Positions 1-49,548 of a DNA stretch of 49,548 nucleotides are shown piece after piece. This DNA is from Candidatus Undinarchaeales archaeon (GTDB taxonomy: Archaea; SpSt-1190; JASMDC01): NCBI GenBank assembly GCA_030753015.1, contig JASMDC010000026.1, positions 1 through 49,548 of the forward strand, given 5' to 3'. The notes under the pieces were generated by a model. It was given only the letters and a program-made list of their open reading frames with translations, had not been told where the DNA came from and made no database searches. Positions within the stretch are counted from its first letter, which is position 1. Each line of letters starts with the position of its first letter. The position numbers were made by a program, and so were the translations under genes.

Positions 1-62
1 TATGCCCGGGCAGGGGCGGGAGCGTAGTGATGGGGTAGGGAGAGGGGGCAAACGTCGAGGTT

Positions 63-1259
63 ATGCAACAAAGCACTCCAGAAGGCAAACTGTTCTCGTC
101 CGTCTCGTTCACATACTCCTGTAATTACGACAACAATGTCATCTATCTCGAGCTCGTCGACGACGGTGGTAAGACACTCTGGGGGAACAACATACCCGGA
201 CGATCGTCAGGTACGAAGGAGATCACGGACCTGAACACATCATCAGTCACGTTCCGCCTCATCGCACTCAAGGGAGGTCGGAGCCCCAAGGAACCGAAAG
301 CGTGGTATGCGACAGTTCAGGATATAAAGATGGAGACCGGGGTGGCGAAATCAATCACTGAGCCCTCTACACCTAGCACCAGTGATGATTCAAACTCCCT
401 GGGGAAGGTCCGAGCGTATGCGCCCTATCTCCTAGTAATCGCTTTGATCGGCGCAATCATCGTCAAGCGTGATGAGATCAAGGAGCGTATAGAGGAAATG
501 AAGGGGCGCATGGTCAAGAAGAATGAGGAAGAGGCGAATTCCGAGGGGACAGGCTCTGAGGGGGAGGTCATACTTGGACCTGAACCGACGCTAACTGAAG
601 GTGATGATCTGCTCGGTGGTGAGGGGGACCTATTAGCGGGCGAAGGCGACATTCTCGGGGACGAGAGTGCGTTGCCCGGGACGGAGCCCGCGCCGGCCGT
701 TGAAGCGACTGCTGCCACAGCTCCGGCAGGTGAAGACCCACTTGGCGGAGGGGATGACCTGTTCGGTAGTGATGACGACCTTCTTGGTGGTGAAGAGGGG
801 GATATATTTGGTGGTGATGACGACCTTCTCGGTGGTGAGGAGGATGATATCTTCGGTGGAGAGGTAGAGGAGGCACCGCTGGAGGAGGAGCAGCCACCCG
901 CACTCACGGGAATCCTGGGCAACGTCATGGCTTCAGCCTCTACGGAGATCATGGCTGACGATATCGGTTCGAAAGACATAACGCTCGGATTCGAGCATCG
1001 TGACCGAGTAGCCAAGATGCAGGAACATGCTGAGTCTCTTGATCTGTTCATCGAATCGAAGAAGAAGTTCGCTGATGGTAAGAGGCTCCAATCCCTTGAA
1101 GCTCTACAAGCACGCATCAAGAATATTTCTAACGAGAGCGCTAACAGTCTGACCGCAGTTCAACAGGGGAGCATGGAACGCGCAGACCTGGAAGGTGTCC
1201 TTACTAATGTGGAGCAGGAGCTCAAGAAGGTCGTTGATTTCTTCGGTATCGAGCTGTAA
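63..1259 (+). CDS. Single-pass membrane protein with acidic Gly/Asp-rich repeats and a C-terminal helical domain; probably 5'-incomplete or interrupted
   Basis: A beta-rich N-terminal part has no signal peptide. It is followed by a TM segment (YAPYLLVIALIGAIIVKR), an acidic DLL/DIF repeat region and an amphipathic C-terminus. The same frame is open upstream except for a TAG at 36-38. Confidence 0.75.
   Translation: MQQSTPEGKLFSSVSFTYSCNYDNNVIYLELVDDGGKTLWGNNIPGRSSGTKEITDLNTSSVTFRLIALKGGRSPKEPKAWYATVQDIKMETGVAKSITEPSTPSTSDDSNSLGKVRAYAPYLLVIALIGAIIVKRDEIKERIEEMKGRMVKKNEEEANSEGTGSEGEVILGPEPTLTEGDDLLGGEGDLLAGEGDILGDESALPGTEPAPAVEATAATAPAGEDPLGGGDDLFGSDDDLLGGEEGDIFGGDDDLLGGEEDDIFGGEVEEAPLEEEQPPALTGILGNVMASASTEIMADDIGSKDITLGFEHRDRVAKMQEHAESLDLFIESKKKFADGKRLQSLEALQARIKNISNESANSLTAVQQGSMERADLEGVLTNVEQELKKVVDFFGIEL
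765..854 (+). repeat. Two in-frame 45-bp tandem repeats (15 aa: GSDDDLLGGEEGDIF / GGDDDLLGGEEDDIF)
   Basis: Read directly: unit 1 is 765-809 and unit 2 is 810-854. Degenerate shorter copies lie at ~597-665. Confidence 0.85.
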
Positions 1260-1389
1260 GGAGCCTTCAGATAAGCCGAGAGCATGTAATTATTGGACTA
1301 CCACTAGGACTATTTGCATCCTAGACCTGATTGTATAGAAAATATGGAGAATCATTACAAAAGTATTTTGTACGTGCACGGTCATAGAG

Positions 1390-1490
1390 TCTGTTGCGAC
1401 GTACGAGAAGGGGCGGTGTGAGCGGAACCCCGGTGGGTCTCCTTCCTCCCCCAAGTGTCACCCGCCCCTTCATTCCCCCCTTCTTTTATC
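1390..1490 (+). ncRNA. Candidate structured small RNA (long hairpin with C-rich loop)
   Basis: GAAGGGGCGG(T)GTGA at 1407-1421 pairs with TCACCCGCCCCTTC at 1458-1471, with an inner ACCC-CGGT-GGGT hairpin. An AT-rich AAAAGTATTTT box lies upstream at ~1359-1369 and a TTCTTTT tract downstream at 1481-1487. Ends and strand are inferred. Confidence 0.4.
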
Positions 1491-1524
1491 ATCCTTCAAT
1501 GACAGGATATTGGACCTGCCTGTG

Positions 1525-1538
1525 AAAAGGTTTTTATG
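1525..1538 (+). promoter_or_regulatory. BRE/TATA-like promoter of the lar operon
   Basis: AAAAGG-TTTTTAT ends ~22 nt before ATG 1559, the geometry of a leaderless archaeal transcript. Confidence 0.6.
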
Positions 1539-1558
1539 CGGCAGCCTTACATCCACTG

Positions 1559-2452
1559 ATGGCCGTCTCTATGGGTGGGAGAGCATTGAAGTTGAACGAA
1601 TCCAAAGTGGGTCCGGCTCAGGACCGTGATCTAAAGCAGAAGCTTGAGGCTTTACGTGAATACCTTGAAGGATGTGGTTCTGTGCTAGTGGCACTATCAG
1701 GTGGAGTGGACTCCTCCGTCTTGGCAGCAGTGGCATTCGATGTGCTCGGTAAGGACGCTGTGGCGGCGACGGCATTATCGGAGACATTGCCTTTACGTGA
1801 CCGGGAGGACGCCCGGACTATTGTGGGCCTACTTGGTATTCGGCACGTGACCAGGAAGACACAGGAACTTGACATCCCTGGTTATGCCGAGAACGGTCCT
1901 GATCGATGCTACCTATGCAAACGGTCATTAGCATTCCAGCTTAAGGATATCGCTCGCGAAGAGGGTCTGGACAGTGTGCTGGAGGCGACCACCATCACCG
2001 AAGCCGAGAGCGAGGACCGACCGGGTCTACGGGCTATTCGAGAGGCAGGTGTGCGCAGTCCGTTCTTGGAGCTCGGTATCGGGAAGGCCGATGTGCGTGA
2101 GCTCGCGCGGACCTACAGGCTCCCTGTGGCCGATAAACCATCATCAGCTTGCCTGTCCTCCCGTTTCCCCCATGGTGAACTGATCACTGTCGAGGGGCTT
2201 CAGCGTGTATCACAAGCAGAATGTATCGTGAGGGACCGGCTGGGAGCTATTCAGGCGCGGGTCAGATCACAAGGCCGTGGTGCCCGCATAGAGCTCGATA
2301 CGAGAACACTCGAGCGCATCATGTCTGAAGACTACGACACAGCCCTCACCGAAACAGTTAAAGAACTGAAGTCACTGGGTTTCTCCCATGTCGCCATCGA
2401 CCTCGAGGGATACCGGCCCGGAGGGGCTGACGACCCCCGAGGAGGTCCTTGA
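1559..2452 (+). CDS. larE: ATP-dependent sulfur transferase LarE (nickel-pincer nucleotide biosynthesis)
   Basis: PP-loop SGGVDS, DRCYLCKR, DRPGLRA, KPSSACLSSRFPHG and C-terminal DLEGYRPG; lies next to larB and larC. Confidence 0.92.
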   Translation: MAVSMGGRALKLNESKVGPAQDRDLKQKLEALREYLEGCGSVLVALSGGVDSSVLAAVAFDVLGKDAVAATALSETLPLRDREDARTIVGLLGIRHVTRKTQELDIPGYAENGPDRCYLCKRSLAFQLKDIAREEGLDSVLEATTITEAESEDRPGLRAIREAGVRSPFLELGIGKADVRELARTYRLPVADKPSSACLSSRFPHGELITVEGLQRVSQAECIVRDRLGAIQARVRSQGRGARIELDTRTLERIMSEDYDTALTETVKELKSLGFSHVAIDLEGYRPGGADDPRGGP

Positions 2453-3215
2453 TTCCTACCGTAATGGCTCCATATCCCGAGAGGAGGCAGTCGATGCCAT
2501 GCAGGAACTGAGCGTGCTCTCCGTCGGTTCGCTTGCTCGTATCGATCTGAACAGGGAAGCAAGATGTGGAGTGCCGGAGGTCGTGTACGGTGAGGGAAAG
2601 AGGCTCCATGAGCTTGGAGATATCGTGACAGCTATGCTCGGACAGCGGGGTAAGGTCATAATTACCCGTCTTTCTCCTGAGTCTCGTGACGCCCTCTTGC
2701 CCCTACTCAAGGACGCTGATGTCGAGTACGACGATGATGCACGGGCTCTTGTGGCCCGTCGTAAAGGGCTCATGCGTAACGAGACCATGGAGGGGACCGT
2801 AGCGGTCCTCACTGCGGGCACCTCGGACATCCCTATCGCAGCAGAATGTGCATTCATTGCTCGGGAGCTCGGTTTGAAGGTTGTCATGTTCAACGATGTT
2901 GGTGTTGCGGGAGTGCACAGACTTGTGCCTTGCATCAAGTCGATGGTGGATGAGAAGGTCGATTGTATCGTGGTCGTGGCCGGGATGGAGGGTGCACTCC
3001 CCTCGCTCGTGGCCGGGCTCGTTGACGTTCCCGTCATCGGTGTTCCTACATCGATCGGGTACGGTGCCAACCTCGGTGGCATGACCACTCTGCTATCGAT
3101 GCTCTCTTCATGTGCGCCAGGCCTTGCTGTTGTCAACGTAGATAATGGTTTCGGGGCAGCAGTGTTCGCACGCAAGGTCTGCATCGCACACCGAAGAAGG
3201 GAGGGTTCGCCATGA
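2388..3215 (+). CDS. larB: NPN cofactor carboxylase/hydrolase LarB (PurE-like); true start may be ~2427-2430
   Basis: ARIDLNREARCGVPEVVYGEGK, TAGTSDIPIAAE, DVGVAGVHRL, AGMEGALPS, VPTSIGYG and SCAPGLAVVNVDNGFGAA. Confidence 0.95.
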   Translation: MSPSTSRDTGPEGLTTPEEVLDSYRNGSISREEAVDAMQELSVLSVGSLARIDLNREARCGVPEVVYGEGKRLHELGDIVTAMLGQRGKVIITRLSPESRDALLPLLKDADVEYDDDARALVARRKGLMRNETMEGTVAVLTAGTSDIPIAAECAFIARELGLKVVMFNDVGVAGVHRLVPCIKSMVDEKVDCIVVVAGMEGALPSLVAGLVDVPVIGVPTSIGYGANLGGMTTLLSMLSSCAPGLAVVNVDNGFGAAVFARKVCIAHRRREGSP

Positions 3216-3664
3216 GCGTCGAATCGGAGAATAAAGCCGATGGGGGACATGATGTCCAGGTACAGACGACCGTGGACGATGTCACGGGCGAAGTGCTCGG
3301 GTATACAATGGACCGTCTCCTTGAGGCAGGATCCTCCGACGTGACGTTCACACCGGTCACCATGAAGAAGGGCCGCCCCGGTGTCACCGTCACCGTGCTC
3401 TGTGCGGGCTCGCTCCTTGACCGGGTTTGTGACATCCTCATTGCCGAGCTCGGGACACTTGGGGTACGCTGGTGGCCCGTCCACCGCAGAAAGGTCGAGC
3501 GTCGGTTCGAAGAGGTTTCTGTGATGGGGGAACGCATCACACTGAAGACCGGGATCGAGAATGGTCGAGAGGTCATTAGCAAGCTTGAATATGAGGACGC
3601 CTGTAAGGTGGCCAGAAAGCTCAATATCCCTTTGAGGCAGGTCCTTAAGGAGGGAATGCTATGA
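3212..3664 (+). CDS. larC2: LarC C-terminal domain only (LarC2-like nickel insertase fragment)
   Basis: TTVDDVTGEVLGY, DVTFTPVTMKKGRPG, GTLGVR and KLEYEDACKVAR. ATGA overlap with larB. Only 150 aa, with no His-rich N-terminal part. Confidence 0.85.
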   Translation: MSVESENKADGGHDVQVQTTVDDVTGEVLGYTMDRLLEAGSSDVTFTPVTMKKGRPGVTVTVLCAGSLLDRVCDILIAELGTLGVRWWPVHRRKVERRFEEVSVMGERITLKTGIENGREVISKLEYEDACKVARKLNIPLRQVLKEGML

Positions 3665-4563
3665 GCATTCTCGTTGTTGGTGATATCGCCGTGGACTCCC
3701 TCGGTATCGTCAGCCATTTCCCGGAGGTCAGCACCAACGCAGAGGTCAATAACTTCACGAAGGCCTTTGGTGGCAGTGCCGCGAACACAGCAGTGGTCGC
3801 TCGCATGCTGGGGGACAATGTCGGTTTCGCATCTGTGATAGGTCATGATTTCCCCGAAGGGTACATGGACCGGCTGAAGAAGATGAAACTTGACCTCACC
3901 TACCTTGGTAAGAGCGAGTTGAACACGACCTCTGTGTTCATATTCAGCAAGGGAAACGACCAGGTCTCATTCTTCTATCCGGGTTCAAGCCGGGAGCTCG
4001 ATGGGATGCGCATCCCGCGAGACTACTTATCCAAGTTCGACATAGTCCACATGTGCCGTAACTTCCCGACCCTTCAGTACCGCATCGTACGAGAATGTCG
4101 AGATCTACGTACGAAGGTATCCTACAATCCTGGTTACGGCATCGACGAGATGGACAAGCTCCACCTCAGGCGCATCCTCAAGGGGACGGATATACTCTTC
4201 CTCAACGAGGCAGAACTCGAGTACATGCTGGAGCTCTTCGGGCTCGAAGCCCCTCAGGACGTGCAGGGATGGGCGGACCTCGACATTCTTGTCCTCACAC
4301 TGGGAAAGGACGGATCACGCGTTATAACACGGGAAGGGGAGGATGTTATAGTCCCGGCCATCGAGCTGCAGGTCGTGGATCCCACCGGTGCAGGGGACTC
4401 GTTCACAGCCGGCTTCCTCACATCTCTCGTGCGGTCCGGGGACCCTGTCGAAGCGGCCAAGATCGGTTCGGCGACCGCTAGCTATGTCATCACCAGCACG
4501 GAGACACAGCCGACCATCACGGTAGATAATGTGATGGAGAAACGAAGACGACAGTATATCTAA
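3661..4563 (+). CDS. PfkB/ribokinase-family carbohydrate or nucleoside kinase
   Basis: GGSAANTAV, NEAE, TLGKDG and the DPTGAGDSFTAG signature; ATGA overlap with larC2. Confidence 0.92.
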   Translation: MSILVVGDIAVDSLGIVSHFPEVSTNAEVNNFTKAFGGSAANTAVVARMLGDNVGFASVIGHDFPEGYMDRLKKMKLDLTYLGKSELNTTSVFIFSKGNDQVSFFYPGSSRELDGMRIPRDYLSKFDIVHMCRNFPTLQYRIVRECRDLRTKVSYNPGYGIDEMDKLHLRRILKGTDILFLNEAELEYMLELFGLEAPQDVQGWADLDILVLTLGKDGSRVITREGEDVIVPAIELQVVDPTGAGDSFTAGFLTSLVRSGDPVEAAKIGSATASYVITSTETQPTITVDNVMEKRRRQYI

Positions 4564-4624
4564 GAGCTGAACCGGAATGATGCTCCGCCATGCTCGAACA
4601 GGAACGGACCGCGCGTGATGTGCT

Positions 4625-5338
4625 ATGGGGATTGATGTTCTCGGTGATCGGCAGGCCATCTCCCGGTTCAGGGTTCTGTTCGAGTCGATGATGAAAGGCA
4701 AGCTAATCCGACTCGGTAACGCGGTCCCTGGTGCAGGGAGATACGATCCATCGGCTCTCTACGCTCATCTGATCACAGCTCTGTCACCGCTCGCCCAGAG
4801 AGGCCTCATCAGACCTAATGCGTTCGCAAAGGAGCGACGTCTCCACGCAGATGCTGGAACTGGGCCGATCTTCGACATCGCGGACGAACTCCTTGAAAGA
4901 CTCCTCGATTACGCCGCGGTCCATGGTGATAAGGACCTGCACAACGAACTGAAGTCCGTTCAATGGAGCGATATCCCACGGCGCTTGGATTTTGAGAGCG
5001 AGATCGCGGCCTTGACAACCGACCTTGAACCCGGATCATTCCTCTACTCTTGGGATCGGGCAGTAAAGGGCTTCTTCCATAAGTATACTCGCGTCTTCAC
5101 TCACGATGAGCTATGGTATACGATCTATCTTCGCGAGCTGGAGGACTGCGCATTCCTCGTTCTCTCAGTGAAGGACGAAGAGCTCGAGCAAGAGCTCAAC
5201 CGCTTTTTGTCCTTGCTTTTCATCGTATACCCGTCAACATGGCGAAGCAGGAAGGGTGTGCTCGATGTCCTTTGGTCTCGTGCAGTGAGCTTCTATAACA
5301 GGCGCTTTGGAAGAAACGATGAAGAGCAATTGGAGTGA
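4625..5338 (+). CDS. Hypothetical protein (237 aa, predicted helical)
   Basis: Long ORF filling the gap between operons, with codon style like its neighbours; no motif recognised. Confidence 0.7.
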   Translation: MGIDVLGDRQAISRFRVLFESMMKGKLIRLGNAVPGAGRYDPSALYAHLITALSPLAQRGLIRPNAFAKERRLHADAGTGPIFDIADELLERLLDYAAVHGDKDLHNELKSVQWSDIPRRLDFESEIAALTTDLEPGSFLYSWDRAVKGFFHKYTRVFTHDELWYTIYLRELEDCAFLVLSVKDEELEQELNRFLSLLFIVYPSTWRSRKGVLDVLWSRAVSFYNRRFGRNDEEQLE

Positions 5339-5432
5339 ACCTGCTCCTCATATACAACTTATAATTATGATGGACGTCCCAAAGTTCACACCCGAGTGAA
5401 GAGTATTCAAACCGGAGAAGAGAGCGAGCCCG

Positions 5433-6641
5433 ATGGACGTACTTATCGAACTCATCCTCATCCTTGGTCTGGCTAGGGTGGGCGGAAGTCTCGTAGAACG
5501 ACTTGGCCAGCCCCGCGTCGTTGGTGAGCTCCTCACTGGTTTCGTCCTGGGCAAGGCTTGGTTGGACATAATCCAACCGGATGCGGCACTGGACATTCTA
5601 TCGAACCTAGGGATAATCTTCCTGATGTACCTCGCTGGCCTCCACATGAAGCCACAGGAGCTTCTGGACGTCTCAATACCGGCCTTCCTCATTGCCATTT
5701 TCGGAGCGTTCGTACCGATGGTCCTCGGATACGAGGTGACCATCTGGTTCGGATTCGATCCCGTCCACGCGTTGTTCGTCGGCGTTGGGCTCTCTATAAC
5801 CGCAGTCGCGGTCAAGGCGCGTATCCTCATGGACCTCGGAGGTCTAGAGTCGAGGGTCGGGAAGGTCATCATGGGAGCGGCCGTGTTGGACGATGTCATC
5901 GGATTGGTGTTCTTCGCTATCCTGTCGTCACTTGCTGTCGATGGCGTGCTCCCGACTGGAGGGGCGCTCCTCAACATTCTCGTCCATGTCATGTTCTTCT
6001 TCGGATTCGCCGTGTTGGCAGGATACTTTCTGCCTTATCTATCACCAAGGATACGAGAGATCGCCGATACAAAGGACGCCCTGTTCACATTCTGTCTGGT
6101 CGTGAGCTTCTCCTTTGCGTACGCCGCCGAAGAGTTCGGACTTCACCCCATGATCGGTGCCTATATCGCAGGTCTTCTCGTGAAGTCGCTCGGGATGCGG
6201 GGTATCGATACCAAACAGGTCCTTGATATGTTCACTCCCGTAGCTTTCGGGTTCCTGGGACCGCTCTTCTTCGTGAGGATCGCGCTTGATGTAGATGCGA
6301 GCGCCATATTCCAAAATGCATCCTTCGTCCTAGCGATCATCGCGGTAGCTATCATCGGAAAAGTGATAGGCTGTGGCGTGGCAGCGCTCCTAACGGGGAG
6401 CTCCAGACGCGAAGCAGTCGTGATCGGTCTTGGAATGAACGGACGTGGTGCCGTGGAGCTCGTGATCGCCCAGTTCGGCAGACAGTTGGCGACCAATCCT
6501 CTACCCGATGTCATCTTCTCGACACTGGTGATAATGGCGTTCACAACGACCCTGCTCACTCCGATCACCCTGAAACGGGCGTTGCCCTGGTATAATGAGG
6601 AGCGGTTCGCCCACACCGAGCCCGCATGGCATGAGAGCTAG
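5433..6641 (+). CDS. CPA2-family cation/proton antiporter (NapA-like), copy 1
   Basis: About 12-13 hydrophobic segments, LGQPRVVGELLTG, GAAVLDDV (DD motif), IGKVIG and GMNGRGAV. Confidence 0.92.
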   Translation: MDVLIELILILGLARVGGSLVERLGQPRVVGELLTGFVLGKAWLDIIQPDAALDILSNLGIIFLMYLAGLHMKPQELLDVSIPAFLIAIFGAFVPMVLGYEVTIWFGFDPVHALFVGVGLSITAVAVKARILMDLGGLESRVGKVIMGAAVLDDVIGLVFFAILSSLAVDGVLPTGGALLNILVHVMFFFGFAVLAGYFLPYLSPRIREIADTKDALFTFCLVVSFSFAYAAEEFGLHPMIGAYIAGLLVKSLGMRGIDTKQVLDMFTPVAFGFLGPLFFVRIALDVDASAIFQNASFVLAIIAVAIIGKVIGCGVAALLTGSSRREAVVIGLGMNGRGAVELVIAQFGRQLATNPLPDVIFSTLVIMAFTTTLLTPITLKRALPWYNEERFAHTEPAWHES

Positions 6642-6743
6642 AAGCACCTTATCAACGCACGGTCTGGGTAAGTATTAAAACATTGAACAGGGTCCAACCT
6701 ACTGGGACAACAAGCGGACGATTATTCGCTATGTGGTCCGGAA

Positions 6744-7985
6744 GTGCATGTAATGCAGGCAATCCTCTTCGAGCTCATAGTGGTGCTGGGATTCGCACGA
6801 CTTGGCGGGAGCATCGCCCAGAGGTTGGGCCAGCCACGGATCGTCGGCGAGCTCATGGTAGGATTCTTCATCGGGAAGGCCTTCCTCAACCTGATCGAAG
6901 TATCGGATGCGTTGGATGCGTTCGCTGATGTAGGTATAATCTTCCTGATGTACCTCGCAGGGCTTCACATGAAACCGGAGGACCTCTTGGATGTATCTAT
7001 CCCCGCATTCATTGTCGCGATCTTCGGAGCATTCATCCCCATGTTCATGGGATTCCAGGTGACCATTTGGTTCGGTTTTCATCCGGTACACGCGCTCTTC
7101 GTTGGTGTGGCTTTGTCCATAACCGCAGTGGCAGTGAAGGCTCGCATTCTCATCGATCAAGGGGAAATTGAGACACGTGCCGGTCGCATAGGCATGGGTG
7201 CGGCAGTTCTCGACGATGTTATCGGCCTCGTGTTCTTCAGCATCCTTTCCACGATGGTGGCCGTAGGGACGCTCCCGGACGGTATCGAGCTGCTGTTCAT
7301 ACTCGCTCGCGTCATGTTCTTCTTCGGATTCGCCATACTCGCCGGATTCCTACTTCCGCCGCTCACGAAGCGGTTGGGAAATCTTAGTGAATCGCCTGAC
7401 AATCTCCTGACGTTCTGCCTTATCGTAAGTTTCTCCTTCGCGTACGTCGCTGAACACTTCGGGGTCCATCCCATCATCGGAGCCTATGTCGCAGGCCTCC
7501 TGGTGAACTCTATCGGCCTGCAGGGCATCGATACCCGTAGGCTCGAGGAGATAGTCCATCCCCTCGCCTTCGGATTCCTCGTCCCCCTCTTCTTCGTACG
7601 CATCGCCCTCGAAGTGGAAGGGTCCGCGCTCTTCCAGAATCCCGCCTTCACGCTCGCGATCATCGCTGTCGCTGTGTTCGGCAAGGTCGTTGGATGTGGC
7701 ATCGCCGCTCGGATTTCTGGAAGCTCGTGGCGTGAGGCGCTAGTGATAGGGCTGGGTATGAACGGACGAGGCGCAGTAGAACTGGTCATTGCCGAACTGG
7801 GCAGACAGCTCACGACGAACCCTCTTCCGGATATTATATTCTCAACCCTTGTGTTCATGGCGTTCACCACGACCATCCTCACGCCCATCACGCTCAAGAT
7901 AGCCATGCCTTGGTACCGCAAAGAGTTGATGACGTTCACTGGGCCGGACTGGCGTGACAGCTCGGAACCCGTCGGTAGACTGTAA
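6744..7985 (+). CDS. CPA2-family cation/proton antiporter (NapA-like), copy 2; start possibly ATG 6753
   Basis: Same motifs as copy 1 and collinear along its whole length; own AT-rich box at ~6668-6680. Confidence 0.92.
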   Translation: MHVMQAILFELIVVLGFARLGGSIAQRLGQPRIVGELMVGFFIGKAFLNLIEVSDALDAFADVGIIFLMYLAGLHMKPEDLLDVSIPAFIVAIFGAFIPMFMGFQVTIWFGFHPVHALFVGVALSITAVAVKARILIDQGEIETRAGRIGMGAAVLDDVIGLVFFSILSTMVAVGTLPDGIELLFILARVMFFFGFAILAGFLLPPLTKRLGNLSESPDNLLTFCLIVSFSFAYVAEHFGVHPIIGAYVAGLLVNSIGLQGIDTRRLEEIVHPLAFGFLVPLFFVRIALEVEGSALFQNPAFTLAIIAVAVFGKVVGCGIAARISGSSWREALVIGLGMNGRGAVELVIAELGRQLTTNPLPDIIFSTLVFMAFTTTILTPITLKIAMPWYRKELMTFTGPDWRDSSEPVGRL

Positions 7986-7993
7986 GCAGGTGT

Positions 7994-8401
7994 TTGACCA
8001 TGGGGAAAAAACGACATCATCGGCTCCCGAAGGTGATCGAAGAGAATGAAGAAAAGAGCGATCCTGTTATAGTCGAGGTGTTCTCGTCACCGACATGTCC
8101 TCATTGTCCCCGTGCCGTACGAACGGCAAAGAGGGTTGCCCGGAAGTTCGGTACCAAGGTACGTTTCATCCATACTGACATCGGTATTGGGGCCGGATCA
8201 CGGAGAGCGAAATCGTTCAAGGTCATGAGCGTTCCTACGATCCTCATCCACTGCCCTGAAGGGGAGGTCCTTGGACACAGGGGGAATCCTGAGGACGCCA
8301 CACTTGAGAGAATGGTACGCCAGGCACTTGGTGAGGCCGCTCCGGTAAGAGCATCAGAGGGCCTCCTGACCCGTATAAAACGCACAATAGTCGGCGACTA
8401 G
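7994..8401 (+). CDS. Thioredoxin/glutaredoxin-like redox protein (CPHC)
   Basis: VEVFSSPTCPHCP active site and SVPT cis-Pro loop; no signal peptide. Start could be ATG 8000. Confidence 0.88.
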   Translation: MTMGKKRHHRLPKVIEENEEKSDPVIVEVFSSPTCPHCPRAVRTAKRVARKFGTKVRFIHTDIGIGAGSRRAKSFKVMSVPTILIHCPEGEVLGHRGNPEDATLERMVRQALGEAAPVRASEGLLTRIKRTIVGD

Positions 8402-8408
8402 CTTGCTC

Positions 8409-8750
8409 CTATACCCGGATGCCCCTCTTGACCTCCATGATCTCCACATGGTCCGGTTCGAAGGCCGCCTTTATCGCCGGGAGCGCACGGTATGGATCGA
8501 GACCACGGCACGTGAATATATCGATGGCAGCATAATCGTGCTCGGGCCAGGTGTGGATCGACATGTGGGATTCCGCTATGATCGCGACCGCGGTCACACC
8601 TTGCGGTGAGTACTTACGTGTCGTTAAGTCCATGAGCGTAGCGCCACAATCGTCCACGGCCTGACGGAGGGTCTGCTCGACATGTTCCATTGTATCCAGG
8701 TGCTTGCATCCCCAGAGCTCGATGAGAACATGTATGGCCAGTGCTTCCAC
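8409..8750 (-). CDS. speD: S-adenosylmethionine decarboxylase proenzyme (SpeD/SpeH type)
   Basis: HVLIELWGC, PQGVTAVAIIAESHMSIHTWPE (ES self-cleavage site) and DIFTC. I moved the start to GTG 8750 because a TTTTTATC box lies ~25 nt upstream. An arginine decarboxylase paralog cannot be excluded. Confidence 0.88.
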   Translation of the reverse strand: MEALAIHVLIELWGCKHLDTMEHVEQTLRQAVDDCGATLMDLTTRKYSPQGVTAVAIIAESHMSIHTWPEHDYAAIDIFTCRGLDPYRALPAIKAAFEPDHVEIMEVKRGIRV

Positions 8751-8820
8751 GGGAGCGTGAATGACCGTAAAGGATAAAAACAAGCTCGTGGACTTTAATC
8801 CCGTGCTTACCGGAACCTTC

Positions 8821-9057
8821 GTGGACGAGCTTGTCATAATCATACTAGTACTGGCCATAGTGTTCGGGCTGTCCACGGGTCAGATCCTTGTCATACTGGA
8901 GATAACGCTCAAGTTCTTTGCTGTCTTTGCCGTGATCTGGCTGACCTATTCGTTCTTCGTCCTCGGGAGCTCCGATGGTGATGAGGACGAAGAGGGCTGG
9001 TGGGGCAAGCGGCGTCAGAACGAGCAGGATCAAGGGGGAGTGGAGCACGTCAACTGA
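8821..9057 (+). CDS. Small two-TM membrane protein
   Basis: Two hydrophobic helices, then a charged tail. GTG 8821 follows TTTAAT at 8794-8799. The ORF-track start at 8761 would run over the speD promoter. Confidence 0.7.
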   Translation: MDELVIIILVLAIVFGLSTGQILVILEITLKFFAVFAVIWLTYSFFVLGSSDGDEDEEGWWGKRRQNEQDQGGVEHVN

Positions 9058-9235
9058 GACCTGTGCCGTCTGTAGTGCCCCCGTAAAAGAGCGCCGGGGA
9101 AAGGTGCAGGGTACCCATGTCAAACTCCCAGGTAAGAGGACGTTCTTTATAGTCTGCTCCGGATGTCAATCCCGGTTGCGCTCGCGTGTGGGTGACCGGC
9201 ACATAAAGGACGAGGTACTCAGAGACCTCGAGTAA
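8975..9235 (+). CDS. Small zinc-finger-like protein (CAVC...CSGC); start uncertain
   Basis: Two CxxC pairs. The N-terminal extension overlaps the upstream gene, and an SD-like GGGGGAG sits at 9034-9040. Confidence 0.6.
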   Translation: MVMRTKRAGGASGVRTSRIKGEWSTSTETCAVCSAPVKERRGKVQGTHVKLPGKRTFFIVCSGCQSRLRSRVGDRHIKDEVLRDLE

Positions 9236-9404
9236 GGTCACCGTTCCCTGTGATAGGTCTTATTGGAACCGATAATGGAAAGGATTTGTCATCTATATCC
9301 GTGACTATCAGAAGGATTGGGTCCGGGTCAGCAAGGGGGCCTGTCGACCTTCCGACATGCTTAAAACCTTGAGCATGTAGGTCGACGATGACGTTCGGGG
9401 AGAG

Positions 9405-10169
9405 ATGACTATGGGTTTGGTAGAAGGCGTGATCCAGGGAGAAACAGTCACGTATGAGATCGCCCGCAAGATCACATCACGGAACTGGTCACGTTTCTTC
9501 CTCTTTCTCTTCATCGGGCTCATCTTTCTGGGCGCGCGCGGTGTCCCCCAGCTCATCGGACTTGTATTTATCCTCCATTCCTTCACAAACCTATGGGGCA
9601 CCCGTCGGGTACCGATGGTAGTATGTACGGACCGCGCCTTCTACCTTCGCAACCGTGTCGAGGACGATAAGATGCGGCGCATGTCCTACAAGCATCTGGC
9701 CGATTCCTTCCTCATCTCGCAACAAAAGAACAACAAGATCGTCCAGGTGGTCAATATCGTGACGGATTCAGGTGACCGCCTGTCCTTCACAAGCAACAAG
9801 ACCGAAACTGCGGCCGACGTAGTCTCATGCCTCAAAGCGAACATAAAGGCTGCCACGGGCCACCGGGTGGTTGAAAAGACGATCATAGAGCGTGAGCGTA
9901 TCATCGAGAAGGCGGCCTCGACCCCCAAGGCAGGAGCGGGTAAGGGATCCAACCGATGCTCCTACTGCGGTGCCACGTTCGTGCGCAAGATGTCCTCATG
10001 CCCACATTGTGGAGCGGACCTCACGAGCGAGGAGGACAGTAAGGCCGGAGAGAAGGGAAAGGACGATGTCGAAGCGAAGTTGACCAAGCTGCGGAAGCTC
10101 CATGATAAGGGTCTTGTGAGCGACGAGAGCTTCAAGAAGAAGGAACAGCAACTTCTGGACAAGCTCTAG
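9405..10169 (+). CDS. Membrane protein with two TM helices, a PH-like domain, a zinc ribbon and a C-terminal SHOCT domain
   Basis: TM hairpin, CSYC-x10-CPHC ribbon and SHOCT-like KLTKLRKLHDKGLVSDESFKKKEQQLL. Confidence 0.82.
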   Translation: MTMGLVEGVIQGETVTYEIARKITSRNWSRFFLFLFIGLIFLGARGVPQLIGLVFILHSFTNLWGTRRVPMVVCTDRAFYLRNRVEDDKMRRMSYKHLADSFLISQQKNNKIVQVVNIVTDSGDRLSFTSNKTETAADVVSCLKANIKAATGHRVVEKTIIERERIIEKAASTPKAGAGKGSNRCSYCGATFVRKMSSCPHCGADLTSEEDSKAGEKGKDDVEAKLTKLRKLHDKGLVSDESFKKKEQQLLDKL

Positions 10170-10260
10170 GTCAGATTACGCCGTCGCGGATAATCGGCCC
10201 CCATCACCCTCACACCATTGGTTTATATCTCTGCACCGTGATACGTTAAAGGGATAATCC

Positions 10261-12213
10261 GTGACCCGGAGCATGGTCGCACCACTTTCGTGGGGGGATC
10301 CACATCCTGTCAAATGGACCCTCTCGCTACACCGGCTCTTGTTCCTAGCTATAATACTCCTGCTCACGTTATCATCAGCCGCTCGTCCAGAGACAGTACG
10401 GACGGACTGGGGATTCGAGCTCGCGGGCAACAAGATTGTCCATGTGGTCCAGGTCGTGAACATCACTTCTCCGGAGCGCTCAGGCTTCTTGGACGTCGCC
10501 GACATAACCGTCCCGTTCCCTATGGAGGAGGCAACGCTCGTCGCCTACGATCTGGAGGGTGTTCTCAATGCGACGGTCGAACCATTCCTCGAGGGATATA
10601 CGACATCCCTTGTGCTTCGTGAACCTCTCTTTCCTGATCACTATCTGGTGATGGCCACTGAGTATGATGTGCCCATCGAGCTCGAGGACGAGAGCGGAGG
10701 ATGGTTGTTCAGCGGCCTTGTCGCGACGGGATCCCTTGGAGAGGTCCGATTCGACATGCCCTCAGGTGTTCCTGACGATTTCGCGACCTTCGATGACCGT
10801 GTCATCGTTGATTATAATGCTTCCTCCCTATTGCTCATCCATCCGATAGGCATAGAGCCCAACATAACCCTTGGGACGGGATTGCGCATCACTTTCGTGG
10901 GAATCGAACGCGAACTGGCATTCCATCTCAAATGGACGCCTCCTGTCGGGAGCGTGGTAGTTCCTGTAGCAACATCGACGCCTTCACCCCCGTCAGCGAC
11001 CTGTTCGATCGAGGACGGAGCAACGTGCGAGACGTCAGATGCCTGCGCATGTGGTGTGGGTGGTACATGCGATATCGGGGATTCCCGAGCGGACTCACGT
11101 GGATGTGTTCTCACCGACGATGGCTGCGATCCTACCAAAGGCCAGAGCTGCATGAACTCGACCATGTGTGCATGCCCTGAAGGATACTCTTGTGAATCGA
11201 ACGATACACGTGCCGATCCTCGGGGCTGTTTCGAGCGCAGGTGTGATGATGCGGTTTGTGACGTCGCACTTCACGAATGCGAGCTCGGATGTTCGGAGTG
11301 TACCTGGCTTGACTGTCATGAGGACACCCGATGCAACCTTGCAGCCAAAGAGAATTGTACTAACACACCAGAGCAGTGCGCCTGTCCGGAAGGATGGACC
11401 TGTGATCCAGGGAACGTGTTTGCAACCGACAAGGGTTGTTTCAGTGGGGAATGTGGCGATGGTTCATGTGACAAGGATGGGGGAGAGTGCGCGGCCGGCT
11501 GCCCTGACTGTTCCGCCGATGACTGTCGGGGTGACGGAGACTGCTCCAAGGGGGTCGGGGAGGACTGCAAGAACTCGGTGGACTGTCGTTGCCCTGAAGG
11601 GATGACCTGTGACTCTGAGAAAAGGGCGTGCATAGCATCAATCAGGGCGCGCGGATGGCTCACGACAGACCTCAATGATATCACGGTGAGCGTTCTCAAA
11701 GGCGATAGTGAGCGTATCTCGTTCGATCTTAAGAACACGGGCGATGAAGCGGTGAGCGCGTCCATCTTGCTTTCGGGAGATGTTCGTGGGATGGTGTCAT
11801 TGGAGAACGCAGCGATAGAGGTTCCTCCCGGTGAGAGCGTGACGGTGGAGATGGTGGTCGAGGCAGGTGAAAATGCTACCACAGGAGTGGTCAAGGGAGC
11901 CGTGAACGTTCGGGCGACCTACGGAGCGAGGTCGCTTGTACTATCGTTCACCATCACTGTCCTCGATGAGAGCGCAACAGGTGATACAGGAGCAGGTATG
12001 ATGAGCGGAGTACCGCTTGTTGCCATCATCGTGGTCAGCGCTTTACTTATACTGGGAGTCGCTGCACGACGTATGCATGCGACGGGTAAGGGACGATCGA
12101 GCACGGCCGCAGCAGTTTCCATGCCTGGAGCGACCTACGAAGCACAACGTCCTGCCTATTACTACCCGAGACAGTCATACTACTCCAACTATCGCATGTA
12201 TCAGGGGCGGTGA
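10261..12213 (+). CDS. Secreted, membrane-anchored Cys-rich surface protein with an Ig-like (NEW3/CARDB-like) domain
   Basis: Signal peptide (LLFLAIILLLTLSSAA), beta-rich domain, PT linker, Cys repeats (CACPEG..C...ADxRGC, CGDGSC), LKNTGD Ig-like domain, C-terminal TM and a Tyr-rich tail. Confidence 0.85.
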   Translation: MTRSMVAPLSWGDPHPVKWTLSLHRLLFLAIILLLTLSSAARPETVRTDWGFELAGNKIVHVVQVVNITSPERSGFLDVADITVPFPMEEATLVAYDLEGVLNATVEPFLEGYTTSLVLREPLFPDHYLVMATEYDVPIELEDESGGWLFSGLVATGSLGEVRFDMPSGVPDDFATFDDRVIVDYNASSLLLIHPIGIEPNITLGTGLRITFVGIERELAFHLKWTPPVGSVVVPVATSTPSPPSATCSIEDGATCETSDACACGVGGTCDIGDSRADSRGCVLTDDGCDPTKGQSCMNSTMCACPEGYSCESNDTRADPRGCFERRCDDAVCDVALHECELGCSECTWLDCHEDTRCNLAAKENCTNTPEQCACPEGWTCDPGNVFATDKGCFSGECGDGSCDKDGGECAAGCPDCSADDCRGDGDCSKGVGEDCKNSVDCRCPEGMTCDSEKRACIASIRARGWLTTDLNDITVSVLKGDSERISFDLKNTGDEAVSASILLSGDVRGMVSLENAAIEVPPGESVTVEMVVEAGENATTGVVKGAVNVRATYGARSLVLSFTITVLDESATGDTGAGMMSGVPLVAIIVVSALLILGVAARRMHATGKGRSSTAAAVSMPGATYEAQRPAYYYPRQSYYSNYRMYQGR

Positions 12214-13307
12214 CGTGGCCGGGGGAAAAGCTGATAATGATGATGCGTAAAGGAGAGCCGATGGCGGTGATTGTGGGCATTGTGGATTATTTTCGTGCCA
12301 TGTGCCTTGTCACCGTATTGGGTCTTCTGTTGGCGACTCCTGTCCTTGCGAGCGAGACCGTCGTCCGCATGGACTGGGAGCTCATTATCCATCCCGACGG
12401 CATGGTGCATGTCATACAGGTCGCGAACGTCACAGTGGCCGCTCCGGACGAAATACTTTCGGACATAATCTTCACCGTCCCGTGGGATGTGGATGATGAG
12501 GGTCTCATTGCATTCGATCATACCGCTGCCTCGGCCGTGCCAGTGGTCATCGAACCCCTTCCATCCGGGAATGTGGCCATACTCTCACTGGACTCACCTT
12601 TGGTTTACGGCGAGCACCGTGTGCTCTGGATCGAGTATGACACTGTTCAACCGACCACGAAACAGGGCGCGTCCTGGACGTTCTCCACTACCATCCCCGT
12701 GGTAGGGGGTTCGACTGTCGTAGTTTCGCTCCCCGAGGGTGCCGCTATGGAGAGCGTGACGAGTGATACTCCACCAACGCGCATATCGGACATCAACGGT
12801 TCATTGAGCGTTCGGTGGGACGAGCTTGAAGGCGACCGTTTCGCGATAGGGCTTGGGTACATGACACGTGTTCGTGATGAACCATTAGTGCCAGTACCTT
12901 CGAATACACCCACAACTCCGCACGCGACGACGCCCCCGACCGGGACCTCACGTCCTGTAGCATCATCCGCTGCGGTCCCGTCGATTACCTCTTGGACACC
13001 GGTACCCTACGAACTGGTCCTTTTTGTGGCAGCGTTGTTCATTCTAATCATAGTACCCCGTGTATGGCGCGCCGGCGGTCCGTTACAACGGGTGTACTCG
13101 ATACTCAATGAACGAGAGCGGCTCATCGTCGACCTTCTATGGGAGGAGACGGGTCCGCTTAGCCAAGTCACCATCGGACGTAGGACAGGGCTCTCCACAT
13201 CCACGGTATCGAACATCGCCAGAGAGCTCGAGATACGGGGCATACTTGAGCGGATAAAAGAAGGGAAGCACGTCAGGGTGACCCTCGCTAGGGAATATCG
13301 TCGGTGA
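12210..13307 (+). CDS. Membrane-anchored winged-HTH regulator with an extracellular domain (COG2512-like); start may be ATG 12261 or 12300
   Basis: Signal peptide, ectodomain, PT-rich linker and TM, then LNERERLIVDLL...LSQVTIGRRTGLSTSTVSNIARELEIRGILER wHTH. GTGA overlap with the upstream gene. Confidence 0.85.
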   Translation: MTWPGEKLIMMMRKGEPMAVIVGIVDYFRAMCLVTVLGLLLATPVLASETVVRMDWELIIHPDGMVHVIQVANVTVAAPDEILSDIIFTVPWDVDDEGLIAFDHTAASAVPVVIEPLPSGNVAILSLDSPLVYGEHRVLWIEYDTVQPTTKQGASWTFSTTIPVVGGSTVVVSLPEGAAMESVTSDTPPTRISDINGSLSVRWDELEGDRFAIGLGYMTRVRDEPLVPVPSNTPTTPHATTPPTGTSRPVASSAAVPSITSWTPVPYELVLFVAALFILIIVPRVWRAGGPLQRVYSILNERERLIVDLLWEETGPLSQVTIGRRTGLSTSTVSNIARELEIRGILERIKEGKHVRVTLAREYRR

Positions 13308-13407
13308 AACCAGCGAACGGATCGCTCCGCACCGTCCAATCCACTTCTCGTACCGTCCACACCAATCTACTTGAACCGGAACGGTCATACCATATTGGGG
13401 ACTGGTA

Positions 13408-16400
13408 ATGGTTGGTATAATCACCACTAGAGTAAGAGCTGTAATTCTAGCGCTGGTGTTGTGCACTACACTCACGAGCGCAGTGAGCCTCTTGGATGTC
13501 ATTGAGCCGGTTCGGAGCACAGTGGTCGCACGAGATGTATCATTCGGGCTCATGAACGATTCCGATGAGGCAGCACTCCTGGACAATGTAGGCCAGAACT
13601 CGCTCGTGCAGGCGTTCTTCGAGGGTCTTGGCTCCCAGGGTATCCCGGTCGATGACCTGAAGCCCCGGGTATCGCGGACCATATCACGACGGACGTCTAC
13701 CGGAGAACAGCGTACAGTCAACGTATACTATCGACTTCGAATGGATGGGGACGTCCACGTGTTCATCCGGATCACGGTGGCCATCCATCAAGATACGATC
13801 GAGGTCCTGACCCTCTCCTTCAGGAAGCAACGCAGCTCTCTCCTAGAGAAGGCACCTCTCGATCTCCCAAAGGTATCGAAGGTGGACGAGGCACTCATGC
13901 AGAACATCACTACAACTGCCTTAGGCCATCCGAAGCTTGGACCGATCGCTGACAACCTCCTCGATGCGGAGCTGTATAAGGTCTATGCGCCCCCGTTCGT
14001 CAAAGATGGAACCGTCTCTCTCGGATTCATACCCATCGAGGGCCGATGCCGTCTTCCAGTGAAAAAGGATGAGCTCAAAGGATTGTTCTCCAAGAGGATG
14101 AGAATCTGTGATGATTGCTTGTGTCCCACAGATGAGAAACCAGTATGTGGCGAGGACTGGATCACATACGCGAATCCATGCCTCGCAAGATGCGCAGGTG
14201 TTGATGTGAGGTATGGTGGACGGTGCAAGAGCGATTGTGGGATCTACGGGACGATTCTTGTGGACATGGATATTGAGACGATGAAGGTCACACGTGTACG
14301 TATCAAGGATGTCAAGGCCATACCCTTCGGACCGGTACTCAAGTGCAAAGCGCAGGAATGCAGCGACACCCTCGTACGGTACACGAAGACCGCAAAGACA
14401 GTCGTAGGGGACCTTCATGTGGTCAGGGACGGGCTCGACCGGCTCGGGCAGGAGAAGCTGAGCAATATTATCGGGGACGACATCTCAGTGCTATCGAGGA
14501 CGTTTAACATTGACCTTGAATGCACAGAGGATTCGGAGTGCGGATTCTCTGCATGCGGCTGTAAGTGTAGTTCACGCCCCAAGGACACGGACCCGTTACG
14601 TCCATTGATGGAATGTGCACAGTTCTGCCCCGTGCGCTACTCCTGTGCCTGCATACAAGGGAAGTGCGTCAACCAGAACAAGATTTGCGTGTGTCCCAAG
14701 ATCTACAAACCCGTTTGCGGTGTCAATGGGAAGACGTATTCGAACGAGTGCAACGCTGATTGCGCTGGAGTAAAGATTGCACACGATGGGAAGTGTAGCC
14801 AGGACGTGTGCATAGGCAATATCGGGCTTGTGCAGGGTATCGAATCATTAGAGGGAGCTGTTACCAAGCATGTCATTACCTGTAAGAACTCGGATGGGAA
14901 CGCTGAGCAAGCGTACACATCGCTCATCAAGCTCGGTGACGACGATGCATTCCTCAAGACGACGTACTTCGATCCACGATCCGATGTCAAGTCCTCTATT
15001 GGTGGCGCTGCGAAGCTAGTGACGATCGTCACATGTCTCAGCCAGGTCCGCATCGAGCGGCTGAACAGAGCTGTCGCGGCGAACCAGACGAAAGATGGGA
15101 TCCAGTACGCTGACGTTGAATTCATCTCACCACAAGTACTGGGGCTCATCGACGTGCACGTGACTTCGGTCACGTGTTCATCGAACCTCATCGACGCCCA
15201 GTTCATCGAACCTTCCTTCTGCGAGGTGAACGATCAGTGCGTCAGGCAGCGGTCCTGCTGTGAGTGTGGGAAACCGACTTATGTGAACAAGTATCACTTG
15301 CAGGACAGGTTCTGCCTCCTGCAGTGCGACTGCATATCCCCACCCAATGAACGCTATGTTGGAGTCTGCAGGGAGAACCAGTGCGAGACCCTCGTCGTGC
15401 AGGACGAGCGGTTCTGTTCGACCCAATCGGACTGCCATCTACAGACGGACTGCTGTGGTCTGCAGGCGAAGTGCATCAACCGACAACTGTTCATCGGGAG
15501 GCCTGACTGTAGCGGAATACTCTGTCCTGCAATATACATGGAACCGCAGAAATGCGTATGCCGGGATAACACTTGTTCCATCACCGAGCTCAACGCATGC
15601 ATAAATGACGACGAGTGCCGTCATCTAAAATGCCCCGATCCCCTATGTGAGGACGGTGTGTGTGAGTGCGCCGGTCCCGGTACTACTGAGTGTGGGAACA
15701 AGAAATGTGAGAAGGGGGAGGAGCTGGATTGCAAGGACTGCGCAGGTCAGCTCTTTGTAACACTCCTCAACCGTGACAGGGCGACGCTCAACGAGCGGAT
15801 TGACATCGCAGCCTATTACAGCACTATTTTCAACGAGACGCTCGCGCGTGGGACCTGCTCCATGAACGTGGAAGTACTTGTACCTCTTCTTAAGGTACAG
15901 GAGGCGGACACACCACGAGAGGTGTTCTCCACATCGATCGCTGAGCTGGATACGATGGGGATCAAAGCGGCCGCATCTCCCGAGATGGTGGACCGTTCGC
16001 TCTTGCAAGGTATCCCCATGGTCTTCGATAAAGAACGCAAGGCGTTCATCGGCACGTACATCCCGGATCGATACGGCGTCCACTACATTACGGTGACATG
16101 CTTCCTCGATCCTCGAGCACCGATGATTGAAAAGGAAAAGTTGCTCGTAGAGATGAACCAATGCCAGCAGGAAGGTGGCCACTGCATCAATTTCCAGTCC
16201 TCGTGTAAGTTTGGGTACGGCGATGCCGATTTCCAGGGGTGTGCTTCGAAGTCGGAGAAATGCTGTGTCCCACGCATTGTGAAGACCTGTAACGAGGAGT
16301 GTACCGAGGAGGGATATACAGGCGGTAAATGTCGGACATGGCCGGTCATCCCCGATGTGGAGGCCTGTCTTGATGGTGAGACCCTGATCAAGTCAGAAGA

Positions 16401-17775
16401 GTGTCGGATTACGGAGGGACTCGTAGGCTTTGGCACAGGCTGTTGCTGCAAAGAGAAGGGCGAGCCTTGCATATGCCCGTCGTTATACGCCCCTATATGC
16501 GGGACCGATGGAAAGACCTACGCGAACAACTGCACCCTGTTCTGCGAGGGTGTTGGCATCCTTCACCCGGGCCCCTGTGCGGAGGACTGCATAGATGAGT
16601 GCGGAAATGACGAGCTGTGCATCCGGAAGTGCAAATGTGGTGTCGAGTGTCGGGACCGTATCCAGTGTTTCAAGGCGCCCTGCCCGCTCGGTCCCATCGA
16701 TAATGGATGTATGGAGAGATGCGTCGGTGCTGAGAAGGTCAAATGTGTGTTCCGTGGATCGAGTACGCTCCAGGAATGCTATTCCATGAGAGCCTTATGC
16801 AAGGGGATAGAAACGTGCACAGTCGCGTTCCTCGGCAATCATGGAGAGAACGTCACGTGGAAGAGCTCGTGCGGTGGCTACGCTTTCTCCATCGTGGACG
16901 GCCAGCCCGATATTGTCGAGTTCGACTGTGGTCCGAGCTGTACACCTGAAGGTGAGATGAACCTCTTTGGAAAACCACCCTGCTGCGATGGATTGACTGG
17001 GATCGACAATGCGTTCCCTGTAGGCGATGATTGCCTAGCTACCGATAACGGGGCGGGATACTGCACGAAGTGCGGTGACGGGACATGTGGACCCGGTGAG
17101 AACAGGTGTAACTGCGAGAGGGACTGTTCCTGTCCACCTTGCCCCATGTACTCCCCACCACATCCTGACTGGTGCAAGGACGGGAGGGTAGAGACCACTA
17201 AGGACGATTGCGGCTGCTCGAGCTTCCGATGTGTCAAGGATGGGGACTGTGCCAAGGAAGGTGAGAAATATTCCAAAGTGTTCACGGACGACTACCCGGA
17301 CCGTTGCTGCGACGGCCTGACAGCTTGGGAGTCGGGCATGGACACACGGAAGGTCAACAACGGGAAGTGCGTGGAGACCAATCTGTTATCGGGAAGCCCC
17401 GTCGGTACGTGCATCAACTGCGGGAACGGTGAGTGCGAGGAGAACGAGAACATATGCAACTGCCCCACGGACTGCGAATGTGGACCTTGCCCCATGCTCG
17501 ATGCGCCGCTCGGCGGTTTCTGTCCGGATGGAGGGAGCGCTGTATTCAAGTATGACAAGTGCGGGTGCACGGCCGGTTATGAATGTAAGGACGTCGTCTG
17601 CACCGATACACTGGGACAGAGGGAGTGTGCTGCTGCTGGAGGACAGTATGACGGGTGTCCCATGCCACGTTGCCCCGCTGGGGTGGCGTGCACGCAAGTA
17701 TGCGGTCCACCGGTATGCCTCTGTCTAATCGTGGATGACCATGTGGTCGAGCCGTACCTTCCATCCAAGGGATAG
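13408..17775 (+). CDS. Large secreted Cys-rich multidomain protein with three Kazal-type protease-inhibitor domains
   Basis: Signal peptide; Kazal motifs CP....P[VI]CG..[GW].TY.N.C...C at ~14116-14226, ~14686-14796 and ~16468-16578; many further small Cys modules; no C-terminal TM. Confidence 0.9.
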   Translation: MVGIITTRVRAVILALVLCTTLTSAVSLLDVIEPVRSTVVARDVSFGLMNDSDEAALLDNVGQNSLVQAFFEGLGSQGIPVDDLKPRVSRTISRRTSTGEQRTVNVYYRLRMDGDVHVFIRITVAIHQDTIEVLTLSFRKQRSSLLEKAPLDLPKVSKVDEALMQNITTTALGHPKLGPIADNLLDAELYKVYAPPFVKDGTVSLGFIPIEGRCRLPVKKDELKGLFSKRMRICDDCLCPTDEKPVCGEDWITYANPCLARCAGVDVRYGGRCKSDCGIYGTILVDMDIETMKVTRVRIKDVKAIPFGPVLKCKAQECSDTLVRYTKTAKTVVGDLHVVRDGLDRLGQEKLSNIIGDDISVLSRTFNIDLECTEDSECGFSACGCKCSSRPKDTDPLRPLMECAQFCPVRYSCACIQGKCVNQNKICVCPKIYKPVCGVNGKTYSNECNADCAGVKIAHDGKCSQDVCIGNIGLVQGIESLEGAVTKHVITCKNSDGNAEQAYTSLIKLGDDDAFLKTTYFDPRSDVKSSIGGAAKLVTIVTCLSQVRIERLNRAVAANQTKDGIQYADVEFISPQVLGLIDVHVTSVTCSSNLIDAQFIEPSFCEVNDQCVRQRSCCECGKPTYVNKYHLQDRFCLLQCDCISPPNERYVGVCRENQCETLVVQDERFCSTQSDCHLQTDCCGLQAKCINRQLFIGRPDCSGILCPAIYMEPQKCVCRDNTCSITELNACINDDECRHLKCPDPLCEDGVCECAGPGTTECGNKKCEKGEELDCKDCAGQLFVTLLNRDRATLNERIDIAAYYSTIFNETLARGTCSMNVEVLVPLLKVQEADTPREVFSTSIAELDTMGIKAAASPEMVDRSLLQGIPMVFDKERKAFIGTYIPDRYGVHYITVTCFLDPRAPMIEKEKLLVEMNQCQQEGGHCINFQSSCKFGYGDADFQGCASKSEKCCVPRIVKTCNEECTEEGYTGGKCRTWPVIPDVEACLDGETLIKSEECRITEGLVGFGTGCCCKEKGEPCICPSLYAPICGTDGKTYANNCTLFCEGVGILHPGPCAEDCIDECGNDELCIRKCKCGVECRDRIQCFKAPCPLGPIDNGCMERCVGAEKVKCVFRGSSTLQECYSMRALCKGIETCTVAFLGNHGENVTWKSSCGGYAFSIVDGQPDIVEFDCGPSCTPEGEMNLFGKPPCCDGLTGIDNAFPVGDDCLATDNGAGYCTKCGDGTCGPGENRCNCERDCSCPPCPMYSPPHPDWCKDGRVETTKDDCGCSSFRCVKDGDCAKEGEKYSKVFTDDYPDRCCDGLTAWESGMDTRKVNNGKCVETNLLSGSPVGTCINCGNGECEENENICNCPTDCECGPCPMLDAPLGGFCPDGGSAVFKYDKCGCTAGYECKDVVCTDTLGQRECAAAGGQYDGCPMPRCPAGVACTQVCGPPVCLCLIVDDHVVEPYLPSKG

Positions 17776-17827
17776 AAAGTGGCGTTGACCCGGGATGAGG
17801 GTGCCTCTTCGCCCTCCAGGTCAACTA

Positions 17828-17835
17828 TTTATATC
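17828..17835 (+). promoter_or_regulatory. TATA box heading the giant-protein operon
   Basis: TTTATATC ends ~22 nt before ATG 17857. Confidence 0.65.
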
Positions 17836-17856
17836 TACGTCGGCAGGTTCGTTGCG

Positions 17857-20628
17857 ATGAGGCAGAGGTACATTATCCTGTTGTTGATAACCCTCTCGCT
17901 CCTCGCTCCGTTCGCCGGGGCGGTGGCCGCCGAGAGCATCCGTGAGGAGGTGACATTGACACGGCTCAACCGATTGGAGGCAACTGTCGAGTTCATCTTC
18001 TCCAAACGACAGATGGACACGATCCAAGAAGAACATGTGAGAATGATCTGTAATCGGGCCCACTTCTTATCATGCGATGCAGTTGTCGATAGGCTGCATA
18101 ACGCTATCACGGTTACCGCCTCGATGCGACCTTCCATCAACATAGAATCCGTAGAGGACGCGGATGGAGGTAAGCTTCGTGCGATATTCGCTCACAGGTA
18201 CGCACCCCTTCAGCATGTACTTGCCACACGAGTGAGCACCCCGAACACGCACCTCACCATCCACTATCCTACCCATACATTCTCCTTCGATAAACCCGTG
18301 ATGGAGGAGATGAGGAACACCTTCACGGTGACCTTTGAGCACCAGCCTTTCCCGTTCGATTTCGGTACGACCCTCACGAGCTCGAATGAGGATCTGATCG
18401 TTGGCGATACTATTGACATCCCGGAGATACACGGAGAGGTATGCTATGCTGCTCTCTTCTTCGGTACAACGAAGGTATCCCATGCGACGACAGTCGGCTG
18501 TCTCAAGATGTATCTGCCCAGCGGAGGAGCACCGACCGGGGTCGAACCCACCATCCATGTCCTCTCCTATTCGAAGGACAAGGTGGAGTATTCGACCTTC
18601 GGCCCGGAGGACGTTCCCATCGAGCCCTCGTCCATGGACCTCACCCTTACGCTCGAGCAACGCTTGACCAAGCTCGGCCGTCCGGTTCGCATCGGCATCA
18701 CCACCGATGAGGAAACCGAATGGTGTGAGGTGGTAATCATGGACAGCCTCCTCAATCCTCTCGGCACGGTGAGGTACGAAACGTGCGACGAGATACTCGT
18801 GGGCACTAGAACATCGTGGCTGCCCGGGCTCCATTATTTCAGGGTGACCGTTCACGCAGGTTCCAAGCATGCATCTGCGTCAGAATCCGTTACGCTCGAA
18901 CCTTCCGGCCACGAGGAAGGCCCTGGATTCGATGTGGAGAAGGATGTGTTCACAGCCGGCGAGTCCGTGACCCTGCATTCCTCTTTCCGTGGTAGGGGCC
19001 TCTACTGCACGACCCGTCTCTATGATCTCGAGTACAACCTCGTCTCGGAGGTCGACTCTTTCGGATGCGAACGCGCCACGGTTGATCTGGACGAGACACT
19101 TGCGGCAGGCAGTTATATCATAAAGACCGATATGTACGAGAGGGGACGGCTCAAGGGATTCGAGTCTACAATCATCCAGATCAAACCATGGAGCCCCCTT
19201 CCGGGGACACTCATGGAGCGGCTCTGTACTGGTTCGTTCTTCAGGTTGGAGGATGAACGCATACCGTGTCTCGTACCCGGAAGGACCTGTACACCGACCT
19301 CGCTCCAATTACCGCTGTGTTTGTGCTTCGACAAGAACGGTAACGTGAAGGACAGCTGTAACTATGCGGAGGTATGTACAAAGGACGGTTGTCGGGAGCG
19401 TGCGATCCCCCCCTATACCGTCATCATTGACGGGACCAAGTGCATCGCAAGGCGTGGGACCCACGTACTGCCATGCGTCGGACCTGGAGAGCTCTGCTCG
19501 GATTCATGCTTATGCGTGGACAGGTTCCGCTCACCCATCTCTACATGCCAGGAGAACTCGCTCTGCACACCGACAGGTTGTAGCAAACCGGAGATCGTTT
19601 TCGATGTGGAGGACGTGGAGCCGGTCTCCGCGCGCCGTTCGGATCTCGCATCTGGGATAGATTTGACATGGCGTGGTGTGCTCAAATACCATGACCGTAT
19701 TACGGCCGGAGAGGGATTCACCGTTCGCTCACGTCTCGGAGACGCAGAAGAGAGCGCGACCATCGAGCCGGTGGGTGATGGCCGTGTGACGGTCTCCACG
19801 CACTTGGCAACACCACTCAAGGAGGGAGAGACGGAGGCCTATCTCCTGTTCGAGAGGGAAGAGGCCAAGCTCTTGGTCAAACGCCAGTTCTCGGTCCAGT
19901 ACGATGATCCGGGATTGCTGTTCGAGATCGTGGACGTCGAGCCGGAGGCGCTCGACGCCGAACGGCTGCGTGGTGAGCAGTCGCTGCGTGTGCGTATGCG
20001 GGTGCTTGACGAGCAAGGTCATAAGGTCGTGTCACTCCCCATCTCGGCGTTCGATATGAGTGTCGACGGCGTGCTTGTCCGCTCGATCTCGGCGAAGTTC
20101 ATCGACGACATGTGGAACGTGGTCGGGACGCTCTGGGCAGATGACCTCCCTCCAGGACCGAGGCGGCTGACCCTGTCCGTGGACCACCTCGGACGATCAC
20201 GAAAGATCGAACGCAGCATTGATGTGATGCGGAAAGCACCCCTAGACGTGAGCATCATGAAGGTCGATCCGGGTACGAAGCAGAAGCCGCTCTTCCTCAT
20301 GATCGTCGGGATCGGGTTCGACATGGACGTCTACTTGGAGCTCCAAGGGTCCGAGGGCCTCACCAAGAACGATGTAACCATCACGCTGAACAACAAGGAC
20401 ATATCCGAGACAATAACCTACATCGTGAGTACGGCCAAGGGGCCGAAGATCCACCTCTCGAACGTCCGCCTCTGCCCCGACCATCCACCTAGACCGAACA
20501 GCGAGATACCTTTCGAGGTTCAGATACGAAAGGGGGATGAGACTGCTAGCGATAAGACCCGACTGGTCGTCCGGGGGAATCCCGGCGATTGGTCGAACCT
20601 GGGACAGACGGGGTGTGATGCCCGATGA
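17857..20628 (+). CDS. Secreted multi-Ig-like protein with two internal Cys modules
   Basis: MRQRYIILLLITLSLLAPFAGAVAA signal peptide (start revised from 17779). It has repeated beta-sandwich-like segments, two PC..PG..C...CLC.D.......C.....C...GC modules and three [ED][IV].[DK]V[ED]P-initiated repeats. Confidence 0.85.
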   Translation: MRQRYIILLLITLSLLAPFAGAVAAESIREEVTLTRLNRLEATVEFIFSKRQMDTIQEEHVRMICNRAHFLSCDAVVDRLHNAITVTASMRPSINIESVEDADGGKLRAIFAHRYAPLQHVLATRVSTPNTHLTIHYPTHTFSFDKPVMEEMRNTFTVTFEHQPFPFDFGTTLTSSNEDLIVGDTIDIPEIHGEVCYAALFFGTTKVSHATTVGCLKMYLPSGGAPTGVEPTIHVLSYSKDKVEYSTFGPEDVPIEPSSMDLTLTLEQRLTKLGRPVRIGITTDEETEWCEVVIMDSLLNPLGTVRYETCDEILVGTRTSWLPGLHYFRVTVHAGSKHASASESVTLEPSGHEEGPGFDVEKDVFTAGESVTLHSSFRGRGLYCTTRLYDLEYNLVSEVDSFGCERATVDLDETLAAGSYIIKTDMYERGRLKGFESTIIQIKPWSPLPGTLMERLCTGSFFRLEDERIPCLVPGRTCTPTSLQLPLCLCFDKNGNVKDSCNYAEVCTKDGCRERAIPPYTVIIDGTKCIARRGTHVLPCVGPGELCSDSCLCVDRFRSPISTCQENSLCTPTGCSKPEIVFDVEDVEPVSARRSDLASGIDLTWRGVLKYHDRITAGEGFTVRSRLGDAEESATIEPVGDGRVTVSTHLATPLKEGETEAYLLFEREEAKLLVKRQFSVQYDDPGLLFEIVDVEPEALDAERLRGEQSLRVRMRVLDEQGHKVVSLPISAFDMSVDGVLVRSISAKFIDDMWNVVGTLWADDLPPGPRRLTLSVDHLGRSRKIERSIDVMRKAPLDVSIMKVDPGTKQKPLFLMIVGIGFDMDVYLELQGSEGLTKNDVTITLNNKDISETITYIVSTAKGPKIHLSNVRLCPDHPPRPNSEIPFEVQIRKGDETASDKTRLVVRGNPGDWSNLGQTGCDAR

Positions 20629-22463
20629 GCTTAGGAGTCGGCCACCGTGGTCAGTTCACGCTCATCGGTCTTGCAGCCATAGCACTCGTCGTGCTGATGA
20701 TCGTTATGTTCACTCTCAAGGGGACCGAGGCCGATCGTGACCGACGCATCACCGAGAGCGAAGCATCGGACATATCGCGGGTCCTTGAGAAAGAGACGCG
20801 GTTCCTCGAGGGTGTTCTTGAGGATGCTGTTGCGTCCGCCGTATTCGAGATGGGGCAGAACAGCGGGTACACCCTCGAGAACAGGCCCGGGCTAAAGCAC
20901 ATGGGCATCCCCTACCTGTTCTACCAGGGCCATGTGGTGAACGTACCTACCGTCACCGTCATGGAGGACATGCTCGCAGAAGAGGTGGAGCGGAGGGTCA
21001 CCAACGCCATCGAGAAGCACAAGGTACAGCTGCGAAAGGAGAAGCGTACCTATTCATTCGGTCATCCCGTCGTAGGGGGCATCATCGAGGAGACGGGATG
21101 TCGTCTCGACCTTAGTGTACCCATCGTTGTGGAGGCCGAGGACGGAACGATGCATGCATCGTCCACAATCGAGTTCACCCACGTGAGCCCTCTGCGCATC
21201 GGCTATTTACGGAAGCTGGCCGAGCAGTACGTACAGAACTACAACCAGCTCCGCTTCATGGAGATGGGCGTTCTTGCCGGGATCCGGGAGGACGCCCGTA
21301 TCTGGGAACCCCCAGGAAGGCTCATGCACTCAGTATCATGTAAGAATCCCCCATTCAAGGGGAAGGAGGAGATGGTGACGCCCTTCAGGGAGAACAGTCA
21401 GCTGTCGGTGGCACGTGAGCTCAAGCGCATCCGAAATCTCTTCCGTGAGGACCGCTACGTCGAGTGGAACCTCGACTTCAGGCCCACCGATACCGATTTC
21501 TCCTTCGTGGCCGATAACGATAAGTACGGGTACGAGACCGAGCGCATCTATCTAGTCCCCCAGATGCTCGCCCCCTTCTCCCCACGCTCGGACGTATGCA
21601 TCTCTCACTATGAGGTGACCTACGAGCTGAGCTGGCCGGTACAAGTATCCCTTATCGACCTCCTTCCCACGGCAAAAGTAGTAGGGGGTTCGGGATCCGC
21701 CCTCATCAAACCGCTCGAGTTCCAGTTCTATCTGGAGCCGTACCTCGGGACGAACGAGGACGGATCAGTGAACACGCGTGCCGTGAACGAGTCGGTCGAC
21801 GCACCTTCAACGGTCGATAGCAAATGCGCGGGTTCATGCAAACTAGATCTGACATTCACCAACTCCAACAACGGACGGGTATGGCTCGATACATGTGCCT
21901 ACACCTACGACGGTAGCAGGCTGTACGAGGAAGAGATCACATGCGGAGTGCACACGCTGGTCGCGGCCGATGCCACAGATCCTACCCTTGGGAAGCTGAT
22001 CAAGAGGGTGAACCTCCAGAACACGCTCAAGGAGACCTACACGATCCCGCCGGCGATAACGGTGGAAGGGACAGTGTACGAGGAACAGCGGACCTACTGT
22101 GAGATGTCTGGTACCCTTACTTCACCGAACAACGTACCGATCGTGGCCCGTGGCGGTGCACCGCCTGCTTACATCGAGGTGCTCCTAGTACCATTGGAGG
22201 TCGGTCTGGGCGAGGTCATGTACGCAGCGGCCGATGATAAGGGACACTACTCGTTCCCCCAGGTGACACCTGGTGAGTACTGGCTCGTCGCCCGCTCCAC
22301 TCCTGATGCTGATGGGCATCCTCTCATCGCAATTGATCCTGAAGGTAGAATAGTCACTATAAGTGCTGACTCTCGTCGAATAGACGTCATCATGAAGCCG
22401 CTACAGATAGCGTTCGTTCATGGTAAGTACGAGAGAGTCTCGGAGGTGAGTGACGCGTGCTGA
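20625..22463 (+). CDS. Large class III signal peptide (type IV prepilin-like) protein with a C-terminal carboxypeptidase-regulatory-like beta-sandwich
   Basis: HRG|QFTLIGLAAIALVVLMIVMF prepilin-type N-terminus, then an amphipathic helix; C-terminal ADDKGHYSFPQVTPGEYWLVA. ATGA overlap with the upstream gene. Confidence 0.8.
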   Translation: MSLGVGHRGQFTLIGLAAIALVVLMIVMFTLKGTEADRDRRITESEASDISRVLEKETRFLEGVLEDAVASAVFEMGQNSGYTLENRPGLKHMGIPYLFYQGHVVNVPTVTVMEDMLAEEVERRVTNAIEKHKVQLRKEKRTYSFGHPVVGGIIEETGCRLDLSVPIVVEAEDGTMHASSTIEFTHVSPLRIGYLRKLAEQYVQNYNQLRFMEMGVLAGIREDARIWEPPGRLMHSVSCKNPPFKGKEEMVTPFRENSQLSVARELKRIRNLFREDRYVEWNLDFRPTDTDFSFVADNDKYGYETERIYLVPQMLAPFSPRSDVCISHYEVTYELSWPVQVSLIDLLPTAKVVGGSGSALIKPLEFQFYLEPYLGTNEDGSVNTRAVNESVDAPSTVDSKCAGSCKLDLTFTNSNNGRVWLDTCAYTYDGSRLYEEEITCGVHTLVAADATDPTLGKLIKRVNLQNTLKETYTIPPAITVEGTVYEEQRTYCEMSGTLTSPNNVPIVARGGAPPAYIEVLLVPLEVGLGEVMYAAADDKGHYSFPQVTPGEYWLVARSTPDADGHPLIAIDPEGRIVTISADSRRIDVIMKPLQIAFVHGKYERVSEVSDAC

Positions 22464-25400
22464 AACGGCCACACGGCCAAAAAAAGTATGCATTGGTATT
22501 CTTACTACTGTTCATCATATCGACCTCTGCCCAGGCGGGTCTCATACCAATCTCCGATAAGTACGCGGGTGGCGCAAAGAACATGTGCAAGACCTGCATC
22601 CAGTGCGTGGACACCGAGGGGGAGGAGCAAAAGAGCTGTCTGATGGGATGCCTGAAAGCAGGTGTCGACCTGCTGCTCGGACCCCTGTGCAACAAGATGT
22701 GCAAGGACAGCAAGATATGCAACGGTCTGTGCGGCAACTGTATCCCATGCGCGTTCGAGAAAGGGGATGCGGCCGAGAAGTGCCTTGTGAAGTGCGTTGG
22801 TGAAGCTCTCATAATCGGACCTATCTGTGGTAATGTGTGCAATCAGACCGTAAGCCAGGACTGGATGAACGGTGCAGAGAAGTGCGAGGGTGCATGTACA
22901 GAGTGCGCCTCGTGCGTGTTCGAGGAGGGTGGTGAAGCCCAGGAGAAGTGCGCGCTCAACTGTGTCGTGAAGAACATCCTTCTCAATCCGCTCTGTGGAA
23001 AGGCCTGCTCGAAGGCCGGTGGTGATCCCAAGGATTGGGAGATTAAGGAAAGTGACTCTGCAGATGAAAAAGCGAAGAAGAAGGAGGCTGCAAAGGAAGG
23101 CGCCAAGGATGTTGGCGCATGCGAGAAGATCTGCTCGACAGCCATCGAATGCGCTCCCTGTGCCTTTAAGACGACAGGCCGTGATAAGGCAATGTGCGGG
23201 GTCTCGTGCGTTGTCGGTAACTTCCTCTGTGAGAAATCATGCAGGAAGATATGCGACGATCCGAAGCAATATCCGACAGAGGCGGAGAAAGCAGAGGAGA
23301 AGAAGGACGACAAAGACGGTAAGAAGAAGCCGAAGATGAAGGATTGTACAAGTAATTGCCTTGACATCTGTGGTACCTGCTCACAATGTGCGAACCAGAA
23401 GACCGAGGCAGGCTTGAAAGAATGCATGATAAGGGAGTGCTTGGGCAAGAAGCTGATCAGCGCCCTGTGCAGCAACCTCTTTGTGGGCCCCATGGTGCAG
23501 AAGTGCCTCGAGTGCGGGACGTGCGCGATGGAGCCCGAGGAGAACCGAGCGGCATGCCTTAAGGACTGTGTCGGGAGGCAGCCATTGGCCTTCGACATCT
23601 GCGAGACCGTGAGCTGTGATCCCATCTGCTCGGGCCAGCGTACTGAGGAATGCCGTCAGAAGTGCGGAGGGAGCAGCACATGCATAGACGTGTGCATCCA
23701 GGACTGCAAGGTCGAGTGCCTGGACCTTTGTCACGCATGTGGTAAGTGTGGTTTCGAGAGCACGAAAGAGGCAATGCACGAGTGCACCATCCGCTACTGT
23801 ATACGCCCCTTCATGATGACACCCATCTGCGAGGACTATTGCTCTGAAGTAGTAAAGGGACTGCGGCCGGAGAACTGCAAGGCAATATGCATGACATGCG
23901 AGGATGCTATCTTCTCCGTAGATTGTGTGACCAGAAAGAGTCAGGTGCGGCCCCTTCTTGTGCAATGCATGTTCCGGGACGTGTGCGATGAGCGATGCGA
24001 CGAACATTTCGAGTCGGTACAGGAGGCGGACGAGTGCAAGGGTAACTGCGATAAATGCAAGCACTGTGCGAATGAGGATGACTATAATGTCCAGAAACAG
24101 TGCATGGAGGACTGCTTCGGTTCCCTGTCAGTGAAAGCCGAGTGTTCGGGCCTCTGCGTTGAGTGGGGAGTGACCGCGGGCGACGCGACCCTCAGGTGCC
24201 GTAGCCTGTGTGCGGCCTGCGTGCGGTGCGATGGGGAGACGGACCCGGCAAAGAAGAAGATCTGCCTCCGCAACTGCACGATGACCCAGATGGAGGATTA
24301 CTTCGGTGAGCGGTGCGACAGCGTGTGCCAGGACCAGGACGATAAGCCCACCTGTCGTGACAAGTGCATGAAATGCGATAGCTGCCCGTTCGAAGGCGAT
24401 GGACAGAACATCACGACATGCATCTTGAACAAGTGCGTCGACTCCATCTCGGTAGCACGGCCCATCTGTGAGGACGTATGCGCCAACGAGCAGAACAAAG
24501 CAGGCTGCATTCAGGGATGCGTCAAATGCCCGTCTTGCGTAGATCTCGATACACGGCGGAAACGTCTTGACTGTTTCACCGAATGCGTTGCACCGGACAT
24601 CCTCGGTAGTCAATGCGACTCGCTCTGTGTGGACAGACCCAATGCCACCGGATGCAAGCAACGGTGTCGAAATTGTCACCTGTGCATGGACAAGACCGGC
24701 CAATCACGTGGGGAGTGTCTTGAACGATGTGCAGACCGGGGACAACTTCGTTCTTCATGTGAAGGCCATTGCGAGACTGCCAAGGATCTGATCTATTGCC
24801 AGAGCGCATGTATGACCTGCCCCCAGTGCGATAAGCTCGAGGGCACGGAGCTTGATTCGTGCATACAGGAATGCACCGGCATAATCACACGGCAGATGCT
24901 CTTTGACACGTGCGATGACCTCTGTGCCTCATATAATGACCCGGAGCGCTGTAAGGCGGCATGCGATGAATGCACCGACTGCGACATGGGAGCCGGGCAG
25001 TACGAGTGCCTGCAGGACTGTGTGGATAAGACTGATTCGGGGCTGGACTTCTCCGATAAAGAGAAGGAACGTCGTGAGAAGCTGAAGAAAGGGCTGCTGT
25101 CCGGAGTCTGTGACCTCATGTTCGGCAATATCTGGGACATGTTCTCGTGTGACCTAGTATGTGCAATGGGGGGTCCTTGTCCCATCCCTGACCAAAGGTA
25201 TCTTCTCAAATGCCCCGAGACCGCACAAGAGAACCTCTACCTCTACTATTCAGACCTCATCACCTATTTCGAGAACGTTGCAGAGTTCTATGCGAATATG
25301 GAGGCGGCTCTGGATGCAATACTCTTGGGCACAGTGGGAATGTGCGGGATGTGCAATTACCAGCTGGCCATGATATCGGGTGCTTACAGCACGTGTAGCG

Positions 25401-28400
25401 GCGTCTGGAATCCGACGCCCTTCGGCGCAGCGACCATCCCATGGAACGAGTGGATGTGCGACATCGCCGGCGTAACCAACTGCCAGTCGCAGGTATGTCT
25501 CCCAGGGGGGAAGGTATCCACCTGTCCGCAACTGTGCTCCTACGGAGTGTGCCACTACAACACGTTAACGGGCACAATCGCCCCCGGAACGCCATTCTGC
25601 TGCGCACCATGCACAGCTGGTTGCTGCATGTCATCATGGATTTCAGTCCCATCGGTTACCAGTCATGTCAATCCTCCTGGAATGAAGGCATGCCACTCCT
25701 TCCTTCATGAGGCTGACGATTCGTGCACCATGGACGGACTCTGGTGGCGCAAGGTCGTCGATGCCCCTGCTCTGCGAAATCCCTGCTACGTTACTATCAA
25801 GATAACCGAGCTACGTAACTATGTCCACACCCTACGCGCAGAGATCATCCCCGACATAATCATGCAGATACGAGCGCTGCGTGCCAACGCCCGTAGGTGC
25901 ACGGTCCGAGTCACTTGCTCATCGAACATCAAGATCTACCTGGACCTGCTCGAGGAGATCTGGGACCGGGCCAACCACGTGGACGGCTGGGATACCAAGA
26001 AGTTCGAGGACGAGACCAACAAGTTCACTCTCGCCATGAAGGACTACATGGCAGATATCGGTTCCGGTGGCGGGGGCTTCTCGTTCAGCGGGGACGCCAA
26101 AGCGTGGACTAACTTCAAGAACGGGATCAGTGTGACCGCGTCCGCATACATGGACATAACCTCTGGCGGCAGCTTTGAGAAGTACATCGTATGGGTGCCA
26201 GACTACAGCCCTGCCTTGTGTCTTGTCCCAACGGGGGCAGCCACTAGCGCGGGCACAACTGCTGCCTCGAGCGTGATAGACAAGGTGAAGAAGAAGGCTA
26301 AAGATGGTGCCACTGATGCCGTGAAGAGCACTTTCGGTGTAAAGCAGATGCAGGCCATCTCCGAGTACCATACTAAGCTACTGACCATGTCAATGACCTC
26401 TGTGTTCGCCGGCGAATCAGGTGCACCAGGTGTTACATGTAACTTAGGCTTTCCTGCTCAATGCTTCCCCTCGTTCCCCATCGCATGGCACCTGGTAGAA
26501 GGGCAGAACCTCGGAGAGGATCTCGTGTTCAACTTCCCCGTGCTCCCGAAGTGCGGTGTCGAGGCCTTCGGCAAGGCGATGCCCGGTGACGCCTTCTGGC
26601 ATTCCCAAGAATGTTTTCTATATCGGTCATCCTCGTCCGATCTTGGTTCGATGGGTGAGGAAGAGGAGGAACCATGGGAGGAGGAGGAGGAAGAAGAGGA
26701 AGAAGAATGGGAAGAGGAAGAGGAAGTATGGGGCGAGGAAGAAGAAGAGATCGATGAGGAGGAGGAGATCGATTGCTACGGACTTGCCGATCTTACTCCA
26801 TGCTACAATGACCGGGGTATCTGCTGTAATGAGGTCTGCGTCCCAGGGGCGGACGAGTGCATAACAACGGAAGAGGAGTGCATCGCAAAAATCGATGGGG
26901 AGACCTGCTGGGATGGCGATGCCCTCTGCTGCTTCGAGACATGCATCCCGAACGCTACAACATGTGGTACCGGTTCGGCCGAATGTTACGGCCTACGCGA
27001 TAGGACCCCGTGCTCGGCCGGGCTCTGCTGCAACCAGCAATGTATCGCCGATGCGCTCGCTTGTAGTGGTACAACACCCGACTGCCTTGGAAAAATAGAC
27101 CAAATGTCGTGCGCCGATGGAGAGGGCATCTGCTGCCGAGAGGCGTGCATACCGGGAGCTGACTCCTGTGCTGTCGTTCTGGGGTGCGAGGAAGGCCTTG
27201 ATGGTGTCGCCTGTGCTGGAGGTACTTGTTGCGATACCTATTGTGTACAGGGTGCAACGTCATGTGGGGCCTATTTAGACGAATGTGTTGATGCGGAGGA
27301 CCTCACGCTGTGCACAGGAAATGGTCTGTGCTGCAGAGAAAGGTGCATCCCGAGTGCCACGTCTTGCGGAGGATCCGTTCATCCGCCCGTTCCGGATGAG
27401 ATAGCTGCAACCTGCGGAAAAGCATGCGAAGAGGATTATGCGAGCCCGTACTACTGTCATCCGACTGAAGGGATGTGTGCATGCAGGACGGAGACCGGGC
27501 CACGGTTCATAGAGGAGATCCTCTGCACACCGCGGGTTTCACGACGTATGGTCAGGAACCTTATGCGGTGCTGTGAGCGACATGAACTCGATGAGATGGA
27601 TATCTGCTACTCGACACAGAGCGAAACGGGCTTCTGTTGCCAGGGTGCGTTCTATGAGGTGCCCATCGACCTTTCCTGTATCGATGATGCACCCGTGATG
27701 GAGATCGCCTCCATTGCCTGGGAAGCCGATGGACGTGAAGTGCTCTCTAGGGTCGCTGGTGAACCGGTCAACCTGACCGTCGTGCTCAGGAACACTGGAA
27801 AAACGCTAGAGAACGGCGACCTGTCTTTCCGTATCGACGCAAGTGATGAAAGACTTGTGGAAGAGGACCGGCATGGCATCACTGTGGTAGGGGACAGCGT
27901 AGAGCGCTTCATACATCCCGTTATACCCGAACGTAGGCTTGCCGGTACGGCCCTCGATGGACGAGCCCTTCTTGGCTACCTCAATCTTCAGGTGAGTTCC
28001 AACTACACACGATTATACCTATTAGATGACGATACCATCGATGTGACCGAAGGTCACATCGAAAAGGAGGGCTTACGGAGCGATTATGTCCTTGCAGGTG
28101 ACACGGTTACCGGAGTAGCCTCTGTAGTGTCCACCCGTGACGAGCCCGTAGTGGTCATATTATCTGTTTCCCTGATGGCCGATGGTACGGAGATCGCGGG
28201 TACGCGGAGGAGCGAACTCATCACACTCGAAGCTGGTGCTACAGTCACTATAGGATCCATGCAACATGTCATTGGTGCGATAGATGTAGCAAAGGAGCTC
28301 GGTATCCTCGTGGAGGTCATCGGTCAGGCAGGAGAGGTTATTCAGTACAAGCGCCTCGACGAGGATGTCTACAATGATGCGGTTCGAACGGTGCTCTCAC

Positions 28401-28957
28401 CGTTCCTAAACATCAAGAAGGTCGCCTGGACGGACGCTGACGGGAGCCTGCTGGAGCGTGTGTTCGAGGGGAGACTTGTACAACCGGAAGTGACTGTCGT
28501 CAATCCGCTCGCGATGAGGTTCCGCGGGACAGTGGAGGTCATCGTGAAGGACGAATCAGATGTGAAGCTCGTTACCGGACGTATGACGCTCACGCTGGAA
28601 AAGGGACATTCGGCCGTCATCAAGTTACCGTCGTTCACGACCGATGTCGCCGAGATAATCGCGCTCGGTGAAGGAGAGACGACGGTGCAGAAGGCCAACA
28701 AGCGGTACCATGTCTACGTCAATGCAACTGATGACGAGCTCTCCTGGCTGGATCTGGAGGACACGGTCTTCGTGCTCGACTCACTTGTCCTCTCGGATAT
28801 GGATAAGGTCGATGTATCGGCCACGAGCGAGTTCCAGGACTGTAAACTTAGGGTGACGTGCACGAACTGCAACGTCGGTTGCGAGATCAAGGTACGGGAA
28901 TGCCGGCCGGTGTTCAACCTGTGCCGCTGTTATCAGTGCTCTTACTCGAACGATTGA
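22457..28957 (+). CDS. Giant secreted Cys-rich repeat protein, paralog 1 (2166 aa)
   Basis: GGAGGTGA SD at 22442-22449 and a signal peptide ending SAQA|GLIP. Then ~15 8-Cys repeats, a helical core domain, a poly-Glu linker, six CC repeats, three Ig/CARDB-like domains and an 8-Cys C-terminus. Confidence 0.92.
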   Translation: MLKRPHGQKKYALVFLLLFIISTSAQAGLIPISDKYAGGAKNMCKTCIQCVDTEGEEQKSCLMGCLKAGVDLLLGPLCNKMCKDSKICNGLCGNCIPCAFEKGDAAEKCLVKCVGEALIIGPICGNVCNQTVSQDWMNGAEKCEGACTECASCVFEEGGEAQEKCALNCVVKNILLNPLCGKACSKAGGDPKDWEIKESDSADEKAKKKEAAKEGAKDVGACEKICSTAIECAPCAFKTTGRDKAMCGVSCVVGNFLCEKSCRKICDDPKQYPTEAEKAEEKKDDKDGKKKPKMKDCTSNCLDICGTCSQCANQKTEAGLKECMIRECLGKKLISALCSNLFVGPMVQKCLECGTCAMEPEENRAACLKDCVGRQPLAFDICETVSCDPICSGQRTEECRQKCGGSSTCIDVCIQDCKVECLDLCHACGKCGFESTKEAMHECTIRYCIRPFMMTPICEDYCSEVVKGLRPENCKAICMTCEDAIFSVDCVTRKSQVRPLLVQCMFRDVCDERCDEHFESVQEADECKGNCDKCKHCANEDDYNVQKQCMEDCFGSLSVKAECSGLCVEWGVTAGDATLRCRSLCAACVRCDGETDPAKKKICLRNCTMTQMEDYFGERCDSVCQDQDDKPTCRDKCMKCDSCPFEGDGQNITTCILNKCVDSISVARPICEDVCANEQNKAGCIQGCVKCPSCVDLDTRRKRLDCFTECVAPDILGSQCDSLCVDRPNATGCKQRCRNCHLCMDKTGQSRGECLERCADRGQLRSSCEGHCETAKDLIYCQSACMTCPQCDKLEGTELDSCIQECTGIITRQMLFDTCDDLCASYNDPERCKAACDECTDCDMGAGQYECLQDCVDKTDSGLDFSDKEKERREKLKKGLLSGVCDLMFGNIWDMFSCDLVCAMGGPCPIPDQRYLLKCPETAQENLYLYYSDLITYFENVAEFYANMEAALDAILLGTVGMCGMCNYQLAMISGAYSTCSGVWNPTPFGAATIPWNEWMCDIAGVTNCQSQVCLPGGKVSTCPQLCSYGVCHYNTLTGTIAPGTPFCCAPCTAGCCMSSWISVPSVTSHVNPPGMKACHSFLHEADDSCTMDGLWWRKVVDAPALRNPCYVTIKITELRNYVHTLRAEIIPDIIMQIRALRANARRCTVRVTCSSNIKIYLDLLEEIWDRANHVDGWDTKKFEDETNKFTLAMKDYMADIGSGGGGFSFSGDAKAWTNFKNGISVTASAYMDITSGGSFEKYIVWVPDYSPALCLVPTGAATSAGTTAASSVIDKVKKKAKDGATDAVKSTFGVKQMQAISEYHTKLLTMSMTSVFAGESGAPGVTCNLGFPAQCFPSFPIAWHLVEGQNLGEDLVFNFPVLPKCGVEAFGKAMPGDAFWHSQECFLYRSSSSDLGSMGEEEEEPWEEEEEEEEEEWEEEEEVWGEEEEEIDEEEEIDCYGLADLTPCYNDRGICCNEVCVPGADECITTEEECIAKIDGETCWDGDALCCFETCIPNATTCGTGSAECYGLRDRTPCSAGLCCNQQCIADALACSGTTPDCLGKIDQMSCADGEGICCREACIPGADSCAVVLGCEEGLDGVACAGGTCCDTYCVQGATSCGAYLDECVDAEDLTLCTGNGLCCRERCIPSATSCGGSVHPPVPDEIAATCGKACEEDYASPYYCHPTEGMCACRTETGPRFIEEILCTPRVSRRMVRNLMRCCERHELDEMDICYSTQSETGFCCQGAFYEVPIDLSCIDDAPVMEIASIAWEADGREVLSRVAGEPVNLTVVLRNTGKTLENGDLSFRIDASDERLVEEDRHGITVVGDSVERFIHPVIPERRLAGTALDGRALLGYLNLQVSSNYTRLYLLDDDTIDVTEGHIEKEGLRSDYVLAGDTVTGVASVVSTRDEPVVVILSVSLMADGTEIAGTRRSELITLEAGATVTIGSMQHVIGAIDVAKELGILVEVIGQAGEVIQYKRLDEDVYNDAVRTVLSPFLNIKKVAWTDADGSLLERVFEGRLVQPEVTVVNPLAMRFRGTVEVIVKDESDVKLVTGRMTLTLEKGHSAVIKLPSFTTDVAEIIALGEGETTVQKANKRYHVYVNATDDELSWLDLEDTVFVLDSLVLSDMDKVDVSATSEFQDCKLRVTCTNCNVGCEIKVRECRPVFNLCRCYQCSYSND
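22586..25021 (+). repeat. About 15 degenerate in-frame repeats, C-x3-C-xn-C-x3-C-x2-C-x2-C-x8/11-C-x3-C (paralog 1)
   Basis: Counted by eye in the translation, e.g. CDSLCVDRPNATGCKQRCRNCHLCMDKTGQSRGECLERC. Confidence 0.85.
26657..26767 (+). repeat. GAR-codon poly-Glu tract (paralog 1)
   Basis: EEEEEPWEEEEEEEEEEWEEEEEVWGEEEEEIDEEEE. Confidence 0.9.
26774..27367 (+). repeat. Six ~33-aa 6-Cys repeats, C....D...C...G.CC...C[IV]PGA..C (paralog 1; paralog 2 copies at ~33080-33673)
   Basis: Read directly from the translation. Confidence 0.85.
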
Positions 28958-28966
28958 GGTCAGGCC

Positions 28967-31900
28967 ATGGTACATCGACCTGTCGTCGGTGTGGTCGTTG
29001 TCATGCTCATTCTAACGGCGGCGACCGCGGGCCTCATCCCAATGTCACAGAAGGCATCAGCGAGCGCAAAGAACCTGTGCAAGACGTGCATCGACTGCGT
29101 CGGTACCGAAGGGGAGGAGCAGAACGCCTGTCTCATGAACTGCCTGCAGGAAGGTGTCATGACGTTCCTTGGCCCCCTGTGCCAGAAGATATGCAAGGAC
29201 AGCCAGATGTGCTCGAACCTGTGCGGCAAGTGCGTACCCTGCGCTTTCGAGAAGGGCGAGGGTGCGGAGAAATGCCTCATCAAATGCGTTGGCGAATCGG
29301 TCATTCTCGGACCGCTCTGCGGTGAGCTTTGCTCGTCAGTGACCGCGCAGTCATGGATGAAGGACGCTGATAAGTGCACAGGTAAGTGCACGGAGTGTGC
29401 CTCTTGCGTTTTCGAGGACAGCGCGGACGCTCGCAAGGAGTGCGCCCTGACCTGTGTTGTGGAGGACCTGATCCTGGGCCCTCTGTGCGAGAAGGCCTGC
29501 TCAAAAGCAAAGGATGCGGCCGGGTGCACGGAAACCTGCCTGAAGGTCGCGGACTGTGCGGAATGCGCGTTCAAGGACACTGACAAGGAAAAGGAGCTGT
29601 GCGCTCTCGCATGCGTCGGGGTCAACTTCGTGTTCGATGTCGTGTGCGAGAAGGCCTGCAACAAGACCGACAATCCCGGTAACTGCACAGCGACCTGCAT
29701 GAAGATCGCCAAGGACTGTGCCCCCTGCGCAATGAAGCCCACCCCGGACACTCGCGAGGAGTGCCTGATCAGGACGTGCGTCGGATTCGAGATCATCGGC
29801 CCCCTGTGCGAGAACCTCTTCGTCGGCGACATGATTGAAAAGTGCAAGGAATGCGGAGCGTGCGCAAGGGAACCGGAGGAGAACCGCGATGCCTGCGTAA
29901 AGGAATGCGTTGGCAGGCAGCCGGAGGCTTTCGACGTGTGCGAACAGGTCAGCTGCGATCCCATATGCGGTGGCCAGCGTACTGCCGCGTGCAGGGAGCA
30001 ATGCGGTAGCGATACTGCCTGTATCGAGAGTTGCAAGCAATCGTGCATGGACGAATGCAAGCAGCTATGCGGTAGCTGTGGACAGTGCGGGTACGAGAAG
30101 AGCCGTGAGGCAATGCATGAGTGCACCATCAAGTATTGCGTCCAGCCGTTCATGATGACACCCATATGTGAGGATTTCTGTAGCAACTCGATTATGGGTC
30201 TCCAGCCACAGGAATGCGTGGCCATATGCAACTCGTGCGAGGAATGTACAATGTCCGTGGACTGCGTCACAGGTACCGCTCAGGTCGAGCCATGCCTAAA
30301 GGAATGCATGTTCGAGGATGCATGTTCAAGTAACTGCGACCGTATGTACAGCTCGTCAAAGAACGTCGATGACTGCAAGAAGAACTGCCAGAGCTGTAAG
30401 CACTGCGCCAATGAGGACAATGTCACGATGCAGCCTTGCCTCATGGAGTGCTTTGATTCACTCGACGTGAAGGAAGAATGCTCGGGTCTCTGCCAGCTGT
30501 GGGGTGTCGCGAGCGGTGATAGTATGACACGATGCCGCTCATTGTGCTCGTCGTGTATCAAATGCGATGGCTTACCCGGAGAGGCAAAGATAGGGTGCCT
30601 ACGCAACTGCACGATGGGACAGATGGAGGACTACTTCGGCGACCAATGTGACAGTATATGCAGGGACCAGAACGACACTGCGTCGTGTCGCCAGAAATGC
30701 ATGCATTGCGACAGCTGCGTGTTCGAGGGAGATGGTCAGAACATGACCTCCTGTATCCTCGATAAATGCATCCCTCCATTGGACGTGGCTAAACCCATAT
30801 GTGATGAGATATGCTCCAACGAGCCCGACGTCGATGCATGTGTCGCGTCCTGTCTGGCGAAACCGGAGTGCGTACACCTCGACACGCGACGCAAGCGTCA
30901 GGACTGTTACACTGAACACGTCGCGCCCGCTCAGCTGGGGCCCTCGTGCGACCAGCTCTGCGAGGAGCTACCGGAACCCGACAAGTGCAAACGTCGGTGC
31001 CGGAGCTGTAATCTCTGCATGAACGACCGGGGCACTAATCGTGATGGATGCCTGGAGCGATGCGCCGACCGGGGGCGAAGAGGTGACTCGTGCGAGGACC
31101 ATTGCGCTTCGGCAAAGAATCCTCGGACATGCAGGAGCGCCTGCATGACATGTCCGATGTGCGACCGGCTCGAAGGGGAGGCACTACAGTCGTGCATCGC
31201 TGAGTGCACGGGAGAGGTCACGGCCCAGATGACGTTCGACATGTGCGACGATCTTTGTTCGACATACAACGATTTCGACCGTTGCATGGCAGCATGTGGT
31301 GACTGCGATCAATGTTCGATGGGGCCCGATCAGTACGGGTGTCTGGAAGAGTGCGTTGATGCCACCGATCCCGGCCTCGACTTCTCTGCCAAGGAGAAGG
31401 AGAAGAAGGAGAAGGCAAAGAAGGCTCTCCTCTCGGGCATGTGCGACCTCGCGTTCGGCAACTTCTGGGATGCGTTCTCCTGCGATCTGGTATGCTCCAT
31501 GGGAGGCGTGTGCCCCATCGTGGATGAGCGGTACCTTCTCAAGTGTCCGCCAATGGCGCAGGAGAACCTCTACCTCTACTACAGCGACCTCATCACCTAC
31601 TTCGAGAACGTGGCCCTGTTCTACGAGAACATGGAGAAGGCCCTGGACGGTATCATGTTGGGAACGGTGGGCCTGTGCGCCATGTGCAATTACGAGCTAA
31701 TTAATCTCCAAGCCACCTACGGCACCTGTTCGGGTATCTGGAATCCCACACCGTGGGGTGCGGCGACAATCCCCTGGAACGAGTGGATGTGCGACGTCTC
31801 CGGCATGATCAGTTGCCAACCACGTATCTGTTCGACGGTACCAGGTGTCAACCGGTGCCCGCAGCTCTGCTCCACGGCCACGTGTCACCACACGATAGCG

Positions 31901-34900
31901 CCGTACATATGCTGTTGTGGATGGCCGGGCTGCTGCCCCAGCTATTTTGCGACACCATCCACGACGCTCCATGTAAATCCTACGGCTATGAAGACCTGTC
32001 ATCGGTTCGTCCATGAGACCGATGACGCGTGTACCATGGAGGGCCTGTGGTGGCGAGGGGTCGTGGAGGCACCCGCTCTGCGCAATCCGTGCCATGTTGT
32101 GACCAAGATAGCTGAGCTCAAGAACTACGTCCACAAGTTCCGGACCGAGATCCTCCCCGACATCATCGTACAGTTGCGTGCCATGCGTGCCAACGCCCGC
32201 CGCTGCACCGTACGCGTCTCCTGCTCGTCCAACATCAAGATCTATCTCGATCTCCTCGAGGAGATATGGGACCGGGCCAACCACATAGATGGCTGGGATA
32301 CAGAGAAGTTCGAGTTCGAGACCAACAAGTTCACCCTTGCCATGCAGGACTTTAACGAAGACATCAACTCAGGCGGTTCAGGATTCGGCTTCGACTTCTC
32401 AGGCGGCGCCGGTTGGACCAACTTCAAGACCGGTCTCAGTGTGGGTGCTTCGGCCTACTTTGATAATATGCAGGGGAAGAATCCCGAGAAGTACCTTGTA
32501 TGGGTACCGGACTACAATCCCCCATATTGTGTCCCCGGTGCCACTGGCGTTGCGACGACCGCAGCCACGACTGTAGCGGTGGACAAGGTCGTCGATAAGC
32601 TGAAGAAGACCTTAAAAGAAAAGATGATGGAGGCAGTGAAGGAGACCTTCGGTGTCAGACAGATCGCGACGCTCGTTGCTTACCATACAGAGCTCATCGC
32701 AATTTCCCTGACCAACTCGTTCGCCGGTGTGGCAGGCGTCCCAGGGCCGTGGTGCACCGGAGGTTTTCCCATGACGTGCATAGACGCCTTCCCAATACGC
32801 TGGCACCTGGTCGAGGGTTCGAACCTCGGGGAGGACCTTGTGTTCAAAATGCCAGTCATCCCCAGCTGCGGAGTGGAGGCCTTCGCGAAGTCGATGCCCG
32901 GTGACGCCTTCTGGCACTACAACGAGTGCCTGCTCTACCAGGGCCATACGCCCGATCCTACGGGCGGAGATGAGGAGGAACTGGAAGAGGAACTCGAGGA
33001 AGAGGAAGAGGTAGAAGAGGAGGAGCTTGAGGAAGAGGAATGGGAAGAGGAGGAAGAAGAGTTCGAGGAAGAGGTCGACTGCTCTGACAAGGAGGACCTG
33101 GAACCTTGTTTCGAGGGTGATGGTCTCTGCTGCAACGGTGAATGCATACCTGGGGCCGAGGCATGTACCACGGAAGGTGAAGAGGAGTGCGCCGGGGCCG
33201 AGGAGGAGGCCGCTTGTGGCGGCGGAAAGGGCATTTGCTGCTTCGGGGCCTGTGTCCCCGGGGCGAGCGGATGTGGTGAGGAAGAGGATGAGTGCGCAGG
33301 TGAGAATGCAGGTGCGCCCTGTGATGGTGGTAAGTGCTGTGAAGGCCGATGCGTACCAGGGGCCACCGGTTGCAGTGGAACAGCGGACTGTATCAAGAGG
33401 CCAGATGGTGCATCCTGTGTAAACGGTACAGGCATGTGTTGCGAACAGAACTGTATCCCGGGTGCTGAAGCATGCGCCGTAGCACCCGAGTGCCAGCCCG
33501 GGTACGATGGGCTACCCTGTGCGGACGGGACATGCTGCGATGGCGTGTGCGTACCGGGAGCATTATCATGTGGCGGGTACTCGCATGAGTGTGTGGAAGG
33601 GGGCGACCTCTCGGTCTGCTCGGGTGACGGTCTCTGTTGTAGGGAACGGTGCCTCCCCGGAGCGACATCCTGTGGTGGAAGACCGGGCGGAGAGCTCCCC
33701 ACCGATATCGCGGAGGTCTGCACGAGAGCCTGCGATGAAGCCAGCGGGGGCGATCATTACTGCCATCCCACCGAACGTATGTGCACCTGTCGTACAACGA
33801 GAGGACCGGTGTACGTCGCAGAGATACCTTGCGCTCCGCGTGTCTCCGAACGTTTGGTAGCAGGACTGCGAAGGTGTTGCGAGAGCAAAGGGATGGAAGA
33901 GGTAGACGAGTGTTACAACGAGGAAAGCGAGACCGGCTTCTGCTGTCAGGGAGCGTTCACGGAAGTGCCCATTGAGATCGAGTGCGTAAAGGACGCACCG
34001 GTCGTGGAGATCGCCTCTCTTGCCTGGATGTACGGGAACAGGCAGGTCCTCTCTATGGTGGCCGGTACGACCGTTAATCTTACCGCCGTCCTCAGGAACA
34101 CCGGCAAGCGTCTCGAGGACGGTGACCTATCGTTCCGTATCGACGCTGAAGGGGAACGACATCTCTCACGCGATGAGCATCACATAGCGATCAGTGGATC
34201 GAGCGTACGTCGTGTGGGCCTTCCGATCGAGCTGGAGCCACGGCTCGCGGGTGGATCGCTCACGGCGCTCGCGATCCTTGGATACCTCAACGTCCAAGTG
34301 TCGTCCGAGCCCATACGCCTCTATGTCCTTGCCGAGGACACCGTGGACGTGGCCGATGGCTACTTCGAGTCGTCGGGTGAGCGTGATTATTACGTACTTG
34401 CCGGTGATGTGGTGGCCGCCGCTGCAGCAGTGACATCCTCGAAGAACGAGTCGATCGAAGCGGTCATCGAGGTGGTCATGACCGCTAATGGTACGGAACT
34501 GGAAGCGACAAGGACCAAAAAGGCCACGACGTTGGAGCGTAGCGCGACCGTTACCGTCAGAACTCCGACCCGGTTCATCGGTGAGGGGAACGTGGGGACA
34601 GAGCTTGGTATGATCGTACGGGTAGAGGGTATCGGGGGAGAGGTCCTCCAGTACAAACGGCTTGAGGTCGATATCTATCCTGATGCAGTGAAGATCGTCA
34701 GCTCGCCATATCTCTTCCTGCGTGATGTCGCCTGGCGGGACGATGGAGGAAGAAGGATGGAACGGACCTATGAGGGCGTCCAGACGAAGGCCGAGGTGAC
34801 GTTGCACAATCCGCTCGCTATATCTTTCGACGGTACGGTGACGGTCGAGGTCGTGGACGGTCAAGGGAATATCGTGGCGACTGGGAGCCGTCACGCGGTC

Positions 34901-35266
34901 ATCGATATGGACGCTTCGGCCATCGTCCAGACAGTACCGTTCACCGCAACCCTCACAGAGGCCTTTGCCGTTGGACCCGATGGTTCGGCAGTCCTCAAGA
35001 AGGAGGACAGCGTGTACCGCGTCAGGGTGACCGCCAGGACCGATGCCATAACCTGGGCGGACATCGACGACCATGTGTTCGTGCTCGAGACGCGTGCCCT
35101 CGGCGAGGGCGGGACCTCGGATGTCATGGCCTCGAGCGAGTTCGAGGGTTGTAGCCTCAGCGTCAGCTGCACCGCGTGCACCGAGGGATGTGAGATCACG
35201 ATCAAGGACTGCGAGCCGGTCCTCAACCTTTGCAAATGTGTGGAGTGCACATTCTCGAGAGGATGA
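28967..35266 (+). CDS. Giant secreted Cys-rich repeat protein, paralog 2 (2099 aa)
   Basis: GAGGT SD at 28956-28960 and a signal peptide ending ATA|GLIP. Collinear with paralog 1 throughout, with repeats at ~29078-31354 and poly-Glu at 32972-33073. Confidence 0.92.
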   Translation: MVHRPVVGVVVVMLILTAATAGLIPMSQKASASAKNLCKTCIDCVGTEGEEQNACLMNCLQEGVMTFLGPLCQKICKDSQMCSNLCGKCVPCAFEKGEGAEKCLIKCVGESVILGPLCGELCSSVTAQSWMKDADKCTGKCTECASCVFEDSADARKECALTCVVEDLILGPLCEKACSKAKDAAGCTETCLKVADCAECAFKDTDKEKELCALACVGVNFVFDVVCEKACNKTDNPGNCTATCMKIAKDCAPCAMKPTPDTREECLIRTCVGFEIIGPLCENLFVGDMIEKCKECGACAREPEENRDACVKECVGRQPEAFDVCEQVSCDPICGGQRTAACREQCGSDTACIESCKQSCMDECKQLCGSCGQCGYEKSREAMHECTIKYCVQPFMMTPICEDFCSNSIMGLQPQECVAICNSCEECTMSVDCVTGTAQVEPCLKECMFEDACSSNCDRMYSSSKNVDDCKKNCQSCKHCANEDNVTMQPCLMECFDSLDVKEECSGLCQLWGVASGDSMTRCRSLCSSCIKCDGLPGEAKIGCLRNCTMGQMEDYFGDQCDSICRDQNDTASCRQKCMHCDSCVFEGDGQNMTSCILDKCIPPLDVAKPICDEICSNEPDVDACVASCLAKPECVHLDTRRKRQDCYTEHVAPAQLGPSCDQLCEELPEPDKCKRRCRSCNLCMNDRGTNRDGCLERCADRGRRGDSCEDHCASAKNPRTCRSACMTCPMCDRLEGEALQSCIAECTGEVTAQMTFDMCDDLCSTYNDFDRCMAACGDCDQCSMGPDQYGCLEECVDATDPGLDFSAKEKEKKEKAKKALLSGMCDLAFGNFWDAFSCDLVCSMGGVCPIVDERYLLKCPPMAQENLYLYYSDLITYFENVALFYENMEKALDGIMLGTVGLCAMCNYELINLQATYGTCSGIWNPTPWGAATIPWNEWMCDVSGMISCQPRICSTVPGVNRCPQLCSTATCHHTIAPYICCCGWPGCCPSYFATPSTTLHVNPTAMKTCHRFVHETDDACTMEGLWWRGVVEAPALRNPCHVVTKIAELKNYVHKFRTEILPDIIVQLRAMRANARRCTVRVSCSSNIKIYLDLLEEIWDRANHIDGWDTEKFEFETNKFTLAMQDFNEDINSGGSGFGFDFSGGAGWTNFKTGLSVGASAYFDNMQGKNPEKYLVWVPDYNPPYCVPGATGVATTAATTVAVDKVVDKLKKTLKEKMMEAVKETFGVRQIATLVAYHTELIAISLTNSFAGVAGVPGPWCTGGFPMTCIDAFPIRWHLVEGSNLGEDLVFKMPVIPSCGVEAFAKSMPGDAFWHYNECLLYQGHTPDPTGGDEEELEEELEEEEEVEEEELEEEEWEEEEEEFEEEVDCSDKEDLEPCFEGDGLCCNGECIPGAEACTTEGEEECAGAEEEAACGGGKGICCFGACVPGASGCGEEEDECAGENAGAPCDGGKCCEGRCVPGATGCSGTADCIKRPDGASCVNGTGMCCEQNCIPGAEACAVAPECQPGYDGLPCADGTCCDGVCVPGALSCGGYSHECVEGGDLSVCSGDGLCCRERCLPGATSCGGRPGGELPTDIAEVCTRACDEASGGDHYCHPTERMCTCRTTRGPVYVAEIPCAPRVSERLVAGLRRCCESKGMEEVDECYNEESETGFCCQGAFTEVPIEIECVKDAPVVEIASLAWMYGNRQVLSMVAGTTVNLTAVLRNTGKRLEDGDLSFRIDAEGERHLSRDEHHIAISGSSVRRVGLPIELEPRLAGGSLTALAILGYLNVQVSSEPIRLYVLAEDTVDVADGYFESSGERDYYVLAGDVVAAAAAVTSSKNESIEAVIEVVMTANGTELEATRTKKATTLERSATVTVRTPTRFIGEGNVGTELGMIVRVEGIGGEVLQYKRLEVDIYPDAVKIVSSPYLFLRDVAWRDDGGRRMERTYEGVQTKAEVTLHNPLAISFDGTVTVEVVDGQGNIVATGSRHAVIDMDASAIVQTVPFTATLTEAFAVGPDGSAVLKKEDSVYRVRVTARTDAITWADIDDHVFVLETRALGEGGTSDVMASSEFEGCSLSVSCTACTEGCEITIKDCEPVLNLCKCVECTFSRG

Positions 35267-35565
35267 TGGTGAGTACTGCTAACGATTCAATTCGTCGCCG
35301 AACGGGAAGGTGGGCGATTATCGGATTGTTATCGCTCATCATCATGATGAACACAGGACTCGCGGGCCTCATACCCTTGAGCGGGCAGTGGTCCGGAGCT
35401 GCCAAGGGCATGTGCAAGAGCTGCATCCAGTGCGCTAACATGGAGGGTGAGGAGCAGAAGGCCTGCCTCATGGAATGCCTGCGTGCGGGCGTCGGTTATC
35501 TCCTTGGTCCTCTCTGCGTCCTCATCGTCCTCGATCACGGGCTCCCGGTCGAAGCATGGTCCTGA
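35263..35565 (+). pseudogene. Truncated third paralog of the giant Cys-rich proteins (homology ends at ~35517)
   Basis: ATGA overlap with paralog 2. Signal peptide plus GLIPLSGQWSGAAKGMCKSCIQC...EGEEQKACLMECLRAGVGYLLGPLC matches both paralogs, then 15 unrelated residues and a stop. Confidence 0.85.
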
Positions 35566-36588
35566 TGTATACTGTTCACAATGCCCTTTCCAGTCGCCCC
35601 CTCCCGTCAGACCGACACCTTCGGTCCTCTTAGGCCCCTCTCCCCGTCCGATGTCCGTGTACACGCTCGGATCGGCCAAGGTGGCGATGACAGCGCGCAT
35701 TTCGGTCTGGAAGCTGGTGATGTCGTAGTCGTCGGTGGTGAACGACGCACCGATCGTGGACTCGAGCCTCTGAAGGTCCTCTTCGATGCGCTCTGGTGTC
35801 AATCCGCTAGCCGTGGCCTCGCGCACCCGTCCGGCCATGTCGTCCATGGTATCGGCGAGCTCGGGGAGGAGAGGGACCACGGTCCCCGCAAGGTAACCGT
35901 TTAGCTCTTCCACCGTCTGGGCAAGCTCGCATACGTTGGCATTCTTGCCGAAGGTGCATACATCGTTGATCGCATGTACCATCCGGGAGCATTCCAGCAC
36001 TTTCACAGGGGCCGGAAGGCTCTTGTCATGGGAATCGCAATCATGTCCCTTGCGTTCGGGGATGTTTTCGCAGAGGACGCATGAAGAGCTACTACCACTG
36101 CAACTGGCCTGTGCAGCGATTCCGCAGACTTTAGGGTCCACGATACTGGTCGGTGCTAGTTCAAGACCGCTCCCGCAATGAGGATAATCTGCCGAGATGA
36201 ACTCATCCCTTACCTGGTTGCATACATCACACTGTATCCGCAAGGCCTGGGTAAGAAGCCCCAGGTCTTCGCTCAAAGCACCGTAGAATGAATCCGCCCG
36301 CTCGTAGAACGCTTTACCCTCTTCGAGATAGTGCACGATGTTGATGTATGGTCGGGCCGAGCAGTCCATGAGCGCAGCGTTAAGGGGAACAGCAGTTTCA
36401 TTGATGATCACTCCCCCTCTGACGGAGAAGGGCATCTGACAAGCGCTACCGGTCATGTAATCGATGGGCATTGGCGAGGGTGTCGGGGTGGCCGGGCCCT
36501 CTTCACTGCACGTGAGCGATGTGATAACGAGAATACTGAGCAACAGGACCAGAGCATGATGCCTTGTCACGCCTAATCTCAAGTCCAT
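35512..36588 (-). pseudogene. Secreted (possibly lipoprotein) diverged homolog of the giant-protein core domain, 3'-truncated; the ORF runs on to 35329 through the antisense of paralog 3
   Basis: GGTGA SD before ATG 36588, TTATTAA box near 36659-36665 and a hydrophobic leader ending ITSLTC. It aligns by eye to the core domain of paralogs 1 and 2, and the last ~60 codons are antisense to paralog 3. Confidence 0.7.
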
Positions 36589-36814
36589 GTCATCATCACC
36601 GTTCCACGGATTACCAGGATACATCTATCCCTTCCTGATGTTGATACTGCCCACGGTAATTAATAAGGCTAATCCTTGGAGATCAGATTGGACTGCCGTA
36701 AGGCCGTTTACCCTTTCTAAACCTGAATCCCGCGGTTTCTAGGCACTACTGCTGACTTCTCGGAGTCTGAATGTGGTCGGTCGTTCAAGTCCGCAAGGAA
36801 ATGTTTTTAAGGTG

Positions 36815-36834
36815 GTAGTGCCTATAGGCACTAC
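36815..36834. promoter_or_regulatory. Perfect 20-bp palindrome GTAGTGCCTATAGGCACTAC between the transposase TATA box and ATG
   Basis: Each half equals the inner 10 bp of the TIR (TAGGCACTAC). TTTTTAAG lies at 36804-36811 and ATG at 36835. Confidence 0.75.
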
Positions 36835-38496
36835 ATGACCTTCATCCGGGAGAAGCGGTTCGGCGACCGCGTCTACAAGTACAAGGTAGAGAGCTATCGT
36901 GACGAACAGGGCCGTCCCCGACAACGGGTCCTCGAGTACCTGGGACGGGAGGCCGAGGGAGCGGATGGAGAACATGAGGCCCGACCAAAACGGTCCCGCG
37001 GAACAATGGTCGAGGAGATCCTGCCCTTCGGCGACCTGGCCCTCCTGCATGACACGGCCATGCAGATCGACCTCGTCGAGACCATCGACCGGCTCGCCCC
37101 CCGGCAGAGCACGACGTCGGTCGGGAAGGCGCTGCTGCTCCTGGCCATCAACCACCACACGGGCAGGGTGGCTCTCGAGGACGTGGGCGAGTGGTACGAG
37201 CGCAGCATGCTCAGGTACTGGCTCGGCGACCCGCCCGAGAACTTCACCGAGGAACGCCTCCTGGGTGTGCTGGACACGGTGTGCAAGCAGGATGAGGATC
37301 TCCTGCGGGACAAGACGTGGATCATCAGCCAGGCCCTGCGAGAGAGAGTGGAGGTGAAGTGGAGCCCCGAGAGCCGCTACCTCTACTATGATCGGACTCA
37401 GACCCTGTACTTCGGCGAGGAGTGCTTCTACGGTGAGTTCGGGTACGATACGGAGGGCCAGCGGAAGCGCAGGAAGGTCGGCATGGCCATCGTCATCCGG
37501 AGGGGGGACAGGTTCCCCGTCCTCTACCGTGTGTTCCGCGGGGACCGCCCCGATGTCACCACCTTCACGTCCGTGGTGGACCGCCTCGATGGCGCTGGGC
37601 TCAAGGACCTCGTCCTCGTGGTCGACAGGGGCATGAAGAGCGAGGAGAACATACGGTTCGTCGCCGACACGCCGTTCTCGGTGGTGACGGGGGTGCGTGC
37701 CAACGAAAGGATTGTCGACGAGCTTCTCCAGGGTCTCAGGGACGAGGATGTCGAGAGACCGGGGAACCGCCTCCACCGGGGCGAGCGGATATTCTGCGTG
37801 GTGGAGAGGACCGTGGACACCTCGGAGGGGGAGCGGAAGTACGTCATCTACCAGGACCCGAGGAGGCGGGGAGAGGAGAAGGCCTCCCTGCTGGAGCGGA
37901 TCTCGACGGCGGAGGAGCGGCTGGGCGAGCTCGAACAGGAGATGGCGACCTCCGATGAGCGGGGCAGGGGACGCAGGCCGAACTGGGAGCGCAGGATGAA
38001 GGACATACTCAACGGGGTCGGCCGCTACTTCAAGGCGGAGATCACGGACGGAAGGCTCGAGTGGAGCCTTCTGGAGGATGTCGTCGAGGACATGCTCCCC
38101 AGGGTCGGTAGGTCGATCCTGGTGTCCACGGACGTGAACATCCCGGCGAAGGAGGTCGTCGACGTCTACCTCGACAAGGACGAGGTGGAGAAGGTGTGGC
38201 GTCTCGGAAAGGGGTCACTCGGTCTGAAGGGCATCAACCACTACAAGCGGGACAGGGTCGTTAGTTATCTCTTCGTCTGCTATCTCGCACATCTCCTGTG
38301 GGCCATCCTGCGGTACCGGCTGAGGAAGAAGAGGGTCCACACGAGCGTGGAACGGTGCCTCCGCGCCCTTCATCGCGTGGAATTCGTCCGTCTTCGGTCC
38401 GGAAAGAAGGAGTTCCTGCAGACGCCGCCCCCCGTCGGGCTCGAGAAGAAGCTGTGCGAGGCGTTCGATCTGGAGCGCTTCAAGAAGGTCACGTAG
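36835..38496 (+). CDS. IS1634-family DDE transposase
   Basis: N-terminal YKYKVESYRDEQGRPRQRVLEYLG, YYD (D1), FGY, VVDRGMKSEEN (D2) and YLDKDEVEKVWR (Y-x6-E-x3-R); visibly more GC-rich than its neighbours. Confidence 0.9.
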   Translation: MTFIREKRFGDRVYKYKVESYRDEQGRPRQRVLEYLGREAEGADGEHEARPKRSRGTMVEEILPFGDLALLHDTAMQIDLVETIDRLAPRQSTTSVGKALLLLAINHHTGRVALEDVGEWYERSMLRYWLGDPPENFTEERLLGVLDTVCKQDEDLLRDKTWIISQALRERVEVKWSPESRYLYYDRTQTLYFGEECFYGEFGYDTEGQRKRRKVGMAIVIRRGDRFPVLYRVFRGDRPDVTTFTSVVDRLDGAGLKDLVLVVDRGMKSEENIRFVADTPFSVVTGVRANERIVDELLQGLRDEDVERPGNRLHRGERIFCVVERTVDTSEGERKYVIYQDPRRRGEEKASLLERISTAEERLGELEQEMATSDERGRGRRPNWERRMKDILNGVGRYFKAEITDGRLEWSLLEDVVEDMLPRVGRSILVSTDVNIPAKEVVDVYLDKDEVEKVWRLGKGSLGLKGINHYKRDRVVSYLFVCYLAHLLWAILRYRLRKKRVHTSVERCLRALHRVEFVRLRSGKKEFLQTPPPVGLEKKLCEAFDLERFKKVT

Positions 38497-38540
38497 CGTA
38501 GTGCCTACATCTCACGGGATTCAGGTCTAAACCGACATTT

Positions 38541-38813
38541 TTATTCCGGCTCTTCCCGCTTCTTCTTCTCCTTGACCTTGAGGCCTGCAGTGAGTAGCTT
38601 GGAAAGGGTCTGCATCTTCTGTGTGACGGTGCCTGACTCGACCATGAGCTTGTTGGTGAGGTCGATACCGAACTCGAGGTCCTTAGCCTCACCGCTCTTG
38701 AGCTCCTTTGTTGCAAGGGCGATCTGGATGTCGTGAATCTCGAACCTGATGTTGTCGATATCTCCGAGAATCTCGTAGCAAAGGCTCGAAGCTTCCTTGA
38801 GTTTCATGGCCAC
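38541..38813 (-). CDS. Small hypothetical helical protein (start GTG 38813 or ATG 38807)
   Basis: 90-aa amphipathic ORF with TTTATATA (reverse complement of 38830-38837) ~23 nt upstream of ATG 38807. Confidence 0.7.
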   Translation of the reverse strand: MAMKLKEASSLCYEILGDIDNIRFEIHDIQIALATKELKSGEAKDLEFGIDLTNKLMVESGTVTQKMQTLSKLLTAGLKVKEKKKREEPE

Positions 38814-38866
38814 GCCCTGCCGGATAATATATATAAACCCTTTGACATCCGCATTACGAGGCCGCA

Positions 38867-39652
38867 GTGGACGAGGACGTTGGGTCAGGTCTCCGCCTTC
38901 TCGACCGTGCGCTCATACTCAATAATGAGGAACGGGTCCTCCTTGTTGCGGACCTCCATCTTGGATTGGACCTTGAGCTCCGTAGGAAGGGTGTCACAAT
39001 CCCTTTTCAGACGGACCGTATCAAGAAGGCCCTTCTCTCTCTCATACGCTCTGAGACTCCCGACCGCGTTGTGATCCTGGGAGATGTACGTCACGCTATA
39101 CCTGTCGCGACCCGTAGTGAGGTCGTCCATGTCCCACGCTTCCTTGAAGCTATCAAGAAGGAGGTGTCGCTTACTATCGTACCGGGAAACCACGATGCGG
39201 GTATCCGCGACATAGTACCTGCGGACGTGGATGTTGTCCCGTCACGAGGCATACGACATGGCGATGTCGGGCTATTCCACGGCCATACATGGCCGGGGAC
39301 CGAAGTCCTGTCAGCACAGACGCTGATATGTGGGCATGTCCATCCATGTGTCACACTCACGGACGAGGGAGGTCATCCATATCGTCTGACGTGCTGGGTC
39401 ACCGCCGACCTCGACAGGGAGACCCTGCTCGAACGTTACCCTGATGTGGACGTACGGTCGCGGCGACTCATCATTATGCCTGCGTTCAATCCACTTATCA
39501 CGGGACAGAGCCTCAACACTGGCAAGCGACCTCTCGGCCCGCTCCTCAGGAACAACATTGCAATCCCTGAGAGCTTATCATACACGTTGTTGGACGGTAC
39601 GCATCTGGGAAGGATGGATGACGCACCCACAGAGTATCCAGGAAAGGTATGA
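38867..39652 (+). CDS. Archaeal metallophosphoesterase (SbcD/Mre11-related, COG1407-like)
   Basis: ADLHLG, LGD, PGNHD, HGH, GHVHP and MPAFN motifs. Confidence 0.9.
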   Translation: MDEDVGSGLRLLDRALILNNEERVLLVADLHLGLDLELRRKGVTIPFQTDRIKKALLSLIRSETPDRVVILGDVRHAIPVATRSEVVHVPRFLEAIKKEVSLTIVPGNHDAGIRDIVPADVDVVPSRGIRHGDVGLFHGHTWPGTEVLSAQTLICGHVHPCVTLTDEGGHPYRLTCWVTADLDRETLLERYPDVDVRSRRLIIMPAFNPLITGQSLNTGKRPLGPLLRNNIAIPESLSYTLLDGTHLGRMDDAPTEYPGKV

Positions 39653-39831
39653 CTGGGGAGAAAAAGGTGGGTGTGGCGTTCACCACACCCGTTTCCACCC
39701 CCAAGGTAAGAAACTGGAATGGTAAAATTGCTTTCATGGTTTATAAAGAATTGCCCGGCATCGAACGAAGGAACGCGCTCCATTGGGCGAAAAAGAGAAG
39801 ATTCTTCCGTTATTTGATCGAGCTCTCCTGA
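39649..39831 (+). CDS. Possible small basic protein (60 aa)
   Basis: ATGA overlap with the phosphoesterase is the only support. It is more AT-rich and contains a hairpin at 39669-39690. Confidence 0.3.
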   Translation: MTGEKKVGVAFTTPVSTPKVRNWNGKIAFMVYKELPGIERRNALHWAKKRRFFRYLIELS

Positions 39832-39873
39832 ACGACTGCTCATGATATATAACGTTAGTCAAAGAACGAATAC

Positions 39874-40500
39874 GTGACGGTGGATCCGACCTCAAAGCTC
39901 ACCTGGAAACGGTATTATAGCGAATGGGCGATCGAGTACGACGGGGATGTGATCACGTACGGTTACCGTCCGATGGGCGTTCTCAGAAAAGCTACCGAAC
40001 ATGTGACCATCGGCCCCAAGATACTGGACATCGGCGCAGGAACATCCTTATGGCTCGTGTCCAGAAGTGAGCTCGTCAAAGGAGAACGAAGCACAGTTGT
40101 TTCACTTGATATCTCAAGAGAGATGCTCGAACGATCCCGGTGGAGAGGTGCTGAGCCCGTCCAAGGCGACGCGGAATCTCTACCCTTCGCTGGAGGGGCC
40201 TTTGATACGGTTCTAGCTCTTGAACTAATCGAGGCTCTTCCTCGACCGGCTGACTTCCTTGCTGAGGCGAGGCGAGTCCTTCGTCCTGGTGGTTCCCTTG
40301 TGCTTACCCTTGAGCTTCCTGGAGCGGAGAACGTCGGACTCCCGGGAAGAGAGATCCCGGGAGGGGACATCATCAGGTACTCTGTCGACGATATCGCTGG
40401 AATGATCGAGGACATTGGTCTGAAGCCCGTCATCAACTTCCGGACCCGAGGATTCCACGTCTACGAGATCGTCGTCTTCTGTGCCACTGCGCCCGTCTAG
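39874..40500 (+). CDS. Class I SAM-dependent methyltransferase (Methyltransf_11-like)
   Basis: ILDIGAGT, LDISREML, GDAESLPFAGGAFDTV and RVLRPGG; TATATAA box near 39846. Confidence 0.92.
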   Translation: MTVDPTSKLTWKRYYSEWAIEYDGDVITYGYRPMGVLRKATEHVTIGPKILDIGAGTSLWLVSRSELVKGERSTVVSLDISREMLERSRWRGAEPVQGDAESLPFAGGAFDTVLALELIEALPRPADFLAEARRVLRPGGSLVLTLELPGAENVGLPGREIPGGDIIRYSVDDIAGMIEDIGLKPVINFRTRGFHVYEIVVFCATAPV

Positions 40501-41592
40501 GTACTTGTTCTTGAGCGCCAACCAGTGGACCATCCGTTCCTGCCATTCGTCAAGGATCGATGGCTCCATGAGAAGAATGAGAAAATAGCCATAGAAGAGC
40601 GAGAACACATGGAGTTCATCTGCTTCGCGATTGCCCATGTTTTGCACGGTCTCGCGATACGCCTGTGTCTCGTTCCATACCTGCTCGAGCTGTCTGTTTG
40701 CGTCCTCAACGCGGACAGAGAGCTCCTGTTGGCGTTGGTTGAGCTCTGAAAGGGACTGCTTGACACGTGTACGCTCGACACTGATGATCCCGAGCGTCCT
40801 ATTAACGTCCATCGTCCGCTCTACAAACTCCTCCCGGGAGATAGTACCATTTACCAATGCACGTTCCAGGATGGTCTTGTTCTTCGTGACCTCGTCCTCT
40901 AGCGTTCCGAGACGGACGTCGGTTATCGTCTTGTTCTCAACCTCGTCCTCGACGGACCTGAGCTCGTTCTGGGTGCTCTCCACCGTCGCGGTCGCGATCC
41001 ATTCGGCAGTAATACCATCGGCGAGCCGGTCGTATACACGCTCTGTGATACTGGAACGGAGGACAGGGAGAACGATGAATCCCATGACGAAGAGAGCGAT
41101 CAACGACTCACGTGGTCGTGAGACGACACAGGCTCCGATGCAACACCAAATAAGACCGGACGCACCGACGAGGATTGTGTCCGGCGAGATCGCTGCGAAA
41201 AAAACACCGGGTCCAAGAATCGATAGGAGAAAGAACACTGCGGCTCGATGGGGTCGTAGGCGGAGCTCAAGGAGGGTTCCGAAAACAACGAGTAGACCGA
41301 TGTTCATGACAAGGTGCCCGGGGTAGAGATGTATGAGAGCGTAAGTCAGGTAGGTGTAGGTCTGAGTCAGAGTGGTATCAAGGCCATAAAGTCCAACAAC
41401 TGTATCGAACGGCGGTGAAACGAGCAGACTGCCTCCCGTGAACCACACATAAAGGAATACGATGGTGGCCAAGAAAGAGAGGGTAACAACGGGCAAGATG
41501 GGCTCTTTACCTTTGACCTTCTCACGATTACCCTCGATTACCGGTCCCTCCGCTTTTCGTGATTCCGAAGGAATCTTAAGTATTTGCACCAA
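40225..41592 (-). CDS. Rhomboid-family intramembrane serine protease with a large coiled-coil insertion; true start probably ~41540
   Basis: HLYPGHLVMN, catalytic GASG and a His in ELHVFSLFYG after a ~135-aa heptad-rich insert. The 3' end overlaps the methyltransferase on the opposite strand. Confidence 0.82.
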   Translation of the reverse strand: MVQILKIPSESRKAEGPVIEGNREKVKGKEPILPVVTLSFLATIVFLYVWFTGGSLLVSPPFDTVVGLYGLDTTLTQTYTYLTYALIHLYPGHLVMNIGLLVVFGTLLELRLRPHRAAVFFLLSILGPGVFFAAISPDTILVGASGLIWCCIGACVVSRPRESLIALFVMGFIVLPVLRSSITERVYDRLADGITAEWIATATVESTQNELRSVEDEVENKTITDVRLGTLEDEVTKNKTILERALVNGTISREEFVERTMDVNRTLGIISVERTRVKQSLSELNQRQQELSVRVEDANRQLEQVWNETQAYRETVQNMGNREADELHVFSLFYGYFLILLMEPSILDEWQERMVHWLALKNKYLDGRSGTEDDDLVDVESSGPEVDDGLQTNVLDHSSDIVDRVPDDVPSRDLSSRESDVLRSRKLKGKHKGTTRTKDSPRLSKEVSRSRKSLD

Positions 41593-42704
41593 TGGCAGAA
41601 GCGATGGACCCTGCGTTCAATGTTACTGCTGTCACGAACACTATTACGCTCATCGAGGCTCAGTCAAATATCATACGATACATCCTCGGCGCGGTAGTGG
41701 TGGTCCTTTCTTACTTTATCTCACGGTTCGCAGGAAAAACTCTTCATAAGATCGGTTCCAAGCTCGCAGATCACACGAGCACACGAGTTGACGACGAGCT
41801 CCTTCGTGTGAGCATTAAGCCCGTAAAGGTTACGATCGTCATCATCGGTGTCCTCGGTGCCCTGTTCATTTCCGGGTGGGATGCCGATTCCCTCCGCCTG
41901 ATGGCAAATCCCCTTGTCGCCATCGCCCTGCTGGTGCTAGCGCGTATCGTCGTCCATACCAGCTGTGTGTTCATCGAGGAGTACGGCGTCCACCTCGCAG
42001 AAATGGCGGACACGAGCCTTGACAAGCGGTTCATACCGACGATACAGGCCATACTCTCCATTGTCATATACTCTGTTGCAGGTCTCATGGCCCTCTCATC
42101 GCTCGGTGTGGACGTCACTCCCCTTGTCACTCTCGGTGGGGTCGCCGGTATCGCTGTTGCTGTGGCCTCTCAGGATACTCTTGGAAATGTGGTGGCAGGG
42201 ATCATCGTCATGTACGACAAGCCTTTCGCTTCCGGGGACCTCGTTCTGATCGGAGGGCCCGAGGGTGAAGGTGGTACGGTTCTGGCGGTGGGTCTCTTCA
42301 GCACGAAGGTCAGAACGTGGGACAACAACGTGATCACGTTCCCTAATTCAGACCTGTACAAAAAGGGTGCAGTGAACTACTCGTACGGTGACGAGCGCGT
42401 CCGTGTTCGTATCCCCGTGGGTGTCGCTTATGGCACCGATATCGAAAAGGTCCGTGGGATCCTCCTCGACATCGCTAAGGAGGATGAGAGCGTGCTCGAT
42501 GAACCCGAGCCCCGAGCGCTCTTCCTTTCCTTCGGTGACTTCGCCTATGACTTTGAACTCAGGGTCTACATCAAGGACCTTATGGACATCTTCAACGTGA
42601 AGGACCGTATCAATACGAACATCAAGACGCGATTCGACGAAAAGCACATCGAGATTCCATTCCCGGTCAGGACTCTTCTAATGCCGAAGAACGCACTCAA
42701 GTGA
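41592..42704 (+). CDS. mscS: MscS-family mechanosensitive channel (start ATG 41592 or 41604)
   Basis: GGVAGIAVAVASQDTLGNVVAG, KPFASGDLV, GVAYGTDIEKV and IEIPFP. Confidence 0.92.
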   Translation: MAEAMDPAFNVTAVTNTITLIEAQSNIIRYILGAVVVVLSYFISRFAGKTLHKIGSKLADHTSTRVDDELLRVSIKPVKVTIVIIGVLGALFISGWDADSLRLMANPLVAIALLVLARIVVHTSCVFIEEYGVHLAEMADTSLDKRFIPTIQAILSIVIYSVAGLMALSSLGVDVTPLVTLGGVAGIAVAVASQDTLGNVVAGIIVMYDKPFASGDLVLIGGPEGEGGTVLAVGLFSTKVRTWDNNVITFPNSDLYKKGAVNYSYGDERVRVRIPVGVAYGTDIEKVRGILLDIAKEDESVLDEPEPRALFLSFGDFAYDFELRVYIKDLMDIFNVKDRINTNIKTRFDEKHIEIPFPVRTLLMPKNALK

Positions 42705-42801
42705 GCGTTCATCTGACCTTCGGAAGAACTTTATGGTCCGTGTCCGTTTATTGGGACACAACAGGAAACTTTATATACCGGTTTCCCTGCCGAGTGACAA
42801 C

Positions 42802-43311
42802 ATGTTCAGGAGCAAGAGGGGAGAAGTCACTATCCTGTTCGCTATGTTGGCCTTTGCTATGATGTACATGGCAACCACACTGGAGTACGGCAATGCGAAT
42901 CCTGGTAGCGGGACCACGGTCGTGGACCTGGCACCTGTCAAGTTCATCGGTGTGAATTATTTAGACCCGGAGGCCGGCTATTTCAGTGAAGGGTCCGAGG
43001 AGAAGGTAGTTTTGATCTCTCTCCGCAACAGCGGCGGAACCCATGATGAACTATCACTCGTGTTCATTCATTCCCCTCGTACTGAGATTCTGAGCGATGA
43101 CCTCGAGAAGGACTCAGAGGACATCAATGGCACCGTGTACGAGCGGTTCCTCCTTCCTGTGCTCTACAGTTCAGAAAAGGAGGTCTCCTTCACACCGTTC
43201 ACGCTCAACAGGACGAACAACGTGTCGGTGATCATCCAGAAAGAGGAATTAACGGTCAGGCTCGTTGACGACGAGAATGCCGTATTCGATGAACGGACCC
43301 TAGAGATCTGA
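42802..43311 (+). CDS. Small class III signal peptide (prepilin-like) protein
   Basis: TTTATATA at 42770-42777 points to ATG 42802. MFRSKRG|EVTILFAMLAFAMMYMA is followed by a beta-rich domain (LRNSGG). Confidence 0.7.
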   Translation: MFRSKRGEVTILFAMLAFAMMYMATTLEYGNANPGSGTTVVDLAPVKFIGVNYLDPEAGYFSEGSEEKVVLISLRNSGGTHDELSLVFIHSPRTEILSDDLEKDSEDINGTVYERFLLPVLYSSEKEVSFTPFTLNRTNNVSVIIQKEELTVRLVDDENAVFDERTLEI

Positions 43312-43387
43312 TCAACAGGGCTCCGGCCGGAATAGTTCAGATATATATGCCTTTGTCGTACTAGGTAGAACGTCGGGGTATATATCG

Positions 43388-44086
43388 TTGGTACAGGATG
43401 ACGGATTCGAATCAGAAAAGAAGCGGGTCCTCATCGTTTCCGGTGATATGGGCGAGGTGCTCCAGCTCAAAGAGCTCCTGTCGCTCTATGCCCAGGACAT
43501 GGAGCTCGACAATGCTGAGGATGGTCTCTCAGCTTTTCGCAAGCTCATCAGGACACGGTTCGACCTCATCCTTCTCGACTTCTTCCTGCCCGATGCGGAT
43601 GGCGAGGCTGTGCTCGACAAGGTCAAGGAGCTCCGACCAGGTCTGCCGGTCATCATCATGGCCGGGAAGGGCGCGGAGCAGTTCGCGGCCCATATGCTAC
43701 GGCTCGGCGCCTCCGATTATGTGCTCAAGGGCACTAACTTCCATAGCGATATGCTCCATGCTCTTAAGCGGAACCTCGAGAGGCTCGAGCAAGAGAAGCG
43801 TGTTACACTCCTTGAGGGGGTTATGGCACGGATGCCGGTGGGGGCATTGGTCATTGACGCCATGGGAACGATAGTCCTGGCCAACACGAAGGCGAAAGGG
43901 ATAATTGGTGACGTTGACCTTGAAGGAAATCCTGTAAAGGAAACATTGCCCGATGGTGATGTTATCGCTAAGGCCTGCACGAAGGCTCTTACTGGGGAGG
44001 TCGTGCAGCTCGACAGCGGTTCGGTCCAGCCAATCGAGCTCTACGGAAGCCCGTTCTGGGCAGTCGTATTCCTTAAAGACCAGTGA
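43388..44086 (+). CDS. Response-regulator receiver plus PAS-like domain protein (atypical receiver)
   Basis: FDLILLDFFLPDADG, GASDYVLKG, a coiled linker and a PAS-like MPVGALVIDAMGTIVLANTKAKGIIG. Confidence 0.85.
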   Translation: MVQDDGFESEKKRVLIVSGDMGEVLQLKELLSLYAQDMELDNAEDGLSAFRKLIRTRFDLILLDFFLPDADGEAVLDKVKELRPGLPVIIMAGKGAEQFAAHMLRLGASDYVLKGTNFHSDMLHALKRNLERLEQEKRVTLLEGVMARMPVGALVIDAMGTIVLANTKAKGIIGDVDLEGNPVKETLPDGDVIAKACTKALTGEVVQLDSGSVQPIELYGSPFWAVVFLKDQ

Positions 44087-44104
44087 TCCAGGGGACCTGC
44101 ACTG

Positions 44105-44821
44105 TTAGTTCTGCTTTAGCAGCCAGCGCATAATATTCACCATGAGAAACTTGTTGTCCGCCTTGAGCAAGTGCTCGTTGGTGATCATGGAACCATCACC
44201 GAGCGCGATAACTCGTCCCTGACCGGACTCGGCTCCCACGATGATCGGAGGATAGCCCTCCTCCCCCTCATCCCGCGACATATCCATGTTTGCATCAGCG
44301 AAGTGGTGATCGCCGTATGCAAGGGTGAAGGCGTTGTCGCCATCGGCCCTAAGTGAACATCCTGCGAGGTAGAGGACCTCGGAAATCCCGCTCATGACAG
44401 GGTGGTCATTATCAACGACGATTGGAGTGTAGGCAGTGGGATCATCGGATTCCTCTGTGACATGGTCCGGATTGAATCCGATACCAAAAGCTGCCGCTAA
44501 AGGCGTGATATTGTCCTTATGGTTGAGGATGTTCCCGAGCTCCGCGACCAGGAGGAGCCCTCCACCGTTATCCACGAACTGTTTGAGCGTGGCGACCTCT
44601 GCCTCAGTGAATGGTTTCTGCGGTACATTGACCACTAACACTCCCGCGTTCGAGAGAGCACCAAGACTGAGTGCCGTACTTACCTCGAAGCCGTATTGTT
44701 TCAAGATATCCGCGAGGAGGGAGAGTCCCTCATCTTCCGTGTTCACGATGTGGAAATAGTCCCCATGTGACTCATCAAAAAGGATTGCCGTTCCACCCAT
44801 GTTGGTCCTTTTCTCGGGCAA
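44105..44821 (-). CDS. Stand-alone GIFT/DUF4350-like (class I glutamine amidotransferase-like fold) protein
   Basis: ILFDESHG, PQKPFTEAEVATLKQFVDNGGGLLL, HPVMSGI and GRVIALGDGSMITN...DN..LMVNIMRWL. Confidence 0.75.
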   Translation of the reverse strand: MPEKRTNMGGTAILFDESHGDYFHIVNTEDEGLSLLADILKQYGFEVSTALSLGALSNAGVLVVNVPQKPFTEAEVATLKQFVDNGGGLLLVAELGNILNHKDNITPLAAAFGIGFNPDHVTEESDDPTAYTPIVVDNDHPVMSGISEVLYLAGCSLRADGDNAFTLAYGDHHFADANMDMSRDEGEEGYPPIIVGAESGQGRVIALGDGSMITNEHLLKADNKFLMVNIMRWLLKQN

Positions 44822-44881
44822 TGCTTAAATCTTGAACCACGACTGCAAGCCTTCAAATTGGGGGGGCCCTAGCTCTTAGCA

Positions 44882-45220
44882 TCACTCGTTGAACAGCATC
44901 TCTTCGGCTTCCGGAGAGATCGGTTCTTCCTCCTCAGGATCACCGAACAGGTGGGGAGCATCATCAACTCGCTTCTGGACGCCGTAATAGAGTGCAATGA
45001 GATGTGAGCAGAAGCGAGAGTGGTCCGCTATGAACTCAGGGCACGTGCAAACGAACCTGTTGAACGGTAGGGTTAGGTCCTTGATCATACAGAAGAAGTC
45101 ATCTTTGTCAACGGAACAACCACCAAAGACCGTACGGGCATGGATATCGTGTATGACGGCACAACCCGATTTGAAGAAACGATGCCCTTCGAAGACATCA
45201 TCCATCTCTACTTCCGCCAT
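44882..45220 (-). CDS. SWIM zinc-finger protein
   Basis: CTCPEF-x7-CSHLIAL (CxC...CxH). Confidence 0.8.
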   Translation of the reverse strand: MAEVEMDDVFEGHRFFKSGCAVIHDIHARTVFGGCSVDKDDFFCMIKDLTLPFNRFVCTCPEFIADHSRFCSHLIALYYGVQKRVDDAPHLFGDPEEEEPISPEAEEMLFNE

Positions 45221-45277
45221 GTGGGCCTCTTTCCCGTGAAGACATTCATAAGTCTTTGTGTGACGCGAGGGGGGCGC

Positions 45278-46396
45278 TCAGAGTTCTTTTACACCGAAGC
45301 TCGTCCCTACTGAGATGGCGGTATCGAGGAGGTAATGGTCCCTGGGAACGAGTCGTTGCTTCCCGATGGTGTCGGCAAGCGGTGAGGACGTTATCTCACC
45401 ACCCTTTTCCGCGACAAGACGTCCGAACTTGCCCTGCGCGACGAGGTCAATCGCCTTTCTTCCGAACAAGGTTCCGAGCACACGGTCCCGTGATGATGGA
45501 GGCCCGCCCCGTTGAAGGTGGCCGAGCACGGTGACGCGTGATTCGATCCCGGTCCTTTCCTGGATACCATCAGCAACCACCTTCCCGATCCCACCTAGCC
45601 GGATCGGGTCCGCGCTGTCCTTGACTATACGCTTGACGACCTGTGTACCACCCGCGGGCCTTGCCCCTTCTGACACAACGATGATGGAGAACCGCTTCCC
45701 GTGACGGCTCCGATGGTCCACCACCCTACAGACCTCTTCAATATCGAAGGGTATCTCGGGGATGAGCAGGACGTCGCCACCGCCGGCGATACCGGCATGG
45801 AGGGCAAGCCATCCAGCGTTCCGACCCATGACCTCTACGACCATAGCACGATGGTGTGACATTGCTGTCGTGTGGATCCGGTCCAGAGCGTCAGTGATGA
45901 TACCAACAGCGGTGTCGAAGCCGAACGTGACATCGGTCCCTGCAAGGTCGTTGTCGATGGTCTTGGGGATGCCGATGATGTTCATACCGCGTTCTGCGAG
46001 CCTGCCGGCTATGGACTGGGTACCGTCCCCGCCTATCGTGATGACGGCATCGATATCAAGGTCCCGACAAGTATCGATCAAGACTTGAGAGACATCCTCC
46101 TTGATGAGCTTCCCGCCCTTTTCGACCGCGAAGGCGAATGGATCGGCCTTGTTCGATGTGCCAAGAATGGTCCCGCCGATGGATAGGATCCCTGATACAG
46201 TATCGTACGTAAGCTGACGGGTCCTTCCCTCGATGAGACCGAGGAAGCCATCCTCGATACCGATGACATCCCAGCCGTGTTCGACGATCGCGGTCTTCGT
46301 TACGGAACGGATCACGGCATTGAGGCCCGGACAGTCACCGCCTGCAGTGAGGACACCGATCCGCTCGATGTTATTATCGACCATGATGATACCCAT
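45278..46396 (-). CDS. pfkA: Bacterial-type 6-phosphofructokinase (PfkA family, probably ATP-dependent group III)
   Basis: GGDCPGLN, GGTILGTS, IGGDGT, PKTIDND, EVMGR and LGHLQRGG. Confidence 0.95.
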   Translation of the reverse strand: MGIIMVDNNIERIGVLTAGGDCPGLNAVIRSVTKTAIVEHGWDVIGIEDGFLGLIEGRTRQLTYDTVSGILSIGGTILGTSNKADPFAFAVEKGGKLIKEDVSQVLIDTCRDLDIDAVITIGGDGTQSIAGRLAERGMNIIGIPKTIDNDLAGTDVTFGFDTAVGIITDALDRIHTTAMSHHRAMVVEVMGRNAGWLALHAGIAGGGDVLLIPEIPFDIEEVCRVVDHRSRHGKRFSIIVVSEGARPAGGTQVVKRIVKDSADPIRLGGIGKVVADGIQERTGIESRVTVLGHLQRGGPPSSRDRVLGTLFGRKAIDLVAQGKFGRLVAEKGGEITSSPLADTIGKQRLVPRDHYLLDTAISVGTSFGVKEL

Positions 46397-46439
46397 ACGA
46401 AGGTGCGGGTGAACGCTTATATTCGTGATGGCGGGTTGC

Positions 46440-49400
46440 TCATTCCGACTGCCCGTCCAATCCCTGGGATCCCTCTGATCCGCGGGCCTCGCCCGTCATG
46501 TAACGATACCCGTAGTAGGATGCCGTTGCAGGCCTTGCCGTGTAAGGGCTGGGTGCGGTAGTACCAGAGGTGGCGGGGGATACCGTCGCGACCGTTCGTG
46601 GTGTAAGTTCCCTGAAGACTACCCTGATCCCAATCACAAGAACGATGAAGATAACAAGCCCAATGATGGCCAGACCGGGGATGTTCTTACCGGTAATGAT
46701 ATCCCACAGGAAGCTCTCCTGAATTGCCCTGAAGAGCTGGTTGCTAGAGCCAAAGGTTATCGTCACATGGCCTCCAGCAGTAGCAAGCTCGGGGAACGTC
46801 TCCGAAGTGACCACGATATCGATATCAGCAGTCCCGGCGCTTGATAGGAACGTGAGTGGGAGGAGGAATGCATGCTTGCCATTCGGCTTGATCGTCGGTA
46901 TCGGTACCTCGGTGAAACCCAGACGAGCATTGACGGTATTGATACGTACGATGTAACTGTCCGGGACATTACCAATGTTTGCGACCTGGACGGGGACGTC
47001 TATGTCAGGTGTGTCCATCACGTCATAGGTGCCCATGACATCGATGGAGACGGAACACGTGCAGTCCTCGCTCCCAGCGCAGGATTCACCGATAACCGTA
47101 TCGCACACGCCGTTAGCGCAGAAGATTGGTGCACAATCCCGCGAGCAGAAACTGCATTCGTGCGAAGCGCATATCCCGTCACCGCAGCCGGCCTTGCAGA
47201 GCTCCTCGTAGGCATCGCACACTTTTCCATCAAGGCACCCACAGTCCTGGCAACAGTTGCCCTCGTTCTCAGTGGGTCGATCACATATACTGTCCCCGCA
47301 CCGCACACCAACGCACCCCGTCGAGTCAGCGTCGGTCCTGTGTGGATCACAGACGTGGAGGGGGCCATCGCATGCACACCCGGGACCTGTCCGGCAATCC
47401 TCGATAAGGGTATTGCATCGCTTTACGGTCGGGCACCCGTCCCTCAGGTCAGGCTCACGGGGGCATTCTTCGTCGCCGTCTGGCACGCCGTCGCCATCGA
47501 TATCACGTCGGCAGGTACCCTGAGAGCATGTATAAAGTGGTCCATAGATGCTCGTGCACTCAGAGTGCGCTGTGCAAGGGACGCACAGACCGCGTTCACA
47601 CACTTGGCCTTGTTCTTGGCAGACCTTGACATTGGATACGACGCAACGCTCGCTCAAGCATGAGAATTTGAGGGCAAGAGCTCCGCGGCATGCAGCGGGG
47701 CACTCATTGTCATTCAGGCATGGGAATCCCTTTCGCTGCGGGTCCGGATCTATCTGATCCGGGATGCTGTCATGGTCAATATCGGGCACGCATCCTCCTT
47801 CGTCCGCATGATCGCTCCACGGATCGCACACGCTTCCCTCGGAACACCTACAATCGGGACACCAGAGACAGTTCTCGCCGGCATCTTTCCTGCACACTCC
47901 ATCGATACATGTCTGGACACACCGCTCCTCGATACATGTATGCCCAAGACCGTAATCGAGGATGCAGACAACATCCGAGTCACAGCCCGCGCATCCACTC
48001 GTTGTGCATATGGTACCATCCTTGCAAGTATAATCCTCTCCCTTCTTACAGAGGAAGTCGTCACACACGAATGGGACGAACACGTTGTCCTCGCACAGGT
48101 TCGGACAGTTGTCGTTGTTCGTACATTTGAGGACCCGACACGCGCCACTGACAGGTTCGCATTGTTTACCTTCTCCGTACTGGGCCGCGCAAGCCTCGGT
48201 CGATGTACACGCCATGCACCCCTCCTTCTCGCAAACGAGATAGGAATCAGAGCACTCGCGGTCACGTCTCTCGCAAGATCCGCCGATGCATGCGTACCCG
48301 ATATGCAGTGTCCCTTCACACTTGTTGAAACGGGAGCAGTCCCCGTCGTTCAGGCAAGGACCACAGGAGCCAGCACGGCAAAAGAGCATTTCCGTCGAAC
48401 AATCCCGTGTTCCTGAATCGACGCAGGCACCGTCCCTGCAATCCTTGAGCTGAGCGGTGTTTCCGTCACATGAGCCTGGGCACGGGAACATGTCGATGCA
48501 CACGCCTGTCGTGGAACACGAGCCGAGCCCACTTTCGGCACAACATGTTGTGTTCCCAGGTCCGCACCGCCATGAACCTCCGACGCAGCGCACTGTGTCG
48601 ATGCATGACTCCGAGCCACAGCTGGCGTACGGAGGGATCCCTCCGAGCCTGTCGCCGAGACTGATGCATTTACCATCACAGCAATACCCTGTCGAGTCCA
48701 GGGTATCGCAGGGTGCACCTTCGGGTCCGCACGCCTCCTTACAGAGACCGTCCGCACAGAAAGGCATATCACAATCTGCTCGGGTGATGCACGGACGAGC
48801 TGCCCGGCAGGTACCTGCAGCACAGATACCGGAAGCGCACTGGCAGTCGAGGAGGCAGGACCCACTGTCGGGAATCACTCCCGCAATGACACAGGCCTTT
48901 TCGACACAACAATCCGAAGCGCAGGTCTCAGGATTGAGACAGAATCCCGAGAGGTCCCGAAGGCAGGTCCCCTTGCGGTTATTGCACTTGAGTCCCTGTT
49001 CACATGAGCAGTCGTCCGAACAGGAACCATCAAGGCCGACTGAGCTCTTGACGGTGCACACTCCCTTCGATGCGCACCCGGATGCACACTCGGCGTGGCC
49101 GGTGGCATTGGTGCCGAGCACCCCAAGGCACGTCCCGCCGGTACATTCGAGCCCAGTGATGCAGTCGTTGTCGATTCTGCATGGCTGAGCGAGCGTTTGC
49201 TCACCGCGATCCTTACAGGTGCTTCCTTTGCAGACCCCGGAGCCGCACTGTTCACCCGAGTCGCACGCTACACCGGTCTTCTTGAGGCACTTACCTCCAG
49301 TACATTCCATGGTCAAGCTGCACTGGCAGTCATTTGAGCACGTACTGTCGAGGTCGACCGTTTCCCTTGGCACGCACGTAGCGGCTGCACAGCAGGACGT

Positions 49401-49547
49401 TGCGCAGTCCTTATCGAGGGAGCAAGTGCCACCGGTCGTTGCAAGACAAATGCCGGAATCATCGGTGATGAACTCCTTGACACACGAGTGTCCCGTACCG
49501 CACTCACAGGTCTCCCTACACAGGTCACCGGACACGACCGAATCCTT
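46440..49547 (-). CDS. Large Cys-rich membrane-anchored surface protein, 5'-partial (continues beyond the window)
   Basis: The frame is open to the window edge. It has many C..D.DC..G.C (Dickkopf-N-like) repeats, two TSP3-like Ca-binding motifs (DIDHDSIPDQID, DIDGDGVPDGDE), CGDGIC modules, a NIGNVPDSY Ig-like domain, a TM and a Tyr-rich tail. Confidence 0.88.
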   Translation of the reverse strand, partial: KDSVVSGDLCRETCECGTGHSCVKEFITDDSGICLATTGGTCSLDKDCATSCCAAATCVPRETVDLDSTCSNDCQCSLTMECTGGKCLKKTGVACDSGEQCGSGVCKGSTCKDRGEQTLAQPCRIDNDCITGLECTGGTCLGVLGTNATGHAECASGCASKGVCTVKSSVGLDGSCSDDCSCEQGLKCNNRKGTCLRDLSGFCLNPETCASDCCVEKACVIAGVIPDSGSCLLDCQCASGICAAGTCRAARPCITRADCDMPFCADGLCKEACGPEGAPCDTLDSTGYCCDGKCISLGDRLGGIPPYASCGSESCIDTVRCVGGSWRCGPGNTTCCAESGLGSCSTTGVCIDMFPCPGSCDGNTAQLKDCRDGACVDSGTRDCSTEMLFCRAGSCGPCLNDGDCSRFNKCEGTLHIGYACIGGSCERRDRECSDSYLVCEKEGCMACTSTEACAAQYGEGKQCEPVSGACRVLKCTNNDNCPNLCEDNVFVPFVCDDFLCKKGEDYTCKDGTICTTSGCAGCDSDVVCILDYGLGHTCIEERCVQTCIDGVCRKDAGENCLWCPDCRCSEGSVCDPWSDHADEGGCVPDIDHDSIPDQIDPDPQRKGFPCLNDNECPAACRGALALKFSCLSERCVVSNVKVCQEQGQVCERGLCVPCTAHSECTSIYGPLYTCSQGTCRRDIDGDGVPDGDEECPREPDLRDGCPTVKRCNTLIEDCRTGPGCACDGPLHVCDPHRTDADSTGCVGVRCGDSICDRPTENEGNCCQDCGCLDGKVCDAYEELCKAGCGDGICASHECSFCSRDCAPIFCANGVCDTVIGESCAGSEDCTCSVSIDVMGTYDVMDTPDIDVPVQVANIGNVPDSYIVRINTVNARLGFTEVPIPTIKPNGKHAFLLPLTFLSSAGTADIDIVVTSETFPELATAGGHVTITFGSSNQLFRAIQESFLWDIITGKNIPGLAIIGLVIFIVLVIGIRVVFRELTPRTVATVSPATSGTTAPSPYTARPATASYYGYRYMTGEARGSEGSQGLDGQSE

Positions 49548-49548
49548 T

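What the first reader, a model, noticed from the sequence alone, without database searches (positions are those of the whole stretch)
10261..36624. A ~26-kb archaeal locus for a disulfide-rich extracellular apparatus: TM regulator, Kazal protein, prepilin-like subunit and tandem giant proteins
Seen: nine consecutive genes all encode exported proteins. From 17857 to 35565 they are coupled behind one TATA box (ATGA overlaps at 20625 and 35263, SD sites at 22442 and 28956). The order is Ig-like protein, class III prepilin-like protein, then three paralogous giant Cys-rich proteins. None of the intact operon products has a C-terminal TM anchor, so the prepilin-like N-terminal helix is the only obvious tether. 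Known: archaeal PibD/FlaK-processed proteins assemble into type IV filaments. Inference: this is a pilus-associated adhesin, tip or coat complex for cell-cell or host contact. I do not recognise it as a described system.
Basis: partly seen in the sequence, partly recalled or inferred. Interest (0 to 1): 0.85.

Follow-up and report, generated by a model that had tools for sequence, protein, structure and literature searches.

The report
Pilin-like anchor with giant surface proteins
A marine archaeon carries about twenty copies of an unannotated gene cassette that pairs a large pilin-like protein and a chain of Ig-like domains with giant cysteine-rich secreted proteins, probably to display adhesins on the cell surface, and the pilin-like part also sits next to giant proteins in many small DPANN-type archaea.

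Summary
The sequence-level observation is confirmed, but the 26-kb "locus" is composite. The conserved unit is the operon D-E-F-G (17857-35266). D is a string of Ig-like domains. E is a 612-aa protein with a class-III-type (RGQ + hydrophobic) N-terminus. F and G are paralogous, anchorless giants with 9.6-9.8% Cys. It is syntenic in the sister species and under strong purifying selection (dN/dS 0.06-0.08). A-B-C (Cys-rich membrane protein, membrane wHTH regulator, Kazal protein) are missing at this site in the sister species. H and I are stubs left by a ~13.3-kb deletion that removed a third giant and a convergent neighbouring cassette. An IS element lies beside them.

D-E is a module with about 20 paralogous copies in this 3.85-Mb genome. 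Of 21 E-like genes, 19 have an adjacent D-like gene and 12 have a flanking ORF of 1000 aa or more. E is homologous (hhalign 99.8%) to unannotated ~640-aa proteins in AT-rich metagenome contigs. There, 42 of 53 are directly followed by an ORF of 1000 aa or more.

No Pfam, NCBIfam or PDB family covers D, E, F or G. Prepilin peptidase, ATPase and platform genes exist elsewhere in the genome.

Best reading (0.5): a surface-display/adhesin cassette anchored by a modular pilin-like subunit. Whether it sits on a filament or on the membrane is open.

The parts
10222..10229 (+). TATA-like box (TTTATATC) 32 nt before the start of A
   Evidence: sequence seen
10261..12213 (+). A: 650-aa protein with a signal peptide, an N-domain paralogous to B's ectodomain, Cys-rich repeats (5.5% Cys) and a C-terminal TM helix. 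Part of the A-B-C block that is absent at this site in the sister species.
   Evidence: (28% id to B's N-domain; paralog on C73); no Pfam or NCBIfam hit
12210..13307 (+). B: 365-aa membrane-bound one-component regulator: ectodomain, TM helix and a C-terminal winged helix (DUF7343/MarR-type). No ortholog found in the sister species.
   Evidence: DUF7343 E 2.4e-7, MarR_2 1.5e-6; TM at 262-280
13408..17775 (+). C: 1455-aa secreted protein, 9.6% Cys, with three Kazal-type domains. Paralog on contig C73 next to an A-like gene.
   Evidence: (Kazal_1 E 3.5e-18, 3 stretches)
17828..17835 (+). TATA-like box (TTTATATC) 29 nt before the ATG of D. The same promoter region is conserved in the sister species, where it directly follows the gene homologous to 9405-10169.
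17857..20628 (+). D: 923-aa secreted protein, a chain of about nine beta-sandwich (Ig-like) domains with two small Cys-rich modules and a conserved C-terminal ~170 aa. Member of a 20-copy family always paired with E-likes.
   Evidence: dN/dS 0.07
20625..22463 (+). E: 612-aa modular pilin-like protein. Class-III-type N-terminus (HRGQ + hydrophobic), predicted helix 8-78, alpha/beta domain to about 400, two transthyretin/CnaB-like beta-sandwiches at 404-597, invariant C-terminal Cys.
   Evidence: dN/dS 0.06
22457..28957 (+). F: 2166-aa secreted giant without an anchor. Signal peptide, about 13 Cys-rich repeats (to ~870), 'I-domain' (916-1204), poly-Glu linker (~1400-1437), six CC-x-C repeats (1438-1640), three Ig-like domains, C-terminal Cys knot.
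   Evidence: dN/dS 0.08
28967..35266 (+). G: 2099-aa paralog of F (54% identity over the full length) with the same architecture; I-domain at 857-1134.
   Evidence: dN/dS 0.08
35263..35565 (+). H: stub (first ~85-100 codons) of a third F/G paralog. The sister species has the intact 2150-aa gene here.
35513..35518 (.). Deletion breakpoint. To the left the window is collinear with giant 3 of the sister species, to the right with codon ~371 of a convergent 1212-aa gene. About 13.3 kb is missing (giant 3 body, E', D', C-part of I'). An independent DNA run has a contig across it.
   Evidence: (X8 record 31, 34649-35601)
35329..36624 (-). I: 431-aa ORF. It is the N-terminal 371 aa (signal peptide + I-domain at 72-341) of the upstream giant of the lost neighbouring cassette, reading on into the antisense of H.
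36528..38540 (+). IS element (DDE transposase ORF 36835-38496), absent at this site in the sister species.
   Evidence: (DDE_Tnp_1 E 2.7e-9)

Best explanation
The functional unit is the operon D-E-F-G (17857-35266). It is one of about 20 paralogous cassettes in this genome. I read it as a surface-display (adhesin) cassette.

E is a modular type-IV-pilin-like protein. Its class-III-type signal (HRG|Q + hydrophobic helix) would be cut by one of the genome's A24 prepilin peptidases. The remaining N-terminal helix would hold the protein in the membrane, or in a short type-IV filament built by ATPase and platform genes encoded elsewhere. D (an Ig-domain string) and the giant Cys-rich proteins F and G are exported by ordinary signal peptides and have no anchor of their own. 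They would be held at the surface by binding to E and D, possibly through the conserved terminal cysteines. They would form a long disulfide-stabilised arm for contact with cells or particles. The different cassettes would carry different distal giants and so give a repertoire of specificities.

Shown: gene structure, paralogy, synteny, purifying selection, motif conservation, predicted folds, and homology of E to a family in AT-rich (DPANN-type) metagenome contigs that is likewise followed by giant ORFs.

Inferred: cleavage, anchoring, D-E-giant binding, adhesion, and any filament.

A-B-C are a separate, variable neighbour block. H and I are deletion stubs.
For: Junctions and the single TATA-like box are as described.

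D-E-F-G are collinear in the sister species at 88-94% aa identity, with dN/dS of 0.057-0.084. Six flanking housekeeping genes give 0.04-0.16.

Of 21 E-like ORFs in the genome, 19 have a same-strand D-like ORF within 300 nt, and 18 of these overlap or abut. 12 of 21 are flanked by a same-strand ORF of 1000 aa or more. 20 of 21 have a distinct ortholog in the sister species at 81-96% identity, while paralogs are 28-63% identical.

[KR][GA]Q + hydrophobic stretch is present in 15 of 17 own-genome paralogs. The same motif heads small ORFs directly beside T4F ATPase, platform and peptidase genes on C63, C73 and C28.

The genome has 4 Peptidase_A24, 5 T2SSE (over cut-off) and 7 T2SSF matches.

The E profile finds ~600-700-aa proteins that begin M..K[KR]GQ + hydrophobic. 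hhalign of E paralogs against these gives probability 99.8%, E 1.1e-27, over 497 columns. In 80 metagenome loci there are 85 E-like ORFs. 83 carry the motif. 42 of the 53 with enough downstream DNA are directly followed by a same-strand ORF of 1000 aa or more.

Adhesin-type modules occur in relatives: FG-GAP in the giant of the C117 cassette, VWA fused to an E-like protein, P0101, and FG-GAP behind an RGQ signal on C60.

Complex prediction of E 30-612 with D 520-923 gave weak support. ipSAE was 0.54 (runs 0.54, 0.54, 0.51) against a best control of 0.00. Runs agree in at least 89% of contacts, and the partner's pLDDT is at least 79. That mark was reached by 58 of 80 solved complexes and 2 of 110 mismatched pairs. 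At 0.60 or under it was reached by only 7 of those 80, and by both mismatches.

Three RNA libraries from two studies hold 29 short contigs (28 at 99% or more) between 17878 and 32571. One spans the E/F junction.

Literature context: archaeal T4F loci often carry large Ig-rich adhesin-like proteins, and in DPANN the pilin genes are scattered away from the machinery (PMC13705601, sections 7, 11, 12, 14, 17 and passages read; PMC4858521, passages).
Against: No Pfam pilin family (or any family over its cut-off) matches E.

No solved pilin appeared among the Foldseek or VIA matches. These were filled by the C-terminal beta-sandwiches, so the N-domain was barely tested.

T4F core genes are not linked. 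Only the C26 cassette lies about 2 kb from a T2SSE gene, and two others lie 8-15 kb from a core gene. BLASTP with the genome's own core proteins found none among 639 ORFs of the 80 metagenome loci.

A globular part of about 530 residues cannot sit in the body of a filament.

D has no detectable homolog next to the distant E-likes (D profile 0 hits; hhalign probability 0.1). The three-part cassette is therefore confined to this genus among the genomes searched: 2 of 17 genomes of the phylum and 2 of 41 relatives.

9 of 21 E-likes have no flanking ORF of 1000 aa or more.

The complex score is in the weak band.

The RNA contigs could be DNA carry-over.

Adhesion itself rests on analogy only.
Confidence: 0.5

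Rival explanations
1. Envelope scaffold without a filament. E is simply an N-terminally anchored membrane stalk, whether or not it is cut. D and the giants form a canopy or wall layer on it, like a two-component S-layer (anchor plus large lattice protein). No type-IV machinery is involved.
Against: The strictly conserved [KR][GA]Q + hydrophobic start is the signature of class III signal peptides. In this genome it is shared with small ORFs beside T4F genes. 21 diverged copies per genome do not fit one lattice. The SlaB match is a generic beta-sandwich, tied with dozens of unrelated rows. SlaB is anchored at its C-terminus; E is anchored at its N-terminus.
Confidence: 0.25
2. Export helper. E acts like a pseudopilin (type-II-secretion-like piston) or a dedicated membrane chaperone. 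It helps the huge disulfide-rich proteins across or out of the envelope and is not part of the final structure.
For: A pilin-like protein is constantly adjacent to very large secreted proteins in two distant lineages, although the giants themselves are unrelated. This suggests a generic service rather than a specific partner. One E per cassette is consistent with this.
Against: Paralogous E proteins are only 28-63% identical and each is conserved 1:1 between species. That fits specific partners better than a generic helper. E carries two Ig-like domains typical of exposed stalks. No secretin-like or outer-layer pore component was seen in the cassettes.
Confidence: 0.1
3. All nine genes from 10261 to 36624 (TM regulator, Kazal protein, A, D-H and I) form one 26-kb apparatus locus.
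For: All are co-located and encode membrane or secreted, mostly Cys-rich proteins. Another D-E cassette (C32) is also followed by a TM + DUF7343 wHTH protein, so regulators of B's type may serve such cassettes. An independent DNA run has a contig across the C/D junction, so the adjacency is real in this strain (X8 record 25).
Against: A-B-C are absent between the same flanking gene and the same D promoter in the sister species. B has no ortholog there. A- and C-like genes form their own pair on C73 without D-E. H and I are truncated remnants.
Confidence: 0.07

Closest known systems
Modular (bimodular) type IV pilins and minor-pilin tip complexes of bacteria, e.g. Streptococcus sanguinis PilB (pilin moiety + vWA module) and PilA/PilC (PMC8179133 and PMC9934059: search listing and abstracts only)
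   Same: A class-III-type signal and N-terminal helix are followed by a large grafted globular part. Relatives of E carry adhesin modules: VWA in P0101, and FG-GAP behind an RGQ signal on C60. A role at a filament tip or surface in adhesion is proposed for both.
   Different: There is no sequence or detected structural match. E is archaeal and its gene is not in a T4F operon. Its constant partners are an Ig-string protein and giants of 2000 aa or more. Processing and filament incorporation are untested.
Large adhesin-like or PilY-like proteins of archaeal T4F loci (arCOG03508/DUF2341, arCOG03511, arCOG05616, arCOG07037; PMC4858521 passages; PMC13705601 sections and passages)
   Same: Large signal-peptide proteins, often built of Ig folds with conserved cysteines, are proposed to sit on pili as adhesins.
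   Different: Those are encoded inside T4F loci next to the ATPase and platform; D, F and G are not. No DUF2341/PilY domain was found by Pfam. Membership in those arCOGs could not be tested here.
Sulfolobales bindosome (class-III-signal substrate-binding proteins displayed by a T4F-like machine; PMC13705601 abstract and passages)
   Same: Large non-pilin proteins with a class III signal peptide are thought to be held at the surface by their pilin-like N-terminus rather than to form long pili.
   Different: E has no substrate-binding-protein domain. It is paired with giant structural proteins, not with ABC transporters.
SlaA/SlaB two-component S-layer of Sulfolobus (PDB 8qox)
   Different: The anchor is at the opposite end. 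There are 21 paralogous pairs instead of one, and there is no sequence similarity.
Aureispira grappling-hook protein GhpA (PDB 9fly, 9flp)
   Same: It is the best Foldseek hit of D (E 1.5e-15). Both are long strings of Ig-like domains on a surface appendage.
   Different: The TM-score is only 0.13. The likeness is the generic Ig repeat, not an architecture.

Membership tests
Archaeal type IV pilin-like proteins (class III signal peptide substrates) | Short basic leader ending in [KR]-[GA], followed by about 20 hydrophobic residues at the extreme N-terminus | tested here: met
   E has HRGQ + 20 hydrophobic residues. The motif is in 15 of 17 own-genome paralogs and 83 of 85 distant homologs.
Archaeal type IV pilin-like proteins (class III signal peptide substrates) | Cleavage by a PibD/EppA-type (Peptidase_A24) prepilin peptidase | not testable with these tools
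   Only the presence of 4 Peptidase_A24 matches in the genome is shown.
Archaeal type IV pilin-like proteins (class III signal peptide substrates) | Pilin fold: long N-terminal helix whose C-half packs on an antiparallel sheet | tested here: inconclusive
   The AF2 model has helix 8-78, helix 110-138 and strands 143-188. No solved pilin was among the Foldseek or VIA rows, which cover mostly residues 404-597.
Archaeal type IV pilin-like proteins (class III signal peptide substrates) | Match to a curated pilin family (I recall these as Class_IIIsignal, Pilin_N and DUF361-type; the names are recalled, not from a call) | tested here: not met
   Pfam gives only CarboxypepD_reg below its cut-off (E 6.4e-4). 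NCBIfam gives nothing.
Archaeal type IV pilin-like proteins (class III signal peptide substrates) | Assembly by a linked ATPase and platform | tested here: inconclusive
   The machinery is present in the genome but unlinked. 1 of 21 E-likes lies within 5 kb of a core gene. Scattered pilin genes are reported as usual in DPANN (PMC13705601 section 7).
Two-component S-layer (SlaA/SlaB type) | Stalk protein with C-terminal TM and coiled coil; a single abundant lattice protein | tested here: not met
   E's only hydrophobic segment is N-terminal. There are 21 E-like and 20 D-like copies.
PilY1/DUF2341-type pilus tip adhesins | DUF2341 or PilY beta-propeller domain | tested here: not met
   No such Pfam hit in D, F or G. 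FG-GAP occurs only in the giant of the paralogous C117 cassette.
Kazal-type serine protease inhibitor domain (protein C) | Kazal_1/Kazal_2 profile match over the cut-off | tested here: met
   Kazal_1 E 3.5e-18 (65.8 bits, cut-off 21), 3 stretches. Inhibitory activity was not tested.
Membrane-bound wHTH regulators with DUF7343 (protein B) | C-terminal DUF7343/MarR-type winged helix after a TM helix | tested here: met
   DUF7343 E 2.4e-7 (30.9 bits, cut-off 27.6) at residues 299-358; TM at 262-280.

The most novel reading that the evidence does not exclude
E defines an undescribed family of ~600-aa modular pilins, spread across archaea with small AT-rich genomes (DPANN-type). These are the dedicated base of anchorless giant surface proteins, forming a 'pilin-anchored giant adhesin' system. 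In a 3.85-Mb marine relative of Undinarchaeota the system has expanded to about 20 stably inherited cassettes with an added Ig-string adaptor (D). This would be the cell-to-cell contact apparatus from which DPANN host attachment is built.
Probability: 0.3. Interest if true: 0.8.

Novelty: new variant of a known kind. Interest (0 to 1): 0.62.

Why it matters
How DPANN and related archaea hold on to other cells is an open question. Imaging shows pili-like links (PMC7906910, passages read), but the proteins are unknown.

This work defines a testable candidate: a conserved, wholly unannotated pairing of a pilin-like protein with giant secreted proteins. It is found in many small-genome archaea and is multiplied about twentyfold in a large-genome marine relative.

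It gives concrete targets: E's cleavage site, D-E binding, and the giants' distal domains.

It also shows that about 13% of this genome is spent on proteins of 1000 aa or more. That is a striking investment in the cell surface for a lineage classed beside ultra-small symbionts.

Tried and rejected
Family and structure searches that gave nothing useful:
- Pfam and NCBIfam on all nine proteins: nothing for A, D, F, G or I.
- Sequence profiles of E and of the I-domain against PDB chains: only a NOMO2/SdrD beta-sandwich for E (E 0.002 and 0.039) and a chance designed helix for the I-domain.
- Atlas search with I: poor model, no usable hit.
- Foldseek on D: only generic Ig strings, TM 0.13.
- D profile and hhalign against the ~1050-aa proteins that follow distant E-likes: no homology.
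- I-domain HMM and BLASTP of A-I against the 639 ORFs of the metagenome loci: only E matched.
- Pfam on ten small RGQ-headed ORFs: only a sub-threshold archaellin hit and FG-GAP. Their pilin nature therefore rests on motif and neighbourhood.

Ideas considered and dropped:
- Toxin, defence or mobile-element cargo: no such domains, and the cassettes are stable 1:1 between species.
- Fast antigenic-variation-type turnover: rejected for the same reason, although one cassette was lost here by deletion.

Weak or partial tests:
- A24 peptidase and T2SSE are present in 5 of 5 small genomes that hold an E-like gene. There was no control set without E-likes, so this says little.
- Read laying: no RNA contig lies on 33009-37000. 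This is a hole only and proves nothing.

Literature. I found no description of this cassette or of this large-genome lineage. The supplements of PMC13705601 (S4/S5 tables and S10 Fig on DPANN T4F components and SPIII proteins) could not be seen. They may already list E-like proteins.

Correction. My note said '19 E-likes' carry the motif. The counts checked against the outputs are 15 of 17 and 15 full-length plus one split piece.

Full report
WHAT IS IN THE WINDOW

The window is contig C36 of a 3.85-Mb, 117-contig archaeal genome, 98.9% complete with 5% contamination. Its only congener among the genomes held is labelled 'Candidatus Undinarchaeota archaeon'. The other 15 genomes of the phylum are 0.6-1.2 Mb.

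Between 10261 and 36624 lie nine large ORFs:
- A (10261-12213, 650 aa)
- B (12210-13307, 365 aa)
- C (13408-17775, 1455 aa)
- D (17857-20628, 923 aa from the ATG after the TATA-like box)
- E (20625-22463, 612 aa)
- F (22457-28957, 2166 aa)
- G (28967-35266, 2099 aa)
- H (35263-35565, 100 aa)
- I (35329-36624, 431 aa, minus strand)

There are ATGA overlaps at 20625 and 35263. GGAGGTGA lies before 22457 and GAGGT before 28967. TTTATATC occurs on the + strand only at 10222 (before A) and at 17828, 29 nt before D's ATG.

Each protein has an N-terminal hydrophobic segment. Only A and B have a second one.

Pfam finds three Kazal stretches in C and a DUF7343/MarR-type winged helix at the C-terminus of B. 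It finds nothing over cut-off in A, D, E, F, G or I. NCBIfam adds nothing.

THE 26-KB LOCUS IS COMPOSITE

In the sister species, window 93-10169 and 17804-35518 are collinear at 84-88% nucleotide identity. The 7.6 kb holding A, B and C is missing. There, about 115 nt separate the homolog of gene 9405-10169 from the same D promoter. B has no ortholog in that genome. A- and C-like genes form a pair of their own on contig C73.

On the right side, the sister species has a full third giant of 2150 aa, 48% identical to F and G. After it comes a convergent cassette of a 1212-aa gene, a D-like gene (939 aa) and an E-like gene (595 aa).

The window keeps only the first ~85-100 codons of the third giant (H) and the first 371 codons of the 1212-aa gene. 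The latter read on into the antisense of H and so give the 431-aa ORF I. About 13.3 kb is missing, with the breakpoint at 35513-35518. A contig from a DNA run not flagged as the source spans this breakpoint, and another spans the C/D junction. Neither junction is therefore an assembly artefact of this record alone.

An IS element with a DDE transposase (36528-38540) is a further difference.

THE CORE GENES ARE REAL AND CONSTRAINED

D, E, F and G are 92.7, 93.5, 88.8 and 88.8% identical to their orthologs. Their dN/dS values are 0.071, 0.057, 0.084 and 0.078. This is in the range of flanking housekeeping genes (0.04-0.16).

Three metatranscriptome libraries from two studies hold 29 short contigs on 17878-32571, 28 of them at 99% identity or more. 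One crosses the E/F junction. This is only a hint of transcription, since DNA carry-over is not excluded. The DNA is found in seawater and marine metagenomes of 11 studies.

D-E IS A MULTI-COPY MODULE

A search with E found 25 matches in the own genome, 27 in the sister genome, and none in 39 other archaeal genomes. With a profile, the result was 2 of 17 genomes of the phylum.

HMM searches of all ORFs of 300 aa or more give 21 E-like and 20 D-like ORFs:
- 19 of the 21 E-likes have a same-strand D-like within 300 nt.
- 18 of these overlap or abut it. The order is mostly D then E, and E then D in four cassettes.
- 12 of 21 are flanked by a same-strand ORF of 1000-3327 aa.

20 of 21 have their own ortholog in the sister species at 81-96% identity, while paralogs share 28-63%. 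The repertoire is therefore old and stably inherited.

A ~290-residue Cys-containing 'I-domain', modelled from I and its relatives, occurs in F (916-1204, E 2e-25) and G (857-1134). It is found in 25 proteins of the genome, 12 of them in D-E cassettes.

The genome as a whole encodes 98 proteins of 1000 aa or more, 13% of its bases. 57 of them have 3% Cys or more. F and G themselves have only three relatives (57-71% identity) in the 5.8-billion-protein index and one full-length paralog on C51.

WHAT E LOOKS LIKE

E begins with HRGQ followed by about 20 hydrophobic residues. [KR][GA]Q is present in 15 of 17 own-genome paralogs.

A genome-wide scan for this motif gave 53 ORFs. These comprise 15 full-length E-likes, one split piece, and 26 ORFs of 139-363 aa. 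Among the small ones:
- two lie directly upstream of an ATPase and two platform genes on C63
- two flank a platform gene on C73
- four lie beside an A24 peptidase on C28

Pfam does not recognise these small ORFs as pilins. It gives one sub-threshold archaellin hit, and one ORF carries FG-GAP repeats.

The AF2 model of E (18 sequences, pLDDT 86) has the following parts:
- a helix from 8 to 78
- a helix (110-138) and four strands (143-188)
- more alpha/beta structure to about 400
- two beta-sandwiches at 404-597

D (pLDDT 81) is a chain of about nine beta-sandwich domains with two small Cys-rich modules. Its Foldseek hits are generic Ig strings at TM 0.13.

E HAS DISTANT RELATIVES WITH THE SAME KIND OF NEIGHBOUR

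A profile of the paralogs against 1.84 billion representatives found about 26 full-length members. It also found ~600-700-aa proteins matching profile positions 8 to ~350. The ten I read begin M..K[KR]GQ (one has a serine in the place of the glycine) + hydrophobic stretch. Nine of the ten have no Pfam family. One (P0101) carries a C-terminal VWA domain. Profile-profile comparison gives probability 99.8%, E 1.1e-27, over 497 columns. The Atlas structure search likewise pointed to unnamed clusters labelled Nanobdellota/Woesearchaeota.

A scan of metagenome contigs returned 80 loci (median GC 37%) with 85 E-like ORFs in 73 loci. 83 have the motif. 42 of the 53 with at least 3.2 kb downstream are directly followed by a same-strand ORF of 1001-2278 aa.

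Many loci show a tandem arrangement: an E-like gene, a ~1050-aa protein, a ~800-1300-aa protein and a ~265-aa membrane protein, then a second E-like gene, a ~2000-aa protein and another ~265-aa membrane protein. None of these has a Pfam family over cut-off.

The big neighbours are not homologous to D, F or G. No T4F core gene was found in these loci by BLASTP.

Among 81 sampled archaeal genomes the family is in 8.

HOW IT MOST LIKELY WORKS

What is shown:
- a tightly packed operon for one pilin-like protein and three anchorless secreted proteins
- conservation of the pairing in about 20 paralogous cassettes, and of the pilin-like-plus-giant pairing in a distant lineage
- presence of prepilin peptidases and T4F machinery in the genome

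What is inferred:
- E is processed like a pilin, and its N-terminal helix stays in the membrane or in a short filament.
- D and the giants are held by E.
- The assembly mediates contact.

A complex prediction of E 30-612 with D 520-923 gave weak support. ipSAE was 0.54 against a best control of 0.00. Runs agree in at least 89% of contacts, and the partner's pLDDT is at least 79. Scores in this band were reached by 7 of 80 solved complexes and by both of the 2 of 110 mismatches that passed.

Adhesin-type modules in relatives fit adhesion: FG-GAP in the C117 giant, VWA on P0101, and FG-GAP behind an RGQ signal on C60.

I put 0.5 on this reading. The split between 'filament tip' and 'membrane stalk' is open.

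The main rival, at 0.25, is an envelope scaffold with no type-IV machinery. The missing linkage to T4F genes and the core-like conservation in small genomes favour it. The strict class-III-type motif and the 21 diverged copies speak against it. An export-helper (pseudopilin-like) role is possible (0.1).

COMPARISON WITH WHAT IS KNOWN

The closest concepts are:
- bacterial modular pilins and minor-pilin tip complexes (PMC8179133 and PMC9934059, listing and abstracts)
- the large adhesin-like or PilY-like proteins of archaeal T4F loci, and the bindosome (PMC13705601, outline, sections 7 and 11 and passages; PMC4858521, passages)
- the SlaA/SlaB S-layer pair

The cassette works like these on paper, but it fails the tested membership features. 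There is no curated pilin family, no PilY/DUF2341 domain, no substrate-binding domain, and the anchor is at the opposite end to SlaB.

I found no paper describing the cassette, the E family or this large-genome lineage. The supplements of PMC13705601, which list SPIII proteins of DPANN genomes, could not be read.

VERDICT

The true unit is D-E-F-G. It is one member of a large paralogous family of cassettes built around an unannotated modular pilin-like protein. That protein's homologs accompany giant proteins in other small-genome archaea.

I class it as a new variant of a known kind (pilin-associated surface adhesin systems), with interest 0.62.

Noticed in passing
whole genome G000 (window = C36): A 3.85-Mb genome (98.9% complete, 5% contamination) is classed in the same class and phylum as 15 genomes of 0.6-1.2 Mb. 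Its congener is titled 'Candidatus Undinarchaeota archaeon'. A large-genome, apparently metabolically richer relative of ultra-small DPANN archaea. The 5% contamination and 117 contigs call for a check of the bin.
   Followed up: partly
whole genome G000: 98 ORFs of 1000 aa or more take 13% of the bases. 57 of them have 3% Cys or more. The longest is an 8347-aa ORF on C40 (16585-41628), and there is a 4130-aa ORF with 15.4% Cys on C51 (104057-116449).
   Followed up: partly
window 46440-49535 (-): A 1031-aa ORF with 13.1% Cys and no Pfam family runs to the window's end. It is another Cys-rich giant outside the finding.
   Followed up: no
L136, L103, L109, L123, L075, L085, L140 and other metagenome loci: A conserved same-strand cluster in AT-rich (GC about 37%) contigs: E-like, ~1050-aa secreted protein, ~800-1300-aa protein, ~265-aa membrane protein, second E-like, ~2000-aa secreted protein, second ~265-aa membrane protein. 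None has a Pfam family over cut-off.
   Followed up: partly
G000 C117:21271-23697 (not in a stored locus): A 382-aa ORF whose N-terminus reads like a tubulin/CetZ-type glycine-rich motif (my reading of the letters, not tested) lies directly before a T2SSF platform gene. It is about 8 kb from a D-E cassette. PMC13705601 reports CetZ2 next to subsystem 4F loci.
   Followed up: no
L036:5408-6421 (G000 C32:12408-13421): A second D-E cassette is directly followed by a signal/TM protein with a C-terminal DUF7343 winged helix (E 9.3e-13), the same kind of regulator as B. Membrane-bound wHTH sensors may belong to some cassettes.
   Followed up: partly
L150:376-1440 (G000 C60:3876-4940, minus strand): A 354-aa ORF with a KRGQ + hydrophobic start carries FG-GAP repeats (E 9.4e-18). 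This is a small modular pilin-like adhesin candidate.
   Followed up: no
L038:188-2025 (G000 C39:6688-8525) and L039:114-8036 (C39:25914-33836): One E-like gene is split into a 113-aa N-piece and a 499-aa rest. Another E-like segment (profile positions 59-473) is embedded in a 2640-aa giant. These are examples of decay and of fusion within the family.
   Followed up: no
window 13408-17775: Three Kazal-type domains occur in an archaeal 1455-aa Cys-rich protein, with a paralog on C73. The family is best known from animals. Origin and activity are unexplored.
   Followed up: no
window 5433-7985: Two tandem Na+/H+ exchanger paralogs (402 and 413 aa), both full-length Pfam matches.
   Followed up: no

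Follow-up and report, generated by a model that had tools for sequence, protein, structure and literature searches.

Two giant cysteine-rich proteins in tandem

Two neighbouring genes of an archaeon of the Candidatus Undinarchaeales encode proteins whose first 900 residues hold 124 (P0001, 13.8%) and 125 cysteines (P0002, 13.9%), and the locus raises the question of how these cysteines are partnered and whether they are joined by disulfides or hold metal. The window that we analysed is contig JASMDC010000026.1 at its full length of 49,548 nucleotides. A first-pass annotation, made from the sequence letters, had described about 15 repeats of a new-looking eight-cysteine helical unit, and had read from paired cysteine losses a rod of chained hairpins stapled by nested disulfides.

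The first gene (P0001, 2166 aa; 22457..28957, on the forward strand like all features below) begins with a GTG codon in a 7-nt overlap with the end of an upstream 612-aa gene, and orthologs found elsewhere are 72-89% identical to it. Contigs from RNA libraries are 100% identical to pieces of P0001; they cover parts of the genes and are not proof of transcription. The second gene (P0002, 2099 aa; 28967..35266) encodes a protein 57% identical to P0001 and, judged by sequence, the two are tandem paralogs. The N-terminus of P0001 is signal-peptide-like (residues 1-27, 22457..22537), with a basic n-region, a hydrophobic core, and AQA followed by GLIP; the signal peptides of both proteins were judged by eye and not by a predictor, and all five family proteins aligned (P0001 to P0005) show GLIP after the hydrophobic segment. 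Behind it lies the array of eight-cysteine helical repeats, from Cys44 to Cys855 in P0001 (22586..25021; 16 units, 122 Cys) and from Cys38 to Cys796 in P0002 (29078..31354; 120 Cys), and the region marked at first pass indeed opens at the Cys44 codon of P0001 (22586) and closes at the end of the Cys796 codon of P0002 (31354).

The array of P0001 is followed by a conserved central domain (residues 863-1398, 25043..26650) for which no family was found, and whose AlphaFold2 model reached a pLDDT of only 44.6 and hence was not used for a structure search. Next come a poly-glutamate acidic linker read from the translation (26651..26773) and a second type of repeat, unrelated to the eight-cysteine unit (26774..27367; six units of ~36-40 aa with 6 Cys, of CC-x3-C-x-PGA-x2-C type). 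This second repeat matches the LDLa chains of LRAD3 weakly among PDB profiles (E 0.005-0.012, 16-17 bits), and Pfam gives no LDL-receptor class A match for it at E<=0.1. The protein ends in a conserved cluster of cysteines (residues 2129-2161, 28841..28939) common to P0010 and the C51 paralog. Downstream of P0002, a remnant of a third paralog (35266..35517) retains a signal peptide, the start unit and the first CX3C helix before passing into unrelated sequence; the third paralog is intact in a related locus, L007, and the three paralog types are kept in tandem.

The repeat unit and its distribution

The unit is ~49 aa long and reads C-x3-C-x8-C-x3-C-x2-C-x2-C-x10/11-C-x3-C (C1 to C8), and the gaps between successive cysteines recur in both proteins as 3, (8-14), 3, 2, 2, (10-11), 3, (9-12). 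With a repeat HMM grown from seven canonical units we count 16 units in each protein, close to the earlier estimate; a 17th match in P0002 (i-E 0.065) was discounted. All eight cysteines are present in 85 of the 114 aligned units from ten family proteins, and these 85 carry C1-x3-C2-x8(-20)-C3-x3-C4, the cysteine motif of alpha-hairpinins. Three variants accompany them: a conserved six-cysteine unit that keeps C1, C4 and C5 to C8 and lacks C2 and C3, and that recurs between proteins merely ~27-44% identical, including P0010 and the C51 paralog; a four-cysteine half-unit with C5 to C8 alone (one unit, in P0010); and an extra-rung unit in P0001 and P0003, in which an additional cysteine pair lies one turn outside C1 and C4. 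In P0001, a block of 14 cysteines (residues 382-448) would fit a ladder of five rungs together with the usual C5-C8/C6-C7.

The repeat is rare, and the earlier impression of novelty held: neither P0001 nor P0002 contains a Pfam family at E<=0.1 or matches NCBIfam, the repeat profile has no significant sequence match in the PDB, and the ESM Atlas offers no usable match to the repeat region or the central domain. A repeat-HMM search, which had been suggested at first pass, retrieved only 4 proteins from 1.84 billion representatives, and its matches across genomes were confined to the genus of the organism (2 of 41 genomes). The representative search omitted full-length proteins of the P0001-5 type, which score E 1e-60 to 4e-93 in a local hmmsearch, so its silence is not complete proof of rarity. 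In the literature we found nothing relevant on archaeal cysteine-rich helical repeats or on giant or cysteine-rich proteins of Undinarchaeota. The sequences suggest surface proteins of giant size that look expressed, in a family so far limited to a single genus of marine archaea that are uncultured.

Cysteines are gained and lost in pairs

P0001 to P0005 are 48-72% identical over the array, and their alignment has 124 cysteine columns, 118 of them invariant. The other six make up exactly three cross-helix partner pairs (258+305, 484+500 and 691+710), and within each pair presence and absence match. C5 and C8 disappear together, C691 and C710 of P0001 being aligned with K and H in P0002; C6 and C7 disappear together in P0001, where A484 and L500 face C427 and C443 of P0002; and the third covarying pair is an added rung at C1-4 and C4+4. 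C2 and C3 are both absent from the LCxNLFVG unit in all five proteins. The paired losses on which the first reading was built (C5/C8, C6/C7 and C2/C3) are thus all present. Six random columns would make three designated pairs with a chance of ~8e-6, a figure with some circularity in it, as these same losses helped to assign the partners; under a weaker null, in which the second column of each event merely falls within the same unit, the probability is ~2e-4. As far as alignments can tell, covariation identifies the partner cysteines, and disulfide and S-metal-S links would look alike. The six-cysteine unit, the extra rung and the half-unit all appear to fit one nested ladder, C1-C4, C2-C3, C5-C8 and C6-C7.

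The nested ladder leaves some cysteines without a partner. Array totals are even in P0001, P0003 and P0005 (122) and in P0002 and P0004 (120), and each chain has two orphans, in P0001 C44 of the five-cysteine start unit and the extra C490. The start unit has C4 without C1 in every array (P0001-5, P0008, P0010, C51a and C51b), and the extra cysteine is present in P0001-5 and absent from P0010, whose array total is odd (125). At least one cysteine per chain therefore lies outside the nested scheme, and whole mature proteins have odd totals of 205-211. These orphans, at the start of every array and again within P0001-5, could mean that the disulfides follow another connectivity or topology, linking neighbouring units, tying a knotted non-hairpin fold, or forming interchain ladders of the three paralogs, whose conservation in tandem would suit the last. 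In C51a a seven-cysteine unit follows the five-cysteine start unit, as if orphans paired across units, and the structural model described below yields secondary structure and not contacts. However, the three covarying pairs are each internal to one unit, at the positions of a nested antiparallel hairpin, the variants with one, two and three rungs hold the i/i+4 register on both helices, and a half-unit with C5 to C8 alone exists. We therefore regard a different connectivity as unlikely.

A predicted continuous helical array

We modelled three units of P0001 (units 13-15, residues 669-816; 24461..24904) with AlphaFold2, from a shallow alignment of non-overlapping three-unit windows, with 13 rows of three paralog types. 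The model is all-helical (pLDDT 84.5, pTM 0.70), and we read it at the level of secondary structure. The CX3C motifs lie inside predicted helices, those of C3/C4 in model residues 13-20, 62-70 and 110-117 and those of C1/C2 at 2-6, 32-56 and 80-103. Per unit, the model shows one long helical segment and two short ones in place of four long helices, and the segments with C3/C4 and C5/C6 are just 5-9 residues long. Helix 32-56 carries C7 and C8 and then C1' and C2' of the next unit, and the modules are accordingly predicted not to be independent chained hairpins. The first interpretation is thus supported in its nested pairing, with the third covarying pair, the six-cysteine variant and the four-cysteine half-unit added to its side, and revised in its chain of separate hairpins, since the model helices continue across units.

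The three-unit model resembles no known structure closely: Foldseek against the PDB gave no match at E<=0.001 (best 1xg2_B, E 1.2, TM 0.25), and the best VIA-align match among 48,161 chains had a Z of 6.1 (sigma-factor domain 2), in the range of common helical arrangements. HcpB, HcpC and COA7 are absent among the Foldseek and VIA-align matches listed, an absence that excludes nothing.

Disulfides or metal

The same helical pairing could serve metal ligands, either as a Csp-like store of Cu(I) thiolates or as structural Zn sites of C1-C4 and C5-C8. The cysteines, at a density of ~14%, lie on predicted helices, CX3C motifs included; the stretch C3-x3-C4-x2-C5-x2-C6 holds spacings known from metal sites too; and two thiolates of adjacent helices on one metal ion would covary just as disulfide partners do. 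The repeat profile also aligns over C-x3-C-x8-C-x3-C-x2-C (C1 to C5) with 3lmf_A of the PDB, at a non-significant E of 0.51; this chain is labelled only 'Uncharacterized protein', and we take it to be of the Csp/DUF326 kind. In Csp proteins, the cysteines sit on the four long helices of a bundle that keeps the thiols apart, eight Cu sites are same-helix CXXXC pairs, Csp1 and Csp2 are exported with Tat signals, and some Cu(I) sites of Csp3 are built by cysteines of adjacent helices (PMC5171941). Cross-helix covariation alone is therefore not decisive, and, given the weak 3lmf_A match, a metal function is less likely but not dismissed.

Beyond many cysteines on helices, CXXXC among them, and this motif match, the likeness to Csp proteins ends. 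These are Tat-exported or cytosolic and bind Cu(I) through free thiols, whereas here the signal is Sec-like, a twin arginine is not conserved and is absent from P0001 and P0002, the segments with C3/C4 and C5/C6 are short against the long Csp helices, and cysteines turn over pairwise. The losses split CX3C motifs: C7 can stay where C8 is gone, and in all members the six-cysteine unit retains C1 and C4 but has neither C2 nor C3, a pattern that four-ligand metal sites would hardly explain. To the lack of any Pfam family in the full proteins we can add that 36 single units have no Csp/DUF326 match in Pfam at E<=10, that further cysteine repeats, clearly of extracellular type, occur in these chains, and that the habitat is seawater. 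Metal binding by these helical pairs is, in our judgement, improbable.

The C-x3-C-x2-C and C-x2-C-x2-C spacings within C3-C6 resemble radical-SAM and ferredoxin motifs, and the eight cysteines could in principle hold two iron-sulfur clusters per unit in an extracellular electron conduit. This we consider very improbable, given an all-helical prediction, no ferredoxin or radical-SAM match in Pfam, no conserved Tat motif, the seawater habitat, and units that have lost two of four putative ligands and retain the other two. The 2[4Fe-4S] ferredoxin pattern, C-x2-C-x2-C-x3-C-P, differs in spacing from the unit and has no Pfam match.

This marine archaeon has a genome of ~3.8 Mb, and no 16S rRNA was found in the assembly. 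Near-identical DNA occurs in marine or seawater metagenomes: half or more of the sampled words are present in at least 14 runs, which come from 8 of 11 studies among the matches listed. The genome encodes seven DsbA-like Thioredoxin_4 domains above the Pfam cut-off, and in the four DsbA-like frames that we read, a CPFC or CPYC site is preceded by a lipobox or membrane anchor and a Pro/Thr linker. Counting the other way, no VKOR homolog was found in this genome, which is 98.9% complete. A secreted protein, seawater and exported DsbA-like proteins together favour disulfides, and we infer that the partner cysteines are oxidised. The first-pass preference for disulfides over metal is thus favoured by the setting, while the covariation fits S-metal-S links as well.

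A proposed braced helical stalk

We consider it probable that the N-terminal ~810 residues form an extracellular all-alpha array in which nested disulfides staple antiparallel helices, with the role of a stalk as the most likely one. Each ~49-aa unit would comprise an alpha-hairpinin-type half, C1-x3-C2 ... C3-x3-C4, with bonds C1-C4 and C2-C3, and a second hairpin, C5-x2-C6 ... C7-x3-C8, with bonds C5-C8 and C6-C7, giving four bonds per unit and from one to about five rungs in variant units. As each C7/C8 helix is predicted to extend into the C1/C2 helix of the following unit, the array would be one continuous, covalently braced helical scaffold. Such an array, presumably elongated and rod-like with a mechanical role, might serve a surface or secreted protein as a stalk that resists proteases and shear, presenting, or anchored by, the conserved central domain and the C-terminal domains. 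More tentatively, and with somewhat less than even chances, this may be a new braced alpha-helical fold, a 'disulfide ladder' stalk of ~800 residues in which two disulfides (one to five rungs in variants) tie every pair of neighbouring segments, and which three co-conserved giant paralogs, possibly linked through orphan cysteines, might employ as a fibre on the surface or an organ of attachment. Should the ladder exist, the arrays would offer a natural example in which sequence covariation suffices to read the connectivity, and with it a clean case on which to test disulfide prediction and a useful scaffold idea for protein engineering.

Comparison with known systems

Helix-loop-helix proteins with two nested disulfides are familiar from the twin CX3C and twin CX9C families (small Tims, CHCH domain), whose hairpins reside in the mitochondrial intermembrane space, where Mia40 oxidises them. 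They differ from the tandem array here in being single, and homology was compared by Pfam scan alone. HcpB, HcpC and human COA7 are elongated alpha/alpha repeat proteins; in each repeat, a disulfide links one helix to the other (PMC8892353). They carry one disulfide per Sel1-like repeat of 30-36 aa, against the proposed four per 49-aa unit. Sequence profiles give no Sel1-like identity: no Sel1 profile matches P0001 or P0002 in Pfam (E<=0.1), nor is Sel1 among the 13 weak families drawn by the 36 single units.

The closest principle is that of the alpha-hairpinins. In these peptides the connectivity is Cys1-Cys4 and Cys2-Cys3, OmTx1-3 are named as animal counterparts, and plant precursors can chain 5-12 modules (PMC7191063). 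Plant alpha-hairpinins and the Cs-alpha/alpha toxins (OmTx1-3, kappa-hefutoxin) place two CXXXC motifs on antiparallel helices. The C1-C4 half here has the same cysteine motif, and the AlphaFold2 prediction puts both of its CX3C pairs into the helices of a helix-loop-helix. OmTx3, a 23-residue peptide, is also the best PDB match of the repeat profile, aligned over C1-C4 at a non-significant E of 0.26. The known members are short peptides of 23-50 aa that are cleaved from precursors and act as antimicrobials, inhibitors or toxins, whereas the archaeal units stay within a conserved 2,100-aa protein, add a second CX2C...CX3C hairpin and have predicted helices that cross unit borders. The eight-cysteine unit defines a new family of repeats on a principle already known from alpha-hairpinins. 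If the proposed bonds form, its four disulfides per 49 residues over ~16 units would make up a denser regular bracing than in any other helical repeat that we found for comparison.

Two adjacent giant genes with a cysteine-rich repeat array

The two giant paralogs P0001 (2166 aa; 22457-28957, forward strand) and P0002 (2099 aa; 28967-35266, forward strand) are encoded by adjacent genes, and their products are the same at 1190 of 2092 aligned positions (57% identity). They have in common a basic and hydrophobic N-terminus that ends in A-x-A and is followed by GLIP, which, judged by eye, reads as a Sec-type signal peptide. Over the next ~810 residues cysteine makes up 13.8-13.9% of each protein, and the gaps between cysteines recur as 3, 8-14, 3, 2, 2, 10-11, 3, 9-12, the signature of a unit of ~49 aa whose cysteines we number C1 to C8. 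The span from the codon of Cys44, the first array cysteine of P0001, to that of Cys796, the last of P0002 (22586-31354), had been described in the first-pass annotation as holding about 15 eight-cysteine repeats, and an HMM that was started from seven canonical units counts 16 in each protein. An alignment of 36 units, taken from the window and from a related locus, shows six cysteine columns without exception and two others with conservation of 90% or more; mean column identity is only 29%, indicating that the array is old and did not arise by recent DNA duplication. All eight cysteines are present in 85 of the 114 units aligned from ten family proteins. A sequon at N651 of P0001 is conserved.

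Beyond the array, both proteins have a central domain that is strongly conserved, then a poly-glutamate linker and six units of a different, six-cysteine repeat of ~36-40 aa and CC-x3-C-x-PGA type (linker and repeats at 26651-27367, forward strand, with an equivalent part in the second gene). LDL-receptor class A chains match these repeats weakly (E 0.005), and P0010, a more distant family member, has about twice as many of them. Further cysteine-rich and non-cysteine regions lead to a conserved cluster, C-x-L-x-V-x-C-x2-C-x3-C-E-I ... N-L-C-x-C-x2-C (28841-28939, forward strand), which terminates all family members; no membrane anchor or sorting signal was recognised at the C-termini that carry it. 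For P0001 and P0002, a Pfam scan at E<=0.1 returned no family and an NCBIfam scan no meaningful match.

Cysteines are gained and lost in pairs

When the two proteins are aligned with the family members P0003-P0005 (the five are 48-72% identical across the region), 118 of 124 cysteine columns are invariant and the six variable columns form three pairs. Unit 13 lacks C5 and C8 only in the P0002 type, and unit 9 lacks C6 and C7 only in the P0001 type, as the first-pass annotation had read both losses. The third pair is an extra one confined to the P0001 type (C258 and C305 of P0001), with one cysteine four residues ahead of C1 and the other four behind C4; this amounts to a further rung on the same pair of helices. 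The chance of drawing the three designated pairs from six random columns is ~8e-6, and because the partners were assigned partly from these same data, we also give a weaker same-unit null of ~2e-4. The absence of C2 and C3 from the LCxNLFVG repeat, likewise claimed before, holds in all five aligned proteins, with C1 and C4 kept. The paired losses are a real and statistically strong observation.

This repeat is the first of several independent further lines of support for the pairing. The same six-cysteine pattern is found again in P0010 (37-44% identical) and in distant paralogs that the genome encodes on contig C51, one P0010 unit holds C5-C8 only, and a protein on contig C27 of that genome has nine three-rung hairpins of the form C-x2-C-x3-C-x10-C-x3-C-x3-C. 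Read from sequence, a ladder rule in which cysteines appear and vanish as cross-helix partners (C1-C4, C2-C3, C5-C8, C6-C7) is well supported.

Some cysteines fall outside this scheme. Each array opens with a five-cysteine start unit (C4-C8) whose C4 has no C1 partner, one of the contig C51 proteins (C51a) also has seven-cysteine units at its array start, and P0001-P0005 carry one extra cysteine (C490), which P0010 lacks. Array cysteine counts are even, with the exception of P0010 (125), and those of the whole mature chains are odd; the orphan cysteines may be free, mutually paired or chain-linking.

Predicted structure of the repeat

An AlphaFold2 model of three units (P0001 669-816), built on an alignment of 13 rows of non-overlapping three-unit windows, is all-helical (pLDDT 84.5, pTM 0.70). 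A short helix carries C3 and C4, a kinked short segment carries C5 and C6, and a long helix (32-56, 80-103) carries C7 and C8 together with C1 and C2 of the following unit, so that the units are not separate beads. In the model, the earlier picture of chained helical hairpins stands as regards an all-helical fold with cysteines on the helices, but not as regards discrete units, since the predicted helix crosses the unit border. A Foldseek search with this model gave no match at E<=0.001 and VIA-align a best Z of 6.1, with no meaningful neighbour from either.

Disulfides or metal

The proposal that nested disulfides, not metal, staple the array is well supported in its cross-helix pairing (C1-C4/C2-C3 and C5-C8/C6-C7), but the disulfide chemistry itself is only likely, as covariation is blind to the difference between S-S and S-metal-S. 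Rod shape and function of the array are what we infer beyond this. Signal peptides, a seawater habitat, DsbA-like domains and the even array counts all favour disulfides. Near-identical DNA occurs in marine or seawater metagenomes (in 14 listed runs half or more of the sampled words are present, and these runs come from 8 of the 11 listed studies), and we place on the same side contigs that are 100% identical in three RNA libraries from two studies, which attest presence and leave transcription unproven. Seven DsbA-like domains score above cut-off in the genome, and in the four frames that were inspected a lipobox or membrane anchor precedes the CPFC or CPYC sites. VKOR was looked for in the genome and not found, which counts against disulfides.

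Units that lose two cysteines keep the other two over long evolution, which one would not expect of Zn or Fe-S sites with four ligands. The repeat profile does match 3lmf_A, which we take to be a cysteine-lined helical protein of the Csp kind, weakly (E 0.51) and across C1-C5, which is an argument on the metal side. The Csp3 paper (PMC5171941) describes Csp thiols that are kept apart and line a rigid four-helix bundle, with same-helix CXXXC pairs serving eight Cu sites, and exported Csps that carry Tat signals. Unlike such same-helix pairs, the losses in the array split CX3C motifs; moreover, the segments that bear the cysteines are short, and the N-termini show no conserved twin arginine. For these reasons we consider metal binding unlikely and Fe-S clusters very improbable, and we retain disulfides as the probable chemistry.

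In the same genome, contigs C82, C92, C63 and C59 encode several exported proteins in which a lipobox or a membrane anchor and Pro/Thr-rich linkers precede the DsbA-like Thioredoxin_4 domains (one or two per protein, with CPFC or CPYC sites).

Related loci and distribution

The related locus L007 (Candidatus Undinarchaeota archaeon) has three tandem paralogs, the third intact from 22774 onward. In the window a remnant of this third paralog (35266-35517, forward strand) begins one base inside the stop codon of the second gene and breaks off after ~84 codons, its homologous part comprising the signal peptide, the start unit and the first CX3C helix. The unrelated sequence that follows holds a 431-aa ORF (35329-36624, reverse strand) and is succeeded by a DDE transposase gene (36835-38496, forward strand).

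Elsewhere in the genome, the contig C27 protein (P0009; 1933-2493, reverse strand; frame of at least 1534 aa) is membrane-anchored and combines four eight-cysteine units with its hairpins and a coiled-coil-like region. On contig C51 (36712-49005, reverse strand) lie two adjacent distant family members with open frames of 2416 and 1681 codons: one shares the overall layout of the giants and has in addition a block of G-x-C-x-x-G-x-C beta-hairpin-like cysteine repeats, the other has three eight-cysteine units right before a C-terminal membrane anchor.

Directly upstream of the giants, and overlapping both neighbours, is a gene for a 612-aa protein (20625-22463, forward strand) with a sub-threshold CarboxypepD_reg match as its only Pfam hit; its N-terminus (basic residues, G-Q, then ~20 hydrophobic residues) looks like the class III signal of archaeal type IV pilin-like proteins. 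Three genes at 10261-17775 (forward strand) lie between genes that, judged by ORF sizes, adjoin in the syntenic L007; they encode proteins of 650, 365 and 1455 aa, of which the second has a winged-helix/DUF7343 domain at its C-terminus and the third contains three Kazal-type inhibitor domains (E 3.5e-18). The genome itself (3.85 Mb, 98.9% complete, 5% contamination) is set among 15 sampled same-class genomes that all measure 0.6-1.2 Mb, and it is worth a look whether this is a large-genome lineage in a small-genome group or whether binning or classification went wrong.

A word-indexed search of 5.8 billion proteins found 3 relatives of the repeat region, and the same 3 plus P0010 for the central domain. 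The repeat HMM search that the first-pass annotation had proposed matched 4 of 1.84 billion representatives at E<=0.001 (P0010, two fragments and a protein of 821 aa that has four units), in a library that is incomplete for this family, since it omits known full-length relatives that HMMER scores locally at E 1e-60 to 4e-93. Among 41 genomes the profile matches two, the window's own and its one congener, with none of 15 same-class and none of 24 other archaeal genomes.

Comparison with known systems

In mechanism, the array comes closest to the alpha-hairpinins and the Cs-alpha/alpha toxins, in which, according to one review (PMC7191063), two CXXXC helices are bonded C1-C4 and C2-C3, and plant alpha-hairpinin precursors chain 5-12 such modules. 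The top PDB sequence match of the repeat profile is OmTx3, at a non-significant score. Also close to the array are Hcp and COA7, described in another source (PMC8892353) as disulfide-bridged Sel1-like repeats with one bond per repeat. In contrast to all of these, each eight-cysteine unit has a second hairpin type, and because there is moreover no profile match, and size and context differ, the evidence does not support placing the repeat in any of these families. The eight-cysteine repeat forms a family of its own, new and very narrow in distribution, built on a structural principle that is already known.
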